This document shows positions 1-64,000 of a stretch of DNA of 64,000 nucleotides, one piece after another. The stretch lies in assembly GCA_965228475.1 (NCBI GenBank), contig OZ245817.1:4096001-4160000 (forward strand), given 5' to 3'. A program made the position numbers and the translations under genes. The notes beneath the pieces are model-generated. The model did not search any database, had not been told where the DNA came from, and was given only the letters and a program-made list of their open reading frames with translations. Origin of the DNA: Myxococcota bacterium. Lineage in GTDB: Bacteria; Myxococcota_A; UBA9160; JAFDDA01. The stretch's first letter is position 1; every line of letters begins with the position of its first letter.

Positions 1-560
1 AGGAAGACCGCGACTTCGACGGCAAGATCGACGCCTGGTCGGTCTTTCGCGGCGGCGAGCTCGCCACACGCGAACTCGACTCCAACGGCGACGGCCAGCG
101 CGACACCTGGGAACACTTCGCGCGCGGCCGCATGACGGCCCGCGAGGTCGACCGCAACAACGACGGCAAGCGCGACGCCTTCTTCGAGTACCAGAACGAC
201 TCGCTCGTCCGCGAGCGTCACGACACCAACTACGACGGCACGATCGACTTCCGCGTCACCTACGCGAACCGCCGGCGCGTGAAGGCGGAAGAGGACGCGA
301 ACAAGGACGGGAAGATCGACACCTGGACGAGCTACATAGCCGTCGAGGACCGCGAGGCCGTCGACCGGATCGAGCGCGACCAGGCCGGCGACGGCAAGGC
401 CGACACCTTCGAGGTCTACGTCCAGACCGGCGGGAAGTCCGTCCTCCAGAAGAAGGAAGAGGACAAGAACGCCGACGGCGAGATCGACATCACCTCGATC
501 TACGAGAACGGCAAGCTCGTCCGCCGGGAGATCAGCGACCCGGCGATGATGCCGCTCTAG
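1..560 (+). CDS. 5'-truncated DxxxDG-repeat (Ca-binding-like) protein
   Basis: Frame of ORF 132..560 stays open back to the window edge (EDRDFDGKIDAW...ELDSNGDGQRDTW); repeated DxNxDGxxD units; stop at 558-560. Confidence 0.75.
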   Translation, partial: EDRDFDGKIDAWSVFRGGELATRELDSNGDGQRDTWEHFARGRMTAREVDRNNDGKRDAFFEYQNDSLVRERHDTNYDGTIDFRVTYANRRRVKAEEDANKDGKIDTWTSYIAVEDREAVDRIERDQAGDGKADTFEVYVQTGGKSVLQKKEEDKNADGEIDITSIYENGKLVRREISDPAMMPL

Positions 561-1186
561 GCGATCTCCTCGGACAGCCGCTCGGGCGCATCGATCGCGA
601 TGTAGCCGCCCTCCAGCCGCACGACGCCACCCGCCACCCAATCCCGCAGGTGTTTGTTCACGCTCTCGCGTGAGGCGCACACCATCGAGCCGAGTTCTTC
701 CTGGGAGATCCGGAGATCGATGCGGACGCCGGAACCGTCGGGCACCCCGAATCGTCTGCGCAGAGCGAGCAGCGTCTTCGCGATCCGCGCCTTCACGTCG
801 AGAAAGGCCTGATCTTCGAGCCGTTCGCCGAGCGCACGGATCCGGCCGGCGAGCACCTCGAGGAGCCGGAACGCCGAGTCGGGATGGCCGCGGACCAGCG
901 CCGTCAGCTCTCCGCCGTCGAGGACCACCAGCTCGCAGTCCTCGAGCGCCGTCGCCGTCGCGGTCCGACGGCCTCCAGAGAGGGCCGAGAGCTCGCCGAC
1001 GAGATCGCCGGGGCCGGCGATCCCGAACACGAATTCCTGGCCCCGGGGCGAAACCGCGCCCAACCGCAGCCGACCCCGCCGCACCACGTAGACCTCGTGG
1101 CCTAGCTGCCCCTTGTGAAAGAGCTCGTCGCGGGCTTTCAGGGCGAGCGTTCGGCTGGGCACCTCGGGACCTCCGGGATCGAGCAT
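557..1186 (-). CDS. Crp/Fnr family transcriptional regulator
   Basis: cNMP-binding cassette GELSALSGGRRTATA; C-terminal HTH ISQEELGSMVCASRESVNKHL. Confidence 0.92.
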   Translation of the reverse strand: MLDPGGPEVPSRTLALKARDELFHKGQLGHEVYVVRRGRLRLGAVSPRGQEFVFGIAGPGDLVGELSALSGGRRTATATALEDCELVVLDGGELTALVRGHPDSAFRLLEVLAGRIRALGERLEDQAFLDVKARIAKTLLALRRRFGVPDGSGVRIDLRISQEELGSMVCASRESVNKHLRDWVAGGVVRLEGGYIAIDAPERLSEEIA

Positions 1187-1208
1187 GGAGCCCGGCGGCC
1201 GGAGACGC

Positions 1209-1224
1209 CGTGAAGCACTTCACA
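1209..1224. promoter_or_regulatory. CRP-type box CGTGA-AGCACT-TCACA upstream of the distal crp
   Basis: 9/10 match to TGTGA-N6-TCACA; spacer identical to the box at 9133; 22 nt from the ATG at 1186; overlaps the stop codon of the upstream crp. Confidence 0.7.
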
Positions 1225-1957
1225 GAGTCGGGGTTTCGCTCGTGCGCCCGGCGCGCGCCGGATCCGCCAGGGCCTCGAGCGGCCCCCGGTCGTGGACGCG
1301 CACGACGCCCGACTCGCTCGAGAGCCAGCCTTCCTGCTCGAAGGCACGCATCTGCTTGTTCACCGCCTCCCGGGTCGCCCCGACGAGGTTGCCGAGCTCG
1401 GTCTGGGACAGCTTGAGGTCGATGCGCAGGCCGTCGGACTCCTCGACGCCGTACTCGTCCGCCAGGGCGAGCAGGGAGCGGGCCAGGCGGTTCGGGAGGT
1501 TGCGGAAGAGCGTGTCCTCCATGACCTCGCTCACGTGAGTGAGGCGCTCGGCCAGGGACGACATGCAGGCGATGGCGATCTCGGGCTGGCGCCGCATCAC
1601 GTCGAGGAGGTCCCGCCGGTGGATCACGAGGAGCTCCGCGGGCGTCAGCGCGGTCACGGTCGCGGTGCGGCGGCCGCCGAAGAGCATCGCGACCTCCCCG
1701 ATGACCTCGCCTTCCTTCATGATCGAGAAGGTGATCTCCCGGCCGTCCTCGGAGGTCGACGCTGCCTTGAGGCTGCCGCGAAGGACGGCGTAGGCCTCGT
1801 TTCCCTCGTCTCCCTTGTGAAAGAGCTCCTCGCGGGCGGCCAGCTTCTTGCGGACGGTCCGCTCGGCGAGCAGGTCGAGTTCGGCCTCGCCGAGCGACGC
1901 GAACACGAAGATCTGCGAAAGCAGCTGACGGCGATCGACGACGGCGGTGTCGCTCAT
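1220..1957 (-). CDS. Crp/Fnr family transcriptional regulator
   Basis: Start MSDTAVVD at 1957 overlaps the upstream stop (ATGA); GEVAMLFGGRRTATV cassette; HTH LSQTELGNLVGATREAVNKQM. Confidence 0.93.
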   Translation of the reverse strand: MSDTAVVDRRQLLSQIFVFASLGEAELDLLAERTVRKKLAAREELFHKGDEGNEAYAVLRGSLKAASTSEDGREITFSIMKEGEVIGEVAMLFGGRRTATVTALTPAELLVIHRRDLLDVMRRQPEIAIACMSSLAERLTHVSEVMEDTLFRNLPNRLARSLLALADEYGVEESDGLRIDLKLSQTELGNLVGATREAVNKQMRAFEQEGWLSSESGVVRVHDRGPLEALADPARAGRTSETPTL

Positions 1958-2364
1958 GGCCCGTCCAGACGATGGTTCCGCCCGGTCACGAGGTAGGCCA
2001 CGCCCGCCACGAGCAGGCCGATGGCCGTCGCACTGGAGAGGTTCACGCCGAAGCACGGCCAGCCGCACTCGGGCGTGGCGAGCGAGATGAACAGCACCGG
2101 AAAGATCACGAGCGCGCCGACGAGCGGCCCGCGCAGCCACCACGGCTCGGGCCAGGTCGAGACCCCGACCCAGAAGCCGACGAGCATCCGCGCCGTGTAG
2201 AACGCCCAGACCATGCGCGAGCCGTCGAGGTAGTGCGTGTCGAACTTGTAGGGGATCGGGCCGTGCAGATACTGCGGCAGCCACCCGAGTGCGATGCCGA
2301 GCACTGCGCAGAGTGCGACGTACGGGACGTTCCGGCGCGCGCCATCCTGCGAGAACTCAGACAA
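1954..2364 (-). CDS. Small integral membrane protein (~4 TM)
   Basis: TTG start at 2364 with GGAGG upstream, overlapping the cfa-family stop; four hydrophobic segments; coupled to crp. Confidence 0.7.
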   Translation of the reverse strand: MSEFSQDGARRNVPYVALCAVLGIALGWLPQYLHGPIPYKFDTHYLDGSRMVWAFYTARMLVGFWVGVSTWPEPWWLRGPLVGALVIFPVLFISLATPECGWPCFGVNLSSATAIGLLVAGVAYLVTGRNHRLDGP

Positions 2365-3496
2365 GCGTTTCCTCCCGAGGCGCCCGGCCGGCGACGAGAT
2401 GATACGCCTGGGTCCGGTTGGTCTCGAGGAACGCCTCCGAGGCACGCAGGAAGACCCGGAAGGCCCGGACCGACTCCTCGCCGAAGCGTTCCGCCAGGGC
2501 CTTCTCTTCCCGCTCCAGCGCGTCCGCCCAGTCGCGACAGGTCCATGCGTAGGAGATCGTGTCGTCGACGAGTTCGTGCACGTTGAAGCCCTGGGCGACG
2601 AGCGCTTCGAGGAGCTTCGGCACGTTCACGTAGCGGGCGGTGCCCGGGAAGATGTAGCGGCCGAGGAACGCGCCGACCTGGAACCCGCTTCGCTCGCTGC
2701 AGAAGTCCGCCCAGAGGCGGCCGTCGTCGCGGAGGTGGGTCGCGAGGAAGCGGGCGGCATAGGCGTAGTCGGTGAAGTGCTCGAAGGTTCCCATGAAGAC
2801 CGCGCCGTCGAAGGGCATGGCGGGCTCGAAGTCGAGCAGGTCGATCCGTTCGACGCAGCAGGGGAGCGAACGCTCGCGAATCAATCCTTCGACGAAACGC
2901 CGCTGTTCCTCCGAGAGCGTGATGCCGTGCACCTCGATTCCGCGGAGTCCGGCGAATTCGAGGAACGAGCCCCAGCCGCAGCCCATGTCGAGCACACGCA
3001 TGCCCGGTTCGAGCCCGAGCGTCTCGATGGCGCGCTCGAACTTGCGGGCCTGGGCCTCCTCGGGAAGATCGTCTTCGGACGCGTAGAGCCCGTGCGAGTA
3101 GGAGCGCCAGCGCTCGAACCAGGGCAGGAAGAACTCGGGCGGGCGATCGTAGTGGAAGGCCACGGACTCGCGCTGCAGGCTGCGGCGGTCGCGGAGCAGG
3201 AGCTGTGCCGCGAAGCGCAGCCGCTCGTAGAGCGAGGGGTCCGGGGCGATCACCTCGGTGAGTCGGATGACTTCGCGGAAGTCCCCTTCGACGTCGATCG
3301 CGCCGTGCAGATAGGCCTCGGCGACGCCGAGCAGGTCCTGCCGCTCGAGGGCGCAGAGCGCCTCGTCTTCGTGGAACACGACCCGCGTTCGCTCCGGGTC
3401 CGGGCCGACCCGGTGGAGCACCTCGCTCTCGTTCTCGAGGGTGAGGTTGGCGCCGGCCTCCGCGAGGGCGTCGATGAGCGGGACGAGGGCGTTCAC
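2357..3496 (-). CDS. Cyclopropane-fatty-acyl-phospholipid synthase family SAM methyltransferase
   Basis: GTG at 3496 overlaps the upstream TGA; AFHYD, LEPGMRVLDMGCGWG, GITLSEEQ, GTFEH and RYIFPG motifs. Confidence 0.88.
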   Translation of the reverse strand: MNALVPLIDALAEAGANLTLENESEVLHRVGPDPERTRVVFHEDEALCALERQDLLGVAEAYLHGAIDVEGDFREVIRLTEVIAPDPSLYERLRFAAQLLLRDRRSLQRESVAFHYDRPPEFFLPWFERWRSYSHGLYASEDDLPEEAQARKFERAIETLGLEPGMRVLDMGCGWGSFLEFAGLRGIEVHGITLSEEQRRFVEGLIRERSLPCCVERIDLLDFEPAMPFDGAVFMGTFEHFTDYAYAARFLATHLRDDGRLWADFCSERSGFQVGAFLGRYIFPGTARYVNVPKLLEALVAQGFNVHELVDDTISYAWTCRDWADALEREEKALAERFGEESVRAFRVFLRASEAFLETNRTQAYHLVAGRAPREETLV

Positions 3497-6400
3497 GCGG
3501 CGCTCTTCGACCCCTCCGGGCGCGTGCGCCGGCGCCGCAGGCGCGCCAGGCCGAGCAGGCCGATCAGCTCGGGGCCGAGCCCGCAGCCACCGGCCTTTTC
3601 CTTCGCAACGTAGGGGTTCCCGTTGCACTGCGGGTCGGGCAGGCCGAAGCCGCCGCCGTCGTAGTCCGTGAAGCCGTCGGCGTCGTTGTCGAGACCGTCG
3701 CTGCAGGCCGGGTCTTCCCGGGCGCCGTCGGGGGCGATGCAGCCCGGATCGCCACCGACGTCGGAGCCGTAGTCGCCGTCGTTGTCCCGGCCGTCGTCGC
3801 ACACCAGCAGGTTCGAGCGCTCGCTCGTGTCCGCACCGTCGTCGCAGCCGGCGTCGGCGAGATCCACGAGGCCGTCGCCGTCGTTGTCGATGCCGTCGCT
3901 GCAGGCGTTGCCGCCTCCGACGTAGGCGCAAAGAGAATCGCAGACGCCATCGATGCCGTTCTGCGAACCGTGGTCGCAGCCTTCTCCGTACTCCTGGATG
4001 CCGTTGCCGCAGCTCTGGCGGTCGCAGGCATCGCCGATGCCGTCGCCATCGACGTCGAGCTGATCGCCGTTGGCGACGTCCTGGCAGTTGTCGATCGGGT
4101 CGGCGAGGCCGTCGCCGTCCGCGTCGGCCGCGGTGGCGATGGTCGTCGTGCCGAGGTCGCAGGTGGCACCTTCGTTGCACTGAGAGTCGTTGTCGCAGGA
4201 GCCGTCGCCGTCGGAGCAGCGGCCGCGCGTCACGTAGCGCTGGCGGCCGTCCTCCGCCTCCTCGAGCGTGGCGAAGAGCGCCTCCGGGTTCAGACCGTCG
4301 TCGACGCAGACCTCGGTGGCCGCGCACTCGGCGTCGGTCAGGCACGGCCCGGTGATGTCCTTGCAGGTGAAGGACCCCGGAACGCCGAGCACGGGGGAGC
4401 AGAACTCGTCCCCGGGGCACGAGTCCGGAACCTCGGGGTTGCAGCCCGAGCCGGTGTCGAAGAGGCAGCCACCCGGCGGGAAGTAGCATTCGCCTCCGCC
4501 CGAGCAGTCGGCATTGCTCGCACAGCCCGCCGCCGTGACGGTGCAGATGCCCGCGACCGCTCCACCGACGATGTCGCACGCGTCCTCCATCGATCCGCCG
4601 GCGATCAACGCCTCCGGGTTGAAGTGCTGGATGACGAGGTTCAACGGCCCGCCGCTCTGGTCGAGGTCGTTCCCGCCCTGCTGGGCCTCGAGCGTGAGGA
4701 AGCTCACCTTCGTGCCGAGGACGCGGTACGGGATGCGCGGATCACAGGCTTCCACCGGGCACGGAATGGCGGCCTGCATGCCGTTGTAGGTGCGGCCCGT
4801 GGACAGGTCCATGACGTGCATGACCGAATCGAAGAGATCGCCGTCCGCCACGCCTCCCACGATCGGCGGCACGACGCCGTTCAGGTTGACCCCCTCCCCT
4901 TCTTCGCTCACCCGGAACGCGATGATGTCCTCTCCGAGGACGAAGTCGTCGACGGCGGGGTTGAAGCGAGCCACGCCCTGGTCGTCGAGGAAGGCGACGG
5001 GCTGTCCGCTGGCGTCGTAGACGTGCAACACGCGGTCGAGCTGATCGCCGTCTCCGTTCAAGGCGGCTCCCTGGTCCGCCTCCGGCACGGTGAAGGCGAC
5101 GAAGCCTCCGACGGTCTGGACGTCGTCCGCGGCCAGGAAAAGGTTCTGCCAGGTCCCGCTCGTTCCCGTCGCCGTGTCGTTCAGATGGACGACGAGGTCG
5201 TCCATGTCGCCATCGCCGTTCAGGAAGAGGCCTTCCTGCGCCTCCGAGGCCAGGGCTGCAACGACCTGACTCGAAACCGCGACCTGATCGGCGGCCAGGG
5301 CCAGGTTCACCGCGGGGCCGGCCTGGCGGTTGCGGTAGAGCTGGACGACGAGGTCGTCGAAGTCGCCGTCGCCGTTGTGGTCGACTCCAGCGCCCGCCGC
5401 GGACTCGTCGGCCAGGAAGGCCGCGTTGCCATCGCGCACGCTGACGGCCTCGGCGCTGCCGAAGCGAAGGACGGTGAAGGGGCCGACCGCCTGCGTGTCC
5501 GCGACCGCGAGCACCGTGTCGCGCGAGTCCCCGTCGCCGTTCAGGTCGTTGCTCGCGCCGTCGAGCGCGGGTTTGCGGAGGTAGCGGCCGCCCGGAAGCA
5601 GCTTGGCGTGGAAGACCGTCTCGGCGTCCCCCTGGATCTGCCCGGAAGTGTCGGGCTGATTGCCGAGTCCGTCGGGGAAAAACGAGAAGATCCTGGTGAC
5701 TCGGTCCACGAACTGCGGAGCGAAGCTCCCGGAAGGATGGCCACCGAAGTAGAAGGGCTGGACGAGTGCGTAGCGGCCGTCCGAAGAGAGCGTGCCTCCC
5801 TGGCTGGGCGTGTCGAAGCCCAGCGTGGAGAGCCCGACCTCCTCGCGCGACACCGTCCCCGGCTCGTCGAAGATGCCGTCGTCGTCGCCGTCCCGATCGT
5901 AGATGACCGCCAACCCGCCGGGCTGCCAGCCCATGATCACGCGGCCGTCGTCGCTCATGTCCGTCGGGATGATCCACTGGGTGTCGAGCAGGGAGGGCGA
6001 GACGAACTCGGCTTCGCCGCTCTCGTCGTAGATTCCGTCGCCATCGAGGTCTCGGTCGAGGATGAAGGCGTCGCTGCGCAGGTTCGTATCCCCCGCGATG
6101 AGGTTCGACGCCGTCGAGCGGAAGAGAACGTAACGGCCGTCGCGAGACATCTCCGCCGGCGTGAACAGGTCGTCGTTGGGCGCCACGCCCACCCCGAGCA
6201 CGGCGTCACTCGCCCGATAGCTCGCGATCGCCCCGGGCTCGTCGTAGATCCCGTCTTCGTCGGTGTCCCGGTCGTGGATGACGAGCTCGCTGTCCAGGAA
6301 CGCGTCGCCAGCGATCATGTTCGTCGCGCTGGAGGCGAAGACCACGAACCTTCCGTCGTCGCTCATGCGCGGACGCGAGGAGCCGTTGTTGGCCTGGACA

Positions 6401-9078
6401 CCGGCCGAGCTCACGCTCACCCGGACGTTCGCCACGAAACCCGGCTCGTCGTAGATCCCGTCCTCGTCGGTGTCCCGGTCGTGGATGAACACGTCGTCGC
6501 TGCCGTTCGTGTCGCCCGCGATCAGGTTGCTCGCGTCCGAGGAAAAGGCCACGTAGCGGCCGTCGGCGCTGATGTCTCCGATGTGGTGGTCCCCGGCGAC
6601 GGGGTTGCCCAGGGTGTCGAGGCTCACGGTGATCCGGACGAAGCCTTCGTCGAGGATGCCGTCGAGATCGTCGTCCCTGTCGTAGACCTCGAGGAACGAG
6701 CTCGTCTCGTTCTGGTAGGCGATCCAGCGCTGGTTGCTCGAAAAGCGCAGCTCGTCGCCGAGGAACGAACGGTTGGCGACCTGCCAGCTTGCACCCCCTC
6801 GCTCCGACTCGCGAAAGAAGACCAGGCCGTCGGACACCGCCAGGGTCTGCCCGTTGACGTCCGCGATCGGATCGACTGCGAGATCGAGGCCGGCGGTCAG
6901 CTCGGTCGGAGCGGGCGTTTCGATCCGGAAGACTCGCAGGAGCGTGTCCAGACGGTCGCCGTCGCCGTTCAACCCGCCCAAGACCGACGGGGACTCCCAT
7001 CGCTCCGCCTCGAGGAAGGCGGCGATGTCGTCCTCGATCGCCAGCGGCGGGAAACGATAGATCCCGTCCCGGACGCGGGCAGAGGCCCGGCCGGTTCCGC
7101 CGACCCGGCGCGCGATGTCCGCGGAATCCGCACTGTCGTCGATCTTGAGGTCGATGATCGTCTCGTCCGTCGAGTCGCCGTCGAGGTTGAGATCGGTGGA
7201 CTCGAGCCGTTCCGAGCGCACGAACGCGAACAGGTCGTCGGTCTGGGCCAGCGACTCGATCGCGACGGGGTTCAGGGCCTCGGCGGTGTACTCGGCGCTC
7301 GCCAGGAGGATCGGGCCGGTTCCGCCCGAGTAGCGATCGCTGAAGTCGAAGTTGCTCGGACCACACTCCCCGCCGGGACAGGCGCCATCCCCGGTGCACG
7401 CGACCCCGTCGTTGACGCCACCCCGGCAGAGCGCCTGGACGCAGGTCGAGGACGGACACTCGAAGTCGGCGATACAGGCCAGCCCGCCCCGGGTCCCGGC
7501 GGCGCACTCGCGGAACTCGGGGCTCCGGCGCAGCACGCGGATCACGCCGATCTCGGCATCCGTGGACCCGAACAGCGTCGTGTCGGTGCTCGTGGGGTTG
7601 GAGAGTGGGTTGAACAGCGGATCGACTCGTAGCCCCTTCTGCGAGAGCGACTGCAGGAAACGCGCGCCGGGAATCTCGATCGGCGCTCCCGGCGTCTGGT
7701 TCGCCTCGGGCGGCGCCCCAGTGAACGCAGCGATCGAGCTCTGGATCTGGACGAGGCGTGGAATGGGCAGGGTTCGTGGCTGGACGAGAACGCCCCGCCA
7801 GTCCACCGGAATGACCAGGTTGCCCTCGGCGTCCGTCGTGAACTGGACGTCGGCGCCGCTGTTGTTGCAGCTCACCGACGGGTTCCCGGCGGTGCAGATG
7901 TCTTGAAAATCATTGGGCGCGGGCAGCGCCGTCACGCCGGCGAACTGCTCGTGGGCGTTCTCCGGTCCCGCCTCACAGGTCCCGTCGGAGGCGTAGATCC
8001 GGTCGATGCAGGCAACGAGGCCGCCTGGCGCACCTGGCCCCCCGCACTCGGTCGTCGCGAGGGCGCACGGCAGTGCGGCGCCGCTTGGAGAGACCGCAAG
8101 GGTCGTCGGGCCCACGAAAGCGGTATCCGGAAAAGCGAAGGAGATGGCATCGGCCTGGACGCTCGGCGACAGGTCGTCGCGGCAGGTCGCAGTCCCGCCG
8201 CCCAGACTCGCGTTGCAGGCGGCGACCTGACTGACGAATGCGGTGCAGTCCCCACCGGGCCCCGGGATGATCACGGCGTTCGCCGGACCCGAGGGCGGCT
8301 CGAAGAGGACCGTCGTCGTGGCGGGGCTCGCCGAATCGTGCAGGGTGAAGTTGTCGATCGCCCACCAGTCGTTGGCCGCCTGCTTGAGCTCGGCCAGAAT
8401 TCGAAGCTCGTCCACGTCGGCAAGGAGTGCAGCCCAGCTCCCCGAAACGAGCTGCCAGTTCCCGGTCGGCCCCGCGCTCGAGATCGGGATGTCGAAGCCG
8501 CTGCCCCATTGCTCGAAGGGGATGGCCGAGATCTCGGCCTGGTCGGCCTGGTACTCGGCGACGCCTCCGGGGCCTTCGATGCGGATCAGCGCGACCGGGG
8601 CCGTGAGGTACGGGCCGGCATCGAACCCGGTCCAGTGCTCCCACGAGATCCGGTTCACGCCTCGCGCCAGCCAATCGCCGAGGTACTGCGACGGCGCGAG
8701 CAGGCTCGCCACGTCGCCAGCGCTTCCGTCGCCGCCGAACAGCACGCGCCCGGGCGGAGGGTTCCTTCCGGCGTTGAAGAAGAAGGCGTGCGTCCCGAAC
8801 GTCGCCCAGGCTTCCAAGCCGCCTGACTCGAAATCGCTCAGCGTGGCGGCCGAGCCGAAGCTCGTACCCGATTCGCACCCCGCCGGGTCGAGGGCGATGC
8901 GAACCGGGTCACCGGGGCTCGCGAACACCCGGTTCACGCTTCCCGCGGCGCCGCGAAACTCGGTCTCCGGCTGGGGAATGACGTCGCAGTACGAGGCAGC
9001 GGTGCTCGGCAGGAGCGCCGAGGCCAGGACGGCCAGGGCAACGATCGCAAGTGAACCCGCGCGGCAGGAGATCTTCAT
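3493..9078 (-). CDS. Giant secreted surface protein (laminin-B-like domain, PD40/TolB-like propeller, DxNGDGD and TSP3-like Ca repeats, Cys-rich repeats, GCGLGPEL-TM-RRRR tail), paralog 1
   Basis: Start MKISCRAG at 9078 with GAGGGA upstream; signal peptide; ISADGRYVAF-type blades; DADGDGLADPIDNC; CSDGIDNDGDG repeats; C-terminal TM plus Arg cluster. Confidence 0.85.
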   Translation of the reverse strand: MKISCRAGSLAIVALAVLASALLPSTAASYCDVIPQPETEFRGAAGSVNRVFASPGDPVRIALDPAGCESGTSFGSAATLSDFESGGLEAWATFGTHAFFFNAGRNPPPGRVLFGGDGSAGDVASLLAPSQYLGDWLARGVNRISWEHWTGFDAGPYLTAPVALIRIEGPGGVAEYQADQAEISAIPFEQWGSGFDIPISSAGPTGNWQLVSGSWAALLADVDELRILAELKQAANDWWAIDNFTLHDSASPATTTVLFEPPSGPANAVIIPGPGGDCTAFVSQVAACNASLGGGTATCRDDLSPSVQADAISFAFPDTAFVGPTTLAVSPSGAALPCALATTECGGPGAPGGLVACIDRIYASDGTCEAGPENAHEQFAGVTALPAPNDFQDICTAGNPSVSCNNSGADVQFTTDAEGNLVIPVDWRGVLVQPRTLPIPRLVQIQSSIAAFTGAPPEANQTPGAPIEIPGARFLQSLSQKGLRVDPLFNPLSNPTSTDTTLFGSTDAEIGVIRVLRRSPEFRECAAGTRGGLACIADFECPSSTCVQALCRGGVNDGVACTGDGACPGGECGPSNFDFSDRYSGGTGPILLASAEYTAEALNPVAIESLAQTDDLFAFVRSERLESTDLNLDGDSTDETIIDLKIDDSADSADIARRVGGTGRASARVRDGIYRFPPLAIEDDIAAFLEAERWESPSVLGGLNGDGDRLDTLLRVFRIETPAPTELTAGLDLAVDPIADVNGQTLAVSDGLVFFRESERGGASWQVANRSFLGDELRFSSNQRWIAYQNETSSFLEVYDRDDDLDGILDEGFVRITVSLDTLGNPVAGDHHIGDISADGRYVAFSSDASNLIAGDTNGSDDVFIHDRDTDEDGIYDEPGFVANVRVSVSSAGVQANNGSSRPRMSDDGRFVVFASSATNMIAGDAFLDSELVIHDRDTDEDGIYDEPGAIASYRASDAVLGVGVAPNDDLFTPAEMSRDGRYVLFRSTASNLIAGDTNLRSDAFILDRDLDGDGIYDESGEAEFVSPSLLDTQWIIPTDMSDDGRVIMGWQPGGLAVIYDRDGDDDGIFDEPGTVSREEVGLSTLGFDTPSQGGTLSSDGRYALVQPFYFGGHPSGSFAPQFVDRVTRIFSFFPDGLGNQPDTSGQIQGDAETVFHAKLLPGGRYLRKPALDGASNDLNGDGDSRDTVLAVADTQAVGPFTVLRFGSAEAVSVRDGNAAFLADESAAGAGVDHNGDGDFDDLVVQLYRNRQAGPAVNLALAADQVAVSSQVVAALASEAQEGLFLNGDGDMDDLVVHLNDTATGTSGTWQNLFLAADDVQTVGGFVAFTVPEADQGAALNGDGDQLDRVLHVYDASGQPVAFLDDQGVARFNPAVDDFVLGEDIIAFRVSEEGEGVNLNGVVPPIVGGVADGDLFDSVMHVMDLSTGRTYNGMQAAIPCPVEACDPRIPYRVLGTKVSFLTLEAQQGGNDLDQSGGPLNLVIQHFNPEALIAGGSMEDACDIVGGAVAGICTVTAAGCASNADCSGGGECYFPPGGCLFDTGSGCNPEVPDSCPGDEFCSPVLGVPGSFTCKDITGPCLTDAECAATEVCVDDGLNPEALFATLEEAEDGRQRYVTRGRCSDGDGSCDNDSQCNEGATCDLGTTTIATAADADGDGLADPIDNCQDVANGDQLDVDGDGIGDACDRQSCGNGIQEYGEGCDHGSQNGIDGVCDSLCAYVGGGNACSDGIDNDGDGLVDLADAGCDDGADTSERSNLLVCDDGRDNDGDYGSDVGGDPGCIAPDGAREDPACSDGLDNDADGFTDYDGGGFGLPDPQCNGNPYVAKEKAGGCGLGPELIGLLGLARLRRRRTRPEGSKSAA

Positions 9079-9131
9079 CGTCAGTGCGTCCCTCATCATG
9101 GACGGAGCTTCCGCAATCCTGGCCGCCGGCT

Positions 9132-9149
9132 CTGTGAAGCACTTCACAG
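9132..9149. promoter_or_regulatory. Perfect CRP-type box CTGTGAAG-CA-CTTCACAG
   Basis: TGTGA-N6-TCACA 10/10 inside an 8-bp perfect inverted repeat; centre ~62 bp upstream of the ATG at 9078. Confidence 0.82.
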
Positions 9150-9239
9150 GAAAGATCGAAAAGTGGGGCGCGAGCCCCCCGAGGAAGTCTGGACGGTGGC
9201 CGTATTGTACTCTCAGGCGGCCCCTCGAGGGACCCTGAG

Positions 9240-9290
9240 TCAGCGCTTTTGGCCGACGCGGGCCCCGATGAGCGGGACGAGGGCGTTCAC
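9240..9290 (-). pseudogene. Relic of the first 8 codons of the cfa-family gene (VNALVPLI, then unrelated sequence to a stop)
   Basis: 9266..9314 is identical to 3472..3520 over 49 bp, covering the giant-gene stop and the coupled GTG start. Confidence 0.7.
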
Positions 9291-12200
9291 GCGGCGCTCT
9301 TCGACCCCTCCGGGTGCATGCGTCGGCGCCGCAGGCGCGCCAGGGCGAGCAGTCCGATCAGCTCGGGGCCGAGCCCGCAGCCCGTGCCTTCCTTGTTCAC
9401 CGAAGCGTTCGGGCATTGCGGGTCCGGATCGCTGAAGCCACCGCCGTCGAAATCGGTGAAGCCGTCGCCGTCGTTGTCCAGACCGTCGCTGCAGGCGGGA
9501 TCCTCGCGAAGCCCGCCCGGGAGGAGGCAGCCCGGGTCACCCCCGACGTCCGCACGGTAGTCCCCGTCGTTGTCCCGGCCGTCGTCGCACACCATCACGT
9601 TCGTGCGCTCGCTCGCGTCGGCCGCGTCGTCGCAACCCGGATCGATCAGATCCACCCGGCCATCGCCGTCGTTGTCGATGCCATCGTTGCACGCGGTTCC
9701 GGCGCCCTCGTAGGCGCAGGCCGCGTCGCACACGCCGTCGATCCCGTTCTGGGCGCCGTGGTCGCACCCCTCGCCGTACTCCTGGACCCCGTTCCCGCAC
9801 ACCTCGCGGTCGCAGGCATCCCCGATGCCGTCGCCATCGATGTCTAGCTGGTCGCCGTTGGCGACGTCCTGGCAGTTGTCGATGGGGTCGGCGAGACCGT
9901 CGCCGTCGGCGTCGGCCGCGGTGGCAATCACGAGGACGTCGAGGTCGCAGGTCGCACCCGCGTTGCACTGGGCATCGCTATCGCAAGACCCATCCCCGTC
10001 CGAGCAACGGCCCCGGGTCACGTAGCGCTGGCGGCCATCCTCTTCCTCGCGGATCGAGGCGAAGAGTTGCTCCGGGTTCGACTGGTCCGCGACGCAAACC
10101 TCGGATGCGGAGCACTCATCGTCCGTCAAGCACGGGCCGGTGAATTCCTGGCAGGTGAACGTTCCCGGAGAACCAGGCTGAGGTGCACAGAACTGACTAC
10201 CGCTGCAAGTCACGGGGTTCTCCGGTGCACAGATCGTCCCGGTGTCGGAGAGGCAGCCGCCGGGTGGGAAGTAACAGGTGCTCCCTCCGGTGCAGTCGAG
10301 ATCGCTCGCGCAGCCTTCGCCCGTCGCGGTGCAGAACCCCCCGATGGCTCCGCCGAGGATGTCGCACGCGTCTCCCATCGGCGCCCCAGCAGCCAAGGCA
10401 CCGGCGTTGAAGTGCTGGAGCACGAGGCTCAGAGGCCCCCCGCTCTGGTCCAGGTCGTTTGTCCCCTGCTGCGCCTCGAGGGTGAGGAAGGTGACCTTGT
10501 CGCCCAGAACGCGGTAGGGGACACGCGGATCGCAGGCTTCGACCGGGCACGGAATCGCCGACTGGTTCGAGTTGTAGGTGCGGCCGGTCGCCAGGTCCAT
10601 CACGTGGATCACGGCGTCCAGCAGGTCGGCGTCGGCGACCCCACCGGGAATAGGCGGAACCACGCCGTTGAGATTGACGCCCTCCCCCGCCTCACTGACC
10701 CGAAAGGCGATGATCTGCTCACCCAGGACGAAATCCTCGACTGCGGGGTTGAAGCGCGGTGCGCCAGTTTCGTCGAGGAAGAGAACGGGCTGGCCGGCCC
10801 CATCGTAGACGTGCAGCACGCGGTCGAGCTGATCACCGTCGCCGTTCAGCGCGGCACCTTGGTCAGCCTCCGGGACGGTGAATGCGACGTAGTCACCCCG
10901 GGCCTGAACGTCGTCCGCCGCCAGGAAGAGACTCTGCCAGGTCGCATCGGTGCCGGTTGCCGTGTCGTTCAGGTGGACGACGAAGTCGTCCATGTCGGCA
11001 TCGCCGTTGAGGAACAGGCCTTCGCCGGCCTCGGAGACCAGAGCTGCGACCCACGCGTCCGAAACCGCGACCTGCGATGCCGCCAGGCCGAGGTTGACGG
11101 GACTCCCGACCTGCCGGTTCCTCCACAGGTGGACGACCGAGTCGTCGAAGTCGCTATCGCCATTGAGATCGAGGACCGGATCGGCGGCTTCGTCGCGGAG
11201 CCAGACGGCCGTCCCGTCCGCAATCTGCACGTCCTCGCCCGGGCCAAGGAAGGCCGCGGCTGGCATCGCGGCCTGGGTGTCGAGAACCGAGAGCAGCACG
11301 TCCTCGGCGTCCCCGTCGGAGTTCAGGTCGGCACCGAGATCGAAGCGATCGACCGTCGAGATCATCAGCGTATCGTTGTCGTTGAAGGGCGCGATGGTGT
11401 CCCGCACCACGATGCTGGTGGCATCCGCCGAGACGGGCATCATCCAGGGCCCATCGGCCAGACCCAGGACCAGCGCGTTCCCCCGGAGGCCGGTCTCGAA
11501 ATCGGCGGTCTCGATCCCGAAGCGGGTGAAGCCGACCCGTCGTCCCGATGGATCGAGGCCCAACGCTTGATCGTCGACGACGCCGAGATCCACGATGTCG
11601 ATGCCGTCCGATTCGTCGAAGACACCGTCCTCGTCCGCGTCGCGGTCGACGACGATCGCAGCGACGCACGAGGTGAAGGGACACTCACCGTTCGCGAGGA
11701 AGCTCACGAAGCGCCCGTCGTCGGAGACGTCTGTGAGCTCGACGACGTTGCTCACCCCGGGAAGGGGCATGATCGAGGACACGATGGTCGCGGCGGTGAT
11801 CGTCCCTGGCTCGTCCAACAACCCGTCGTCGTCGGAGTCGCGGTCGAAGACGACCACTTCCGCGTTCACGTTGAGGAAGGCCGCGATGAATCGACCATCC
11901 GGCGTCATCTTGAGCGGCCGATTCGTGGTCGGCAGACCCAGGCCGGCCTCCGTGCCGAGGTCGATCACGACGTTCGGCGGAGCGATCTCATCGTAGATCC
12001 CGTCGCCATCGGGGTCTCGATCGGTGACGAAGACTCCACCGACGAATCCGCCGCCAACCTCGTTTCCGCGCAGGGCGGCGACGTGGCGCCCATCGGACGA
12101 GATCTGCGGAAACACGGTCGCGAAGATCGGCACCGCGAAGTCGAGCAGCGTGGTCGTCGGCAGCCCGGGGCCGGGCCCCTCGTCGAAGATGCCGTCCTCG

Positions 12201-14908
12201 TCGGGGTCCCGGTCTCGCACGTAGACGTCGAAGTTCCCGTCGACGTCGCCCGGCCCGAGGGATCGCGTCGCGAGAGCGAGATGGCGCCCGTCGTCACTCA
12301 GGTCTGCGCCGCCGAAGGTGTAGATGGGGAACGGGTCGCAGATGCCGATGCAGCCGATCTCTGCCCCGGTGTCGGAGAGGCTTTGCCTCGTGATCTCGGT
12401 GGCGCCGGCCTCGTCCAGGATGCCGTCCGCGTCGGTGTCGCGATCCAGCACGAAGTGATCGGGGTCGAAGTTGGTGTCCCCAGCGACCAGGTTGTCGGCA
12501 TCGCTCTCGAAGATCAGGAATCGACCATCGGGCGTGATGTCCCCCGGGAAGGTCATCGAGTTCGGAGCCGGTTCGGGCGACAGCACGACGGTGCTCCGGA
12601 CCGCCGAGTCGAGCTCCGAGCTGCGGTAGAAGAGCAGACCGTCAGAAAGGCGTAGCGGCGCGTCTGCCACCTCCGGGAGGGCGTCGAGTGCCGGGGGCGT
12701 GCCCGTCACGAGCGCGACGGGAGACCCAGCCTCCAGCCGGAAGGCGCGGAGTACGCCATCGACCGTGTCTCCGTCGAGAGTGGAGTCGGAATCGCCCTCG
12801 CCGTACTCGGACTCGACCATCGCCAGGACGTCACCTTCGACGTCGAAGGCCGGGAAGCGGTAGGGGAACACGCGGACCCGCGTGCTTGCACGCCCCGCGG
12901 CGCCCGGAGCGCCGATCTCGACGACCTCGCCCGTTTCGGCGTCGACCATCGAGACGATCGTGGTGTCGTCCTGGTCGCCGTCCAGGTTGAGGTCTGCCGA
13001 CTCGAGGGGCTCGGACCGGACGAACATGAACAGATCGTCGTTGGCGACGAGGCCATCGATCGCTGCCGGGTTCGCTGCCTCGGCCGTGTAGTCGACGCTC
13101 GACAGCAGGACCGGGCCCGTCCCCCCCGCGGAGTAGCGATCGCTGAAGTCGAAGTTCGAGGGTCCGCACTCCCCGCCCGGGCAGGCGCCGTCGCCCGAGC
13201 AGACCAACCCGTCCCGGCTTCCGCCGCGGCAGCGCGCCCGGACGCAGGTCGAAGCCGGGCACTCGAAGTCCGCGATGCAGGCCAGAGCGCCTCGCGGACC
13301 ACCGGCACACTCCTTGAACTCAGGACTCCGGCGAAGAACCCGGATCACTCCGATCTCGGCGTCCGTGGAGCCGAACAGGGTGGTGTCGGAACTCTGGGGG
13401 TCGGAAATCGGGTTGAACAGCGGATCGACCCGCAGCCCTTTCTGGGAAAGCGACTGCAGGAAGCGCAACCCGGGTACCTGGATGGGCGCACCGAGTGTCT
13501 GATTGACCTCCGGTGGGGTGCCCGTGAACGCGGCTACGGAGGTACTGACGCTCACGAGCCGGGGAATGGGCAGGGTCCGGGGCTGAACGAGGACCCCGCG
13601 CCAGTCCACCGGCACGACGACGTTGCCCTCTGCATCGGTCGTGAACTGGACGTCGACACCGCTGTTGTTGCAGCTGACGGAAGGATTGGTTGCGGTGCAG
13701 ATGTCCTGGAAGTCGTTGGGTGCGGGAAGCGCCGTCAGCCCGGCGAACTGTGGGTGGGCGTTCGCGGCGTCGGTCTCACAGGTCCCGTCCTGCGCGTAGA
13801 TCTCGTCCGTACACGCGATGAGACCGGCCGCGGGGCCGAGGTCCGCGCAGCGGTTCGTTGCCAGTTCGCACGGCAACGGACCGCCATCGAAGGTCACCGC
13901 GACGGAGACGGGACCGGCGAAGGACGTTGCCGGGAAGTCCAGAGTCAGCCGATCCGTCGTCGCCGTGATCGCCGGATCCTCGACGCAGGTGGGCATCGGC
14001 CCGCCGAGCTCGGCGCCGCAAGCCGCCAGCTCTGCGGCCATGGCGGCGCAACCCCCGGCGACGGGAGTGACCACCACGGCGTTCGAGGGTCCGGCGGGCG
14101 GCTCGAAGACGAAGGTCACCACGTTGGGCGTGCTCGTCGATTCTTGGAGCGTCAGGTTGTCGATGCCGTAGGAATCGCATGAAGCGTCGCCCAGCTCGCC
14201 GAGGATGAGGACGCTGCTGACGTTCGAGAGCACCTGGTCCCACGTCTCGGCGCCCGCCGCGAGGCTCCAACCGGGCGGCGGACTGCTGCCCGGCGCGACG
14301 GGAATGCTGAAGCTCCCCCAGCTCCCGACGGGAATCGCGTCGATCTCGGCCTGTGAGGGCTCGTACTGGTAGGTGGTTCCAGCTCCGGAAAGGACTCGAA
14401 CGAGCGGGATCGGCACCGTCAGACGGGCGCCTCCGCAAAGACTCACGATCTGGTGGTCCCACGCAATGCCGGTGACACCACGCGCGATCCAGTCGCCGTC
14501 CCAGCTCGAGGGCGCGCTGACACCGGCGTCGGTCGTCGGTGCGATGTCCTGGCCGAACACATGGCCATCGGGGTTGCCACCGGGCGATTGCCAGAAGAAC
14601 AGGTCGTGGAAGCCGCTCACCAACCAGCCCTCGAGATCCGCCGCGAACGGGCTGACCAGCGGGCTGGGCATGCTGTTCGGGAAACTCGTGCCCGCCTCGC
14701 AGCCGGCGGGGGCATCGTCGAGCGAAACCACGAGTGGATCGCCGGCGCTCGCGTACACGCGGTTCAGGCTTCCGACGGCGCCGCGGAACTCGGTCTCGGG
14801 TTGGGGAATGACGTCGCAATACGACACGGCGGGGGTCGGCTGGAGGACGAGGACCAGGGCGACCGCCACGGCCGCCCGAAGAGAGGTGGTGCGAACGGAG
14901 ATCTTCAT
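9287..14908 (-). CDS. Giant secreted surface protein, paralog 2 (same architecture, GCGLGPEL-TM-RRRR tail)
   Basis: Start MKISVRTT at 14908; shares SYCDVIPQPETEFRGA, VDWRGVLVQPRTLPIPRLV and AIPCPVEACDPR blocks and the C-terminus with paralog 1. Confidence 0.85.
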   Translation of the reverse strand: MKISVRTTSLRAAVAVALVLVLQPTPAVSYCDVIPQPETEFRGAVGSLNRVYASAGDPLVVSLDDAPAGCEAGTSFPNSMPSPLVSPFAADLEGWLVSGFHDLFFWQSPGGNPDGHVFGQDIAPTTDAGVSAPSSWDGDWIARGVTGIAWDHQIVSLCGGARLTVPIPLVRVLSGAGTTYQYEPSQAEIDAIPVGSWGSFSIPVAPGSSPPPGWSLAAGAETWDQVLSNVSSVLILGELGDASCDSYGIDNLTLQESTSTPNVVTFVFEPPAGPSNAVVVTPVAGGCAAMAAELAACGAELGGPMPTCVEDPAITATTDRLTLDFPATSFAGPVSVAVTFDGGPLPCELATNRCADLGPAAGLIACTDEIYAQDGTCETDAANAHPQFAGLTALPAPNDFQDICTATNPSVSCNNSGVDVQFTTDAEGNVVVPVDWRGVLVQPRTLPIPRLVSVSTSVAAFTGTPPEVNQTLGAPIQVPGLRFLQSLSQKGLRVDPLFNPISDPQSSDTTLFGSTDAEIGVIRVLRRSPEFKECAGGPRGALACIADFECPASTCVRARCRGGSRDGLVCSGDGACPGGECGPSNFDFSDRYSAGGTGPVLLSSVDYTAEAANPAAIDGLVANDDLFMFVRSEPLESADLNLDGDQDDTTIVSMVDAETGEVVEIGAPGAAGRASTRVRVFPYRFPAFDVEGDVLAMVESEYGEGDSDSTLDGDTVDGVLRAFRLEAGSPVALVTGTPPALDALPEVADAPLRLSDGLLFYRSSELDSAVRSTVVLSPEPAPNSMTFPGDITPDGRFLIFESDADNLVAGDTNFDPDHFVLDRDTDADGILDEAGATEITRQSLSDTGAEIGCIGICDPFPIYTFGGADLSDDGRHLALATRSLGPGDVDGNFDVYVRDRDPDEDGIFDEGPGPGLPTTTLLDFAVPIFATVFPQISSDGRHVAALRGNEVGGGFVGGVFVTDRDPDGDGIYDEIAPPNVVIDLGTEAGLGLPTTNRPLKMTPDGRFIAAFLNVNAEVVVFDRDSDDDGLLDEPGTITAATIVSSIMPLPGVSNVVELTDVSDDGRFVSFLANGECPFTSCVAAIVVDRDADEDGVFDESDGIDIVDLGVVDDQALGLDPSGRRVGFTRFGIETADFETGLRGNALVLGLADGPWMMPVSADATSIVVRDTIAPFNDNDTLMISTVDRFDLGADLNSDGDAEDVLLSVLDTQAAMPAAAFLGPGEDVQIADGTAVWLRDEAADPVLDLNGDSDFDDSVVHLWRNRQVGSPVNLGLAASQVAVSDAWVAALVSEAGEGLFLNGDADMDDFVVHLNDTATGTDATWQSLFLAADDVQARGDYVAFTVPEADQGAALNGDGDQLDRVLHVYDGAGQPVLFLDETGAPRFNPAVEDFVLGEQIIAFRVSEAGEGVNLNGVVPPIPGGVADADLLDAVIHVMDLATGRTYNSNQSAIPCPVEACDPRVPYRVLGDKVTFLTLEAQQGTNDLDQSGGPLSLVLQHFNAGALAAGAPMGDACDILGGAIGGFCTATGEGCASDLDCTGGSTCYFPPGGCLSDTGTICAPENPVTCSGSQFCAPQPGSPGTFTCQEFTGPCLTDDECSASEVCVADQSNPEQLFASIREEEDGRQRYVTRGRCSDGDGSCDSDAQCNAGATCDLDVLVIATAADADGDGLADPIDNCQDVANGDQLDIDGDGIGDACDREVCGNGVQEYGEGCDHGAQNGIDGVCDAACAYEGAGTACNDGIDNDGDGRVDLIDPGCDDAADASERTNVMVCDDGRDNDGDYRADVGGDPGCLLPGGLREDPACSDGLDNDGDGFTDFDGGGFSDPDPQCPNASVNKEGTGCGLGPELIGLLALARLRRRRMHPEGSKSAA

Positions 14909-14958
14909 GGTTGCGTCCCTCGTCATGGACGGAGCTTCCGCGATCTTCGCCGGTAGCT

Positions 14959-14976
14959 CTGTGAACCACTTCACAG
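14959..14976. promoter_or_regulatory. Perfect CRP-type box CTGTGA-ACCACT-TCACAG
   Basis: TGTGA-N6-TCACA 10/10; centre ~60 bp upstream of the ATG at 14908; flanks conserved with the 9132 site. Confidence 0.82.
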
Positions 14977-15059
14977 GAGACCCGGAAAGTCGGGTCCCCG
15001 AAGGAAGAGCGCCCTGGGGCCGCATTGTACCTGGGCGCGGGGGTCTCATGGACCGCGGG

Positions 15060-18000
15060 TCAGGCCCGGGGGCCGCGCAGTCCCATTCCGGCTAGTGCAC
15101 GATCGACCCGCTCGACCTCCGGGAGCATCCCGAGCGCCTCGGCTTCGGCGCGGGCCCGGAGCCACCAGCGGCGGGCGCCCCGGGCATCGCCGATGAGCGA
15201 ACGGCGCGTTCCTTCGAGGCGCTGGATCTCGGGCCGGCGCAGGGCCACCCAGCCTCCGGCGCGCAGCGCTTGCCGGGCGACCCTGCGCGCGAGCTGCCGG
15301 TCTCCCCGGCCCTCCGCGAGGGCATCGAGCTCGCACAGCAGCCGGGAGCGCAGCACGACCGCCTTGTGGAAGGGAGGCACGAAGGCGGTCGCCTCGGAGA
15401 GCAGCGACTCCGCGGCGGTCAGGCTGCGCTCGGCCTCCTCCCGCCGCCCGAGGCCCAGCTGGGCCTTCGCCTTGTTCCCGAGAGCCAGGAGGTTCGGGAG
15501 CGGGTCCGGCTGCTCGCTGAAGTGCGCCTCGGCCGCCTCGATCGCCCGCTCCCATTCTTCCCGCTCGAGCGCCAGGAACGTCTCGAGCGCCCGCACCGTG
15601 GCCTTCGCCTGCTCGAACTGGAAGAGTTCGGCCACATGCTCGAGGCGCGCGATCCCCGTGCGCGCCTCCTCGAACCGGCCCTGCATGATGCGGCGCTCGG
15701 TCTGCAGGCCCAGGTAGTTGGTGACGTCGAAGAGCTGGCCGTCGCGGATCCGGTCCTCGAGGAAGTCGACGGGCAGCTCGTGTGCCGCGCTCCAATCGCC
15801 GGCCAGCGTTTGGTGGGTGGCATTCATCATGCCGTAGATCATGCGCTCTTCCGGGTCGTCGGCGTCCACGAGTTCCCGGGCCTGGGCGAGGAACCGCTCG
15901 CTGATGGCGAAGGAGACGCCGCCGAAGGAGAAGATCCCGACGCTCGATGCGAACTGTCCGCCGGCGAGCGGAAGCGTGCGCGGGTCGACGTCTCCCAGGC
16001 GACGCACGGCGTCCATCCAGTCGAAGAGGTAGCGGTCCGTCGCGTTCGTCGTCTGCGCGCGCGCGCGCTCGTAGACGAGCTCCTGGATCTGGCGTTCCGT
16101 TTCCGTCGCCCCGCGACGCGCCCTCCCGAAGCGGCGGAAGTAGACGCGGCCGAGGATCAGCGCGAGGTCGCGCACGAGGCGGAGGTTGCGGCGAATCGGC
16201 TGCTTCGCTCCGACCACGCCATGGCATTCGAGCGCCGCGTCGAAGTGGAGGATGGCCTCGGCATAGCGGCCGCGGTTCACGAGAGCCAGGGCCATGTTCC
16301 GCTCGAGCAGGCCGAGCTTCTCCGAGCGGTCTTCCTCACCGTGGAGATTGCGGAACAGGGCGGCGGCGTCCTCGAAGAAACGCAGTGCCTCGTCCGATGC
16401 CGCGGAGCGCGCCGCTTCGTCGCCGGCCGCGAACAGGTGGTGCTCGGCGCGCTCCACGTCCCCCGCACGACTGAAGTGGTGCGCGAGCATCGCGTGGGCA
16501 CCGGGCTCGTCGCCGTCGAGCCGCGCCTCGACGGCGCGGCCCACCTGGCCGTGCAGCTCGCTGCGCCGGCCCTCGAGCATCGAGTCGTAGACGACCTCCT
16601 GGATCAAGGGATGCTTGAACTGGAACTCGCCGGCTCGCCCTTCGCGGCGTTCGATCATCTCCGACGTCTCGAGGCGCGCCAGGTCGCCCTCGACCGCGCG
16701 GCCCTCCACATCGGCGAGGACATCGCCCTCGAAGGCGAAGCCGATCGCCGACGCGACGCGCAGGAGGTCGCGCCCCTCCCGGCCGAGACGGTCCACGCGG
16801 GCCATCACGACCTCCTGGAGGGTTCCGGGGACGGCGACCTCGTGGATCCGGGGCGTCGCGACGAGTCGGCCGCCGCGCTCTTCGAGCGCGCCGGCGTCCC
16901 GCAGGCCGCGGACGACCTCCTCGGCGTAGAAGGGGTTCCCCGTCGCCCTTTGTTCGATCGCCGTGCGGAGCGCGTGGGGCACGTCGGCGCCGCGGAACAG
17001 GTTGCGCAGGAGCTCCATCGAAGCGCCGGCATCGAGGGGCGCGAGGGTGATCTCGGTGTAGGCCTCGGGCAGGCGCTCCCGCGCCGCCGCGCGCACGCGG
17101 TCTGCGGTCTCGGGCCAGCCCGGGCGAGTCACCAGCAGGAAGAGGATCGGCTCGGTCTCGGCGAGCCGCAGCAGGCTCGTGAGCAGCTCGATCGACGACG
17201 CGTCGGCCCAGTGCAGGTCCTCGAAGACCAGGGCCACCGGCTCCCGCCTGGCCATTCCCTGGAGCGTGCGCGTGATGGCCGCGAGGAGCAGCGGCTCGAG
17301 GGCCTCCGGAGCCAGGCGTTCGAAACGCTCACGTTCCTCCTCCGGGAGCGGCGCGCCCAACAGCGTCGAGAGGAAGGGAACGACCTCCTCCGCCTCGCTT
17401 CCGAGCTCCGCGGCCGCCGTGCGCGTGAGCTTCTCGGCGAGAGCGGCCTTGGGCTCGTCGTCGTCCGCGCCGCACCAATCGGCGAACAGGTCCGCGAAGG
17501 GGTGATGGCCGAGCGTCCTTCCGTTCGAGAGCGAGCGTCCCTTGAGCCAGCGGAAGCCCCGTGCCTCCGCAGGGAGCGCCTCCGCGAGCAGGCGGGACTT
17601 GCCGATCCCGGCTTCGGCCACGACCGAGACGATGCCGCCGGTTCCTGCCGCGAGCTCGCGCGTGGCCCGGTTCAGCGCGGCGAGCTCCGCATCGCGACCG
17701 ACGAGGACCGAGCGCACGCGCCCGGGCGCCGACGGCGTCGAACGGTGGAGCTTCGTCGTCTCCGAGCGCAGCTCGTAGGCGGCCTCGCCGTCCGCCCCGA
17801 CCGGCGCATAGTCGAAGTCGTCCCGGGTCGCGCGCGCCGTCTCTTCCCCGACGAAGATGCTCCCGGGCGGCGAGAGGTCTTCGAGCCGCGCGGCACCGCT
17901 GACGGACTCGCCCATCAGCGAGTACTCGCGGATGAGCGGACCGCTCACCTCCCCCGCGATCCCGAGGCCCGTATCGATTCCGATGTGGATCCCGAAGGGA

Positions 18001-19508
18001 GAAGCGAGTCCGCGTTCTTCGTTGAAGGTGGCGACGGCCCGTCGCATCTCGATGCTGGCATTGATGGCCGCGCGCGGCGCATCCTCGATCGAGACCGGAA
18101 CGCCGAAAACCGCCATCACGCAGTCGCCGAGGTACTTCTCGACGGTTCCACCGTGGCGGCGCGCGATCCCACTCAGGCGGTCGAGGCAGTCACTCACCAG
18201 GGGATGCAGGGCGTCGGCCTCCATGCTCTCGGCGAGCGCGGTGAACCCGGAGAGATCCGCGAAGAGCACGGTGGCGCGGCGGCGCTCGGCGTCGTCCGCG
18301 CGCTCGCTGTAGTCGGAAGCGCGCGCTTCGTCCGCCTGGAGCGTCTCCGCGAGGAAGGCCGACTGGATCGCGCGGCCCGGGTTGCCGGCGGCGCGGCGCA
18401 CCACCAGGGCCCGTGCTTCGGGTTCGAGGACGTGTTCGGGTAGTGCGTCGACCAGGGCACCGATGGCCGCGTCGTCGAGCGGTCCAAGGGCAAGCTCGAG
18501 CGGGTCTTCTCCGATCGCCCGGGCCCGCTCGACCGCCTTCGCGGCGGCGTCCGGGAGAGGCGAACGTCCCGCGACGAAGACGAGCGTCGAAGGCGGAAGA
18601 TCGGCCAGAACCGCGGCGAGATCCGTGCGCCGGCCGCCGTCGTCGACGACGAAGATCCCGCCCTCTACCGAGGGCATGCGGGAACCGGCGGGCGGCAGCG
18701 CGCGGATCCTCCGTTCCGGGTGGCGCCTCGTCAGCTCGAGCAGCAAACGGGACTTCCCGGCACCGGGGGGCCCCTCGATCGCGACGAGACCGCCCTCCCC
18801 GGCCGCCTGGCGATGCACGCGCGCGTCGAGCTGCGCGAGTTCGGCTTCCCGCCCGACGAACGGGGCGTAGCTCGCTACTTCGGCGCCGAAGGGCGCGTCG
18901 TCGTCGCGCTGCGCTTCCAGGATCTCTCGGGGCCGGGCGAGGTCCCGCACGCCCTGGAGCTTCACGGCCCCGACTTCCCGCATCACGAAACGGTTGCCGA
19001 GGAGCGCCGCGAGGCCGGCGCCGGCGTAGACCGTGCCGGCGGGTGCGAGCGATTTGATCCGGGCGGCGTGGTTTACGCACCGGCCGAGCACCGAGAACTC
19101 GCGAACCACCGAGTCGCCGAGCGCCCCGGCGAGAACCGGACCGGCCTCGAGGCCGACCTTCACGTCGAGGTCGACCGGCAGCTCGATCCGCTCGGCGACC
19201 TCCCGGACCGAGAGGCGCATCTCGAGGGCGGCCCGGGCCGCCGCCGCAGCCGCTTCCGCGGGCGTGAGCGGAAAGCCGAAGACGGCCATGAGGCAGTCGC
19301 CGAGGTACTTGTCGACGGCGCCACCGTGGCGGCGCGCGACGTCGTCGAGGATGCGCAGGCAGCGCGTGACCACCAGATAGGCTTCGTCGGCCCCGCGAGC
19401 CCGGGCGAGCGCCCCGAACCCGACGATGTCGGCGAACAGGATGCTCGCTTCCCGGTAGCTCGCGCTCCCCCCGGCGCGCTCGGGCGCGCTCTCCTCGGCT
19501 CCGGACAT
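15060..19508 (-). CDS. Class III adenylate/guanylate cyclase-STAND ATPase-TPR protein with two cyclase domains
   Basis: ILFADIVGF..DKYLGDC..VNHAAR; GPPGAGKS; VLFADLSGF..EKYLGDC..VSGAAR; AEAGIGKS, FEDLHWAD, GNPFY; helical C-terminus. Start 19508 (ATG) or 19544 (TTG). Confidence 0.9.
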   Translation of the reverse strand: MSGAEESAPERAGGSASYREASILFADIVGFGALARARGADEAYLVVTRCLRILDDVARRHGGAVDKYLGDCLMAVFGFPLTPAEAAAAAARAALEMRLSVREVAERIELPVDLDVKVGLEAGPVLAGALGDSVVREFSVLGRCVNHAARIKSLAPAGTVYAGAGLAALLGNRFVMREVGAVKLQGVRDLARPREILEAQRDDDAPFGAEVASYAPFVGREAELAQLDARVHRQAAGEGGLVAIEGPPGAGKSRLLLELTRRHPERRIRALPPAGSRMPSVEGGIFVVDDGGRRTDLAAVLADLPPSTLVFVAGRSPLPDAAAKAVERARAIGEDPLELALGPLDDAAIGALVDALPEHVLEPEARALVVRRAAGNPGRAIQSAFLAETLQADEARASDYSERADDAERRRATVLFADLSGFTALAESMEADALHPLVSDCLDRLSGIARRHGGTVEKYLGDCVMAVFGVPVSIEDAPRAAINASIEMRRAVATFNEERGLASPFGIHIGIDTGLGIAGEVSGPLIREYSLMGESVSGAARLEDLSPPGSIFVGEETARATRDDFDYAPVGADGEAAYELRSETTKLHRSTPSAPGRVRSVLVGRDAELAALNRATRELAAGTGGIVSVVAEAGIGKSRLLAEALPAEARGFRWLKGRSLSNGRTLGHHPFADLFADWCGADDDEPKAALAEKLTRTAAAELGSEAEEVVPFLSTLLGAPLPEEERERFERLAPEALEPLLLAAITRTLQGMARREPVALVFEDLHWADASSIELLTSLLRLAETEPILFLLVTRPGWPETADRVRAAARERLPEAYTEITLAPLDAGASMELLRNLFRGADVPHALRTAIEQRATGNPFYAEEVVRGLRDAGALEERGGRLVATPRIHEVAVPGTLQEVVMARVDRLGREGRDLLRVASAIGFAFEGDVLADVEGRAVEGDLARLETSEMIERREGRAGEFQFKHPLIQEVVYDSMLEGRRSELHGQVGRAVEARLDGDEPGAHAMLAHHFSRAGDVERAEHHLFAAGDEAARSAASDEALRFFEDAAALFRNLHGEEDRSEKLGLLERNMALALVNRGRYAEAILHFDAALECHGVVGAKQPIRRNLRLVRDLALILGRVYFRRFGRARRGATETERQIQELVYERARAQTTNATDRYLFDWMDAVRRLGDVDPRTLPLAGGQFASSVGIFSFGGVSFAISERFLAQARELVDADDPEERMIYGMMNATHQTLAGDWSAAHELPVDFLEDRIRDGQLFDVTNYLGLQTERRIMQGRFEEARTGIARLEHVAELFQFEQAKATVRALETFLALEREEWERAIEAAEAHFSEQPDPLPNLLALGNKAKAQLGLGRREEAERSLTAAESLLSEATAFVPPFHKAVVLRSRLLCELDALAEGRGDRQLARRVARQALRAGGWVALRRPEIQRLEGTRRSLIGDARGARRWWLRARAEAEALGMLPEVERVDRALAGMGLRGPRA

Positions 19509-19554
19509 GACGTCAAGGGTGTCATGCCCGGCCGGCACTTCCAAGCGCCGCCCT

Positions 19555-19560
19555 TATAAT
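19555..19560 (+). promoter_or_regulatory. Consensus -10 element TATAAT, probably for a leaderless lnt transcript
   Basis: TATAAT in GC-rich DNA, 6 nt before GTG 19567; no SD in between. Confidence 0.55.
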
Positions 19561-19566
19561 GCCGCC

Positions 19567-21114
19567 GTGCACGCGCGGCGCAGAAGCCTCGGCATCTTCC
19601 TGACCCTCCTTTCGGCCGCCGCCTTCGCGCTGGCCTTCCCGCCGACGTCCTGGCGCCCGCTCGCCTGGGTCGCCCTCGTCCCGTTCTTCCTGGCCGTGCG
19701 GGAAGGGTCGCTTCGCTGGGCTGCAGGATTGACGTGGCTCTGGAGCCTGGCTGCGGCCTACGGCGTGGGCGATTGGTTCCCGAACGCCGTCGCCACCTAC
19801 TTCCACCAGCCGGCGCCGGTCGCCCTGGCCCTCTTCTTCGCGGTGTTCACGGTGATGGCCGCGCCCTACTACCTGGCCTTCGCCTGGGCGTATCGGGCCC
19901 TCGCCGGGCGCTACGCCGCGGCGCTCCCGCTCCTGGCCGCCGCCGCATGGGTCACCGCCGAACTCGGGCGCGGCCGGCTCTTCACCGGGACGGCGTTCTT
20001 CATCGGAAACCCCTGGGGCCTGCTCGGCTACAGCCACGCGGACGTCCTGCCCCTCGCCCAGGTTGCCGCGCTCGGCGGCATCTACGCCGTCACGTTCGCG
20101 ATCGCCTGCGTGAACGCGGCCGTGGCGGGGGTCGCGTGGGCCGCCCTGCGACGGGAGCCCCTTCGCCCGGCCCTGCTCGGGCTGGCGATCGCGATCGTCC
20201 CCGCGCTGCTCGGCCTGGGATACGGCCGGCTCGTCTTGCGCGACGCCCCGCGGCTGACCGCCGAGGAGGCCATCACGGTGACCGTGGCCCAGGGCAACGT
20301 CGCGATCGGCTCGCGCTGGCGGGCGGACGCCTACGGCGAGAACCTCGACGTCTACCTCCGCCTGACCGAAGCCGCCGCCGAGCGCGACGCACCGCGCATC
20401 GCCTTCTGGCCCGAAGCCGCGATGACCTTCTTCCTCGAGGACGAACCCCTCTACCGGAGGACGATCGCGGGTCTTCTCGATCGACACGATCTCGAGCTCG
20501 TCACCGGAGGCCCCCGGACCCGGCCCGAGGAGCCCCCCGCTTTCTGGAACAGCGTGTTCGTGGTGGACCGCAAAGGGGAGATCACCGACCGCTACGACAA
20601 GGAGTACCTCGTCCCCTTCGCCGAGTACTTCCCGCTGCGCATCGACGTCCTGCGGCGGCGCTTCGGACGGATCCGCACCTTCGAAGCCGGGGACTCCGCG
20701 AAGCCCCTCGAGACCCGGGCGGGAGCGGCGGGCGTGCTCGTCTGCAACGAAGCCATGCTCCCGGAGGTGGCCCGGGCACGCGTCGAGCGGGGTGCCGAGT
20801 ACCTCCTGAACCCGTCGAACGACACGTGGATCTCGGCGCCGAAGTACGCCGAGCAGCAGCTCGACATCGCCCTCGTGCGCGCCATCGAGCAGCGGCGCTG
20901 GCTCGTGCGCGCTTCGACCTCGGGCCCCTCGGCCCTGGTCGACCCGTGGGGACGCGTCAAGGCGAGAACGTCGCCCTCGGAACGGGCCGTGGTGGTGGGG
21001 GAGATCGCGCCGCGCGCTGGGCGCACGCCCTACGCGCGCTACGGCGACGCCTTCGCGCTCGGCTGCCTGGGCCTCGTGGCCGTCGCCCTCGTCTCCGGCC
21101 GTCGGACCCGCTAG
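19567..21114 (+). CDS. lnt: Apolipoprotein N-acyltransferase
   Basis: N-terminal TM block with LAFPP and GNPWGLLGYS; nitrilase domain AQGNV, FWPEAA, YDKEYLVPFAEY, VCNE (E-K-C triad), SNDTW, VRAIE. Confidence 0.92.
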   Translation: MHARRRSLGIFLTLLSAAAFALAFPPTSWRPLAWVALVPFFLAVREGSLRWAAGLTWLWSLAAAYGVGDWFPNAVATYFHQPAPVALALFFAVFTVMAAPYYLAFAWAYRALAGRYAAALPLLAAAAWVTAELGRGRLFTGTAFFIGNPWGLLGYSHADVLPLAQVAALGGIYAVTFAIACVNAAVAGVAWAALRREPLRPALLGLAIAIVPALLGLGYGRLVLRDAPRLTAEEAITVTVAQGNVAIGSRWRADAYGENLDVYLRLTEAAAERDAPRIAFWPEAAMTFFLEDEPLYRRTIAGLLDRHDLELVTGGPRTRPEEPPAFWNSVFVVDRKGEITDRYDKEYLVPFAEYFPLRIDVLRRRFGRIRTFEAGDSAKPLETRAGAAGVLVCNEAMLPEVARARVERGAEYLLNPSNDTWISAPKYAEQQLDIALVRAIEQRRWLVRASTSGPSALVDPWGRVKARTSPSERAVVVGEIAPRAGRTPYARYGDAFALGCLGLVAVALVSGRRTR

Positions 21115-21126
21115 CCCCGCCGAGCG

Positions 21127-22425
21127 CTACTGCGACTCGCTCCCCGGCCCGATGATGATCTCCCGCCGCTGCTGCTTGCGGAAGTCCTCGATGCGCTTGC
21201 GCTCGAGCAGGAGGCCGAGCTCCTTGTTGCGCGTGCGGATGCGCTCGAGCTCGCGGGCGAGCTCGCGGTCCGAGAGGGAGGAGAGCTTGAAGTCAAGGTC
21301 GAGCTCGACGCTGCCGCGGGTGCCGTCGCTCGCGAGCGCCGTCACGCGCACGCGGTTGTTGCCCTCGCGCACGGGAACGAAGCCCGAGAACGACCCGTCC
21401 GGGGCGAGCCGCACGTCGGTCGAGAAGTCACCCGTCGAGAGGTTCGTGAAGACGACGTCCTCGATGTTCGCGAAGGACACGCCCTGGAGGAGCGCGATGA
21501 TGTCGCCCGGGTTCTGCACCGGCGTGAAGTTGCCGAGCGTGAGGCGCGCCATCTCGGTGGTCGCGTAGGGGAAGGTCAGGGCACCCGGCCCGAGGGCGTA
21601 GGTGTTGATCGTGATCTGGCCCTTGTGGGCGAGGCGCGCGGCGTTCAGCGCCGCCTCGACGTCGCCCTTGTCCGAGACCGCGCCGCGCCCGATCGGGAAG
21701 GTCGGCACGCCGTCGGTGAGGAAGAGGATCACGCGCTTGCTGCCGGGCCGCGGCGTGCTCTTCGCCCCCGAGAGGCCGGCGAGCTCGCGCACGCCCAGGC
21801 GGATGCCCGCGGCGTAGTTCGTCGCCCCGCGCGCGCCACGGGCGAGGATCGCCATCAGCGACCGGCGCACGGCGTCGAAGTCCTGGGTGAGCGGAACCTC
21901 GAGCCAGGCGTCCTGCTGGTCGATGCGCGCGCGTTCCCCGGTGGTCGGGCTCACCTCGCCGGCGAAGCTCAGCAAGCCGACGCGCACGCGGCTCGCATCG
22001 AGGCCGTCGATCAGCGCGAGCGCCGCAGCGACCTCGGCGGCGAGGATGGTGTCGCCCTCGTCCGTGCAGAGCACGTCGTCCGGGAAGGTGCCCGGCGGGA
22101 TCAGTTCCTGGTGCGGGTTCACGCCGATCTGGCCGTCGCGGTCGACGTCGACGCCGCTCGCGGTCTTCGTCGATTGGGAGACGTCGATGGCGATCATCAC
22201 GTCGAAGACCGCCGGGCGCTCACCCTCGGCGACGGCGCTCCCGCGGATCGGCGCGAGATGGACCTTGTTGCGAACGGCTTCCCCGGACTGCGGGGAGTCC
22301 ACGAGCAGCCGGACCGCGGCGCCCTCGGCGGGCGCGGTGGGCCCGGCCGCGAGCAGCAGCGCGAGCGCAATGGGCGCGGCGATGCGCCGGAGGCTCGGAA
22401 GGATCGGTGCGAACGAACGGTTCAA
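21127..22425 (-). CDS. Secreted VWA-domain protein
   Basis: Signal peptide; MIDAS DVSQS, GATNY, LFLTDG; Ig-like C-terminal VREGNNRVRVTA. Confidence 0.85.
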   Translation of the reverse strand: MNRSFAPILPSLRRIAAPIALALLLAAGPTAPAEGAAVRLLVDSPQSGEAVRNKVHLAPIRGSAVAEGERPAVFDVMIAIDVSQSTKTASGVDVDRDGQIGVNPHQELIPPGTFPDDVLCTDEGDTILAAEVAAALALIDGLDASRVRVGLLSFAGEVSPTTGERARIDQQDAWLEVPLTQDFDAVRRSLMAILARGARGATNYAAGIRLGVRELAGLSGAKSTPRPGSKRVILFLTDGVPTFPIGRGAVSDKGDVEAALNAARLAHKGQITINTYALGPGALTFPYATTEMARLTLGNFTPVQNPGDIIALLQGVSFANIEDVVFTNLSTGDFSTDVRLAPDGSFSGFVPVREGNNRVRVTALASDGTRGSVELDLDFKLSSLSDRELARELERIRTRNKELGLLLERKRIEDFRKQQRREIIIGPGSESQ

Positions 22426-22476
22426 AGGGCTCCCCCTCGGCGCTCGAGGACGACACGTCGAGCGTGGGCGGGGAGC

Positions 22477-23385
22477 CTACCAGAGACCGGCCAGCTCGCG
22501 CCCCCGGTCGGTCTTCAACTCGAGCTCGGCGCGGCGGTTGCGCTGCCGGCCCTCGGCCGAGCCGTCCGAAGCCACCGGGAAGCGGGCCGCCATGCCGACC
22601 GCGGTCACCCGCGAGGGCGCGACGCCCTCCGAGAGCAGGTAGTCCCGCACGGCCGCGGCGCGGGCATCCGCGAGCGCACGGCGCTTGGGCTCCTGCTTCG
22701 AGGCGTGGCCCCGAACCACGACCACCGTGCCCGGGTGCTCGCGCAGGGCCTTGGCCACGGTGCGCAGGCGGCGCTTCGCGCCCTTCTTCAGCGTGGCGGA
22801 CTCGTCGGCGAACAGGACCTCGTCCGGCAGGCTCAGGACCTTCGGGTCCTCGATCCCGGCGAGGTCACCGCCCACCGGCGGCTTCACCGAGGAGTGGCGG
22901 TCGTCCCAGCCCCAATCGTCGTCGTAGTCATCGTCCCAATCATCGTACCGGTCGTGATGCCGGTCGCGATGCCGGTCCCGGTGACGGTCGTAGCCGCGGT
23001 GGCCGCGGTGCGGGCGGCGCGGCTCGCGGTAGACGGGCGGCGGCGGGTGCGCTTCATAGCGGTCGCGGGCTTCGTCGCGATCGATGGCGTCGCCGATCAC
23101 GGCGCCGGTCAGCGCGCCGAGGGCGCCACCGATCCAGTAGCCGGCCTCGTCGTGCTGATGGCCGGCGATCGCGCGGCCCACGCCGGCGCCGGCGAGGCCG
23201 CCGAGCACCGCGCCGCGCGCCGTGTGGTTCGTGTCGTAGTAATGGTTGCCGTACGCGTCGTAGCGATGCGTGGCGCAACCCATCGTCCCCACCACGGTGA
23301 GGCTCAAGAGCAGGGTTCCGAGGGCCCGCGTGCGCGGGGCCTTCGCCCGGGTGCGGGCTGCCTGGGCCGAGGTTCGATCGTCCAC
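22477..23385 (-). CDS. OmpA-family lipoprotein with glycine zipper
   Basis: GTG 23385 with GGAGGAG; TMGC lipobox-like; GAVLGGLAGAGVG zipper; VLFADESATL..RAAAVRDYL..GRQRNRRAE. Confidence 0.85.
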   Translation of the reverse strand: MDDRTSAQAARTRAKAPRTRALGTLLLSLTVVGTMGCATHRYDAYGNHYYDTNHTARGAVLGGLAGAGVGRAIAGHQHDEAGYWIGGALGALTGAVIGDAIDRDEARDRYEAHPPPPVYREPRRPHRGHRGYDRHRDRHRDRHHDRYDDWDDDYDDDWGWDDRHSSVKPPVGGDLAGIEDPKVLSLPDEVLFADESATLKKGAKRRLRTVAKALREHPGTVVVVRGHASKQEPKRRALADARAAAVRDYLLSEGVAPSRVTAVGMAARFPVASDGSAEGRQRNRRAELELKTDRGRELAGLW

Positions 23386-23452
23386 GGTGTCTCCTCCCGC
23401 CACCACGAGGCCGGGAGCCCCGGCGGCGTCGGGACCTTGGACGGAGCCGGCC

Positions 23453-24817
23453 TCAAGAAGATTCGGCGGGCGTTTCCTCTTTCTGGGAGGGGGCTTCCAT
23501 GGCCTCGGACGCCTCCGAAGGAGCCTCCGGGAGCGGCAGCGCGTCCGCAGCGCCGGGCGCCGGGGTCGGCTCGGTGCCGAGTTCGGCACCCGGCTCCGGA
23601 AGCTCGGCGCCGGGTTCGGGCAGCGCGCCGCCGGGTTCGGGCAGCGCGCCGCCGGGTTCGGGCAGCGCGCCGCCGGGTTCGGGCAGCGCGGCGCCGGGTT
23701 CGGGCAGCGCGGCGCCGGGCTCGGCGAGCTCGAGATCGTCCTCGACCGCCTCGGATTCGACGTCCGAGGGCGCCAGGGCTTCGGCGGACCGCCGCTCGGC
23801 GCGGCCGGAGAGCCAGTCCACCTTCTGGAGGCGCGCGGCGTGGCGGCGCAGGGCGAGGAGGCTCGTTTCGCCGACGGCCCGCAGGCTCTCCTTCGAGGTG
23901 TGCTCGACGGTGTCCTGCTCCCCGGCGAAGGTGCCGGGCGGCTCTTCGCCGCCGTGGGCCGGGTCGATGATCGCGACGACCCGCGGGAAGCCGCGGTCGA
24001 ACAGGGCGCGGTGGGTCGCCTCGGTCTGGAGGAAGCCGCGGTCCGTCGGGAACGCCTCGCCGTGGCCGAGGTCGCGGGCGGCGGAGAAGAACTCCTCGCG
24101 GGCCGTGCGCTCGGAGATGAGGTCGCGTGCGATCTTGAGGTCCGCATCGCCGACCTGGCGGAAGACGACGGCGAGGCGGACGGCGCTCGTGTCCTGGATG
24201 GAGGCGGCGAGGGCGCGGCTGCCGGCCAGCGGCTTCAGTACCGGGGCCGCGGGCGGCGCGCCGGCGTCGCCGTCGAGGAACCAGAACTCGGTGTGGTAGG
24301 GAAGCGGCCGTTCGACGAGCTGGGCGGCGAGCTCGAGCAGCAGTGCCGCGCCCGAGGCGCCGTCGTTCGCGCCGGCGCTCTCGGCGGCGCTGTCGTAGTG
24401 CGAGAAGAGCAGGATCTCGTCCGGCGAATCGCTCGGCAGCCGCGCAACCAGGTGGCGGAGCACCAGGCTCCCCGGTTCGCCGTCCTTCTCCGCGGGCGGA
24501 ATCTCCAGCTCGAGCTCGATCTCCTCGACCTCGAGGCCCAGCCCCTCGAGACGGGTCCGGATGTACTCCCCGGCCTCGAGCGACGCCGGCGAGCCCGCCG
24601 GGCGCGGTCCGAGTTCCGCCAGCGCTCGAAGGTGGGCGAAGGCGCGGTCCGCAGAGAACGGCTCCGCCTGGACCGTGACCGGCGCGGCCGGGGACCCTCC
24701 GGCAGAGCCAGAAGGAGACGACGTTTGAAACTGCCGCTCCAGGCTGGCGCAACCGGCCAGCAAGAACGCGCAGAAGGTGGTGAGTTCGAGGGCGATTCGC
24801 TTCTTCGGACAGTTCAT
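23453..24817 (-). CDS. M28 peptidase-family lipoprotein with Pro-rich repeat tail
   Basis: LLAGC lipobox; FSADRAFAHL..LGPRPAGS; SHYDS; GANDGASG; EPGxALP repeats. Confidence 0.82.
   Translation of the reverse strand: MNCPKKRIALELTTFCAFLLAGCASLERQFQTSSPSGSAGGSPAAPVTVQAEPFSADRAFAHLRALAELGPRPAGSPASLEAGEYIRTRLEGLGLEVEEIELELEIPPAEKDGEPGSLVLRHLVARLPSDSPDEILLFSHYDSAAESAGANDGASGAALLLELAAQLVERPLPYHTEFWFLDGDAGAPPAAPVLKPLAGSRALAASIQDTSAVRLAVVFRQVGDADLKIARDLISERTAREEFFSAARDLGHGEAFPTDRGFLQTEATHRALFDRGFPRVVAIIDPAHGGEEPPGTFAGEQDTVEHTSKESLRAVGETSLLALRRHAARLQKVDWLSGRAERRSAEALAPSDVESEAVEDDLELAEPGAALPEPGAALPEPGGALPEPGGALPEPGGALPEPGAELPEPGAELGTEPTPAPGAADALPLPEAPSEASEAMEAPSQKEETPAESS
23588..23724. repeat. 21-bp coding tandem repeat (GCCGGGTTCGGGCAGCGCG[C/G]C), 5 full copies plus degenerate flanks
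   Basis: Units start at 23609, 23630, 23651, 23672 and 23693; encode EPG[AG]ALP. Confidence 0.9.
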
Positions 24818-25047
24818 CTCGGCGGGGAGGCTCGGGTGGCTGGAGCCCCGCGGGGCCGCCCCAGCCGTGGTTTTCGTCGTGGATCCGGGCGCATCCTGAC
24901 ACTTCCTCCGCGGCGGAGCCACATCTTGATGGAGGCCCCTCCCTGGTGGGGCTTTTCAAAAGTGGAAGGCAGGGCATCGGCCTCGCGGCCGGGCCCTGCC
25001 TTCAACTTCTCCCCCCTCCCCTCGCCCCGCGGTCCCGCGGAGCCGGC

Positions 25048-26562
25048 ATGTCTCGGATCGTTTCCGCCTCTCTCGTCGGGGTCGAAGGCGTGTGCGTCGA
25101 GGTCGAGGTGCGCATCAGCTCCCAGCTGCCGCGCGTCGACATCGTCGGCCTGCCCGAAGCCACGGTGCGCGAAGCCTCGGCCCGGGTGCGCGCGGCGATC
25201 GCCTCGGTCGGCCTGCCCTTCCCCGCCGACCGCGTGACGGTGAACCTCGCGCCGGCCGGTGTGCGCAAGAGCGGCGCCGGGCTCGACCTGCCGATCGCCG
25301 TCGGCATCCTCGCCGCCTCGGGCGCCGTGGCTTCGGAGGAGATCGACGCCACGGCCTTCTTCGGCGAACTCGCACTCGACGGCCGGCTGCGCCCGGTGCG
25401 GGGCGGGCTCGCCCTTGCCCTGGCCGTGCGCGACGCCGGCGCAACCCGCGTGATCCTGCCGCGCGAGAACGCCGGCGAGGCCGCCCTGGCGCCGGACGTC
25501 GAAGTGCTCGCCGCCGAGGACCTCGGCGCGGTGGTGCGTTTCCTCCAGACGGGCCGCGGCCTCGAACCGACTGTCGCGACGATGGCCCCCCGCCCCGAAC
25601 CCGACGCGAATGCCCTCGACCTCGCCGACGTGCGCGGCCAGGAGCAGGGCAAGCGCGCCCTCGAGATCGCCGCCGCGGGCGGACACTCCGTGCTCTTCGT
25701 CGGCTCGCCCGGCTCGGGGAAGACGATGCTCGCGCGCCGCCTCGCGGGGCTCCTCCCGGAGCTCTCCTTCGAAGAATCCCTCGAGGCCACGCGCATCCAC
25801 GGCGTGGCCGGCCGGCTCGACCCGCGCACCCCGATCCTGCGCGAGCGCCCGTTCCGCGCCCCCCACCACACGGCCAGCACCGCCGGGCTCCTCGGCGGCG
25901 GGAACCCCCTGCGCCCGGGCGAAGTCTCCCTCGCCCACCACGGCGTCCTCTTCCTCGACGAGCTCCCGGAGTTCGAACGCCGCGCGCTCGAATCCCTACG
26001 GCAGGTTCTCGAAGAGCACCGCGTCGAACTCGCCCGGGCGAGCGTTCAGGCGAGCTTCCCGGCGAAAGTCCTGCTCGTCGCGGCGTGCAACCCGTGTCCG
26101 TGCGGGTGGCGGCTCTCGGAAAAGCGCGACTGCCGCTGCGACGAGGGTGCCGTCGCGCGCTACATGGCGCGCATCTCCGGCCCGCTGCTCGACCGCATCG
26201 ATCTCCACGTGCAGGTTCCCGCCGTCGCTTGGAAGGATCTCGCGGACCTGGCCCCGGGCGAGACGACGAAACAGGTTCGCGAGCGCGTCCTCGCCGCACG
26301 GGCGCGACAGCACGAACGCCGCGCGCTCACCGGAAGCGGAACCAACGCCGGCATCCCGGACCGCTGCCTGGACGCCGCGGCCCCCGTCGACCCGCGCGCC
26401 CGCTCCCTGCTCTCCCGCGCCGTCGACGGCTGGGGCCTCTCGGCACGCGCCCTGCGCCGCGTGCTGCGGGTGGCCCGAACCCTGTCCGACCTCGACGCGA
26501 GCCCGCAGCTGAGCGAGGCCCACGTTGCCGAGGCGCTCGGCTACCGGAGGATGGAAGCGTGA
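25048..26562 (+). CDS. comM: YifB/ComM family Mg-chelatase-like AAA+ ATPase
   Basis: IVGLPEATVRE, TVNLAPA, DVRGQ, GSPGSGKTMLA, PFRAPHHTAS, PGEVSLAHHGVLFLDELPEF, NPCPCG, ISGPLLDRID. Confidence 0.95.
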   Translation: MSRIVSASLVGVEGVCVEVEVRISSQLPRVDIVGLPEATVREASARVRAAIASVGLPFPADRVTVNLAPAGVRKSGAGLDLPIAVGILAASGAVASEEIDATAFFGELALDGRLRPVRGGLALALAVRDAGATRVILPRENAGEAALAPDVEVLAAEDLGAVVRFLQTGRGLEPTVATMAPRPEPDANALDLADVRGQEQGKRALEIAAAGGHSVLFVGSPGSGKTMLARRLAGLLPELSFEESLEATRIHGVAGRLDPRTPILRERPFRAPHHTASTAGLLGGGNPLRPGEVSLAHHGVLFLDELPEFERRALESLRQVLEEHRVELARASVQASFPAKVLLVAACNPCPCGWRLSEKRDCRCDEGAVARYMARISGPLLDRIDLHVQVPAVAWKDLADLAPGETTKQVRERVLAARARQHERRALTGSGTNAGIPDRCLDAAAPVDPRARSLLSRAVDGWGLSARALRRVLRVARTLSDLDASPQLSEAHVAEALGYRRMEA

Positions 26563-26576
26563 TCCCGGAGCCAGGC

Positions 26577-29500
26577 TCAGTCGATCGCCAGCCAGTGGAT
26601 CCGGCTGAACTCACGCGGATAGCCGCAGCGCTCGCCGGCGAAGGCGACCGTCCCGTCGCTCGAGACGCGCGCTCGGTCGATCTGGCCTGACGAGCAGTAG
26701 TCCGGCTCGAAGCGCTGACGCTCTTCGTAGATCTCCGCGTCGAGGATCAGGAGTTCGTCGCGTGTGACGTACACGAGGCGCATTCCGTCGGGCGAAAAGA
26801 CCGCGTCCTGGCCACCGACATCGACCGCCCAGGTCCCGTGCACGCTCTCGAGATCGTTCGACACCCGGTCGTAGAGGATGCGCGAGGACGGTGCCAGCCA
26901 GACGACGTGCTCTCCGTCGGGCGAGAGCGCAAGCCCGGTTGCCTCGGCACCGTTGCGGAGGCTTTCCAGGAACACGGGCCCAGCCTCGAGGTCGAAAGCG
27001 AAGCGCGACAGGTCGTGGGTCGCGCGCAGCAGCTCGCCGTGCAGAGCGTTGTACTGGAGAGGGCCTCCGGTGGCGATGTAGCCCGCGTCGAACTCCGTCG
27101 CGCCGGCTTCGAGCCAATGGAGCGTCGTCCCGTGCCGGTTCGGTCGGGCCATCAAGAGGCTTCCTTCCGGCCCGAGTTCGAGCCGGCCGGTGTAGGACGG
27201 CGTCGCCCAACGAACGGTCGAACCGTCGGTGAGGTCGAGCGCGAGCACCTCCTGCTCTTCGGGCAGGGTGACCCACAGGCGATGGGCCTCGGCGTCGAGC
27301 AGCAGGTCCTCGGGCGCCGAGGTCAGCGGGAATACGGCGCCGATGCGGTCGCTGAAGACGTTGCGGAGCACGATCTCGTCGGGCATGCGCTCGCCGCTCA
27401 AGACCCAGCCACTGCAAAGGGCCTCGAAGTCCGCGATGTCGCCGAGGTCGAGGGTTCCACTCGGCGCCGTCGGATCCGTCTGGAAGTCGCAGAGCGGCGT
27501 AGCGACCGTCGGGGGCAGGACGCGCGCCACGTCACACGCACCCTCGAGGCCATGCTCCGGGCGCTGGCAGCCGAAGTCCCCGGGAAAGGCGTCGAGGACG
27601 AGTCCGGTGGTGCTGTCCGCCGGGCCGGAGCCGGGGTTCCAGTAGTCGGGGGCCCCGTCTGCGTCGACGTCGATGGAGGCGGCGGGATCTCGCGGGAAGG
27701 CGTCGAGGCCGTCGGGGACGCCATCGGCGTCGGCGTCGTCCGTCGGAACGTGTCGATGGAAGTCGGGTCGACCGTCCCGGTGGGTGACGACCTGGAACCC
27801 CCCCTCGAAGGCGAACACCCGGCGCGGCTCGCCCGGGAAGGCCACGCGCTCGAGCAGCCGGAGACCGAGGTCATAGCGCTCGAGAAGCGTGCCGCCGTCG
27901 CCGTCGTCGAGCAGCACTCCGAATCCATCCTCGAGGAACGCCGCGTCCTCCGGGTCGAAGCCCAGCTCGCCCAGGAAGATGTAGGCCGAAGCCTCGTAGA
28001 GCCGGCCCGATCCGTCCAGCACCACGCTCCCGTCGTCCGGGACCCACACGGGGGGCGCGCCCGGCTCGCCCGCACCGGTGGCCGGGAACTGGGCGAGGAC
28101 CTGGCCGGTTGTCGGGTCGACCTCCTCCCAGCGGTGCGTCGCGCCGACCGCGTGCAGGCGTCCCGTCGCTGGGCTCCACACCGCGGCGGTTCCTCCGACG
28201 AACCGGTCGGGGCCGGAGAGCTCGTTGCCGTCCCGGTCGTAGGTGAGTCGGTTGGGCGTCGTGTTCGAAAGGTTCACCCGGAGCCACGGACCCCACGCAT
28301 CGAGCTCGAACACCCGCCCGAGGCTGACGACCAGGCGCTCTTCCTCGACCGGCTCCAGCGGGTCGATCCAGGAGACGCCACCGCCGTCGCCGCCCACATA
28401 GAGGCGATCGTGGTCCGCCGAGTAGATCAACTGCGTGACGACGTCGTCGGTGACGATCGGGTTCAGGGCGCCGGTTCCGAAGGCGTAGCCGTGAATCCGC
28501 CGCGCGCCGCCGTCGAGAAGATGGATCACGCCGCGGGAGTCCATGACGATCTCGTCGGGGTCGTAGAAGGGAACGCGCCCCTCGACGTCGCACTCGTCGG
28601 GCGCACCGGCGCGCGCGTGCGAGGGCGCGTGGCAGGCCGAGTCGAAGGGGAACGCGTCGCGCGCGAGGCCCGAGTTGTGGAACCCGTAGCCGAGGTGATG
28701 GAAGTCCGGGTAGCCGTCGTCGTCGCTGTCGACGGAGGCGGCGGCACTCAACGGGAATGCGTCCTCGGCGAAGGACACCGAGTCCCCGTCCCCGTCGTCG
28801 CCGAGGGCGTAGTCATGGAACGCGAGCGTTCCGATCCCGGTGACCACGCGGACGCCGCCTTGCCAGAGCCACACGCCCAGCGCACTCCCGTCGAAGTCCG
28901 CGGCGTCGATCCGCCGGAGGTCGGCGTCCCAACGCTCGAGAGCCGTTCCGCGCGGGATGCCGCGGATCGTCACGAGCGATCCGTCCTCGAGCCAGACCGC
29001 ATCGTAGATCCCTTCGATGGGAAGGCGCGCAACGGGATCCAGAGTGTGACCATCGTAGATCTCGCCGGTGCGGACCGAAACGCGCCCGCCGTCCTGCGAA
29101 ACGCGGATCGGATGCCGCACGCGGGAGTTCGCCAGGCCCTGGGCCGGAACGCTGCCGAGCCAGGCCCCCGTCCCGGGATCCAGGTTCTGGGCGCGCAGCC
29201 GGTTCGAAGACCAGCCGTCGGAGAGATGGTAGAAGCGGCCGTTGGCTTCGCTCCACGTGAGGTACTGCGAATCGTGGGAGGCCCTGAAGTTCTCGACCAG
29301 ATTCCCGGCCGCGTCGTAGACGTAGAACTGGTCGTCGACGGTCGAGGAGGCGACGAGGAAGTCGCCGGCCGCGACGAGCCCGGGCACCGTTCCCGGCACG
29401 GCCGCGAACGGAGCCTCACCCGCCAGGCCGTCGGGCGCGACCCGGGTGATGCGCCCATCCTCATACGCCACGTAGAGCGCATCGTGCGAAGCCGAGTAGA

Positions 29501-32168
29501 CCATGTTGAGGGCGCCCTCGCCCAGCCACACCGGGTTGCGAAGCGCCCCGTCGGCGAAGGTCCAGCGCAGGATGCGATGCCGGGTCGTGTCGAGCACGTG
29601 AAGGACGCCGTGCGCGTCGAGACCGGTCGCGCCGATCCGGAAGGAGAAGGGTCCGGGCGCGAGGTCGCATTGGCCGGACTGCCCCGGGAGCGAGTCCTCG
29701 GGGCGTTGGCAGGCGGCGTCCAGCGGGAAGGCATCGAGCTCGAGGCCCGTGGTGCTGTCCGCTACACCGTAGCCGGGGTTCCAGGCGTCCGGGAAGCCGT
29801 CGCCATCCGTGTCGAGCGACGCCGCCACGTCGTCGGGAAAGGCGTCCTCGGCGAAGGGCACTCCATCGCCGTCGGCGTCGTCGTCGGGCACGTAGGTCTC
29901 GATCGCGGGCCGGCCGTCGACGAGCGTCACCACCGCGAGGGCGCCCTCGCTCCGCAGCAGCGCGTGGGGCGCGCCCGGGAAGGAGGCCTCGCCGTAGAGC
30001 ACCCCCTCCGGCCCGTACTGCGAGAGGTGCGTTCCTCCGGCGCCGTCGTCGCCGAGGGCGACCCAGCCGCCGTCGGGGAGCCACAGGTGGTCCACGTGGG
30101 GCCCGGGAATCTGGGTGACGAAGAACGGGCGGTCGCCGTCCACGCGATACAGGAGCCCCGTCCCGAACCGCAGGTGGCGGCCGTCCGGCGAAGGAGCCAG
30201 CGGACCCGTCGTGACGTCCCTCTCGCCCGAGTGCGTCCGGATCGCGGTGATCTCTCCCGAAGCCGCGATCTGCGTCCAGTTCCAGGAGTCGAAAGAGTCT
30301 CCGCTGGCCGCGTAGACACGTCGCAGGATGGGGTCCCAGACGTAGTCACGGACCCGGCCAGTGTTGGTGTCCCGGCCGTCGCCGACGACGACGCCTGCTT
30401 CGGAGAAGGTCCGCAGGCGGTGCCAGGTATCGCCCTCGCTCAGGGGCACGAGCAGCAGCCCGTCGAGCGCGATGGCGGAGTGGGGCTCGTCGAGGGTGGG
30501 CGTGAAGGGAGTCTCGCGAAGCGGCGTCTCGTCGAGCGGGATCACGGTCGCCGGGCGGCGCCGATAGACGATCTGGAGGCGATTTCCGACGGCGTCGTAG
30601 GCCATGCCCCGGGGCGCGGGCCCGGTCGCGATCGGATCGAGCCAGACCTGCTGCGGGAGCGACCAACGGAAGATCCGGCCGGCTTCGGGCGCGAGCAGGT
30701 ACACCACCCCGTCGGCGTCGATGACCGTATCGAGCGGCACGAAGGCGGGCAGACGAGCCGCGACGTCGCAGACGCCGGGCTGCGCGGGCAGGCCGTGCTC
30801 CGGCAGCTGGCAAGCCGTGTCGGAGGGGAAGGCGTCGACGACGAGGGTCGAGCCGGGGTTGGCCGCCGGATCCCAGGCGTCCGGGGCGCCGTCGCCGTCG
30901 CTGTCTTCGAACGCAGCGGCGTCAAGGGGGAAGGCGTCCTCGGCATCGGCGGCGCCGTCGGCGTCGACGTCGCCCGGCTCGACCCAGCGAAAGCTGGGCG
31001 AGCCCTCGACGAGCGTCACGGCGAAGGCCCGGCCCTCCCACTCGAAGACCCGGAACGGCTCGCCCTCGAGTTCGGCGAGCGCGATCGAGCGCCCGGCCTC
31101 GTGGCGCGCGAGCCGGCTGCCGCCCGCGCCATCCGAGGTCAGCGTGAGGAGGTCTCCGCCGAACCATGCCGCATCGACGAAGGGCTCCGGGAGATAGTCG
31201 ACCACCGCCATCGTCTCGGCGTCGTGCACCTCGCCCGAAGCGACGGCCGCGAGCAGCCCGTCGGGGGACACGCGCACGGGACCGGTGAGTTCGTAGCTCG
31301 GGAAGGAGGGGGCTCGCCGAAAGGCGACGTAGCTGCCATCGGCTGCGTACTCATGAGATTCGAGTTCGTCGAAGGCATCGCTGCGCACCCAGAGGAGCCG
31401 GCGCAGCGCCTCGGACCAGCTGAACTCGACCGCCTGGCTGGTGAAGAACTGCCGTTGATCCACCATCGTGCCGTCCGGGGCGAAGAGGCTGTGGCCGTAC
31501 GGACGGTCGCCGCGAAGTACGGCGAACAGGAAGTCGCCCGCCATGGCCATTCCCTGCACGAGTCGGTCATGCTCGGCGAAGGGCTTCTCCCGGCGTCCGT
31601 CCGCCAGGTCGAGGTAGGTGAACGTTCGAGCCTCGTGACTCAGGTAGAGCCGCTCGAGTCCGGGTGCGAGGGTCACGTCGAGGACGCCGGCCGGGAGTGA
31701 AAGCGGCGCGAGCCAGCGCTCCTCCGCGACCCAATAGCGGTGGACCCTCGCGTCTCCGACCGCGAAGAAATGGAGAACGCCTCGGTTGTCGAGGAAGACC
31801 TTCTCCGGGCTGGACGGGCGGTCGGCGGCGGCGAAGGTCGCGCGCAGGTTCGACCAGGGAACGACGTCGGTGCGGCAAACCGGGTCCGGGCCGCAAGCAC
31901 CCTCTACCCCCTCCCAACCGACGAACACGAAACCGGGGTCGGGCACCGCCTCGACTTCGCCGACGGTGTCTTCCCAGCAGTACCACTGCACGACCCTGGC
32001 ATCCGGGCCGCGAACCGGGCTCATCGGCCCGCAGGCCTCACCGCCATCGCCGGGTACGATGTTCCCGCCTTCCGTCGACGAGAGCCGCATGCACCCGCCG
32101 CTCCCGACGAAGAGAACCAAGACGCTCAGCAGCCGGACACACGTGCCCCCCGAAGCGAACCCTCCCAT
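26577..32168 (-). CDS. Giant exported repeat protein: InlB-B-like domain, four beta-propeller + TSP3-like Ca-binding units, terminal propeller
   Basis: AVPDPGFVFVGWEG; four units starting [LIM]DxxGV[LVI][HY], each followed by DxDxDGxxxxxDAFPxxxAAxxDxDxDGxPD..DAFPxDxxC; possible lipobox GSGGC; start uncertain. Confidence 0.8.
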   Translation of the reverse strand: MGGFASGGTCVRLLSVLVLFVGSGGCMRLSSTEGGNIVPGDGGEACGPMSPVRGPDARVVQWYCWEDTVGEVEAVPDPGFVFVGWEGVEGACGPDPVCRTDVVPWSNLRATFAAADRPSSPEKVFLDNRGVLHFFAVGDARVHRYWVAEERWLAPLSLPAGVLDVTLAPGLERLYLSHEARTFTYLDLADGRREKPFAEHDRLVQGMAMAGDFLFAVLRGDRPYGHSLFAPDGTMVDQRQFFTSQAVEFSWSEALRRLLWVRSDAFDELESHEYAADGSYVAFRRAPSFPSYELTGPVRVSPDGLLAAVASGEVHDAETMAVVDYLPEPFVDAAWFGGDLLTLTSDGAGGSRLARHEAGRSIALAELEGEPFRVFEWEGRAFAVTLVEGSPSFRWVEPGDVDADGAADAEDAFPLDAAAFEDSDGDGAPDAWDPAANPGSTLVVDAFPSDTACQLPEHGLPAQPGVCDVAARLPAFVPLDTVIDADGVVYLLAPEAGRIFRWSLPQQVWLDPIATGPAPRGMAYDAVGNRLQIVYRRRPATVIPLDETPLRETPFTPTLDEPHSAIALDGLLLVPLSEGDTWHRLRTFSEAGVVVGDGRDTNTGRVRDYVWDPILRRVYAASGDSFDSWNWTQIAASGEITAIRTHSGERDVTTGPLAPSPDGRHLRFGTGLLYRVDGDRPFFVTQIPGPHVDHLWLPDGGWVALGDDGAGGTHLSQYGPEGVLYGEASFPGAPHALLRSEGALAVVTLVDGRPAIETYVPDDDADGDGVPFAEDAFPDDVAASLDTDGDGFPDAWNPGYGVADSTTGLELDAFPLDAACQRPEDSLPGQSGQCDLAPGPFSFRIGATGLDAHGVLHVLDTTRHRILRWTFADGALRNPVWLGEGALNMVYSASHDALYVAYEDGRITRVAPDGLAGEAPFAAVPGTVPGLVAAGDFLVASSTVDDQFYVYDAAGNLVENFRASHDSQYLTWSEANGRFYHLSDGWSSNRLRAQNLDPGTGAWLGSVPAQGLANSRVRHPIRVSQDGGRVSVRTGEIYDGHTLDPVARLPIEGIYDAVWLEDGSLVTIRGIPRGTALERWDADLRRIDAADFDGSALGVWLWQGGVRVVTGIGTLAFHDYALGDDGDGDSVSFAEDAFPLSAAASVDSDDDGYPDFHHLGYGFHNSGLARDAFPFDSACHAPSHARAGAPDECDVEGRVPFYDPDEIVMDSRGVIHLLDGGARRIHGYAFGTGALNPIVTDDVVTQLIYSADHDRLYVGGDGGGVSWIDPLEPVEEERLVVSLGRVFELDAWGPWLRVNLSNTTPNRLTYDRDGNELSGPDRFVGGTAAVWSPATGRLHAVGATHRWEEVDPTTGQVLAQFPATGAGEPGAPPVWVPDDGSVVLDGSGRLYEASAYIFLGELGFDPEDAAFLEDGFGVLLDDGDGGTLLERYDLGLRLLERVAFPGEPRRVFAFEGGFQVVTHRDGRPDFHRHVPTDDADADGVPDGLDAFPRDPAASIDVDADGAPDYWNPGSGPADSTTGLVLDAFPGDFGCQRPEHGLEGACDVARVLPPTVATPLCDFQTDPTAPSGTLDLGDIADFEALCSGWVLSGERMPDEIVLRNVFSDRIGAVFPLTSAPEDLLLDAEAHRLWVTLPEEQEVLALDLTDGSTVRWATPSYTGRLELGPEGSLLMARPNRHGTTLHWLEAGATEFDAGYIATGGPLQYNALHGELLRATHDLSRFAFDLEAGPVFLESLRNGAEATGLALSPDGEHVVWLAPSSRILYDRVSNDLESVHGTWAVDVGGQDAVFSPDGMRLVYVTRDELLILDAEIYEERQRFEPDYCSSGQIDRARVSSDGTVAFAGERCGYPREFSRIHWLAID

Positions 32169-32279
32169 CGCTCCCCCCCTTGCCCTTTCATCGGTTCGCG
32201 GGGGACCGCCTTGAAGGGCCTGCCCGGCGGGGAGAGGAGGGGACGCCGCCGCTGCCCGAGGAACCCGGCGCCGCCCCGA

Positions 32280-32299
32280 GGTGTCCGAATCCGGTCACC
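32280..32299. promoter_or_regulatory. Palindrome GGTGTCCG-AATC-CGGTCACC, candidate bEBP enhancer
   Basis: 7/8 inverted repeat ~140 bp upstream of a sigma54-like promoter. Confidence 0.45.
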
Positions 32300-32437
32300 G
32301 CGCGTCCGCGTTTCGTCACCCGAGGGTGGCAGTGCCGCGGAAGGCGGCGCTCAGGGGAAAGCCCCGGGGGATTGGAAGTGATCGAATTTACAGGGGTTCG
32401 GCGGCGTCTATCCCGTGCACCCCGGCGGCGCCGTCCC

Positions 32438-32453
32438 TGGCATGGAACGTGCT
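32438..32453 (+). promoter_or_regulatory. sigma54 (-24/-12) promoter TGGCATGGAACGTGCT
   Basis: GG-N10-GC spacing with TGGCA and TGC; 32 nt before ATG 32486, which has a GGAGG SD. Confidence 0.7.
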
Positions 32454-32485
32454 TCGTCAGAGGGCATCCCGTTGGGAGGGAAGTC

Positions 32486-32713
32486 ATGAGCAACGCCGCC
32501 GTTCGCTACCAACCCGCCGAGCCCCGCCCCGCCCGCAGCGGCCCGGAGGCGGATGCGGCCCCCGTCGACACGACGCTGCTCGCGCTGGTCCAGGCCGTCT
32601 CCGAGACGACCGAGGACGACCGCGAGGTCGTGAGCACGATCCTGCACATGATCCGGAGCGGCACCGTCCGCCTGCGCGGCATCTTCCGCGACGAGGCTCC
32701 CCAGGACTTCTAG
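32486..32713 (+). CDS. Small hypothetical protein (75 aa)
   Basis: GGAGG SD; TTLLALVQAVSETTEDDREVVSTILHMIRSGTVRLRGIF reads as a folded helical domain; GC-rich third codon positions. Confidence 0.75.
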   Translation: MSNAAVRYQPAEPRPARSGPEADAAPVDTTLLALVQAVSETTEDDREVVSTILHMIRSGTVRLRGIFRDEAPQDF

Positions 32714-32730
32714 GCCCTCGAACCCGGCCC

Positions 32731-33741
32731 CTACAAACCGAGAGCGGCTTCGAGCTCTTCCCGGTAGGCGAACAGGCCGGGCGCGCCGCCCGTGTGCCAG
32801 AAGAGCACTGGCCCTTCGCGCAGCTTCCCACTGCGAACGTCCGCGATGAGCCCGGCCATCGCCTTGCCCGTGTAGACCGGGTCGAGCAACAGGCCCTCGG
32901 CGCGCGCGACGAGGGCGATGGCCTCGAAGGTCGCCTCGCTCGGGACGCCGTAGCCGTCGCCCAGGAAGGCGTCGTCGAGCCGCGGCGCGTGGCTCGGGCC
33001 GAGCTCCATCTCGAGCAGCGGGCCGAGGCCTTCGAAGAGCAGGTCGACTTCGCGCCGGTGCCGCACGGCATCGCCGAGCACGCAGATGCCGTTCACCCGG
33101 GTGCGCAGGGCGCGCCGCGCGAGCCCGCAGGCGAGGCCGGCCACGGTTCCGCCGGTCCCGACCGCCGCGTAGAGATCCGTGAACTCGACCCCCTGCCCCG
33201 CCGCCTGGTCCGCGAGCTCCTCCGCGGCCTGGACGAAGCCGAGGGCGCCGACGGCCGTCGAGCCGCCCGCCGGGTGGACGACGGCGATGCGGCCCTCTTC
33301 GCGCGCCTGCTCCTTCAGGCCGAACACCTTGCGCAGCGCCGCCGCCTCGTCCTTCATGATGAAGACCTCGGCGCCGAACAGGCGGTCGAGCAGGACGTTC
33401 CCGCTCTCTTCGTATTCGATGCCGCCGCGCGGCACCACGCGCGGCAGGACGAGCTGGCAGCGCATGCCGAGCCGGGCCGCGGCCGCCGCCGTCTGGCGCG
33501 CGTGGTTCGACTGGACGCCGCCGACGGTGACGACGGTGTCCGCGCCTTCCTCACGCGCCGCCCCGAGCAGGTACTCGAGCTTGCGCGCCTTGTTCCCGCC
33601 GAAGCCGAGCCCCGTCGCGTCGTCGCGCTTCACCCAGATCTCCGGGCCGCCGAGCTGCGCGCTGAGGCGCGGCAACGGCTCGAGCGGCGTCGGGAGGTGG
33701 GCGAGGGAAACGCGCGGGAACGATTCGAGCGAACGCGGCAT
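32731..33741 (-). CDS. D-cysteine desulfhydrase / ACC deaminase family PLP enzyme
   Basis: PTPLEPLPRLS, WVKRDD, GGNKARKLEY, GGVQSNHARQTAA, LLDPVYTGKA, FWHTGG. Confidence 0.93.
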   Translation of the reverse strand: MPRSLESFPRVSLAHLPTPLEPLPRLSAQLGGPEIWVKRDDATGLGFGGNKARKLEYLLGAAREEGADTVVTVGGVQSNHARQTAAAAARLGMRCQLVLPRVVPRGGIEYEESGNVLLDRLFGAEVFIMKDEAAALRKVFGLKEQAREEGRIAVVHPAGGSTAVGALGFVQAAEELADQAAGQGVEFTDLYAAVGTGGTVAGLACGLARRALRTRVNGICVLGDAVRHRREVDLLFEGLGPLLEMELGPSHAPRLDDAFLGDGYGVPSEATFEAIALVARAEGLLLDPVYTGKAMAGLIADVRSGKLREGPVLFWHTGGAPGLFAYREELEAALGL

Positions 33742-33767
33742 GGGGGCGACTCTAGCGATCGGCCGGG

Positions 33768-35255
33768 TCACGGGCGCTCGCCGTTCGCGGTTTTTTCTTC
33801 GCGGTTCGAGAGGCGCGGCGGGATCCAACCCCCGAGCCCTTCTTCGAGCGCCATCGCCGCGGCGATGCAGAGCGCGTCGTTGCCGTGGCGGGCGGCGACC
33901 TGCACGCCGAGGGGCAGCCCTTCCCGGGAGAGTCCCAGGGGCACCTGGGTCGCCGGCAGCTCCATCGGGTTCAGGACGCAGGTGTAGGCGTAGTCCATCC
34001 GCAGGAGGAGCTGCCGCCGCAGGGGCTGGCCGTGTTTCGGTGCGGTCCGGACGTACGAGGGCAGGAGCAGGACGCCGCCGTCGCCGAGCAGGCGGAACAG
34101 GCGGTGCTGGAGCTGCCTTCCGAGGTCGACCATGCGGGCCTGATGCTTCGGGAAGCGCGCCACGAGCCGCTCGGAAACCGCGAGCAGGCAGGACATCAGC
34201 GTGAACTCGGACGCGCCCATCAGGCAACGCGCAAGCTCGCCCCACGGCGAAACGGCCCGTCCCTGCCCCAGGAGTTCGGTGAACGGCTCGTCGGAAGAGA
34301 CGGCGAGCATCGAAGACCAGATCTCGAAGGCGTGCTCGAGCTCAGGGAGCCGGATCGACTCGACCTGCGCTCCGCGGTCCGAGAGATGGTCCGCGGCCCG
34401 TCGCTGGACCGCCACCAGCTCGGCGCTGACCGGATGCCGCGGGGTGCCCGAGCAGTCGAAGACGCGAAGCGCCGAGAGGTCGATCTTCTCGGGGTCCTCG
34501 AGGGTGAGGTCGATGCAGGCCGCGTCCTCGCCGTCCGGCCCGGCCAGGATGCGCAAGATCGGCATCAGGTCCTCGGCCCGTCGGCAGAGCGGCCCGCTTC
34601 CGAGGAACGAAAGGGCCCGGTCACTCGCCAGGGGGTACTGGCCCGTTGCCGGCACGAGGCCACCGGAAGGCTTGTGGCCGAAGACCCCGTTGAAGAAGGC
34701 CGGCATCCGGATCGAGCCGCCGATGTCGCTGCCGAGCCCGAACGGCGAGCCCCCCGCGCCGATGATCGCGCCCTCGCCCCCCGAGCTCCCACCGACGGTG
34801 CGCTTCGGGTCGTAGGGGTTGTTCGTACGTCCGTAGACCGGATTGTCCGACTCCATCCACATGCAGAGTTCGGAGATGTTCGTGACGCCCAGCGGGATCG
34901 CGCCGGCCTTGCGGAGGCGGCGGACGGCCGTGGCATCCCGTTCGGCGACGAGACCCTGGCGGGCGGCGAGGCCCGAAGTGTTCGGCATGCCCTCGAGGGC
35001 GAAGCACTCCTTGATCGTGCACGGGACACCGTGGAGCGGACCGAGGGACGCGGCCGGCTTCTCGCGCACCAGCGCGTCGGCCCGATCGGCCTCCGCGAGG
35101 GCGGCCTCTCGCCGGAACGCGACGACCGCGTTCAGGCCGGGATTCACGCGGTCGATCTGAGCGAGGTGCGCCTCGACGATTTCCCGGGACGTCGAGGCCC
35201 CGGTGCGAATCCGCCGGGCCAGCTCGACCGCCGAGGCCTGGTTCAGCTCCTGCAC
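33768..35255 (-). CDS. Amidase signature enzyme (FAAH2-like)
   Basis: GVPCTIKE, GRTNNPYD, GGSSGGEGA, GSDIGGSIRMPA (Lys-Ser-Ser triad). Confidence 0.93.
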   Translation of the reverse strand: MQELNQASAVELARRIRTGASTSREIVEAHLAQIDRVNPGLNAVVAFRREAALAEADRADALVREKPAASLGPLHGVPCTIKECFALEGMPNTSGLAARQGLVAERDATAVRRLRKAGAIPLGVTNISELCMWMESDNPVYGRTNNPYDPKRTVGGSSGGEGAIIGAGGSPFGLGSDIGGSIRMPAFFNGVFGHKPSGGLVPATGQYPLASDRALSFLGSGPLCRRAEDLMPILRILAGPDGEDAACIDLTLEDPEKIDLSALRVFDCSGTPRHPVSAELVAVQRRAADHLSDRGAQVESIRLPELEHAFEIWSSMLAVSSDEPFTELLGQGRAVSPWGELARCLMGASEFTLMSCLLAVSERLVARFPKHQARMVDLGRQLQHRLFRLLGDGGVLLLPSYVRTAPKHGQPLRRQLLLRMDYAYTCVLNPMELPATQVPLGLSREGLPLGVQVAARHGNDALCIAAAMALEEGLGGWIPPRLSNREEKTANGERP

Positions 35256-35257
35256 GC

Positions 35258-36025
35258 TCAGGCCGCAGGAAGGAGCGGGCCGTGGACACCGCGAGCCGGA
35301 ACGGAGCGGCGCCGCAGTGCAGGCTTGGGGAACCGCTCGAGAAGCAGATCCGCGGCGAGCGACGAGCCCAACGGGGAGAGGTGGAGCGGATCCGCGAACA
35401 GATCGTCGTCGGCTCCGGCCTGGGGGGGAAGCCCGATCTCCCTTTCGCCGACGGCCCCGCCGTCCCGAACGATGCGCGCGAAGAGGTCGGCCAGGTCGAC
35501 GAAGCGGGCGCCGTACATGCGTGCGATCACGGAGAGGCCGGTCCGCCAGTAGGCGTCCATGCGCGCGAGGCTCCGAAGCGGGGCGTCCGCCTCGCCCGCA
35601 GCCTCCTCGGAGATCCGGCCGAACATGCGCCAGGCGGCCGGCGTGCTCGCGAGCGCCAGCGGCTTCACGAGGAGGACGCTCGCGCCCGTGGCGTTGAGCT
35701 TCGCAACGACGAGCTCCGTCTCGAGCAGGAGATCCTGCAGGAACTCGACTTTCTCCTCCGCGGCGGCCCGCAGCTGGTTCCCGGCATCGACGATGCCGAG
35801 GCTGACCAGAGCCGTCGTCGGGCGAAGGCCGACGGCGAGCTCGAGCTGCTCCTCGATGACCTCCCGGGCGCTCGAGCCCGTCTCGGAGAGGTCGATCAGC
35901 TCGGCTCCGAGGCGCTCGGCCAGGAGTCCGAACGGCCCGGCCGCGTCCCAGAGCAGCGCGCCCGCGCCGTCCCCCAGTGCGACGAGCCTCGAAACGTCGA
36001 AGCGGCGCTCGGCACGGCGCGGCAT
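35258..36025 (-). CDS. SGNH/GDSL-fold protein with degenerate active site
   Basis: LVALGDG (block I lacks Ser), GIVD (block III lacks Asn), DPLH (block V); start coupled to the upstream stop (GTGATG). Confidence 0.65.
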   Translation of the reverse strand: MPRRAERRFDVSRLVALGDGAGALLWDAAGPFGLLAERLGAELIDLSETGSSAREVIEEQLELAVGLRPTTALVSLGIVDAGNQLRAAAEEKVEFLQDLLLETELVVAKLNATGASVLLVKPLALASTPAAWRMFGRISEEAAGEADAPLRSLARMDAYWRTGLSVIARMYGARFVDLADLFARIVRDGGAVGEREIGLPPQAGADDDLFADPLHLSPLGSSLAADLLLERFPKPALRRRSVPARGVHGPLLPAA

Positions 36026-36183
36026 CACGAAACCCGGCTTTCGGCGACCGGAGGCGTGGGGGCCTCCAGGCCGGCAGCGCCGGCGAGCCCGGCGGAGAGA
36101 AGCACGAGCGCGAGACCGAGACCCGCGAGGAGGATTCTGGGAAAGAGCCCTTGCCGGGGATCGACTTGATCGACTGCGTTCAT
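36025..36183 (-). CDS. 52-aa signal-peptide-only ORF, probable relic homologous to the N-terminus of the PEP-CTERM gene 42738..43442
   Basis: MNAVDQV..RILLAGLGLAL vs MNAADRI..RVLLGLALGLA; same GAGGAGG SD context. Confidence 0.5.
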   Translation of the reverse strand: MNAVDQVDPRQGLFPRILLAGLGLALVLLSAGLAGAAGLEAPTPPVAESRVS

Positions 36184-36286
36184 CGGGCGCCCTCCTCGCG
36201 GGTCGGTCACACGGGGAGGACCCGCAGCGCCGGGGGGCACCGCGAGAACCTTCCCAGGTTCGCTTTCGTGTGTAACCCGGGAGGGC
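36184..36286 (-). promoter_or_regulatory. Candidate structured 5' leader, copy A
   Basis: Homologous to 43443..43550; stems 36248-36260/36274-36286 and SD-sequestering 36191-36200/36210-36219. Confidence 0.45.
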
Positions 36287-36298
36287 GCCGGCCTGAAG

Positions 36299-36329
36299 GG
36301 ACGTCATGGGATGGTCAAGAAGTCATCAG
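36299..36329 (+). repeat. 31-bp direct repeat GGACGTCATGGGATGGTCAAGAAGTCATCAG, copy 1
   Basis: Identical to 42722..42752; contains GTCA/GTCA/ATCA at 11-bp period. Confidence 0.9.
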
Positions 36330-36381
36330 GCTCCGGAGAGATTCGGAGCCAGGAGGACGCGCGAGTACCGACGCGAGCGAA

Positions 36382-36400
36382 CATGAAGGCAGCATGAAGA
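36382..36400 (-). promoter_or_regulatory. 11-bp-period TTCA box (TCTTCATGCTGCCTTCATG)
   Basis: 17/19 identical to 39566..39584 in inverted orientation. Confidence 0.55.
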
Positions 36401-36487
36401 TCCAGGAGGAGGCGCTCAGCCGGCTTCAGGGCGCGCGAGGCGCCCGGTCGAAAGCACCGAGCTGATATCATTTCCCCTGTTGGGCCG

Positions 36488-39400
36488 ATGATGAGCGACT
36501 CCTTCGTCCACGTCCGATTCGGGGGCTTCGAGCTCGACGAGGCCGCCTTCGAGCTTCGCCAGGCGGACGGGGTCGTTCCGATCGAACCCCAGCCGCTCAC
36601 GCTGCTCTTGATGCTCGTGCGCCATCGGGACCGGGTGATGCGCCGCGAGGAGCTGACCCAGGCGCTCTGGCCGGACACGGCCGTGGGCTCGACGTCCCTT
36701 CCCCAGGCCATCCGCAAGGTACGGGACGCCCTCGGCGAATCCGGCGGCGAACGGGGCGCGATCCAGACCCACCGGGGCCTGGGCTTCCGCTTCGTCGCGG
36801 AAGTCGAGGAAGAGCCCGAGGCCCCGCTCCGCGCGCAGCCGAGGCGACGAAGGGGGGAACCCGGGCTCTATGGCCGCGAGGCCGACTGTGAGGCCGTGCT
36901 CGAAGCGCTCGACGGCGCCATCGCCGGACGCGGCAGCGCGACGTTCGTCACCGGCGCAGCGGGCATCGGCAAGACGCGGCTCGCGGCCTTCGCCGCGGAG
37001 GCGGCCCGCCACTCGGACACCGAGACCCATCGTGCCGGTGCCCTCGAGGAACGCGGCGCTCCGCCCTTCTGGCTCTGGGTCCAGATCCTCCGCTCCTACG
37101 CGGACACCCTGTCCGAAGGAGAACTGGCCGACGCTCCCGGGTCCGCGGCCCTCGACTTGGCGCGGCTCGTCCCGGACCTGAGCCCCGACGCGGCACCGGA
37201 GTCGACCGGACCCGCCGACTCGGACGAAGCCCGTTTCCGGCTCTTCGATGCCCTGGTCCGGTTCCTCGTCTGGCGGTCGCGCGAGCGGCCCCAGGTCCTC
37301 GTCCTCGAAGACCTCCACTGGGCCGACCCGGCCTCGCTGGCCGCGTTGGGCCACCTCGCGGGGGAGCTCTCGGAGCATGCCATCGCCATCGTCGCGACGT
37401 TCCGCGACGACGAACTCGGTCCCGGGCACGCGATCCTCGACATCGAGGCCGAATGCGCCCGTCACGACGCCCTGCGCCGGATCTCTCTCGGGGGCCTCGC
37501 ACCGGGCGACGTCACACGGCTCGTAACCGACCTGGCGGGCTTCACGCCGTCGGACTCGCTGACCCAGACCATCGTGCAGCGGACCGGAGGCAACCCCTTC
37601 TTCATCAAGCAGATCGTCAGCCTCGACGTCGAAGCCGCACGGACCTCGGACGATCCGGAGCGGCAGCTCGACGTGACCCTCGCAACCATGCCGCGCGAGG
37701 TCCGGCGCGTGGTCGGCCGGCGCCTCGGCCGTCTCTCGGAGGATGCGCGCACGGTGCTGGCTGCGGGCGCGGTCCTCGGGCGAAGCTTCGACGTCGCGAC
37801 GGTCCTGCGGATGGTTCCGCTGGCGCGAGAGGCACTCCTCCAGGCCCTCCAGGAAGCGGGAGACTCCCGGGCGATCCAGCCGGTGGAAGGGACGGAGCAC
37901 CGCTATGCGTTCCTGCACGACCTGCTCCGCGAGGTCGTCTACGACGAACTCGACGAAACCGCGCGGATGCGACTGCACCGGGCGGCTGCCGAGGCGCTGG
38001 AAGACATCCACCCCGAGGACAGGACGCCGGTCGTTCCGGCACTGGCCCACCACTACGGCTGCGCGGCCCCGCTGCTCGACGGAGCCGAGGCGGTCGACTA
38101 CGCCAAGTGGGCCGGCTCCCTGGCGCAGAGTTCCCTCGCCTACGAAGAGGCGTTCCAGTTCTACGACCGCGCGCTCCACGCGATGGACCTCACCCCCGAA
38201 CCGAGCATCGGCCTTCGGGCGGAGCTGATGGTGCTCCGCGGCTTCGCCCTCCAATCCTGCGGCCGGCACGAAGAGGGGCGCCAGGCGCTGCGCGAAGCGC
38301 TGCACGTCTCCCGCGTCGCCGGCTCCGGAACGCTGATGGTGGCCTCGGCCGTCGGACTCGCCGAGTTCGGGATCGGACTCCCCGACGCAGAGACGCTCGA
38401 CGCGCTCGAGCAGGCGCGGGCCGCCCTCGCCGAGCCCGAGGGCATGCTGCACGTCTGGGTCTACGGGCTGCTCGCGGCGAACCTCGCCAACGATCGGGAA
38501 CGGTTGCCTGAAGCGGACTCGCTCTCGAAGCGGGCCGAGACGGTCGCCAACGAGATCGATGATCCGGGCGCGCTCAGCCTGGCGCTCTCGAGCCAGGCCG
38601 CAGTCCAGAGGCTGCTCCCCTCCGGGCACCCGAAGGATCGAGACGCCATTGCCGCCCGCTCCGCGGCGTGCGCTGCCGATGCGCGCGACCCGACGGCCGA
38701 ACTCCTGGCCCGCCTGCAGCGCTTCGGAGCGCTGCTCGAACGGGGAGACATCTCCGAGGTCGATGCGGAGACCGCACGGATCGACGAACTCCTGCAGCGA
38801 TTGCGGTCTCCCTACTGGGGATACGTCCGCCCGTCCCTCCGCGCCATGCGTGAGCTGCTCCTCGGCCACTTCGAGGAGTCCGAGCGCCTCGCCCTCGAGG
38901 CCTACCAGGGAACGGAACACCCGCGACTGAATCTGGCCGCCGCCCTGGCCGGGATGATCGCGAGCATCCGCTACCAGCAGGGCCGCATGGGCGAGCTCGT
39001 TCCCGTCATGGGCCCGCTCGTCGCGCAGAACCCGAAGCTGCCGGCCCTCCGGGCCGGAGCCGTCCTTGCCTTGAAGGAGGCCGGACGGCTCGAAGAGGCG
39101 CGCGAGGAGATTCGTCACATCGCGGCCGACGGCTTCGGTGCGATCGTCGGGAGCGAAAGCTGGCTCTGCGCTCTCGCGATGCTCGCGGAGGTCGTCGCCG
39201 AGCTCGGGGAGCGAGAAGCTTGCGAAGACCTCCTCGCGATCCTCGAGCCCCGGGCGGACCAGTGCATCATCATCGCCAACGGCCACTACAGCCACGGCCC
39301 CGTTTCCTTGCAACTCGGCAAGCTCGCGACGACGCTCGCCGAATGGGATGCCGCCGAATCCCACCTCGAAGACGCGCTCGAGCGAAGCGACCGGCTTCGA

Positions 39401-39553
39401 TCCCCGGTTTGGCGGGCTCAGACGCTCGCCTCCCTCGCCCGCCTCCATCGCACCAGCGGAGACCGGGAGCACGCTCGGGCCCGCGCTGCCGAAGCCACGG
39501 CGATCGCCACGGAGCTGGGCATGACCGGACTGACGCGATCCCTCCGGGCGTAG
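36488..39553 (+). CDS. OmpR/CadC-type wHTH - STAND AAA ATPase - TPR regulator (A)
   Basis: RFGGFELD..IQTHRGLGFRF; GAAGIGKT; LEDLHWAD; GGNPFF; YAFLHDLLREVVY. Confidence 0.92.
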   Translation: MMSDSFVHVRFGGFELDEAAFELRQADGVVPIEPQPLTLLLMLVRHRDRVMRREELTQALWPDTAVGSTSLPQAIRKVRDALGESGGERGAIQTHRGLGFRFVAEVEEEPEAPLRAQPRRRRGEPGLYGREADCEAVLEALDGAIAGRGSATFVTGAAGIGKTRLAAFAAEAARHSDTETHRAGALEERGAPPFWLWVQILRSYADTLSEGELADAPGSAALDLARLVPDLSPDAAPESTGPADSDEARFRLFDALVRFLVWRSRERPQVLVLEDLHWADPASLAALGHLAGELSEHAIAIVATFRDDELGPGHAILDIEAECARHDALRRISLGGLAPGDVTRLVTDLAGFTPSDSLTQTIVQRTGGNPFFIKQIVSLDVEAARTSDDPERQLDVTLATMPREVRRVVGRRLGRLSEDARTVLAAGAVLGRSFDVATVLRMVPLAREALLQALQEAGDSRAIQPVEGTEHRYAFLHDLLREVVYDELDETARMRLHRAAAEALEDIHPEDRTPVVPALAHHYGCAAPLLDGAEAVDYAKWAGSLAQSSLAYEEAFQFYDRALHAMDLTPEPSIGLRAELMVLRGFALQSCGRHEEGRQALREALHVSRVAGSGTLMVASAVGLAEFGIGLPDAETLDALEQARAALAEPEGMLHVWVYGLLAANLANDRERLPEADSLSKRAETVANEIDDPGALSLALSSQAAVQRLLPSGHPKDRDAIAARSAACAADARDPTAELLARLQRFGALLERGDISEVDAETARIDELLQRLRSPYWGYVRPSLRAMRELLLGHFEESERLALEAYQGTEHPRLNLAAALAGMIASIRYQQGRMGELVPVMGPLVAQNPKLPALRAGAVLALKEAGRLEEAREEIRHIAADGFGAIVGSESWLCALAMLAEVVAELGEREACEDLLAILEPRADQCIIIANGHYSHGPVSLQLGKLATTLAEWDAAESHLEDALERSDRLRSPVWRAQTLASLARLHRTSGDREHARARAAEATAIATELGMTGLTRSLRA

Positions 39554-39565
39554 CCCCGTTCATCG

Positions 39566-39584
39566 TCTTCAAACTGCCTTCATG
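39566..39584 (+). promoter_or_regulatory. 11-bp-period TTCA box (TCTTCAAACTGCCTTCATG)
   Basis: TTCA at 39568 and 39579, ATCA at 39590; matches the 36382 and 39857 boxes. Confidence 0.55.
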
Positions 39585-39629
39585 AAGCCATCACGCCACG
39601 CGCGAGCTCCGTCCGCGAGACTCCGAGCC

Positions 39630-39818
39630 ATGGCGAAGGAAACCCCGAAGGCATCGACGACCGACGAGACGTCCGAGGCGAATCGCCCCGCCCCCCAGGA
39701 CGAGAACCGCTCGAGAGAGCGGAAGACGCCCGCGGCGCCGCCCAGCGGGGACGATTCGCAGGATTCCGCCTGGCTTTCGAACGCGGTCCTCCGCGCTCTT
39801 CGATCGCGAATCCCGTAG
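39630..39818 (+). CDS. Short low-complexity ORF (62 aa), uncertain
   Basis: MAKETPK...LSNAVLRALRSRIP; follows an operator-like box; positional counterpart of 56400..56774. Confidence 0.35.
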   Translation: MAKETPKASTTDETSEANRPAPQDENRSRERKTPAAPPSGDDSQDSAWLSNAVLRALRSRIP

Positions 39819-39856
39819 CCACGCACGCGGGAACACGCGGCCGCTCGATACCGCGA

Positions 39857-39875
39857 TGTTCAAAGTCCCTTCAAG
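39857..39875 (+). promoter_or_regulatory. 11-bp-period TTCA box (TGTTCAAAGTCCCTTCAAG) upstream of a PEP-CTERM gene
   Basis: 15/19 match to the 39566 box. Confidence 0.5.
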
Positions 39876-40041
39876 GTCGACCCACACAGTTTCGCGTTAC
39901 AACGAAACCGTCGCGCAAGAAACGCGCGGCACTGGGAATGGGGAAGGTTCGGAGTTCGTTCCTTCACCCGAACCCCGCAAGCGGAAGAGGTTGCGGGGCA
40001 AACGAGCGGTCGCATCGACCGAGTACCTGGAAGGATCTCTC

Positions 40042-40722
40042 ATGAGCCGATTCATCAAGCTGTCCGCGTTCGTCGCCTTCATGGCCCTGGCGAGCCCGGC
40101 CCACGCAACGTTCCTGAACATCGACCTCACGCCGACTGGCTTCTACCACACGTTCGATACGGCGGGCGACTTGCTCTCGAACACGAACGAGCAGTCGACG
40201 GGCAACGCCCTCTGGGCGGGCAGCGACGGATTCTTCGCGGAGAACGGCGTCTGGTACGTGGTCGACGGAAGCGAGACCTGGCACTCGTTCGCCTCGGCGA
40301 CGGACATGGTCCTGGCCCAGAACGAGATCGCCAGCGGCAGCTCGGTCTGGAACTCCGAGGACGGCTACTTCGCCGCGGACAACGTGTACTACCAGATCAG
40401 CAACGACAACACGTGGCGCTCCTACGGCTCGGCCGCGGACCTGTTCTCCAACTCGAACATGATCGCGACCGGCACGTCGGCCTGGGCCTTCAGCGACGGC
40501 TTCTTCGCGGTCGACGGCGCCTACTACAACGTCGACGGCGGCGGGAACTGGCACCAGTACGCCACGGCGGCGGACCTCCTCTCGAACATCAACGAAGTCG
40601 CCACCGGAACGTCGAGCTGGGGCTCCGCGGACGGTTTCGCTTCGGACGTGCCCGAGCCGGGCACGCTGCTCCTCCTCGGTGCAGGGCTCTTCGGCCTCGC
40701 ACTCACCGGACGCCGGAGCTAA
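40042..40722 (+). CDS. PEP-CTERM protein with four ~45-aa repeats
   Basis: Signal peptide ..ASPAHA; VPEPGTLLLLGAGLFGLALTGRRS tail; repeats such as WRSYGSAADLFSNSN..W..SDGFFA. Confidence 0.92.
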   Translation: MSRFIKLSAFVAFMALASPAHATFLNIDLTPTGFYHTFDTAGDLLSNTNEQSTGNALWAGSDGFFAENGVWYVVDGSETWHSFASATDMVLAQNEIASGSSVWNSEDGYFAADNVYYQISNDNTWRSYGSAADLFSNSNMIATGTSAWAFSDGFFAVDGAYYNVDGGGNWHQYATAADLLSNINEVATGTSSWGSADGFASDVPEPGTLLLLGAGLFGLALTGRRS

Positions 40723-40767
40723 CCGCTCACGCCCGACCTCTCGCGGGCGCATCCGCGAGAGAACTGC

Positions 40768-40796
40768 CCGCCCCGTGAGCTCCGCTCACGGGGCGG
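40768..40796 (+). terminator. Stem-loop CCGCCCCGTGAGC-TCC-GCTCACGGGGCGG, with a second hairpin at 40738..40761
   Basis: 13-bp perfect stem followed by CTTCGTTCT, directly after the PEP-CTERM gene. Confidence 0.6.
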
Positions 40797-40822
40797 CTTC
40801 GTTCTCAATCAAGGAGACCCTC

Positions 40823-42244
40823 ATGTTCCGAGCACCCATCCACTCCGCCGCGCTCTTGATCCTGGCCGGGAGCCTGTGTGGCGCCGGCTGCAAGCCCGCT
40901 GCCGACGTCAACAAGGACGGCGTGGTCGACCAGCTCGACGTCGACGCGGTCGTCGCCTGCCTGGGGCTCACACCCCAAGCGCACCCGGAGTGCGCTCCCG
41001 CCAACGTCATCGCCGACGGACTGGTCGACCTCGCCGACCGCAACTTCGTCTACTCCCGAAAGCACGACCTCGAGTGCAACGGGGCAGCGCATCTCTGCGA
41101 TCGGCGCTTCGACGCCGTGGCCTACCCGATGACGCACAACGCCTACAGCACCCAGGCCGACGGCTACATCGCACCCAACCAATACCTCTCGATGGCACAG
41201 CAGCTCCAGGACGGCATCCGGGCCATGGAGCTCGACATCTATTCCTACCAAGGGCAGACCGTGATGTGTCACGGGACCGGCGGCGCCTGCCTGGTCGGCG
41301 GGTCCCGGAGCCTGGTCGACGGCCTCGTCGACATCCGGAACTTCCTCGATGCGAATCTCGGCGAGATCGTGGCCCTGCACTTCGAGGCCTTCGTCAGCCA
41401 AGAGGACGCGGCCGCCGCGTTCGCCCAGGCGGGCCTGCTCGGCTACACGCACGTCCCGAACATCGGGGAACCCTGGCCCACTCTGCGCAAGATGATCGAA
41501 CGCGGAGAACGGCTCGTCGTCCTGACCACGGACCCCACGGGAGGCTACCCCTGGTACCGCTTCAACTGGGACTTCACTTTCACGACGCCCTATGAAGCCT
41601 TCGCCATCGCCAACTTCAGTTGCGACTTTCTCTCGGGCGCCCCCTGGGCGACACTCTTCCAGCTCCCGCACTTCCTGACCCAGTTCGGGCCGGCGCCCCT
41701 CGCGGCCCCGACCGTCAACGCCAACCCGTTCTTCCTCGGCCGCGTGCTCGAGTGCGAGGGCGCCCGCAACCATTTTCCGAACTTCGTGAGCGTCGATTTC
41801 TACGACGTCGGCGACCTGTTCGAAGTCGTGGCTCATCTGAACGGCGAGTGGACGATCTTCGAATCGGAGAGCGACTTCTCTCACGGGATCGGAAGGGCCG
41901 ACGAGGACGGCTGGTCGGCATCCACGACCGAAGACGCCGAGGGACACCTGAGCTTCGGCCCGTACACGACGGAGCTATCCCCCGGCCTGCACGTCGCCTA
42001 CTACCGGCTGATGATCGACGACAACGACGCCGACGACCTCGCCGTGGTCGACATCGACGTCTACGATGCGACCGCGGGGCAGGTTCTCGCCCACAAGCCG
42101 GTCACCCGCCGCCAGTTCGATGCCACCTACGAGTACCAGGACTTCGTCCTGTCCTTCGACGTCCCGGCTGGCCACGAGATCGAGTTCCGCACCTACTGGC
42201 ACGACGTCGCCTACATCCGCCAGGACCACGTGGCCGTCCGCTGA
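40823..42244 (+). CDS. Lipoprotein with dockerin-like EF-hands, PI-PLC-like phosphodiesterase domain and C-terminal beta-sandwich
   Basis: AAGGAG SD; GAGC-KPA lipobox; DVNKDGVVDQLD; THNAYS, NQ..QLQDGIRAMELD, MCHG, PNFVSVDFY. Confidence 0.85.
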   Translation: MFRAPIHSAALLILAGSLCGAGCKPAADVNKDGVVDQLDVDAVVACLGLTPQAHPECAPANVIADGLVDLADRNFVYSRKHDLECNGAAHLCDRRFDAVAYPMTHNAYSTQADGYIAPNQYLSMAQQLQDGIRAMELDIYSYQGQTVMCHGTGGACLVGGSRSLVDGLVDIRNFLDANLGEIVALHFEAFVSQEDAAAAFAQAGLLGYTHVPNIGEPWPTLRKMIERGERLVVLTTDPTGGYPWYRFNWDFTFTTPYEAFAIANFSCDFLSGAPWATLFQLPHFLTQFGPAPLAAPTVNANPFFLGRVLECEGARNHFPNFVSVDFYDVGDLFEVVAHLNGEWTIFESESDFSHGIGRADEDGWSASTTEDAEGHLSFGPYTTELSPGLHVAYYRLMIDDNDADDLAVVDIDVYDATAGQVLAHKPVTRRQFDATYEYQDFVLSFDVPAGHEIEFRTYWHDVAYIRQDHVAVR

Positions 42245-42250
42245 ACGGGC

Positions 42251-42721
42251 TCAGGCCGCCTCGGCCATCCGCCCCTCGCCTGCCGCCAGCGCGGCGGGCG
42301 AGGGGATCAGGGTCTCGCGCCGGATCTCGAGCACGCCGAGCTTCTCGAGCAGCAGACAGAAGCCATAGCCGATGTCGACCTCCCACTTGGTGAAGGAGAA
42401 CTTCGCCGAGGTCGCGTAGCGGTGGTGGTTGTTCTGGAAGCCCTCGCCGAAGATCAACCAGGCGGCGAAGTGGTTGTTGCGCGAGTTGTCGTTCGTCTCG
42501 AAGTTCCGGCCGCCCACGGCGTGGCCGAGGGTGTTGACGATCCAGCCCTCGATCGGGTGGCTCATGATCCCGGAGTAGTAGGCCGCGGCGAGGAGCCACA
42601 TGCCGGTCGGGATGGCGATGGCCAGGGCGATCGCGGCGTGGGCGACGTAGGGAAGCATCCAGAGGCGGTTCCGGTTCAGCCAGTGGATCGGGAAATCGAG
42701 GTCCTCGACCCCGCGCGTGTA
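42251..42721 (-). pseudogene. 3' fragment of the fatty-acid desaturase (duplicate of 62627..63097)
   Basis: ~18 mismatches in 473 bp by manual count; lacks the first two His boxes; homology ends abruptly at 42721. Confidence 0.88.
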
Positions 42722-42752
42722 GGACGTCATGGGATGGTCAAGAAGTCATCAG
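42722..42752 (+). repeat. 31-bp direct repeat, copy 2, at the desaturase breakpoint
   Basis: Identical to 36299..36329. Confidence 0.9.
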
Positions 42753-43442
42753 CTTCCGGGCAGGCTGGAGTCGAAGTGCGGCAAGACCGCCGACGGCCAT
42801 CAGGAGGAAGGCCCCCGGTTCCGGAAGCGCCGTCACGGCGATGGTTCCGGCGACGGAACCCTGGACGGGAGCCTGCGCGGCCACCAGTGCGCCCACGTCC
42901 TGGGCCGCCGCCGAGAGAGCGACGCTCAGGTCGAGGTCGAGCCCGAAGGCCAGATCGTCGAGAGACGGGTACGCGCCGGGAGACGAGAGCTGAACGTTGC
43001 TCACCTCCGGAGAGACCATTGGAGCCAACACCCCCGACCCCCCGACGGCGAGGAACTGGCCGGGGTCGAAGTTCGCGGTCAGGACGAGTTGATCCGCGTG
43101 ATCCCGGATGCTGAGCGAGTAGGTGAGTGTGTCGTCGATCTCGAAGAAGTACACCGAACCGAACTGGCTGAAGAGCCCGGTCAGAACGACGTCGTCGAGT
43201 CCGACGGAGAAACCGAGCGGGAGGGGATCGGGCACGTCTGCGTTGTCACGTGCGGCGGTGATCTCGAGGTCGTCGCCGAAGTCGATCACCAGGCCCTGAA
43301 CCAGGAAGCTCCCGTTGCTCGAGGCGAAATCCACCTGCGCCAGAGCGAAGGCGTTCCCGGACCCGAGCGAAGCCAGCCCGAGGGCGAGCCCGAGGAGCAC
43401 CCTGCGGGCGAGTCCGGGTTTGATTCGATCGGCAGCATTCAT
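42738..43442 (-). CDS. PEP-CTERM protein
   Basis: GAGGAGG SD; signal peptide; LPEPGAFLLMAVGGLAALRLQPARK tail; stop lies inside the 31-bp repeat. Confidence 0.8.
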   Translation of the reverse strand: MNAADRIKPGLARRVLLGLALGLASLGSGNAFALAQVDFASSNGSFLVQGLVIDFGDDLEITAARDNADVPDPLPLGFSVGLDDVVLTGLFSQFGSVYFFEIDDTLTYSLSIRDHADQLVLTANFDPGQFLAVGGSGVLAPMVSPEVSNVQLSSPGAYPSLDDLAFGLDLDLSVALSAAAQDVGALVAAQAPVQGSVAGTIAVTALPEPGAFLLMAVGGLAALRLQPARKLMTS

Positions 43443-43550
43443 CGGGTGTCCTCCTCGCTGAGAAGCCCCGGGGCGAGGAGGCCGCGAATCGCCGGAGGCG
43501 CCGCGCTCCACCCTCCCCAGGGTTCGAACCCGGTTTACCGCGTGGAGGGC
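43443..43550 (-). promoter_or_regulatory. Candidate structured 5' leader, copy B
   Basis: Perfect 9-bp stem CCTCCTCGC/GCGAGGAGG (43450-43458/43473-43481) covering the SD; upstream stem 43510-43516/43544-43550. Confidence 0.5.
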
Positions 43551-43593
43551 ATCCGGAATACGACCGGAATGAAATCGTCAGGATCTCCTCATG

Positions 43594-45987
43594 TCACCGA
43601 GAGCCTCCGGAGTGGACCGCGAGGCCAGCCCGCGCCGCGAGCATCTCCGAGCGCGCTTCTTCTGCTTGGCCGAACGCTCCGGGAACGCGCAGGGCTGCCT
43701 CGAAGGCGGCCGCGGCGGAGCGGTTCCGCCAGTCCCGTCGGAGTGCCAGGCCGAGCCGGTAGAAATACGTCGGCTCCGGCGCTCCGTTGGCCCCGGCGAG
43801 GTCCGCGGCACGGGCGAGCTGCGCCACGGAGGCGGGAACCAAGCCCCGCTGGAGCAGGGCCCAGCCGAGGACGTGATTCGCTTTCGCGTCGTCGGGGAAC
43901 GCGGCCACGCCGTCGGCGGCCAGCCGGTGGGCCCGTTCGGCGTCCGACCCGCGTTTCAGGAGCGCTTCAGCCAGTCGGACCTTCGCCACCGGCGAGTCGC
44001 TGACGGCGAGCACCCGTTCGAGCTGCTGCTCTGCCTCTTCATCTTCCCCCATGGCTTGCAACAGCTCAGAGAGGACGACCCGGCCCTCTTCGGAGAGGGA
44101 GCCCACACGATCGGCTTCGTGAAGCAGTGCGATGGATTCCTCGGGAGCCCGGTCTTCCGTGTGGAGTGCGACGAGCAGCGATATCGCCTGCCGACTGGCC
44201 GGCGCCACGCGGAGCGCGCGGTGCAGATCCTCGCGGGCCTCTTCGATTCGGCCCAGGCCGAGGAGGATGTCAGCGCGCAGGACGAGCAGGCGCTCGTATC
44301 CGGATGCCGGGTCCCCGATCCTGCGCGAGATCGTTTCGATCGCCCGCTCGGGCGTGGTCACGGCTTCGATGCGGGCAAGCGTCTCGACCAGCGAGAGGTC
44401 GTCGACTCCGGCGACCAGATGGCGTCGGAGGCGAGCACCGCCGCTCCCTGCCCGCTCTTGCTCTTCGCGACGGGCGAGGAAGACGAGAGCACCGACGTGC
44501 GGCGGATCGCCGGCAGCGATCACTTCGAGGAGCTGCCTGGCCTCCCGCCACTTGCCGCGGGCGTCCCAGGCCTCGGCCAGCACCAGCCGCTCATCCGGTG
44601 TCAGCGCGCGGAGGCGCCAGACCCGCCAGAGATCCCGCTCGGCCGCGCGGTGGTCGCGGGAGGCCGCATGCATTCGGGCTCGCAGCGAGAGAGCCTGGTC
44701 GACGTGCGACAGCGCCGTTCGCCCGCTCGCCGCGACGGCCGGCAAGCGAAACAGGCGATCGATGCTCTCGCGCGCCCGGTGGAGATCTCCGGCGCGCAGC
44801 GCCGCGGCGGCATGGAGACCCACCAGGACCGGATCCCGGCTCTCGGATGAGAACGTGCGGATCGCGCGCTCGGCGGCACCGGGCCGGGAGCGCGCGAGGG
44901 CCTTGCGGGCCTGGGTCCGCAGCGTCTCCGGGCGGGCCGCATGGGATCGCTCCAAGCGGCTGAGGATGCGATCGAACGCCGGCCCGTCCCGCGCGGCGAG
45001 GTGAACCTCCGCCAGCAGCTCGAGGACGGCCGGGTCGTCGTCTGCACCCGCGAGCCGTTCGACCCTCCGCGCCGCGCGACGTACGGCACCGTCCCGGAGG
45101 AAGCGGCGAACGGACTCGAGAGCGCTCTCGTGACCCGTCTCAGGCGTCTCGAGCGCGGTCGTGAGTTCCTCGTTCGCCTCGCTCAGCTCGAGCGCGAGCC
45201 AGGTCTCGGGGTCGGGTGCACGGTCTGCAAGGGCAAGCGACAGCAGCATCGCCCGCACGTCGATAGGCCGGTCGCGGAAGAGGCCGGGGGGGACACGTCG
45301 CACCAGACGTTCCGACTCACCCTCCGCCCCTCCTTCCCGGAGCGAGCGCAGCGCCCGCCCGTGGTACTCGAGAGCCTGGTCGCCGGCCGGGTCGAACAAG
45401 AACTGCGCGATGGCGGCGCCGAACCATGCGCGCCAGGCCGGAATCGATACGGGGGCGGCTGCGGCCCTTCGGAAGTGCTCGATCGCCTCGCGAGCGTCGG
45501 CTGGCGACTCACCCGATGGAAAGCGGATGGCCCTGGCCAAGAGCCCATGGGCCAGGGCGAAGTGCAGGTCACCATGGCCTTCGTGCATGGCCAGCTCCCG
45601 GCGTGCGATGGCCAGGCCGCCGGCGAGGTCTCCCAGCCCGACATCGGCCCGCGCCACGATCGACCAAGCTTCCGGATCCGAAGGGCGGCGTTCGAGCACC
45701 CGATCTGCGAGGAGACGAGCCCCCACCGGATCGTGTTTCAGGAGAATTCGCGCCTGCCACAGGATCAGCTCGTCACGCTCTGGCACGGACCGAAGGGCAT
45801 GGGTGAGCGCGGCAACGGCGAGCGCATCGTCTCCGGCTCGATGGCGCTCACGGGCGAGTGCGACGTAGCGGTCGGCGGGGTCGTCGACCGTGGCGGCGCG
45901 CGGCCCTGGATCCCGCTCCCCACAGGCCGTCAGCAGCATGACCACGACGACCCAGAGCGTTCCGCAGTGCCGAAGACGGCTCGTCAT
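43594..45987 (-). CDS. TPR-repeat lipoprotein (PrsT-like)
   Basis: ATG 45987 overlaps the upstream stop; LLTAC lipobox; TPR helices; NHVLGWALLQRG..YFYRLGLAL. Confidence 0.8.
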   Translation of the reverse strand: MTSRLRHCGTLWVVVVMLLTACGERDPGPRAATVDDPADRYVALARERHRAGDDALAVAALTHALRSVPERDELILWQARILLKHDPVGARLLADRVLERRPSDPEAWSIVARADVGLGDLAGGLAIARRELAMHEGHGDLHFALAHGLLARAIRFPSGESPADAREAIEHFRRAAAAPVSIPAWRAWFGAAIAQFLFDPAGDQALEYHGRALRSLREGGAEGESERLVRRVPPGLFRDRPIDVRAMLLSLALADRAPDPETWLALELSEANEELTTALETPETGHESALESVRRFLRDGAVRRAARRVERLAGADDDPAVLELLAEVHLAARDGPAFDRILSRLERSHAARPETLRTQARKALARSRPGAAERAIRTFSSESRDPVLVGLHAAAALRAGDLHRARESIDRLFRLPAVAASGRTALSHVDQALSLRARMHAASRDHRAAERDLWRVWRLRALTPDERLVLAEAWDARGKWREARQLLEVIAAGDPPHVGALVFLARREEQERAGSGGARLRRHLVAGVDDLSLVETLARIEAVTTPERAIETISRRIGDPASGYERLLVLRADILLGLGRIEEAREDLHRALRVAPASRQAISLLVALHTEDRAPEESIALLHEADRVGSLSEEGRVVLSELLQAMGEDEEAEQQLERVLAVSDSPVAKVRLAEALLKRGSDAERAHRLAADGVAAFPDDAKANHVLGWALLQRGLVPASVAQLARAADLAGANGAPEPTYFYRLGLALRRDWRNRSAAAAFEAALRVPGAFGQAEEARSEMLAARAGLAVHSGGSR

Positions 45988-48434
45988 CGCCCGATGGGTC
46001 GCAGCGGCCTTCCCTCGCGGGCCCCCTGGATCTGCGCGGCGATGTCCGTCCGCTCGACGAGACTCGGATCGATCTGCAACGCCAGCTCGAAGGCCTCGAG
46101 CGCGGCGCGGTTGCGCTGGCTGCCGCGGCGCGCCACCCCGAGGTCGTACGCGTACTGCGGCCGGTCGAGCCCCCGGTTCGTCGCCATCTCGACGGCGCGC
46201 GCGAGCGCTTGCTCCGCCCCGTACCAATCGCGCTCGTGCATCAGGACGACGCCCAGCGTGTGCTGAACCTCCGGTGTATCGGCCAGCGCCTTGGCCGCCT
46301 GCTCGGCGTAGGGCCGCGCCTCGCTCGGACTCCCTCGCTCGTGGAGATGCAGCCAGGCCAGATTGTTCGCGGCGACGTCGGCTTCGGGGCCCCTCTCCTG
46401 GACGATCCGTTCGAGCTGGGCCATCGCCGGAGCCATGCGATCCGCTTCGATCAATAGCTGGGCGAGGGCGAGCCGACCCCTGCCAGTGAGCCTCGGTTCG
46501 ACCGCGAGCAGGGTCTCGAGGGCGCGCGGCACATCGCCTGCCTCGCGTCGCAAGGCGGCCAGTCCGAGCGCCGTTTCGCCGTCGTCGGGGTGCCGGCCCA
46601 GACGCGCCTCGAGCATTCGAATCGCCTCCGCCGGCCTCCCGACGCCGCGCAGGGCCTCTGCTCTCATCCGAACGAAGAGTCCGGAAGGATCCGCCTCCTC
46701 TTCGACGGAATCGAGCCAGGCCAGCGCCTCCGCAGGCTTCTCCGCCGCGAGGGCGCGAGCGGCCAACCGGGCCCAGGCGGTGGGTCCGAGGGGCCCGGCG
46801 GTGGCAGGCTCTTCGGTCCACCGAGCCTGCGCTCCGTAGCGCGCCAACGCGAGGACGACGGCTTCCGGCGGGCGTTCGATCGACTCGACCCACTCGAAGA
46901 TGCGCTGGGCCGCCTCATCGTCCCCGTTCTCGGCGAGGCAGGTTCCCAGGAGAACCAGATCGCTGACCGCGAGCTCCTGGGCGCGATGAACCTCCGCGAG
47001 CAGGGGCAGGCCGGCCTCGCAGCCGTCGAGACCGTGGAGGATGCGCGCGCCGGTCGCCGCAACGCGGGCAGAGTCGGGCGCAGCCCGGCGTGCAGCGGCG
47101 ACGCTCCGGCGTGCCGCATCCGCATTTCCGAGTGCGTTCTCGGCCAGGGCCAGAAGCCGCCAAAGCTCACCGTCGTCGTGGTCGCCCGCTGCGGTACGGA
47201 GCTTCGGAAGCTCCGCAGCCGCCTTCCCCGTGGCCAAGGCGATCCGCGCACGCATGCGCGCAACCGGGAGGCTCCCGGGTCGTTCCCTCGAAAGGTCTTC
47301 GGTGAGGGCAGCGACCTCTTCGAATCGCCCGGTCGTAAGCCATAGCTCCGCGAGGCGTTCGGCTGGCCGTAGATCTCGCGGAGCCGCTTCACGCAGTTTC
47401 AACAGCTCGGCTTCGGCCTCGTCGAGCCGCCCGGCCCTGAGCTTCCACTGGGCGGACTCGATCGCCAGCGTGACGTCGTCCGGCCGTTGCTTGCGCGACC
47501 GCTCGAAGAAGGTCTCCGCGGCCGCCGGGCCCTCCGTCGCCTCTTCGAGCCGCGCGATCTGGCGCCAGCCGATCGCGAGGGACTCGCTCGCGAGGAGCGT
47601 CGCCAGCGATTCCCTCCGCAATACGGCGTTCTCGCTGGCCACGGCGTGCAGGTAGGCGGTGGACGTCACCGCCACGACCGCGCCCGGAGGCGCTTCCCGA
47701 GCTGCAGCCAGCGCGTGACGGAAGGCGTCGATGGTGTCGGGGCGGTCCGCCAACGCGGCGACCTGGGCGAGGCCGAGGCGGGGTTGCCAGCGGTCCCCTT
47801 CGCTCGCCAGGGCGTCGGCCCGCGCGAACGCCTCCTCCGCTTCGCCGACCAGGCTCGCCTGTCCCTCCGTCAGGGGCAGGGCCTGCCGGAGCTCGAGCAG
47901 GATTGCAGCGCCGAGGGTCTGGTTCTCCTGGTATCCGTCCGCGCGGGCGCGGGCTTCGCGAGCCGCCTGGAGGGCCGACGCCGCATCTCCGCGCAAGAGC
48001 AGAAGTCGCGCGAGCAAGGCGTGGGCTCCGGCTTGCTCTGGATCGGCGGCGAGCAGCGTCCGAACCTCGGCAAGCCCTTCTTCCGGAGCATCCCTGGCAA
48101 GGAGCTCGGCCCGCGCGAGCCGCGCATCCGGCCGCGCCGGGTCGAGACGCAGCACCTCGCCGTAGTAGAAAACGGCGTCCGCGAGCCGCCCGTTCGACGC
48201 GGACAGCTCGGCGACCAACCGGTTCGTCTCCACGTCGAGCGGCCTGTTGCGCAGGGCCTGCCTCGCTTCGATGTAGGCCTCGCGGAGCGCACCGTCGGCT
48301 TGAAGTTCGAGAGCGCGGGTGAAGGCATCCTCGCCTTCCCGCGCACCGGAGCCGCAAGCCAAGGCGGCCAGGGCTCCGGCGACGGAAAGGCACTTCACGA
48401 CTGAGCCTGATTTGACCCGGTCTCCCCGTGCCAT
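45984..48434 (-). CDS. TPR-repeat lipoprotein (PrsT-like, PEP-CTERM-associated)
   Basis: AALAC lipobox; AANNLAWL..VQHTLGVV..YAYDLGVA; start may be a downstream GTG (~48398). Confidence 0.82.
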   Translation of the reverse strand: MARGDRVKSGSVVKCLSVAGALAALACGSGAREGEDAFTRALELQADGALREAYIEARQALRNRPLDVETNRLVAELSASNGRLADAVFYYGEVLRLDPARPDARLARAELLARDAPEEGLAEVRTLLAADPEQAGAHALLARLLLLRGDAASALQAAREARARADGYQENQTLGAAILLELRQALPLTEGQASLVGEAEEAFARADALASEGDRWQPRLGLAQVAALADRPDTIDAFRHALAAAREAPPGAVVAVTSTAYLHAVASENAVLRRESLATLLASESLAIGWRQIARLEEATEGPAAAETFFERSRKQRPDDVTLAIESAQWKLRAGRLDEAEAELLKLREAAPRDLRPAERLAELWLTTGRFEEVAALTEDLSRERPGSLPVARMRARIALATGKAAAELPKLRTAAGDHDDGELWRLLALAENALGNADAARRSVAAARRAAPDSARVAATGARILHGLDGCEAGLPLLAEVHRAQELAVSDLVLLGTCLAENGDDEAAQRIFEWVESIERPPEAVVLALARYGAQARWTEEPATAGPLGPTAWARLAARALAAEKPAEALAWLDSVEEEADPSGLFVRMRAEALRGVGRPAEAIRMLEARLGRHPDDGETALGLAALRREAGDVPRALETLLAVEPRLTGRGRLALAQLLIEADRMAPAMAQLERIVQERGPEADVAANNLAWLHLHERGSPSEARPYAEQAAKALADTPEVQHTLGVVLMHERDWYGAEQALARAVEMATNRGLDRPQYAYDLGVARRGSQRNRAALEAFELALQIDPSLVERTDIAAQIQGAREGRPLRPIGR

Positions 48435-48446
48435 CCGGCGACGCCG

Positions 48447-49091
48447 CTACTCCGTCCGGGTTCGGCCGGTCCGAATTCGGCCGGCCCGGGAGCGGCCGAG
48501 AACGAAGAGCCCGAGCAAACCGGCCCCGGCCAACGCACTGCCCGCCGGCTCGGGGACGGACCACGAACCCTGCGCGAGGAAGCCTGTACCGATCGCGTCG
48601 CTCCCAGCGAAGAGGGCATCGAATACGCTGGTGATCCGATTCTCGTCCGGAAGCAGCGACGGAGTGGTACCCAGCGGAACGGTCGTAGACATGAGAACGA
48701 GGAACACGGCGTCCAACGAGGCATCGAACGCAGCGGTCGCAACCTGGGACGTATCGAGCGCCGTGCTTCCCGCACCCTGGGAACTGATCGTCGGCAGCCC
48801 ACTCGTAGTGATCGTCGTGGGGTCGAACGGCACGAGCGAATAGCCGATGGACGGAAGCTCGAGGCGAGCCTCGAGCCACTGCATCGTCGTCGGGTGGTCG
48901 TAGTCGATACCGACCGATGCGGTAACGAGATCGCCGATGGCCAACCCGGATGTTCCGGCACCAGTCGCACTGTCCGCCCAGCCGATGATCGAACCCGAGA
49001 AATTGAAAGTAACGACACCGGCTTGCGCAGGCGCCCCCGCGACGATCGAGGCCGTGAAGATTCCCACGGCAATGGCGCGAAGCATGGACAT
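48447..49091 (-). CDS. PEP-CTERM protein
   Basis: GGAGGGAGG SD; signal ..APAQA-GVVTFNFSG; VPEPAGSALAGAGLLGLFVLGRSR. Confidence 0.88.
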   Translation of the reverse strand: MSMLRAIAVGIFTASIVAGAPAQAGVVTFNFSGSIIGWADSATGAGTSGLAIGDLVTASVGIDYDHPTTMQWLEARLELPSIGYSLVPFDPTTITTSGLPTISSQGAGSTALDTSQVATAAFDASLDAVFLVLMSTTVPLGTTPSLLPDENRITSVFDALFAGSDAIGTGFLAQGSWSVPEPAGSALAGAGLLGLFVLGRSRAGRIRTGRTRTE

Positions 49092-49159
49092 GCGATCCCT
49101 CCCCTCCTGGACCGATCCAGTGGTCCAGCGATGCGCATTGTTCGCCATGCGACGAGATT

Positions 49160-49192
49160 TTGGTCTGAAGGTTCCCTGCAGGTTGACTGCAG
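49160..49192 (-). promoter_or_regulatory. Three 11-bp-period repeats CTGCAGTCAAC-CTGCAGGGAAC-CTTCAGACCAA
   Basis: Hexamers at 49187, 49176 and 49165; upstream of the PEP-CTERM/TPR operon. Confidence 0.5.
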
Positions 49193-49215
49193 AAGAGGCG
49201 CCGACGAGGGAGGAA

Positions 49216-49803
49216 CTACGACCCGACCAGTCGGTCCATGTAGTGGTCGAGATGCGCGAGCTGTCGCTTCGCCGTCCAGGTGTCAGGATCGAACATGGCC
49301 CGCAAGCCGATGCCGTCGACGTGCGCGGCCAGGTTGTGGGCTTCCATCTCGATGTCGATGGCCGAATCGATCAAGCCGTGTTCGATCCCCGTGCTCAACG
49401 CATGGGTGATGCCCCGGATGTAGACGACGTAGCGCGCGGTCATCTCCTCCGCGTGGCGTGCGGACGTCGCGGCGCGCGCCCAGAACGGCATCCAGACCGT
49501 CCACTCGTCGCGCGTGCGTGGGTCGAGCGGGAGCGCCAGCGCCATGGCCCCACGCAGATCCTTGGGGAAGCGATGGATGTGGCGGAGCATGCGCTCGCCC
49601 ATGGCCGAGTTGACGTACTGGAGGGCGGCCCAGAGCACCGCCTCCTTGTCGGTGAAGTAGTAGTTGACCATCCCGGTGGTGCAGGCGGCGCGCTCGGCGA
49701 TGTCCGTCATGCGGACCTCCTCGAGGCCCTTCTCGGCGATGGCCTGGGCCGCGGCCATCGCGATCCGGCTCCGTCTCTCCGCGTGATCTACGTTCTTCGG
49801 CAA
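49216..49803 (-). CDS. TetR family regulator (BetI-like)
   Basis: TTG 49803 with GAGG; PKNVDHAERR..GLEEVRMTDIAERAACTTGMVNYYFTDKEAV. Confidence 0.9.
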   Translation of the reverse strand: MPKNVDHAERRSRIAMAAAQAIAEKGLEEVRMTDIAERAACTTGMVNYYFTDKEAVLWAALQYVNSAMGERMLRHIHRFPKDLRGAMALALPLDPRTRDEWTVWMPFWARAATSARHAEEMTARYVVYIRGITHALSTGIEHGLIDSAIDIEMEAHNLAAHVDGIGLRAMFDPDTWTAKRQLAHLDHYMDRLVGS

Positions 49804-49856
49804 GCCCGCCTCGCTCGCATCTATTTGGAATCCAGGGGTTTCTCGTCCTGAAGCGT

Positions 49857-49918
49857 ATCGTATTAATGGGTATGATTCCGGTTGTAATGATATCAGAGAG
49901 TATGATACCGGTGAATAC
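49857..49918. promoter_or_regulatory. AT-rich divergent promoter with three 15-bp-period ATGAT units
   Basis: TATGATTCCGGT, AATGATATCAGA and TATGATACCGGT at 49871, 49886 and 49901. Confidence 0.6.
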
Positions 49919-49950
49919 TGCATGAAGACTGGCGAGCGAGGAGCAGACCC

Positions 49951-52900
49951 GTGACGGACGCCCACCGCGGCGGCCCCAAGGCCCCTTCGACCGACACCAT
50001 TCTCGCGGTCCGGTTCGGACGGTTCGAACTCGATGAAGCGACTTACCGGCTGACCGGCGAAGGGCAACCGATCCGGGTCGAGCCGAAGCCGTTGGCCCTG
50101 CTCTTCCACCTGGTCCGCCACCGCGATCGCGTCGTGACGCAGGAAGAGCTCCGCCAGCTGCTCTGGCCCGACGCCATCGTCAGCGGCGACTCGCTCTTCC
50201 ACGTCGTCATGAAGGCAAGGGAAGCGCTGGGCGAACGCGGCAAGAAGGACGGCACCATCCAGACGATCCGCGGCCGCGGCTTCCGCTTCGCGGTCGAGGT
50301 CGAACCCATCGCCGACGCTGCCCGCGCGCCGAGCCATCGCGTCCCGGAACGGCCGAAGGCGATGCGCTCGCTGATCGGACGCGAAGGCGAACTGAAGCGA
50401 CTGCGCGAGATCCAAGCGGCCACGAACGGCGAAACGGGGCGCGTGGTCCTCGTGGAGGGGCCGGCCGGCATCGGCAAGAGCCGGCTCGTCCGGGAGTTCA
50501 TCGAAGGATTGCCGCCGAACTCCTGCGAGATCCACCAAGCGACCGCACCGGAAGCGGGGGGAGCGCCGGCCTACTGGCTTTGGGTCCAGATACTCCGCTC
50601 GTGGCTTCGCAACGCTCGGGAGAATCCCGGCGCTGCAGTCTCGGACATCGAGCGGCTGCTCTCGGAACTCGGCGGTAGCGAGACCTCGGACACCACCGAG
50701 ACCCTGGACTCCGAAACGGCACAGTTTCAACTGATCGACGATCTGGCGCGCTGCCTGCGCGACCATGCGAGGGAACGGCCGCTGCTTCTCGCCTTGGAAG
50801 ATCTCCAGTGGATCGACGCCGGCTCGGCCAAGGCATTGGCGTTTCTCGCGGATACGATCGCCACGGCGCCGATCCTGATCGTCGGCACCTGCCGCGATGT
50901 GGAACTCGGCCCCGATCATCCGCTGGAACCAGCGCGCGTGGAATGGATCCGACGGGATCTGCTCGAAGTGGTTCCGCTCGTGGGCCTCGACCCGGACGAA
51001 ATCACCACACTCGTCGCGGACGTCACCGGCTACGAGGCCGACGATGGCTTCATCGAGGCGCTCTGGTCGCGCACGCAGGGCAACCCGTTCTTCGTCCGGC
51101 AGATCCTTGCCCTGGCCCTGGCGCGGAGCGACCCGACGGAGAAGCTCGACGAGCGCCTGCGGAGCGAGGTCGGAACGATCCCCCACGAAGTTCGGCGCGT
51201 CATCCGCGGCCGGCTCGCGCGGCTCGACGGACCCACCCAGATGGTCCTCTCGTGTGCCGCGGCCTTCGGGCCCGAGTTCGGGCTGGCCGCGCTGGCCCGC
51301 TGCGTCGATCTCGACCGCGCTGCCTTGCTCCGGGCGCTGGAACGCGCCAGTACCGAGCAGATCATCGCACCGCGGGCCACACTCGAGTTGCCCTACTCGT
51401 TCACTCACGGCCTGCTCCAGGAAGTCGCATACGCGGAGCTCGATGCGACGGAACGCGCTCAGGTCCACCACCGAATCGCAGCAGCACTCGAAGAGCTGCA
51501 CGCCGATCATCTCGAGCCGGTCGTTCCTGCCCTCGCCCGTCACTATCTGGAAGCCGCCCCGTTGCTCGAAGGGGATGAAGCCGTGCGCTACGCGAAGTGG
51601 TCGGGCGACCTGGCTCGCGACGGCCGTGCGTACAAGGAGGCGGCCGAGCACTACGGGAGGGCCCTGCGCGCCCTCGACCTGCTTCCGAACCCGTCGACGG
51701 AACGCCGGGCGGAGCTCGCGGTCTTGCGAGGCTTCGCGCTCCAGACGTCCGGCCGGCATGAGGAGGGCCGACAGGTTCTCCACGAAGCGCTAGGGGTCGC
51801 AAGGGATGCGGGCCTGAAGAACTTGATGGTGGCGGCCGCAGTCGGGTTCGCGGAGTACGGGCTCGGGCTCTCCGACCTCGCAGCGGTCGACGCCCTCGAG
51901 CAGGCAAGGGACGCGCTCGAAAAGCCGGAGGGCATGCTTCACGTCTGGGTCTATGCACTGCTGGCGACGAACCTCGGCAACGAACGGGATCGGCTCGACG
52001 AGGCCCACGCGCTCTCGATGGAGGCCGAGGAGATCGCCAACCGGCTCGGCGAACCGGGCGCCCAGAGCCTGGCCCTCTCCAGCCGGGCCGCCGTTCAGCG
52101 GCTGCACCCTGCTGGACAGCCCGCCGAACGTGCGGACGTCGCCGCGCGCGCCGCCGCGCACGCCGCGGAGGCGCGCGACCCGAACGCCGAGCTCATCGCC
52201 CGGATCCAGCGCTTCGGAGCCCTGCTCGAGCAGGGGGACATCAGCGCCGTCGACGCAGAAGGCGTCCAGCTCGACCAGGTACTGCAGAAGCTTCGCTCCC
52301 CCTATTGGGAGTACGTCCGACCTTCCCTTCAGGCCATGCGTGCGCTGCTCGACGGCCACTTCGACGCAGCAGAGCGGCTGGCCCTCGAGGCCTACCAGGG
52401 AACCGAGCACCCGCGCTTGAACCTGGCGGCCGCGCTCGCCGGAATGATCGCCAGCATCCGGCACCAGCAGGGTCGCCTGGAGGAACTCATTCCGGCCTTG
52501 GACGCGATCGTCTCGCAGGATCCGAAGATCCCGGCGCTGCGTACCGCGGCCGTGGGTGCACTCCTCGAGGCCGGGAGGGAGGAGCAGGCGCGCGACGAAC
52601 TCCATCGAATCGCCGCCGATGGTTTCGATTCGATCGTCGGGACCGAGAGCTGGCTGTGCTCCCTCGCGATGCTGGCCGAGGTGGCAGCGCGGGTCGGAGA
52701 CGAACAGCAGATCTGCGCCTCGCTCTTCGAGATTCTCGAACCTCGGTCGGAGCAGTGCATCATCATCGCCAACGGTCACTACTGCCACGGCCCGGTCACG
52801 CTCTACCTCGGAATGCTCGCCACGGCCCTCGAGAGGGGGGCGGAAGCCGAGCAGTACCTCGAGGACGCCCTCGAACGCAGTGAGCGTCTGCGCTCTCCCG

Positions 52901-53046
52901 TCTGGCGAGCGCAGACCCTGGCGGCGACCGCCCGTCTCGGACGGGCGAGTGGCAACCGATCCCTCGGACAAGCGGCGCGAAAGGAGACGCTCGCCATCGC
53001 CAAGGCGCTGGGCATGGCCGCGCTCGTGAGGGAGTTCGCCGGGTGA
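49951..53046 (+). CDS. wHTH - STAND AAA ATPase - TPR regulator (B1, chimeric)
   Basis: RFGRFELD..IQTIRGRGFRF; GPAGIGKS; LEDLQWID; QGNPFF. Confidence 0.92.
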   Translation: MTDAHRGGPKAPSTDTILAVRFGRFELDEATYRLTGEGQPIRVEPKPLALLFHLVRHRDRVVTQEELRQLLWPDAIVSGDSLFHVVMKAREALGERGKKDGTIQTIRGRGFRFAVEVEPIADAARAPSHRVPERPKAMRSLIGREGELKRLREIQAATNGETGRVVLVEGPAGIGKSRLVREFIEGLPPNSCEIHQATAPEAGGAPAYWLWVQILRSWLRNARENPGAAVSDIERLLSELGGSETSDTTETLDSETAQFQLIDDLARCLRDHARERPLLLALEDLQWIDAGSAKALAFLADTIATAPILIVGTCRDVELGPDHPLEPARVEWIRRDLLEVVPLVGLDPDEITTLVADVTGYEADDGFIEALWSRTQGNPFFVRQILALALARSDPTEKLDERLRSEVGTIPHEVRRVIRGRLARLDGPTQMVLSCAAAFGPEFGLAALARCVDLDRAALLRALERASTEQIIAPRATLELPYSFTHGLLQEVAYAELDATERAQVHHRIAAALEELHADHLEPVVPALARHYLEAAPLLEGDEAVRYAKWSGDLARDGRAYKEAAEHYGRALRALDLLPNPSTERRAELAVLRGFALQTSGRHEEGRQVLHEALGVARDAGLKNLMVAAAVGFAEYGLGLSDLAAVDALEQARDALEKPEGMLHVWVYALLATNLGNERDRLDEAHALSMEAEEIANRLGEPGAQSLALSSRAAVQRLHPAGQPAERADVAARAAAHAAEARDPNAELIARIQRFGALLEQGDISAVDAEGVQLDQVLQKLRSPYWEYVRPSLQAMRALLDGHFDAAERLALEAYQGTEHPRLNLAAALAGMIASIRHQQGRLEELIPALDAIVSQDPKIPALRTAAVGALLEAGREEQARDELHRIAADGFDSIVGTESWLCSLAMLAEVAARVGDEQQICASLFEILEPRSEQCIIIANGHYCHGPVTLYLGMLATALERGAEAEQYLEDALERSERLRSPVWRAQTLAATARLGRASGNRSLGQAARKETLAIAKALGMAALVREFAG

Positions 53047-56000
53047 AAGCCCGGCCCACCCGAGGGTTCGGGCAGGAGAACGACCGCGTGAGCACCGGAC
53101 CGCCCACAGAAGAAGGCCCCTCGCAGCTCCCCGCGCTTCGCTTCGCGGGCTTCGAGCTCGACGAAGCCACCTACCGGCTGACTCGAGGCGGGCACCCGAT
53201 TCGCCTGGAGCCGAAGCCGCTGGCCCTGCTGTTTCATCTGGTCCGCCACCGCGACCGGGTCGTAACGAAAGAGGAGCTCCGGCAGCTGCTCTGGCCCGAC
53301 GCCATCGTCAGCGGCGACTCGCTCTTCCACGTCGTCATGAAGGCAAGAGAAGCGCTCGGCGAACGAGGCAGGAAGGACGGCACGATCCAGACGATCCGCG
53401 GCCGCGGCTTCCGCTTCGCGGCCGAAGTGGAGCTCCTTATCGACGACACCGTTCCAGGCAGCGGCGCCTCGGAGAGGAGCCCTTTGGCGACGCGCTCCCT
53501 GATCGGACGCGGAGCCGAGCTTCAGCGGTTGCGGGAGATTCACGCTGCCACCGGCCAGGGCAGCGGGCGCGTCGCCTTGGTCGAAGGACCGGCCGGCATC
53601 GGCAAGAGTCGACTCGTTCGGGAGTTCGTGGAAGGGTCGTCACCGGCTCTTCGCGAGATTCATCATGCCACCTCGCCGGAATCGGGGGGCGCGCCGGCCT
53701 ATTGGTTGTGGGTGCAGATTCTCCGCTCCCTGCTTCCGGTGGCGCGCGAGAGTTCCTTCGAGGACGCCCCGAGCATCGAGGCCCTGCTCGCCGAACTGAC
53801 GGGCGCTGGCGGACCGGCGCTGGCCGACATGGCGGATGCCGACGAGGCCGAGTTCCGGCTGCTCGACGGCCTGGCGACCTCCCTTCGCGACCACGCCGAG
53901 AAGCAGCCGATCGTCCTCGTTCTCGAAGACCTCCAATGGGTCGATTCGGGATCAGCAAAGGCCTTGGCGTTCCTCTCGGACGCGATCGCGACGGTACCGA
54001 TCCTGATCGTCGGCACTTGCCGCGATGTCGAGCTCGGACCCGATCATCCGCTGGAACGAGCGCGCGTGGAATGGATGCGGCGGGACCTGCTCGAAGCGGT
54101 TCCGCTCGCGGGGCTCGACCCGGACGATGTCACCACGCTCGTCGAGGAGGTCACCGGCTACGAACCCGACGATGGCTTCATCGAATCGCTCTGGACGCGA
54201 ACGCGGGGCAACCCATTCTTCGTCCGCCAGATCCTCGCGCTGGCCCTGGCGCGGACCGACCCCACGGAGGAACTCGGCGCGCGACTGCGGAGCGAGGTCG
54301 GAACGATTCCCCAGGAAGTTCGGCGCGTCATCCGCGACCGCCTCGCGCGGCTCGATGGACCCACCCAGATGGTGCTCTCGCGTGCCGCGGCCTTCGGGGC
54401 GGAGTTCGACCTGGCAGCGCTCGCTCGCTGCGTCGATCTCGACCGCGCTTCCCTGCTGCGAGCCCTGGAGCGCGCCAGTGCCGAACAGATCATCACCCCG
54501 CGGGCCACGCTCGCGAAGCCCTACGCTTTTTCCCATGGCTTGCTTCGGGAAGTCGCGTATGCGGAGCTCGATGCGAGCGAACGCGCGCAGGTGCACCGGC
54601 GGATTGCGGAAGCACTCGAAGAACTCTACGCCGATCGCATCGAATCCATCGTCCCCGCCCTCGCCCGGCACTACGGGGATGCTGCTCCACTCCTCGAGAG
54701 CGATGAAGCGGTGCGATACTCGAAATGGGCGGGCGACCTGGCGCGCGACAGCTGTGCCTACCAGGATGCCGCCGAGGCCTTCGCGCGGGCCATCCGCGCG
54801 CTCGACCTGCTGCCGGACGCAACTGCGGAACGCCGCGCGGAGCTGCTCATCTGTTCGGGGTTCGCGCTCCAGAGCGCCGGGCGCAACGAAGAGGGACGAA
54901 GCCAGCACCGAGCCGCGATGGCCCACGCCCGCAGCGCCGGCAATCCGAAACTCTTTGCGGCCGCCGTCTTGGGGTTGGCCGAGGTGGGTGTCGGCGGAAA
55001 CGACCCGGAACTGCTCGAGCTCTTGGAGTCCCTCGAGGAGGCGCTCGCAGGGCTCGAGGCCGTCGACGAGGACGAAGGCCCGCTTCGGATCTGGCTGCTC
55101 TCCGCGGTCGCCGTGCGCGCCGCACCGCTCGGGCGCCTCGCGCGCGCAAAGGCGGCCTCGCACGAGGCCGCCGAACGGGCCCGGGCTTCGCGAGACCCGA
55201 GCTGGTTGGCGTGGGCCCTGGCCAGCGTCTCCGAGGTTCGCCGGTTCGACCCCGAAACGCTCCCGGAACAGCGCCTTGCACTCTTGGATGAAGCGTCCGA
55301 ACGCGCCGACGACGCGCGCAACACGAACTTCGCGATCGTTGCGTCGGTACAGCGCTACGGCGTCCTGATGGAGCTCGCCCGCCGCCAAGAAGCGGAACGC
55401 GAATGCGAGCGCATGGCGGAGCTCGTCGAGCGGTCGCGATCTTCGTACTGGGGCTACCTCGTTCCGAGCCTGCGGTCGGGCCTCCTGAGCCTCGACGGCG
55501 ATCTCCCCGGCTCCGAGCGGCTGGCGCACGAAGCGTTCGACCGCAGCGACGGTCCGCACCTGCAGCTCGCCTCGGCCCGCGCCGGCAGCCTCGCCATGAT
55601 CCGCTACCAGCAGGGCCGCCTCTCCGAGCTGCTGCCGGCCGTCTCGGCGCTCCGCGCAGGCTCCTCCTTGACGGGCGTGCTCGACTCCGCCGAGATCGCG
55701 GCGTTGATCGAGACCGGAGACGACGCCACCGCGCGCGAGCGGCTCGACGAAGTCGCTGCCGATGACTTCCAGGCCTGCCTCGGCAAGGAGGCGTGGATCC
55801 TCTCCCTCTGCACGATCTCCGAGGCCTGCGAGGATCTCCACGACGAAGCCCGCGCCCGCACGCTGTACGCACTGCTCGAGCCGCGCGCCGACCACGCCGT
55901 CATCGTGGACAACGGCCAGCACGTCCACGGCCCCGTTGCCTTCTTCCTCGGCATCCTGGCCAAGACCTTCGGCGATCTCCCTCTCGCCGAGGAGCGCCTG

Positions 56001-56198
56001 GAACACGCGCTCGACGTCGCGAACCGGCTGCGCTCGCCCGTCTGGCGCGCCCATGCGCTCGGTGCCCGGGCCTCCCTGGCCGTCGCCCACGGCGAACGGG
56101 CGGAGGCCCGGCGGCTGGGCCGCGAGGCGCTCGGCCTGGCCGACCCGATGGGCCTGGCCCGGGTCCTCCGCCGCCTCCGGGCGCTCGAGCTGACCTAG
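53043..56198 (+). CDS. wHTH - STAND AAA ATPase - TPR regulator (B2)
   Basis: Same motifs as B1; GTGA overlap with B1, alternative GTG at 53088. Confidence 0.92.
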   Translation: MKARPTRGFGQENDRVSTGPPTEEGPSQLPALRFAGFELDEATYRLTRGGHPIRLEPKPLALLFHLVRHRDRVVTKEELRQLLWPDAIVSGDSLFHVVMKAREALGERGRKDGTIQTIRGRGFRFAAEVELLIDDTVPGSGASERSPLATRSLIGRGAELQRLREIHAATGQGSGRVALVEGPAGIGKSRLVREFVEGSSPALREIHHATSPESGGAPAYWLWVQILRSLLPVARESSFEDAPSIEALLAELTGAGGPALADMADADEAEFRLLDGLATSLRDHAEKQPIVLVLEDLQWVDSGSAKALAFLSDAIATVPILIVGTCRDVELGPDHPLERARVEWMRRDLLEAVPLAGLDPDDVTTLVEEVTGYEPDDGFIESLWTRTRGNPFFVRQILALALARTDPTEELGARLRSEVGTIPQEVRRVIRDRLARLDGPTQMVLSRAAAFGAEFDLAALARCVDLDRASLLRALERASAEQIITPRATLAKPYAFSHGLLREVAYAELDASERAQVHRRIAEALEELYADRIESIVPALARHYGDAAPLLESDEAVRYSKWAGDLARDSCAYQDAAEAFARAIRALDLLPDATAERRAELLICSGFALQSAGRNEEGRSQHRAAMAHARSAGNPKLFAAAVLGLAEVGVGGNDPELLELLESLEEALAGLEAVDEDEGPLRIWLLSAVAVRAAPLGRLARAKAASHEAAERARASRDPSWLAWALASVSEVRRFDPETLPEQRLALLDEASERADDARNTNFAIVASVQRYGVLMELARRQEAERECERMAELVERSRSSYWGYLVPSLRSGLLSLDGDLPGSERLAHEAFDRSDGPHLQLASARAGSLAMIRYQQGRLSELLPAVSALRAGSSLTGVLDSAEIAALIETGDDATARERLDEVAADDFQACLGKEAWILSLCTISEACEDLHDEARARTLYALLEPRADHAVIVDNGQHVHGPVAFFLGILAKTFGDLPLAEERLEHALDVANRLRSPVWRAHALGARASLAVAHGERAEARRLGREALGLADPMGLARVLRRLRALELT

Positions 56199-56399
56199 GA
56201 ACGCCTCCGCCGGACGGATGGCTCGCACCTTCTGACTGAACGCCGGGGCCACGGGAACACGTCGCGGTGTCGTCGGCGGTTCCACACGACGGAAAACCCT
56301 ATTGAAGTCGACCGGTTTCGCCTTCGGTCAAGCACAAGGAAAGGTTCAGCGTCGTTCACCCGGGACCGGGGTTAGAAGTGCTTCCGGGAAGGGCGAAAG

Positions 56400-56774
56400 G
56401 TGTCGCAGAACCAGTCGCAAGATCCGGCGCGCGAGCAGCGCACGAAGCCGAAGCGTGACGATGCGCAGCGCGAGGAGCGCCAGCGGCCGGAAGGCGAATC
56501 CGCCTCCGAGCCCAAGAAGAAGCGCGGATCGCCGGGCATCGACGACGCGGAGATCGAGCGCGCGGCCCGCCGCGCCTGGCGCCGCCTGTTCCCCCTGATC
56601 GCGCTGCTCGCCGGCCCGATGGCCGGCTCAGCCGAGGCGCTCGCCGACGGCGCCGCGCTCGCGATCCGTGCAGTGGCTCCGAACCACGGCCCCATCGCAT
56701 CCACCGTCCTGCCTCCGGGCTTCGACGGAACGGAAAGTGACCTCGCAGCGGACGGTCCGCTCGGGGACGACTAG
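56400..56774 (+). CDS. Hypothetical ORF with charged N-terminus and one hydrophobic segment, uncertain
   Basis: 124-aa ORF between regulator and PEP-CTERM gene; GC-rich third codon positions. Confidence 0.45.
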   Translation: MSQNQSQDPAREQRTKPKRDDAQREERQRPEGESASEPKKKRGSPGIDDAEIERAARRAWRRLFPLIALLAGPMAGSAEALADGAALAIRAVAPNHGPIASTVLPPGFDGTESDLAADGPLGDD

Positions 56775-56861
56775 GGACGGCCGGCCCCTCGGTGCCGGTG
56801 GGAGATTGAACTGGGAAGGCTGCCACACCGGCAGCTCGTTCAAAGGGAAGAGGAAGTTGTC

Positions 56862-57587
56862 ATGATTCGAAACATCACGAACTACGTGGCCATGGTGGCC
56901 CTGTTGCTGTTCGCGGCCGGGAATGCCTCGGCAACCGTCATCGCGACCTACGACGGTGGTGACGTCCGCTCGTTCACGGACTCGGCCAGCTTCGTTACCG
57001 GCCCCGCTGGAGGGACGGGGGTCTCTCCGCTGGGCACTCACAGCTTCGCGGAGGTGACCTTCGCCGACAACGCGACCGGCACCATCTACGCGGTCTACGA
57101 GGGCGGCGACGTGCTGAGCTTCGCCTCCATCGCGGACTACGTGGCGGGCCCGGGTACGGGCACGTCGGTTGCGGGCCCGGGAACGCACCTGTTCCTGGAC
57201 CGCGGCGCCTACCAGGACGGCGACGGCACGATCTACGCGACCTACATCGGTGGTGAGGTGCTTTCCTACGCTTCGGTTGCGGACTTCCTGACGGGTCCGG
57301 GCACCGGAACCACGGTTGCGGCGGCCGGCACGCACGCGTTCGGCGAGACGCTGTACCGCGACGACACGACCGGCGAGATCTTCGCCGCGTACGAAGGCGG
57401 CGACGTCTACAGCTTCGCCAGCAGCGCGGACTACATCTCCGGCATCGGAGCCGGGACGCTCGTCGCTCCGGCCGCGACGCACCTGCTGCTCGATCGCGGC
57501 ACGTTCTTCGTGCCGGAGCCGGGCTCGGTGCTCCTGCTCGGCAGCGGGCTGCTGGGTCTCGCGCTGGTGGGCCGCCGCCGCAGCTAG
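56862..57587 (+). CDS. PEP-CTERM protein with four 49-aa repeats
   Basis: Signal ..GNASA; repeats AxYxGG[DE]VxS[FY]....GTH; VPEPGSVLLLGSGLLGLALVGRRRS. Confidence 0.92.
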   Translation: MIRNITNYVAMVALLLFAAGNASATVIATYDGGDVRSFTDSASFVTGPAGGTGVSPLGTHSFAEVTFADNATGTIYAVYEGGDVLSFASIADYVAGPGTGTSVAGPGTHLFLDRGAYQDGDGTIYATYIGGEVLSYASVADFLTGPGTGTTVAAAGTHAFGETLYRDDTTGEIFAAYEGGDVYSFASSADYISGIGAGTLVAPAATHLLLDRGTFFVPEPGSVLLLGSGLLGLALVGRRRS

Positions 57588-57620
57588 CGGTGGGTTCACG
57601 CCCGGTCACCGCCGGGCACC

Positions 57621-57662
57621 AGGGCCCACCTCGGTCTCCACCGGGGTGGGCCCTTTCTCTTG
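57621..57662 (+). terminator. Intrinsic terminator-like hairpin
   Basis: AGGGCCCACCTCGGT-CTCC-ACCGGGGTGGGCCCT followed by TTCTCTT. Confidence 0.7.
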
Positions 57663-57694
57663 GCGCGACCCGCGGTCCGCGCTTCGGAGGGTTC

Positions 57695-60004
57695 ATGGAT
57701 CGTCATCGCCTCCTCTGGGTCAGTCTGGCAGCCCTGGTTTTCTCGGGGACGAGCTGCAAGCCGGCTCCGCTCACGGTCGCCATCACCTCTCCGCAGACGG
57801 GGACCTTCACTCAGGCAGGCTCGATCCTCGTCGCGGGAACCGTCGGGGGCGGCACCGCCGCGGAACTCGCGCTGACGGTCAACGGTGTCGCCGTCCCGGT
57901 CGCTGCGGACAAGACATGGAACGCGTCCGTCCCGCTCGACCCGAGCCGCGTGTTTCAACCGATCCTTGCCGAGGTCCACCACACGGTCTCCGGCAAGACG
58001 AAGCGCGATCGCGTGACCGTCGTCCTGGGCGATTCCGTCGTCGACGGCGGCTTCTCCACAGAGAGCGTGGCGTTGCGGCTCACCGACCGCGGTCTCGACG
58101 CCATGGAGCCCCGGATGGGCGCCCTGGTCGAGTTCGATCTCGCCACGTTGATTCCGGTCGGAACCTTCTTGACGAGCTTCCCGTTCGGCCTTCTCAACTA
58201 TGACGTCTACGTCGCGAGCCCGGCGCCGAGCCTCCAATACTTCCACGTCCATCTCGACGCCCTGAATCAGGCCGCCGAGGTCGAGATCGACATCGACGAC
58301 CTCCTGATCTGGCTCTTCGTGGATGCGCCGGTGATCGATTGCGATGCCTATCTGCTCTCGAGCGACGTCCGGATCTTCGCGGACTTCGCACTCGAGCCGA
58401 ACGCTTCGGATCCCCGGCTCGTCGATGCCACGCAGGTGGGCAGCCTCTCGATCCAGACCTCCGGATTCTGGATCGACTTCACCTCCGGGGATTGCGTCGG
58501 CGCGGACGGCGACTACACGGGCGACGTGGTTCCCGCCCTCATCGCCTTCCTGAGCCAGACGGACGCGGAGGGCAACACCGTGATCGCCGCTGCGATCGAA
58601 GACGCACTCAACGACCTGGCCTTGGCCGAGACGATCGGCACCTCCCTCAGCGTCTCCCTCGACGCGCCGATGTCCGAGATCTCCGAGGACGACGACGGCG
58701 TCACCCTCGGCGCGGACACCGCCTTCACGTCCGTTGCGGGAACCGACCCCGGGGAATGCACGCCGCCGGCCGAGGCGCCGGACCTCTTGGCTTCCTACCA
58801 CGTGGCTGAGCCGTTCCCGACGTTCGCGACCACCACGCCCACGGGCGGTCTCGACTACGACATCGGGATCGGGCTCTCGAGCTCGGCGTTCAATCAACTC
58901 CTGATGGCCCAGGTCGAATGTGGGCTGCTTGCGAGCGACGTGACCGAGATCGATCTCGGTGGCGGCCCCGTCGCGGTGACCGCCGGCGTTCTGGCGCTCT
59001 TCGATCCGGCTTTCGGCACCTACCCGCCGACGACGCCCTTCCGCATCGAACTGCGACCCGCTCTGGCCCCGGTCTTCACCGGGGCACCCGGCCCCTCCGG
59101 CGAGATCCGAGAGATGCGCATCGGTCATCTGCTCGTCCGCGTCGTCGAAGAAGCAACCGGTGCGCTCGCGCTCGCCGGAGCCGTCGATGCCCGCTTCGGC
59201 GTCGACCTGGCGATCGCGGAGACCGAGATCGCCTTCACACCGGCAGTGCCGCTCGCGGGCGACCTTGCGGTGACGGTGCTCGAGAACCCCGTGGGTGCAA
59301 ACGTGGCAACGCTCGAAGCCGCTCTCCCTCTGGTGCTGGCTCCGGTCTTCCCGACGCTGGCCGCCGGCCTCGAAGGCGTTTCGCTGCCCACGTTCCTCGG
59401 ATTTTCACTCGACGGCGTGGAGGTCTCGGACCAGGGCCAGTTCCTGGGCGTCTTCGCGGACTTCGTTTCCGGCGACCGCTACTGGCGCCGCTACGGAAAC
59501 CAGCTCCGAGCCTTCGGGAGTGCCGTGGATGCGGCGGCGAATACCGGGCTCCAGGAGTGGTACGCGGTGGACGGCAGCCATCAGGACTCCATGCTGTTCG
59601 ATGGCGCGCTCTACTGGCGGCGCTACAGCGGCACACTCGAGGGCTACGTGTCGCCTTCGGACTTGGCGACCCGTAGCAATCCGGTCGCGGTCCATCCGGC
59701 AGATGGCAACGACTCCGACGCGATGATGTACGACGGCACCCACTATTGGCGGCGCTACGCCGACCAACTCGAAGGCTATTCCACGGCCGCCGACATGGCG
59801 GCGCGAACGAACCTCCAGATCGTCCACACCGCGACGGGCTTCCCCGACGAATCGCTCCTGCACGACGGGATCGACTATTGGCGGCGTGTCGGGCCGTGGC
59901 TCGAGGCCTACCCGACGGCCGCGGACCTCGCCGCTGGGACCAACCTGCAGATCAGCCTCCCGGCCGTTGGTGCGGCCGAGGATGCCATGATGTTCGGGCC
60001 CTAG
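57695..60004 (+). CDS. Lipoprotein with Ig-like domain, long beta-rich (possibly BPI/LBP-like) region and four C-terminal YWRR repeats
   Basis: GGAGG SD; GTSC-KPA lipobox; VAITSP..LTVNGV; four 44-aa YWRR..[YF]x[ST]xxD repeats. Confidence 0.8.
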   Translation: MDRHRLLWVSLAALVFSGTSCKPAPLTVAITSPQTGTFTQAGSILVAGTVGGGTAAELALTVNGVAVPVAADKTWNASVPLDPSRVFQPILAEVHHTVSGKTKRDRVTVVLGDSVVDGGFSTESVALRLTDRGLDAMEPRMGALVEFDLATLIPVGTFLTSFPFGLLNYDVYVASPAPSLQYFHVHLDALNQAAEVEIDIDDLLIWLFVDAPVIDCDAYLLSSDVRIFADFALEPNASDPRLVDATQVGSLSIQTSGFWIDFTSGDCVGADGDYTGDVVPALIAFLSQTDAEGNTVIAAAIEDALNDLALAETIGTSLSVSLDAPMSEISEDDDGVTLGADTAFTSVAGTDPGECTPPAEAPDLLASYHVAEPFPTFATTTPTGGLDYDIGIGLSSSAFNQLLMAQVECGLLASDVTEIDLGGGPVAVTAGVLALFDPAFGTYPPTTPFRIELRPALAPVFTGAPGPSGEIREMRIGHLLVRVVEEATGALALAGAVDARFGVDLAIAETEIAFTPAVPLAGDLAVTVLENPVGANVATLEAALPLVLAPVFPTLAAGLEGVSLPTFLGFSLDGVEVSDQGQFLGVFADFVSGDRYWRRYGNQLRAFGSAVDAAANTGLQEWYAVDGSHQDSMLFDGALYWRRYSGTLEGYVSPSDLATRSNPVAVHPADGNDSDAMMYDGTHYWRRYADQLEGYSTAADMAARTNLQIVHTATGFPDESLLHDGIDYWRRVGPWLEAYPTAADLAAGTNLQISLPAVGAAEDAMMFGP

Positions 60005-60024
60005 CCCCGAACGGGAGTCTTCCG

Positions 60025-62607
60025 ATGTTTCACCCGCTCTCGCGGACGCTCGTGGTTCTCGCCACCGTCCTGCTCTCCCCGCTTGCCTCCGCTCAGCTCA
60101 CGCTTCCCGCGGCGGTCTCCCTCGACCAGGGCCAGGCCTTCTACCCGGCCGCCAACGTGATCGGAACGTCCGGCATGTTCATCGGTGGCGACGGACTGAC
60201 GGTCGACGACCGCTTCGTGAGCGAAGCCAGCGCGCTGAACGCCTTCGTGACGGATGCTTTCCTGCCGAGCTACTTCGACGACGGCGGTGTCGCTCCCGTC
60301 TTGACGTTCACGTTCGCAGCCCCGACCGACCTCGACGGCATGGTGGTCTGGAACTACCCGAACACCGCGGCCGTGGGCAATGCGGCGCGCGAAGGCACCG
60401 TCGAGCTCGACACGGGTTCCGGATTCGGTCCACCGATTCCCGTCACACTCAAGACCGGCTCATCCGCCAGCGCTTTTCTCGCCCCGACTCGCGTTTCGCT
60501 CGGCTTGCATGCAGGCGTGGTGGCGGCCCGGCTGACGATCGCCGCGAACTACCGCGGCTTCGGCGGCGCCCCAGGCGGCGACCGCGTCGGCCTGGGCACG
60601 GTCGCCTTCGGCCTCCTTCCCCCGGCGGCTCCGTCTCCGAACCTCGTTCCGGACACGAACTCGATGGACTTCTTTCCGGACGACCTGGAGGCCTACCCGG
60701 GAAACCCGGTGCTGGAGGGCGGGGACGTGACCGACTCTCCCTCGGAAGGCATCGCCGATCCGTTCCTCTTCAAGGACGGCAACGACTGGTACCTCTTCGC
60801 CGAGATCATTCAGGAGGGAACGGGGCACGGCGACCTCTCGGTGGCCACGAGTGAAGACGGCCTCCATTGGCAGTACGAGCAGATCGTTCTCGACGAACCG
60901 TTCCACCTCTCCTACCCGCAGGTCTTCCAGGTCGACGGCACCTACTACATGATCCCGGAGACCCATCAGGACCAGTCGATCCGCCTCTACCGCGCGACGA
61001 ACTTCCCGTACGACTGGACCCTCGAGTCCGTGCTCCTCACGGGCCGCCCGTTCGTCGATGCGTCGATCCTCCACTACGAAGGCCGCTGGTGGATCTTCGC
61101 GGCGGAGCCGCCCAACACGCACACCTTCCTCTACTCCTCGGACTCGCTCACGAGCGGCTGGGTGGAGCACCCGCAGAGCCCCGTCATCGCGAACGACGCC
61201 AACATCGCCCGACCCGGCGGCCGCTCGTTTTCCTTTGCCGGCGGAACCCGTGCGATCCGAACGGCGCAGGACGACTTCCCCTTCTACGGAGAGGCAGTCC
61301 GGCTCTTCGAGATCATGGAGCTCTCCCCGACGCACTACGCGGAGGTCGAGCTCCCGACGAGCCCGATCCTCACGCCCGAAGGCTCGGGCTGGGCCGGCGG
61401 GGGCTACCACCACTTCGACCCCTGGCCGAACGGCGACCACTGGCTGGCGGTCATCGATGGCCAGCTACCGGGCCAGGGCGGTTGGTCGATCGGGATGACG
61501 ATTGCCCGCTCCCCGGACGCGCCGGATGGCGAGATCGACACGCCGGCTTCTTCACTGTCGATCCAGGCGGGCGAGACCGTGCTCTTCTCCGGAACGGCGA
61601 CGGATCCGCAGGGCGACGCCATCGACAGCCACGTCTGGCACTTCGGCGCCGGCGCCGGCATCGCCGACGCGCACCTTCCCGACCCGGGGAGCGTTCGCTT
61701 CACCGCTCCCGGCAGCTTCGAAGCCGAGTACGCCGTGTGGGACGAACACGGCCACGCGGATCCGATGCCCGCGCGACGTACCGTCCACGTCGCACACCAC
61801 TTCGCGTCGATCCTCTCGATCACTGCGACGAACTCGAACACCGACCCGGCCTTCGCACTGGGCCAGATCATCCAGGGCCAGGGCGCTGGCTTCGCGAACG
61901 ATGCCCCGCACCCGGCGCTGTCGGACCTCTCCTGGTCGACGCAGACCGTAGGCGCCGGAAACGACTACTTCGCCGTGAACCCCGCTCCGGTCGTGATGGA
62001 CTTCCTGCTCGACGACGTGCACATGGTCGACGGCATCGCCCTGTGGGCGAACTTCTTCGCGCCGGGCAACTCGCTGCGAAGCTTCGAGGCGCAGTTCTCG
62101 ACGACGGGGAGCGCCGCGGGTCTCGGCGCGCCGATCGCCTTGGCTGCAAGCGACCTCGAGTCCGCGACCATGGAAAAAGTCCCCGTGCCGCCGACCGAGG
62201 CGAACTACGTCCGCCTCACACTCACAGACAACCAAGCCGGATTCGCGCTTCCCGGCGGCGACCGCCTCGGACTGCGGGAGATCGCGTTCACGGTCGACGT
62301 CGGCCCGGCCCTCGTCGTCGCGTGTGCGAACGGCCTCGACGACGACGGGGACGGCCTGATCGACGCCGGCAACGACCCGGGCTGCCGGGACGCCGACTTC
62401 CCCTACGAAGCTCCCGCCTGCGATGACGGACTCGACAACGAAGGCGACGGGCTCGTCGACCTCGACGACGCCGAATGTGACGCTGCCTGGCGACACCGGG
62501 AGACACCGAAGGCGGCGTGCGGGCTCGGATTCGAGGCCGCCCTCCTGCTCCCGCTCTTGGGGGCGTGGCGTAGCCAAGCAACGCGAGGTCGGGCGGGCCG
62601 TCGATGA
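60025..62607 (+). CDS. Secreted multidomain protein: discoidin-like domains, GH43/GINT1-like five-bladed propeller, PKD, CxDGxDxDGDG repeats, ACGLGFE-TM-R tail
   Basis: ADPFLF..YLFAE, HLSYPQVF, YMIPET, VDASIL, ARPGG; TATDPQGD..WHFG; ACGLGFEAALLLPLLGAWR. Confidence 0.82.
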   Translation: MFHPLSRTLVVLATVLLSPLASAQLTLPAAVSLDQGQAFYPAANVIGTSGMFIGGDGLTVDDRFVSEASALNAFVTDAFLPSYFDDGGVAPVLTFTFAAPTDLDGMVVWNYPNTAAVGNAAREGTVELDTGSGFGPPIPVTLKTGSSASAFLAPTRVSLGLHAGVVAARLTIAANYRGFGGAPGGDRVGLGTVAFGLLPPAAPSPNLVPDTNSMDFFPDDLEAYPGNPVLEGGDVTDSPSEGIADPFLFKDGNDWYLFAEIIQEGTGHGDLSVATSEDGLHWQYEQIVLDEPFHLSYPQVFQVDGTYYMIPETHQDQSIRLYRATNFPYDWTLESVLLTGRPFVDASILHYEGRWWIFAAEPPNTHTFLYSSDSLTSGWVEHPQSPVIANDANIARPGGRSFSFAGGTRAIRTAQDDFPFYGEAVRLFEIMELSPTHYAEVELPTSPILTPEGSGWAGGGYHHFDPWPNGDHWLAVIDGQLPGQGGWSIGMTIARSPDAPDGEIDTPASSLSIQAGETVLFSGTATDPQGDAIDSHVWHFGAGAGIADAHLPDPGSVRFTAPGSFEAEYAVWDEHGHADPMPARRTVHVAHHFASILSITATNSNTDPAFALGQIIQGQGAGFANDAPHPALSDLSWSTQTVGAGNDYFAVNPAPVVMDFLLDDVHMVDGIALWANFFAPGNSLRSFEAQFSTTGSAAGLGAPIALAASDLESATMEKVPVPPTEANYVRLTLTDNQAGFALPGGDRLGLREIAFTVDVGPALVVACANGLDDDGDGLIDAGNDPGCRDADFPYEAPACDDGLDNEGDGLVDLDDAECDAAWRHRETPKAACGLGFEAALLLPLLGAWRSQATRGRAGRR

Positions 62608-62626
62608 GACCGTCGCCCTCGCTTGC

Positions 62627-63421
62627 TCAGGCCGCCTCGGCCATCCGCCCCTCGCCTGCCGCCAGCGCGGCGGGCGAGGGGATCAGGGTCTCGCGCCGGA
62701 TCTCGAGCACGCCGAACTTCTCGAGCAGGAGGCAGAACCCGTAGCCGATGTCGACCTCCCACTGGGTGAAGGAGAACTTCGCCGAGGTCGCGTAGCGGTG
62801 GTGGTTGTTCTGGAACCCCTCGCCGAAGATCAGCCAGGCGGCGAAGTGGTTGTTGCGCGAGTTGTCGTTCGTCTCGAAGTTCCGGCCGCCCACGGCGTGG
62901 CCCAGCGTGTTGACGATCCAGCCCTCGATCGGGTGGCTCATGATCCCGACGTAGTAGGCCGCGGCGAGGAGCCACATGCCGGTCGGGATGGCGATGGCCA
63001 GGGCGATCGTGGCGTGGGCGACGTACGGCAGCATCCAGAGGCGGTTCCGGTTCAGCCAGTGGATCGGAAAGTCGAGGTCCTCGACCCCCCGCGTGTACTC
63101 GCGCTCGCCGCGCGCCAGGCCGACGAGCGTCCGCTCGTAGGACCGGAGCTGGCCGAAGAGCACGCCCATCGTCCCCTGGTAGACCGGGCTGTGAGGGTCG
63201 CGCTCGGTGTCGGAGTAGGCGTGGTGCCGGCGATGCATCGTGGCCCAGCCCTTCGGGTCGAGGCCGGTGCACCAGATGCCGCCGTGGATGGCGAGCTTCC
63301 GGGCGAAGGGGCTGAGCGTGACGGCGCGGTGGGCGAGACCGCGGTGGTAGAAGATCGTGATCATGATGGCGTTCACGAGGTAGGCGGCGAGGAAGACGCC
63401 GAGACAGGCCAGGATGTACAT
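62627..63421 (-). CDS. Membrane fatty-acid (acyl-CoA) desaturase
   Basis: His boxes YHRGLAH, HRRHH and EGFQNNHH; DPHSP; VNTLGH; AAGGAG SD. Confidence 0.93.
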   Translation of the reverse strand: MYILACLGVFLAAYLVNAIMITIFYHRGLAHRAVTLSPFARKLAIHGGIWCTGLDPKGWATMHRRHHAYSDTERDPHSPVYQGTMGVLFGQLRSYERTLVGLARGEREYTRGVEDLDFPIHWLNRNRLWMLPYVAHATIALAIAIPTGMWLLAAAYYVGIMSHPIEGWIVNTLGHAVGGRNFETNDNSRNNHFAAWLIFGEGFQNNHHRYATSAKFSFTQWEVDIGYGFCLLLEKFGVLEIRRETLIPSPAALAAGEGRMAEAA

Positions 63422-63450
63422 GGGTTCTCCTTTGGAGGACGGCAGGTCAA

Positions 63451-63497
63451 AACTTACGATGCCGTAACTAACGATAGCGTAACTTACGGCAGCGTAT
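63451..63497. promoter_or_regulatory. Triple palindromic operator TTACG-N4-CGTAA at 15-bp period
   Basis: AACTTACGATGCCGT, AACTAACGATAGCGT and AACTTACGGCAGCGT between the divergent desaturase and TetR genes. Confidence 0.8.
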
Positions 63498-63511
63498 TAA
63501 GCTCGTCAACC

Positions 63512-64000
63512 GTGTCCCGCAAGAAGCTCAGCGCCGCCGAGCGGCGCGCCCAGCTGATCGAAGTCGGCAGAAAGGCCTTCGCCGAGAACGGCTACGAGGC
63601 GACCTCCGTCGAGCAGATCGCCGAGCGCGCCAAGATCTCGAAACCCATTGTTTACGAGCACTTCGGAGGCAAGGAAGGCCTCTACGCGGTGGTGGTCGAC
63701 CGCGAGGTCGAGCACGTCGTGGCCGCGATCTCCGAGGCCATCTCCTCGGGCACGCCGCGGGAGCGCGTCGAGCGCGCCTCCCTCGCCTTCCTGACCTACG
63801 TGAAGGACCACCCGGACGGCTTCGCCGTCCTGGCCCACGACGCCCCCATCACCGCCACCCGGGGAAACCTCTCGAGCCTGCTCTCGGACGTCGCCGAGCG
63901 CGTCGGCAAGGTCTTCGCCGCCACCTTCAAGGAGGCCGGCTACGACCCGAAGATCGCCCCGCTGTACGCCCACGCCCTCGTCGGGATGGTCACCTTCGTC
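63512..64000 (+). CDS. TetR family regulator, 3'-truncated by the window
   Basis: Translated by hand: VSRKKLSAAERRAQLIEVGRKAFAENGYEATSVEQIAERAKISKPIVYEHFGGKEGLY. Confidence 0.92.
   Translation, partial: MSRKKLSAAERRAQLIEVGRKAFAENGYEATSVEQIAERAKISKPIVYEHFGGKEGLYAVVVDREVEHVVAAISEAISSGTPRERVERASLAFLTYVKDHPDGFAVLAHDAPITATRGNLSSLLSDVAERVGKVFAATFKEAGYDPKIAPLYAHALVGMVTFV

Follow-up and report, generated by a model that had tools for sequence, protein, structure and literature searches.

The window analysed here (the whole 64,000-nucleotide stretch of Myxococcota DNA) carries at its left end a block of genes with the following features.

557..21114, entire inserted block, from crp2 to the lnt-like gene (20.6 kb)
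557..1186, minus strand, Crp2, a diverged member of the same Crp family as Crp1
1209..1224, Crp box on the crp1 stop codon, predicted -10 element CATGCT at 1187-1182
1220..1957, minus strand, Crp1, recognition helix REAVNK
1954..2364, minus strand, small membrane protein with 3-4 helices, outside Pfam and NCBIfam families
2357..3496, minus strand, CFA-synthase-like SAM methyltransferase (PF02353)
3493..9078, minus strand, giant 1, secreted Cys-rich protein of 1861 aa, heading the giant1-cfa-membrane-crp1 run
9133..9148, Crp box before giant 1, predicted -10 element GAAGCT at 9111-9106
9266..9290, minus strand, duplication scar, 25 nt of cfa start after the giant 2 stop
9287..14908, minus strand, giant 2, secreted Cys-rich protein of 1873 aa
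14960..14975, Crp box before giant 2, predicted -10 element GAAGCT at 14938-14933, class II spacing
15024..15029, minus strand, TACAAT hexamer, second copy at 9204-9209, upstream of both giant boxes
15060..19508, minus strand, tandem cyclase-STAND protein of 1482 aa (Pfam PF00211 twice and PF13191 twice, residue table, structural model)
19567..21114, plus strand, Lnt-like N-acyltransferase, divergent from the cyclase-STAND gene (TIGR00546 over cut-off)

The co-oriented cluster is present as the initial annotation had described it, with the named genes and with start/stop overlaps of GTGA between giant 1 and cfa, 8 nt between cfa and the membrane gene (with a TTG start following GGAGG) and ATGA between the membrane gene and crp1; what was overlooked is the most tightly linked member, the divergent lnt-like gene, whose junction sequence shows TATAAT immediately 5' of the GTG start. 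A congener (G001) has the same flanking genes with the block missing between them, i.e., an empty site. Among 146 genomes, cyclase and giant were both found in 24 (of 29 and 27, respectively), so the earlier expectation of co-occurrence in relatives was borne out for this pair; G006 was left out of the cyclase set because its match spans residues 587-1474 alone and its N-terminus is unrelated. In relatives, the cyclase-Lnt pair is usually accompanied by a giant and often by the CFA-like methyltransferase. The block thus appears to be a patchily distributed mobile module whose conserved core is the STAND cyclase plus the Lnt-like enzyme. The full-text literature, most subscription papers and supplements aside, yielded no paper on the module, on a cyclase-STAND/Lnt link or on the selenoprotein family described below; these families may nevertheless be present in the clade tables supplementing the STAND preprint or in large sets of predicted selenoproteins.

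Linkage of the Lnt-like gene was evident from the cyclase genomes, all 28 of which have a module-type Lnt, from its presence at 22 of 29 cyclase loci (12 bp away or less in 13) and from 15 of the 16 metagenome loci reaching the cyclase; six genomes with weaker Lnt matches (37-40% identity) were not counted as module-type, and a fragment in G137 (73%) was tallied separately. The protein scored 244 bits against TIGR00546 (cut-off 132.9), and its triad E283, K345 and C393 was conserved in 26 of 26 sequences, with no in-frame TGA at the catalytic Cys codon. It has the Glu-Lys-Cys triad and membrane domain in common with apolipoprotein N-acyltransferase Lnt, yet forms a separate subfamily in which CNE replaces CYE, and no lipobox protein is constant in the module, although lipobox substrates might be encoded elsewhere. 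Two further lnt genes lie elsewhere in the genome, and the module suggests a task beyond the canonical one for an Lnt paralogue.

The partner gene had been read as a cyclase-STAND-TPR gene. The cyclase-STAND part of that reading stands, with two cyclase domains and two P-loop modules: cyclase A (residues ~20-200), a truncated P-loop module (~215-390), cyclase B (~410-590), a full STAND module (~600-1000) and a helical-repeat sensor. The TPR part needs correction: Pfam detected no TPR in the window protein itself, and a TPR_2 or TPR_12 match in 3 of 46 homologues. The STAND features of Walker A and B motifs, GxP motif, winged helix and C-terminal repeat sensor were seen, with invariant K637 and D764, G857-N-P859 and an FKHPL segment, and hydropathy analysis detected no transmembrane segment. 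Class III cyclases use two metal-binding Asp residues, a substrate-binding Lys, and an Asn and an Arg that stabilize the transition state. In the two-domain cyclases, domain A retained N and R in 33 of 33 and K in 30 of 33, while domain B retained the Asp pair in all 33 but N in just 2 and R in 11 of them; one-domain relatives retained N and R in 8 of 8. The window protein would assemble a composite site from the Asp pair of domain B and K67, N146 and R150 of domain A. Because the catalytic residues are split between A and B, one active site is expected, and a model of the cyclase pair (pTM 0.78) aligned with the single-chain human soluble adenylyl cyclase 4CLF over 386 residues covering both domains (rmsd 3.8, Z 25.9) and with 6YII over 367 residues (rmsd 3.3). 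Domains A and B are therefore predicted to form one intramolecular site, as in the human enzyme, and the capacity for cyclic-nucleotide synthesis proposed earlier is supported, at the level of sequence, by retention of one complete catalytic set.

One-domain cyclases branched before two-domain ones in a FastTree phylogeny, and the two-domain arrangement is the product of duplication of a cyclase-plus-NTPase unit. The protein offers a clean case, parallel to mammalian soluble cyclase, of a homodimeric cyclase turned into a one-site pseudo-heterodimer inside a STAND protein. The order of cyclase, STAND NTPase and helical repeat is that of the SWACOS-type STAND cyclases, defined by this layout and exemplified by full-length human ADCY10 and mycobacterial cyclase-NB-ARC proteins; here, unlike in those, a truncated second P-loop module parts two cyclase domains, there is no LuxR domain, and the Lnt-like partner is obligate. 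SWACOS is a named STAND clade in the available part of 10.64898/2026.01.04.697583. Proteins of the cyclase-STAND type are common in genomes with inputs and outputs that are mostly unknown, and the module offers a candidate input partner, the Lnt-like enzyme, together with a defined output in the form of class II Crp promoters carrying a derived motif.

Another role would be defence against phages or predators by an NLR-type mechanism, the STAND sensor recognising an invader protein and cAMP-Crp remodelling the cell surface. Phage proteins are a frequent target of STAND sensors (available part of 10.64898/2026.01.04.697583), and the block is inserted and patchily distributed. We nevertheless regard a defence role as highly improbable: PADLOC matched only generic cyclase, cNMP-binding and methyltransferase domains; the module holds no nuclease, TIR or other toxic effector; the neighbourhoods inspected were mostly metabolic; and defence and non-defence STAND clades are interspersed, according to the same portion of that preprint. 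The Pycsar/Avs hallmark, a toxic cNMP-gated or STAND-fused effector, was not found in the module, where the cNMP receptors are full transcription factors.

All three TGTGA-N6-TCACA boxes of the initial annotation were recovered, those before the giants matching at 10/10 and the one on the crp1 stop at 9/10, with spacers AGCACT (1209), AGCACT (9133) and ACCACT (14960); they are the only sites with one mismatch or less in the 64 kb (0.34 ± 0.59 expected; 1 of 100 shuffles reached 3). Box centres lie 62.5 and 59.5 nt from the ATGs of giant 1 and giant 2, and the shared ancestry suspected for these two boxes was corroborated by the 55% identity of the giants and the 25-nt cfa stub after the giant 2 stop. 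A genome-wide scan, suggested previously, showed the box to be rare (4 perfect and 17 with up to one mismatch in 5.0 Mb). Across 41 genomes, the extended box TGTGAA-N4-TTCACA gave 146 perfect cores versus 11 for reversed-pattern controls. A class II position was occupied by 28 of 41 oriented sites in relatives, chosen for box match and from kin genomes that are not independent, compared with 200 of 4000 random anchors (5%), and all three window boxes fit -41.5/-42.5 relative to transcription starts inferred from the -10 motif. The box is thus very probably a Crp-family activator site, in line with the Crp control that the initial annotation had supposed. Given this class II spacing, a repressor reading prompted by the upstream TACAAT was set aside; the hexamer is possibly a second, box-independent promoter of the giants. 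The 1209 box is predicted to drive an internal promoter for crp2, and because this -10 element and the ATG at 1186 share bases, Crp2 may start at the GTG at 1162, after GGAGG, giving 201 aa. No box precedes the cyclase or lnt gene in the window genome.

Crp1 and Crp2 are the only members of their Crp family in the genome. Both have the phosphate-binding cassette and an R-E recognition helix; the helices reported earlier (REAVNK, and RESVNK in Crp2) are in place, and the best PDB match of Crp1 is 3d0s, the RETVNK protein. Crp2 lacks the N-terminal helix. Adenine contacts of the T127/S128 type, a role of C-helix residues treated in the available part of PMC10127613, are replaced by V-S in Crp1, L-G in Crp2 and mostly L/V-S in the family. 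At the second substrate-specifying position of cyclase A, the window protein has S and the family H, A, S, R or N, with the Lys kept. Because this position varies and the Crp family has L or V at T127, the identity of the nucleotide is uncertain. Cassette, R-E helix, TGTGA-N6-TCACA core and the -41.5 position are shared with actinobacterial CRP/GlxR (Rv3676, 3d0s) and with class II activation by E. coli CRP, from which the present system differs in its extended box, its small regulon (5 strong sites) and V/L at the T127 equivalent.

The initial annotation had proposed a self-contained circuit, taken here to mean that the local Crp pair acts on nothing outside this cluster. Locally this has merit: the entire block is one insertion relative to G001, which lacks such a Crp, cyclase, giant or extended box (in an assembly that is 89% complete), three of the five strongest genome sites lie inside the cluster, and two metagenome loci, L145 and L150, also have a Crp next to the module. 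As a conserved design it found no support. The other two strongest sites are 3.3 Mb off, where tandem boxes (G000:C1:786120 and 786149) stand before an unlinked sorted surface protein; the Crp family is order-wide, occurring in 111 of 146 genomes, and its targets are scattered and diverse (e.g., P450, transporters, proteases, a lipoxygenase); and a Crp was next to the cyclase at none of 29 relative loci and at 2 of 80 from metagenomes. A dedicated circuit is therefore quite improbable. Boxes at G000:C1:4737514 and 322157 also precede sorted-protein genes and count as weak members because they do not fit class II spacing.

A further prospect is that Crp reads a general cNMP pool made by the many other cyclases, with the STAND cyclase signalling elsewhere, e.g., to a HEAT + cNMP-binding membrane protein, and co-location here a transfer accident. 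The rest of the genome has 14 more class III cyclase frames, at least 83 of the 111 Crp genomes are without a STAND cyclase, and 21 of 29 relative giants lack even a 2-mismatch box. Against this, boxes precede giants in G012, G033, G039 and G134 and a cfa gene in G050, one directly follows the cyclase in G033, and Crp joined the module three separate times (window, L145, L150). Such a general pool is accordingly rated as having little likelihood, and we lean, somewhat beyond even, towards the STAND cyclase feeding the Crp box. In G012, G027, G033, G039, G014 and G038, a box also stands before crp or before the operon that contains it. Of the 27 other genomes with the cyclase, 3 yielded no Crp of this family. 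Because no Crp lies beside the cyclase at the relative loci and a near-perfect box precedes only 6 of the 29 giants from relatives, the output is not everywhere under Crp control.

Giant 2 has a signal peptide, a mature start X-C-D-V-I-P and a C-terminal CGLGxE-TM-RRR tail. In a model covering 964 of the 1861 residues of giant 1, fold matches were confined to an insert resembling laminin IV (Z 14.9) and to blades resembling those of TolB (Z 12.6), from which a laminin-IV/CBM-like insert and TolB-like propeller repeats are assigned to giant 2; the conserved core (~residues 225-735 of the model) was barely probed by fold matching. A CylK match (Z 11.3) was taken as generic propeller, and ESM Atlas gave no usable match for the N-terminal part. 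The tail has an invariant Cys, transmembrane helix and basic end in common with MYXO-CTERM/JDVT-CTERM (available part of 10.1101/2023.06.07.544157), unlike which it reads CGLGxE and carries a charged residue within the helix; no NCBIfam sorting-signal model, MYXO-CTERM included, scored over cut-off. All 29 relative giants, in a listing selected on this motif, share one mature start, X-C after an AxA-type site for signal peptidase I, and many are without the C-terminal anchor. A lipobox at the N-terminal Cys was rejected because the preceding residue is highly variable.

This common start suggests another role for the enzymes, in which cyclase and Crp act as proposed while maturation of the giant falls to Lnt, the CFA-like enzyme and the Cys/Sec membrane protein: Lnt would acylate the free X-Cys N-terminus with no need for Lgt or Lsp, and the giant's many disulfides would be handled by the membrane protein. 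The anchorless giants, the predicted outward-facing CxxxC/U motif of the membrane protein, and two loci (G017:C54 and G030:C148) where lnt, giant and membrane gene occur together with no cyclase seen are in keeping with it. Against it stand giants in genomes with neither cyclase nor module Lnt (G031, G075, G127), cyclase-lnt loci without a giant (L029, L033, L124, L128, L134), the presence of a box at the giants and none at lnt in the window genome, and the missing lipobox. We judge a production cassette distinctly unlikely.

The CFA-like enzyme belongs to a module-specific subfamily with YSH for YSC and WADF for an LLHT-type motif. Its SAM motif and lipid-binding N-terminal domain are present, with full-length structure matches to 7qos, 5z9o and 6bqc, and CFA equivalog models all scored below cut-off. 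CFA synthase binds bicarbonate through Cys, Glu, His and Tyr; here all 8 sequences have His in place of the Cys and Asp in place of the His.

The membrane protein had no match in Pfam or NCBIfam and only unnamed clusters in ESM Atlas. Its motif is C100-G-W-P-C104, and codon 104 (2055-2053) is TGC in the window; among 26 distinct homologues, after one truncated row was dropped, the equivalents were 13 TGA and 13 TGC, with homology running on past the in-frame UGA, which aligns with Cys. Under a bSECIS model (PMC13188914, in the part available), a SECIS-like hairpin was found in 13 of 13 TGA forms (loop 16-37 nt after the UGA, G at loop start), with energies of -13.8 to -17.5 kcal/mol versus -3.6 to -11.7 in 12 Cys forms, 97.5% pairing and 3 pairs altered on both sides. 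selA was present in 4 of 4 relative genomes with the TGA form and not found in G035, a Cys form; the window genome has selA and tRNA-Sec though its own copy is Cys. By sequence comparison, the protein looks like a Cys-containing representative of a candidate, previously unlisted selenoprotein family of the CxxxU type, whose members gene callers cut at the UGA. It resembles bacterial membrane selenoproteins such as MerT-like (PF02411) and YeeE/YedE (PF04143) proteins in its small size and membrane location, in the alternation of Sec with Cys and in the SECIS-like hairpin right after the UGA. The motif table of PMC13188914, in the rows available, does not list CGxxU (CxxxU).

The arrangement that we favour, at just short of even, is a mobile cAMP module with a constitutive sensing arm (cyclase and Lnt) and a Crp-activated output arm. 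A ligand on the helical sensor would switch the STAND module, the cyclase pair would close and make cAMP (or perhaps cGMP), and Crp would activate the giants, lipid methyltransferase, Cys/Sec membrane protein and crp itself, in positive feedback. The boxes stand at the activator position before crp2, giant 2 and the giant1-cfa-membrane-crp1 run. A second type of cNMP receptor, a HEAT + cNMP-binding membrane protein, adjoins the cyclase at 5 of 29 loci, in favour of this module. Most relatives would supply the module with the one Crp of the host; here the block would have carried its own into a lineage whose congener has none. At the most inferred step, the Lnt-like enzyme would make or modify an acylated molecule read by the sensor, its acyl chain tailored by the CFA-like enzyme; provided that the cyclase feeds the box, an input-side Lnt has an even or slightly better chance. 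The Lnt catalytic domain faces the periplasm and the sensor is cytoplasmic, which runs counter to this mechanism, as do the other cyclase frames and the cyclase-less G017 and G030 loci. The fullest version, in which an NLR-like pseudo-heterodimeric cyclase reads a lipid or N-acyl signal from its own Lnt-like and CFA-like enzymes, the selenoprotein gives thiol/selenol chemistry, and cAMP-Crp autoinduces the giants, is unlikely as a whole; if true, uncultured bacteria of the Myxococcota and Binatota types would possess a signalling system of a new kind.

The nearest parallel is the CyaD1/D2/K-Clr-NsrA cascade of Sinorhizobium meliloti, which likewise couples cyclases to a Crp-like activator at class I/II positions and whose targets are mostly secreted hypothetical proteins (available parts of PMC10127613 and PMC7529298). 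In that cascade the cyclases are associated with the inner membrane and take their input from a receptor in the outer membrane, whereas the window cyclase has no membrane segment and would sense through a cytoplasmic STAND module.

Seven co-oriented genes with three start/stop overlaps and three copies of a TGTGA-N6-TCACA box (extended form TGTGAA-N4-TTCACA) had been read in the initial annotation as a self-contained cyclic-nucleotide circuit, and all of these elements were found in place. The unit is bigger than was described, however, and reaches a divergent lnt-like gene. In the congener G001 the two genes flanking it lie only about 210 bp apart, so that 557-21114 is one block missing there:

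19567-21114, plus strand, lnt-like gene
19508-15060, minus strand, cyclase-STAND gene
14960-14975, box before giant 2
14908-9287, minus strand, giant 2
9133-9148, box before giant 1
9078-3493, minus strand, giant 1
3496-2357, minus strand, CFA-like gene (cfa)
2364-1954, minus strand, small membrane protein
1957-1220, minus strand, Crp1
1209-1224, box before crp2
1186-557, minus strand, Crp2

A Crp of the family, a giant, a cyclase orthologue and an extended box were all sought in G001 (89% complete) and none was found. The genome carrying the block (G000) measures 5.0 Mb at 70% GC, and a Crp1 relative, 76% identical, comes from Myxococcota. The proposed common origin of the two giant boxes by duplication was borne out: the giants are 55% identical, the sequences upstream of them can be aligned, and giant 2 is followed directly by the first 25 nt of cfa, left as a stub. 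Thus, promoter, box and giant were duplicated as one. TACAAT is kept upstream of both boxes (9204-9209 and 15024-15029).

Three box matches occurred in the 64-kb window versus 0.34 expected, a count equalled by 1 of 100 shuffles; G000 as a whole contains 4 perfect cores, or 17 sites when ≤1 mismatch is allowed. Across 41 genomes of the order there were 146 perfect cores versus 11 for the reversed pattern, and the extended form was present at every site of G012 (9/9) and G033 (7/7). The biggest apparent regulon of the 41 was that of G038 (19 perfect cores, 35 extended boxes at ≤1 mismatch). The spacing that defines a class II activator position is well established. Each of 41 sites in fetched loci took its orientation from a gene start at a distance of 35-115 nt. 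At 28 of these, an A and a T spaced four bases apart begin 23 or 24 nt past the box (200 of 4000 for random anchors). The box centre then sits at -41.5 or -42.5, which is the class II position; PMC10127613 describes class II sites. All three window boxes fit this spacing, as does the site at C1:786149. With a scoring matrix built from 50 sites, none from G000, five sites reached at least 18 bits in G000 and none in the reversed genome. They precede giant 1, giant 2 and crp2, the remaining two being a tandem pair before an unlinked surface protein with a CGLGxE tail. These tandem boxes (G000:C1:786120-788711) lie 29 bp apart, at about -70.5 and -41.5, and the 826-aa protein behind them is, judging from its upstream sequence, an unlinked regulon member. 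The predicted -10 element of crp2 overlaps its ATG, so crp2 may start at the GTG at 1162. A TATAAT at about 19554-19559 lies about 7 nt ahead of the lnt GTG and suggests a leaderless transcript. One family keeps a box in the interval that separates a DUF3604 gene from a P450-crp operon (loci L068-L071, in G012, G033, G027 and G039).

Crp1 and Crp2 belong to one Crp family, yet are not sisters. The family was found in 111 of 146 genomes (each ≥85% complete), mostly in single copy, and in 24 of the 27 other cyclase genomes, each time on a different contig from the cyclase; no member lay within the 29 fetched cyclase loci, and of 80 metagenome loci, selected through cfa, two had a member next to the module. 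A box often precedes crp or its operon; the remaining boxed genes are varied. Relative giants carried an upstream box in 6/29 cases at ≤1 mismatch and 8/29 at ≤2. Thus, the circuit is local in G000, as one block, but dispersed across the order, and self-containment did not extend to the relatives. A strictly private circuit would suit the G000 block and sits poorly with this dispersal; we consider it quite unlikely. The position equivalent to T127 is mostly L or V in the family, so the Crp ligand may not be strictly cAMP. G000 has 14 other cyclase frames. A Crp reading an unrelated cNMP pool is likewise quite unlikely.

The cyclase protein consists of a duplicated cyclase-plus-P-loop unit, a full STAND module and a helical sensor, and a search of it for a membrane segment found none. 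In build it resembles the SWACOS cyclases, in which a class III cyclase precedes a STAND NTPase and helical repeats. SWACOS is named as a STAND clade in 10.64898/2026.01.04.697583. Among 44 aligned proteins (33 two-domain, 8 one-domain, 3 dropped by a length and gap filter), domain A of the two-domain forms retained Asn and Arg in 33/33, whereas domain B retained both Asp in 33/33, Asn in just 2/33 and Arg in 11/33. One-domain forms kept Asn and Arg in 8/8 and were mostly earlier-branching, in a tree from FastTree only that needs 3 changes. A predicted model of residues 1-620 (pTM 0.78) was superposed on two structures, single-chain human sAC (386 residues, rmsd 3.8) and 6YII (367 residues, rmsd 3.3). 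From the split catalytic residues and the superposition on sAC, the two domains are predicted to share a single composite active site. At locus L107 (G008:C10:5000-24999), further cyclase-STAND genes are clustered, and two boxes lie between them. Three winged-helix STAND-TPR regulators (36488-39553, 49951-53046, 53043-56198) lie close to small PEP-CTERM-like genes in the window. In L028, L139 and L140, regulators of this kind stand ahead of boxed giants or of crp.

Among the 146 genomes, the cyclase subfamily was present in 29 (28 once G006 is left out) and the giant in 27, with 24 genomes carrying the two together; a diverged giant in G136 was overlooked by the giant query. Module-type Lnt occurred in 28/28 cyclase genomes (27 at E < 1e-85, one as a split fragment) and as a fragment in one more. 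Its gene lay within 22/29 cyclase loci, contig ends cutting several of the remainder, and ≤12 bp from the cyclase gene in 13. By tblastn, 14 of the 29 loci also have a giant, 9 have cfa and 4 have the membrane gene, with diverged giants and HEAT-cNMP genes undercounted. Gene order is shuffled among loci; giant, cyclase and lnt are consecutive in G180. The Lnt triad was unchanged in 26/26, two other lnt genes exist in G000, and 11 of 251 genomes drawn across the phylum had module Lnt, all inside the class. Lnt follows the cyclase more closely than it follows the giant, and for this reason a role on the input side is favoured, where it would make or modify an acylated ligand. The giants, cfa, the membrane gene and both crp genes lie behind boxes; cyclase and lnt have none. 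The sensing arm would be constitutive and the output arm induced, with feedback via crp. We give this whole chain, the input role of Lnt included, slightly less than an even chance. Lnt might instead mature the giant, and two loci with lnt and giant and no visible cyclase count against a pure cyclase link; set beside the tighter cyclase association, maturation of the giant is unlikely. The favoured chain would work like the Sinorhizobium cyclase-Clr cascade (PMC7529298, PMC10127613). No published description of the module was found in the main texts of the full-text literature, and that it is a lipid-signal system new of its kind is rather unlikely.

In several loci (L034:13435-16500, L033, L124, L128, L134, L179) the cyclase-lnt pair has as a neighbour a 1000-aa membrane protein that combines HEAT repeats with a cNMP-binding domain and may be an alternative receptor for cNMP. 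Other recurrent neighbours, of lnt or of the cyclase, are B12-binding radical SAM genes and members of a second CFA-like subfamily (L108:7770-9398, L119:2729-4297, L135, L142, L146, L149, L181); these add to the theme of lipid tailoring. A defence system is highly improbable. The CFA-like subfamily of the module aligns with CFA synthases along their length, but His has taken the place of the conserved Cys and Asp that of a conserved His; it may therefore catalyse a different reaction. The secreted, Cys-rich giants combine a laminin-IV-like insert with TolB-like blades, and their C-termini vary.

The small membrane protein matched no family in Pfam or NCBIfam; its Atlas clusters are most frequent in Myxococcota and Binatota. 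In 13 of 26 distinct homologues the second Cys codon is TGA, with homology extending beyond, and all 13 have a 9-11 bp hairpin compatible with the bSECIS model. Three of its pairs are altered on both sides, and its pairing score was reached by 0/500 shuffles, although related rows inflate this. selA was found in 4/4 searched genomes with the TGA form. Several database homologues stop at 91-100 aa, which is what reading the UGA as a stop codon would give. At the variable position the window copy carries Cys, not Sec. The rows covered of the selenoprotein motif table in the 2026 review PMC13188914 do not include the motif.

About 14 G000 proteins end in a CGLGxE-helix-RRR tail (in the window 60025-62607, 3493-3620 and 9287-9410), besides roughly 90-100 PEP-CTERM-like tails, and one CPBP-type protease candidate is encoded at C1:3377044-3377703. 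The CGLGxE tail matched no NCBIfam sorting model. It resembles the Cys-containing sorting signals of 10.1101/2023.06.07.544157, without a match to their models, and is possibly an unmodelled signal of that kind. An 1837-aa frame at 26577-32090 matched nothing in Pfam or NCBIfam. Finally, the frames at 42251-42730 and 62627-63421 have a common C-terminal sequence, which suggests partial duplication of a desaturase-like gene, the label being an impression.
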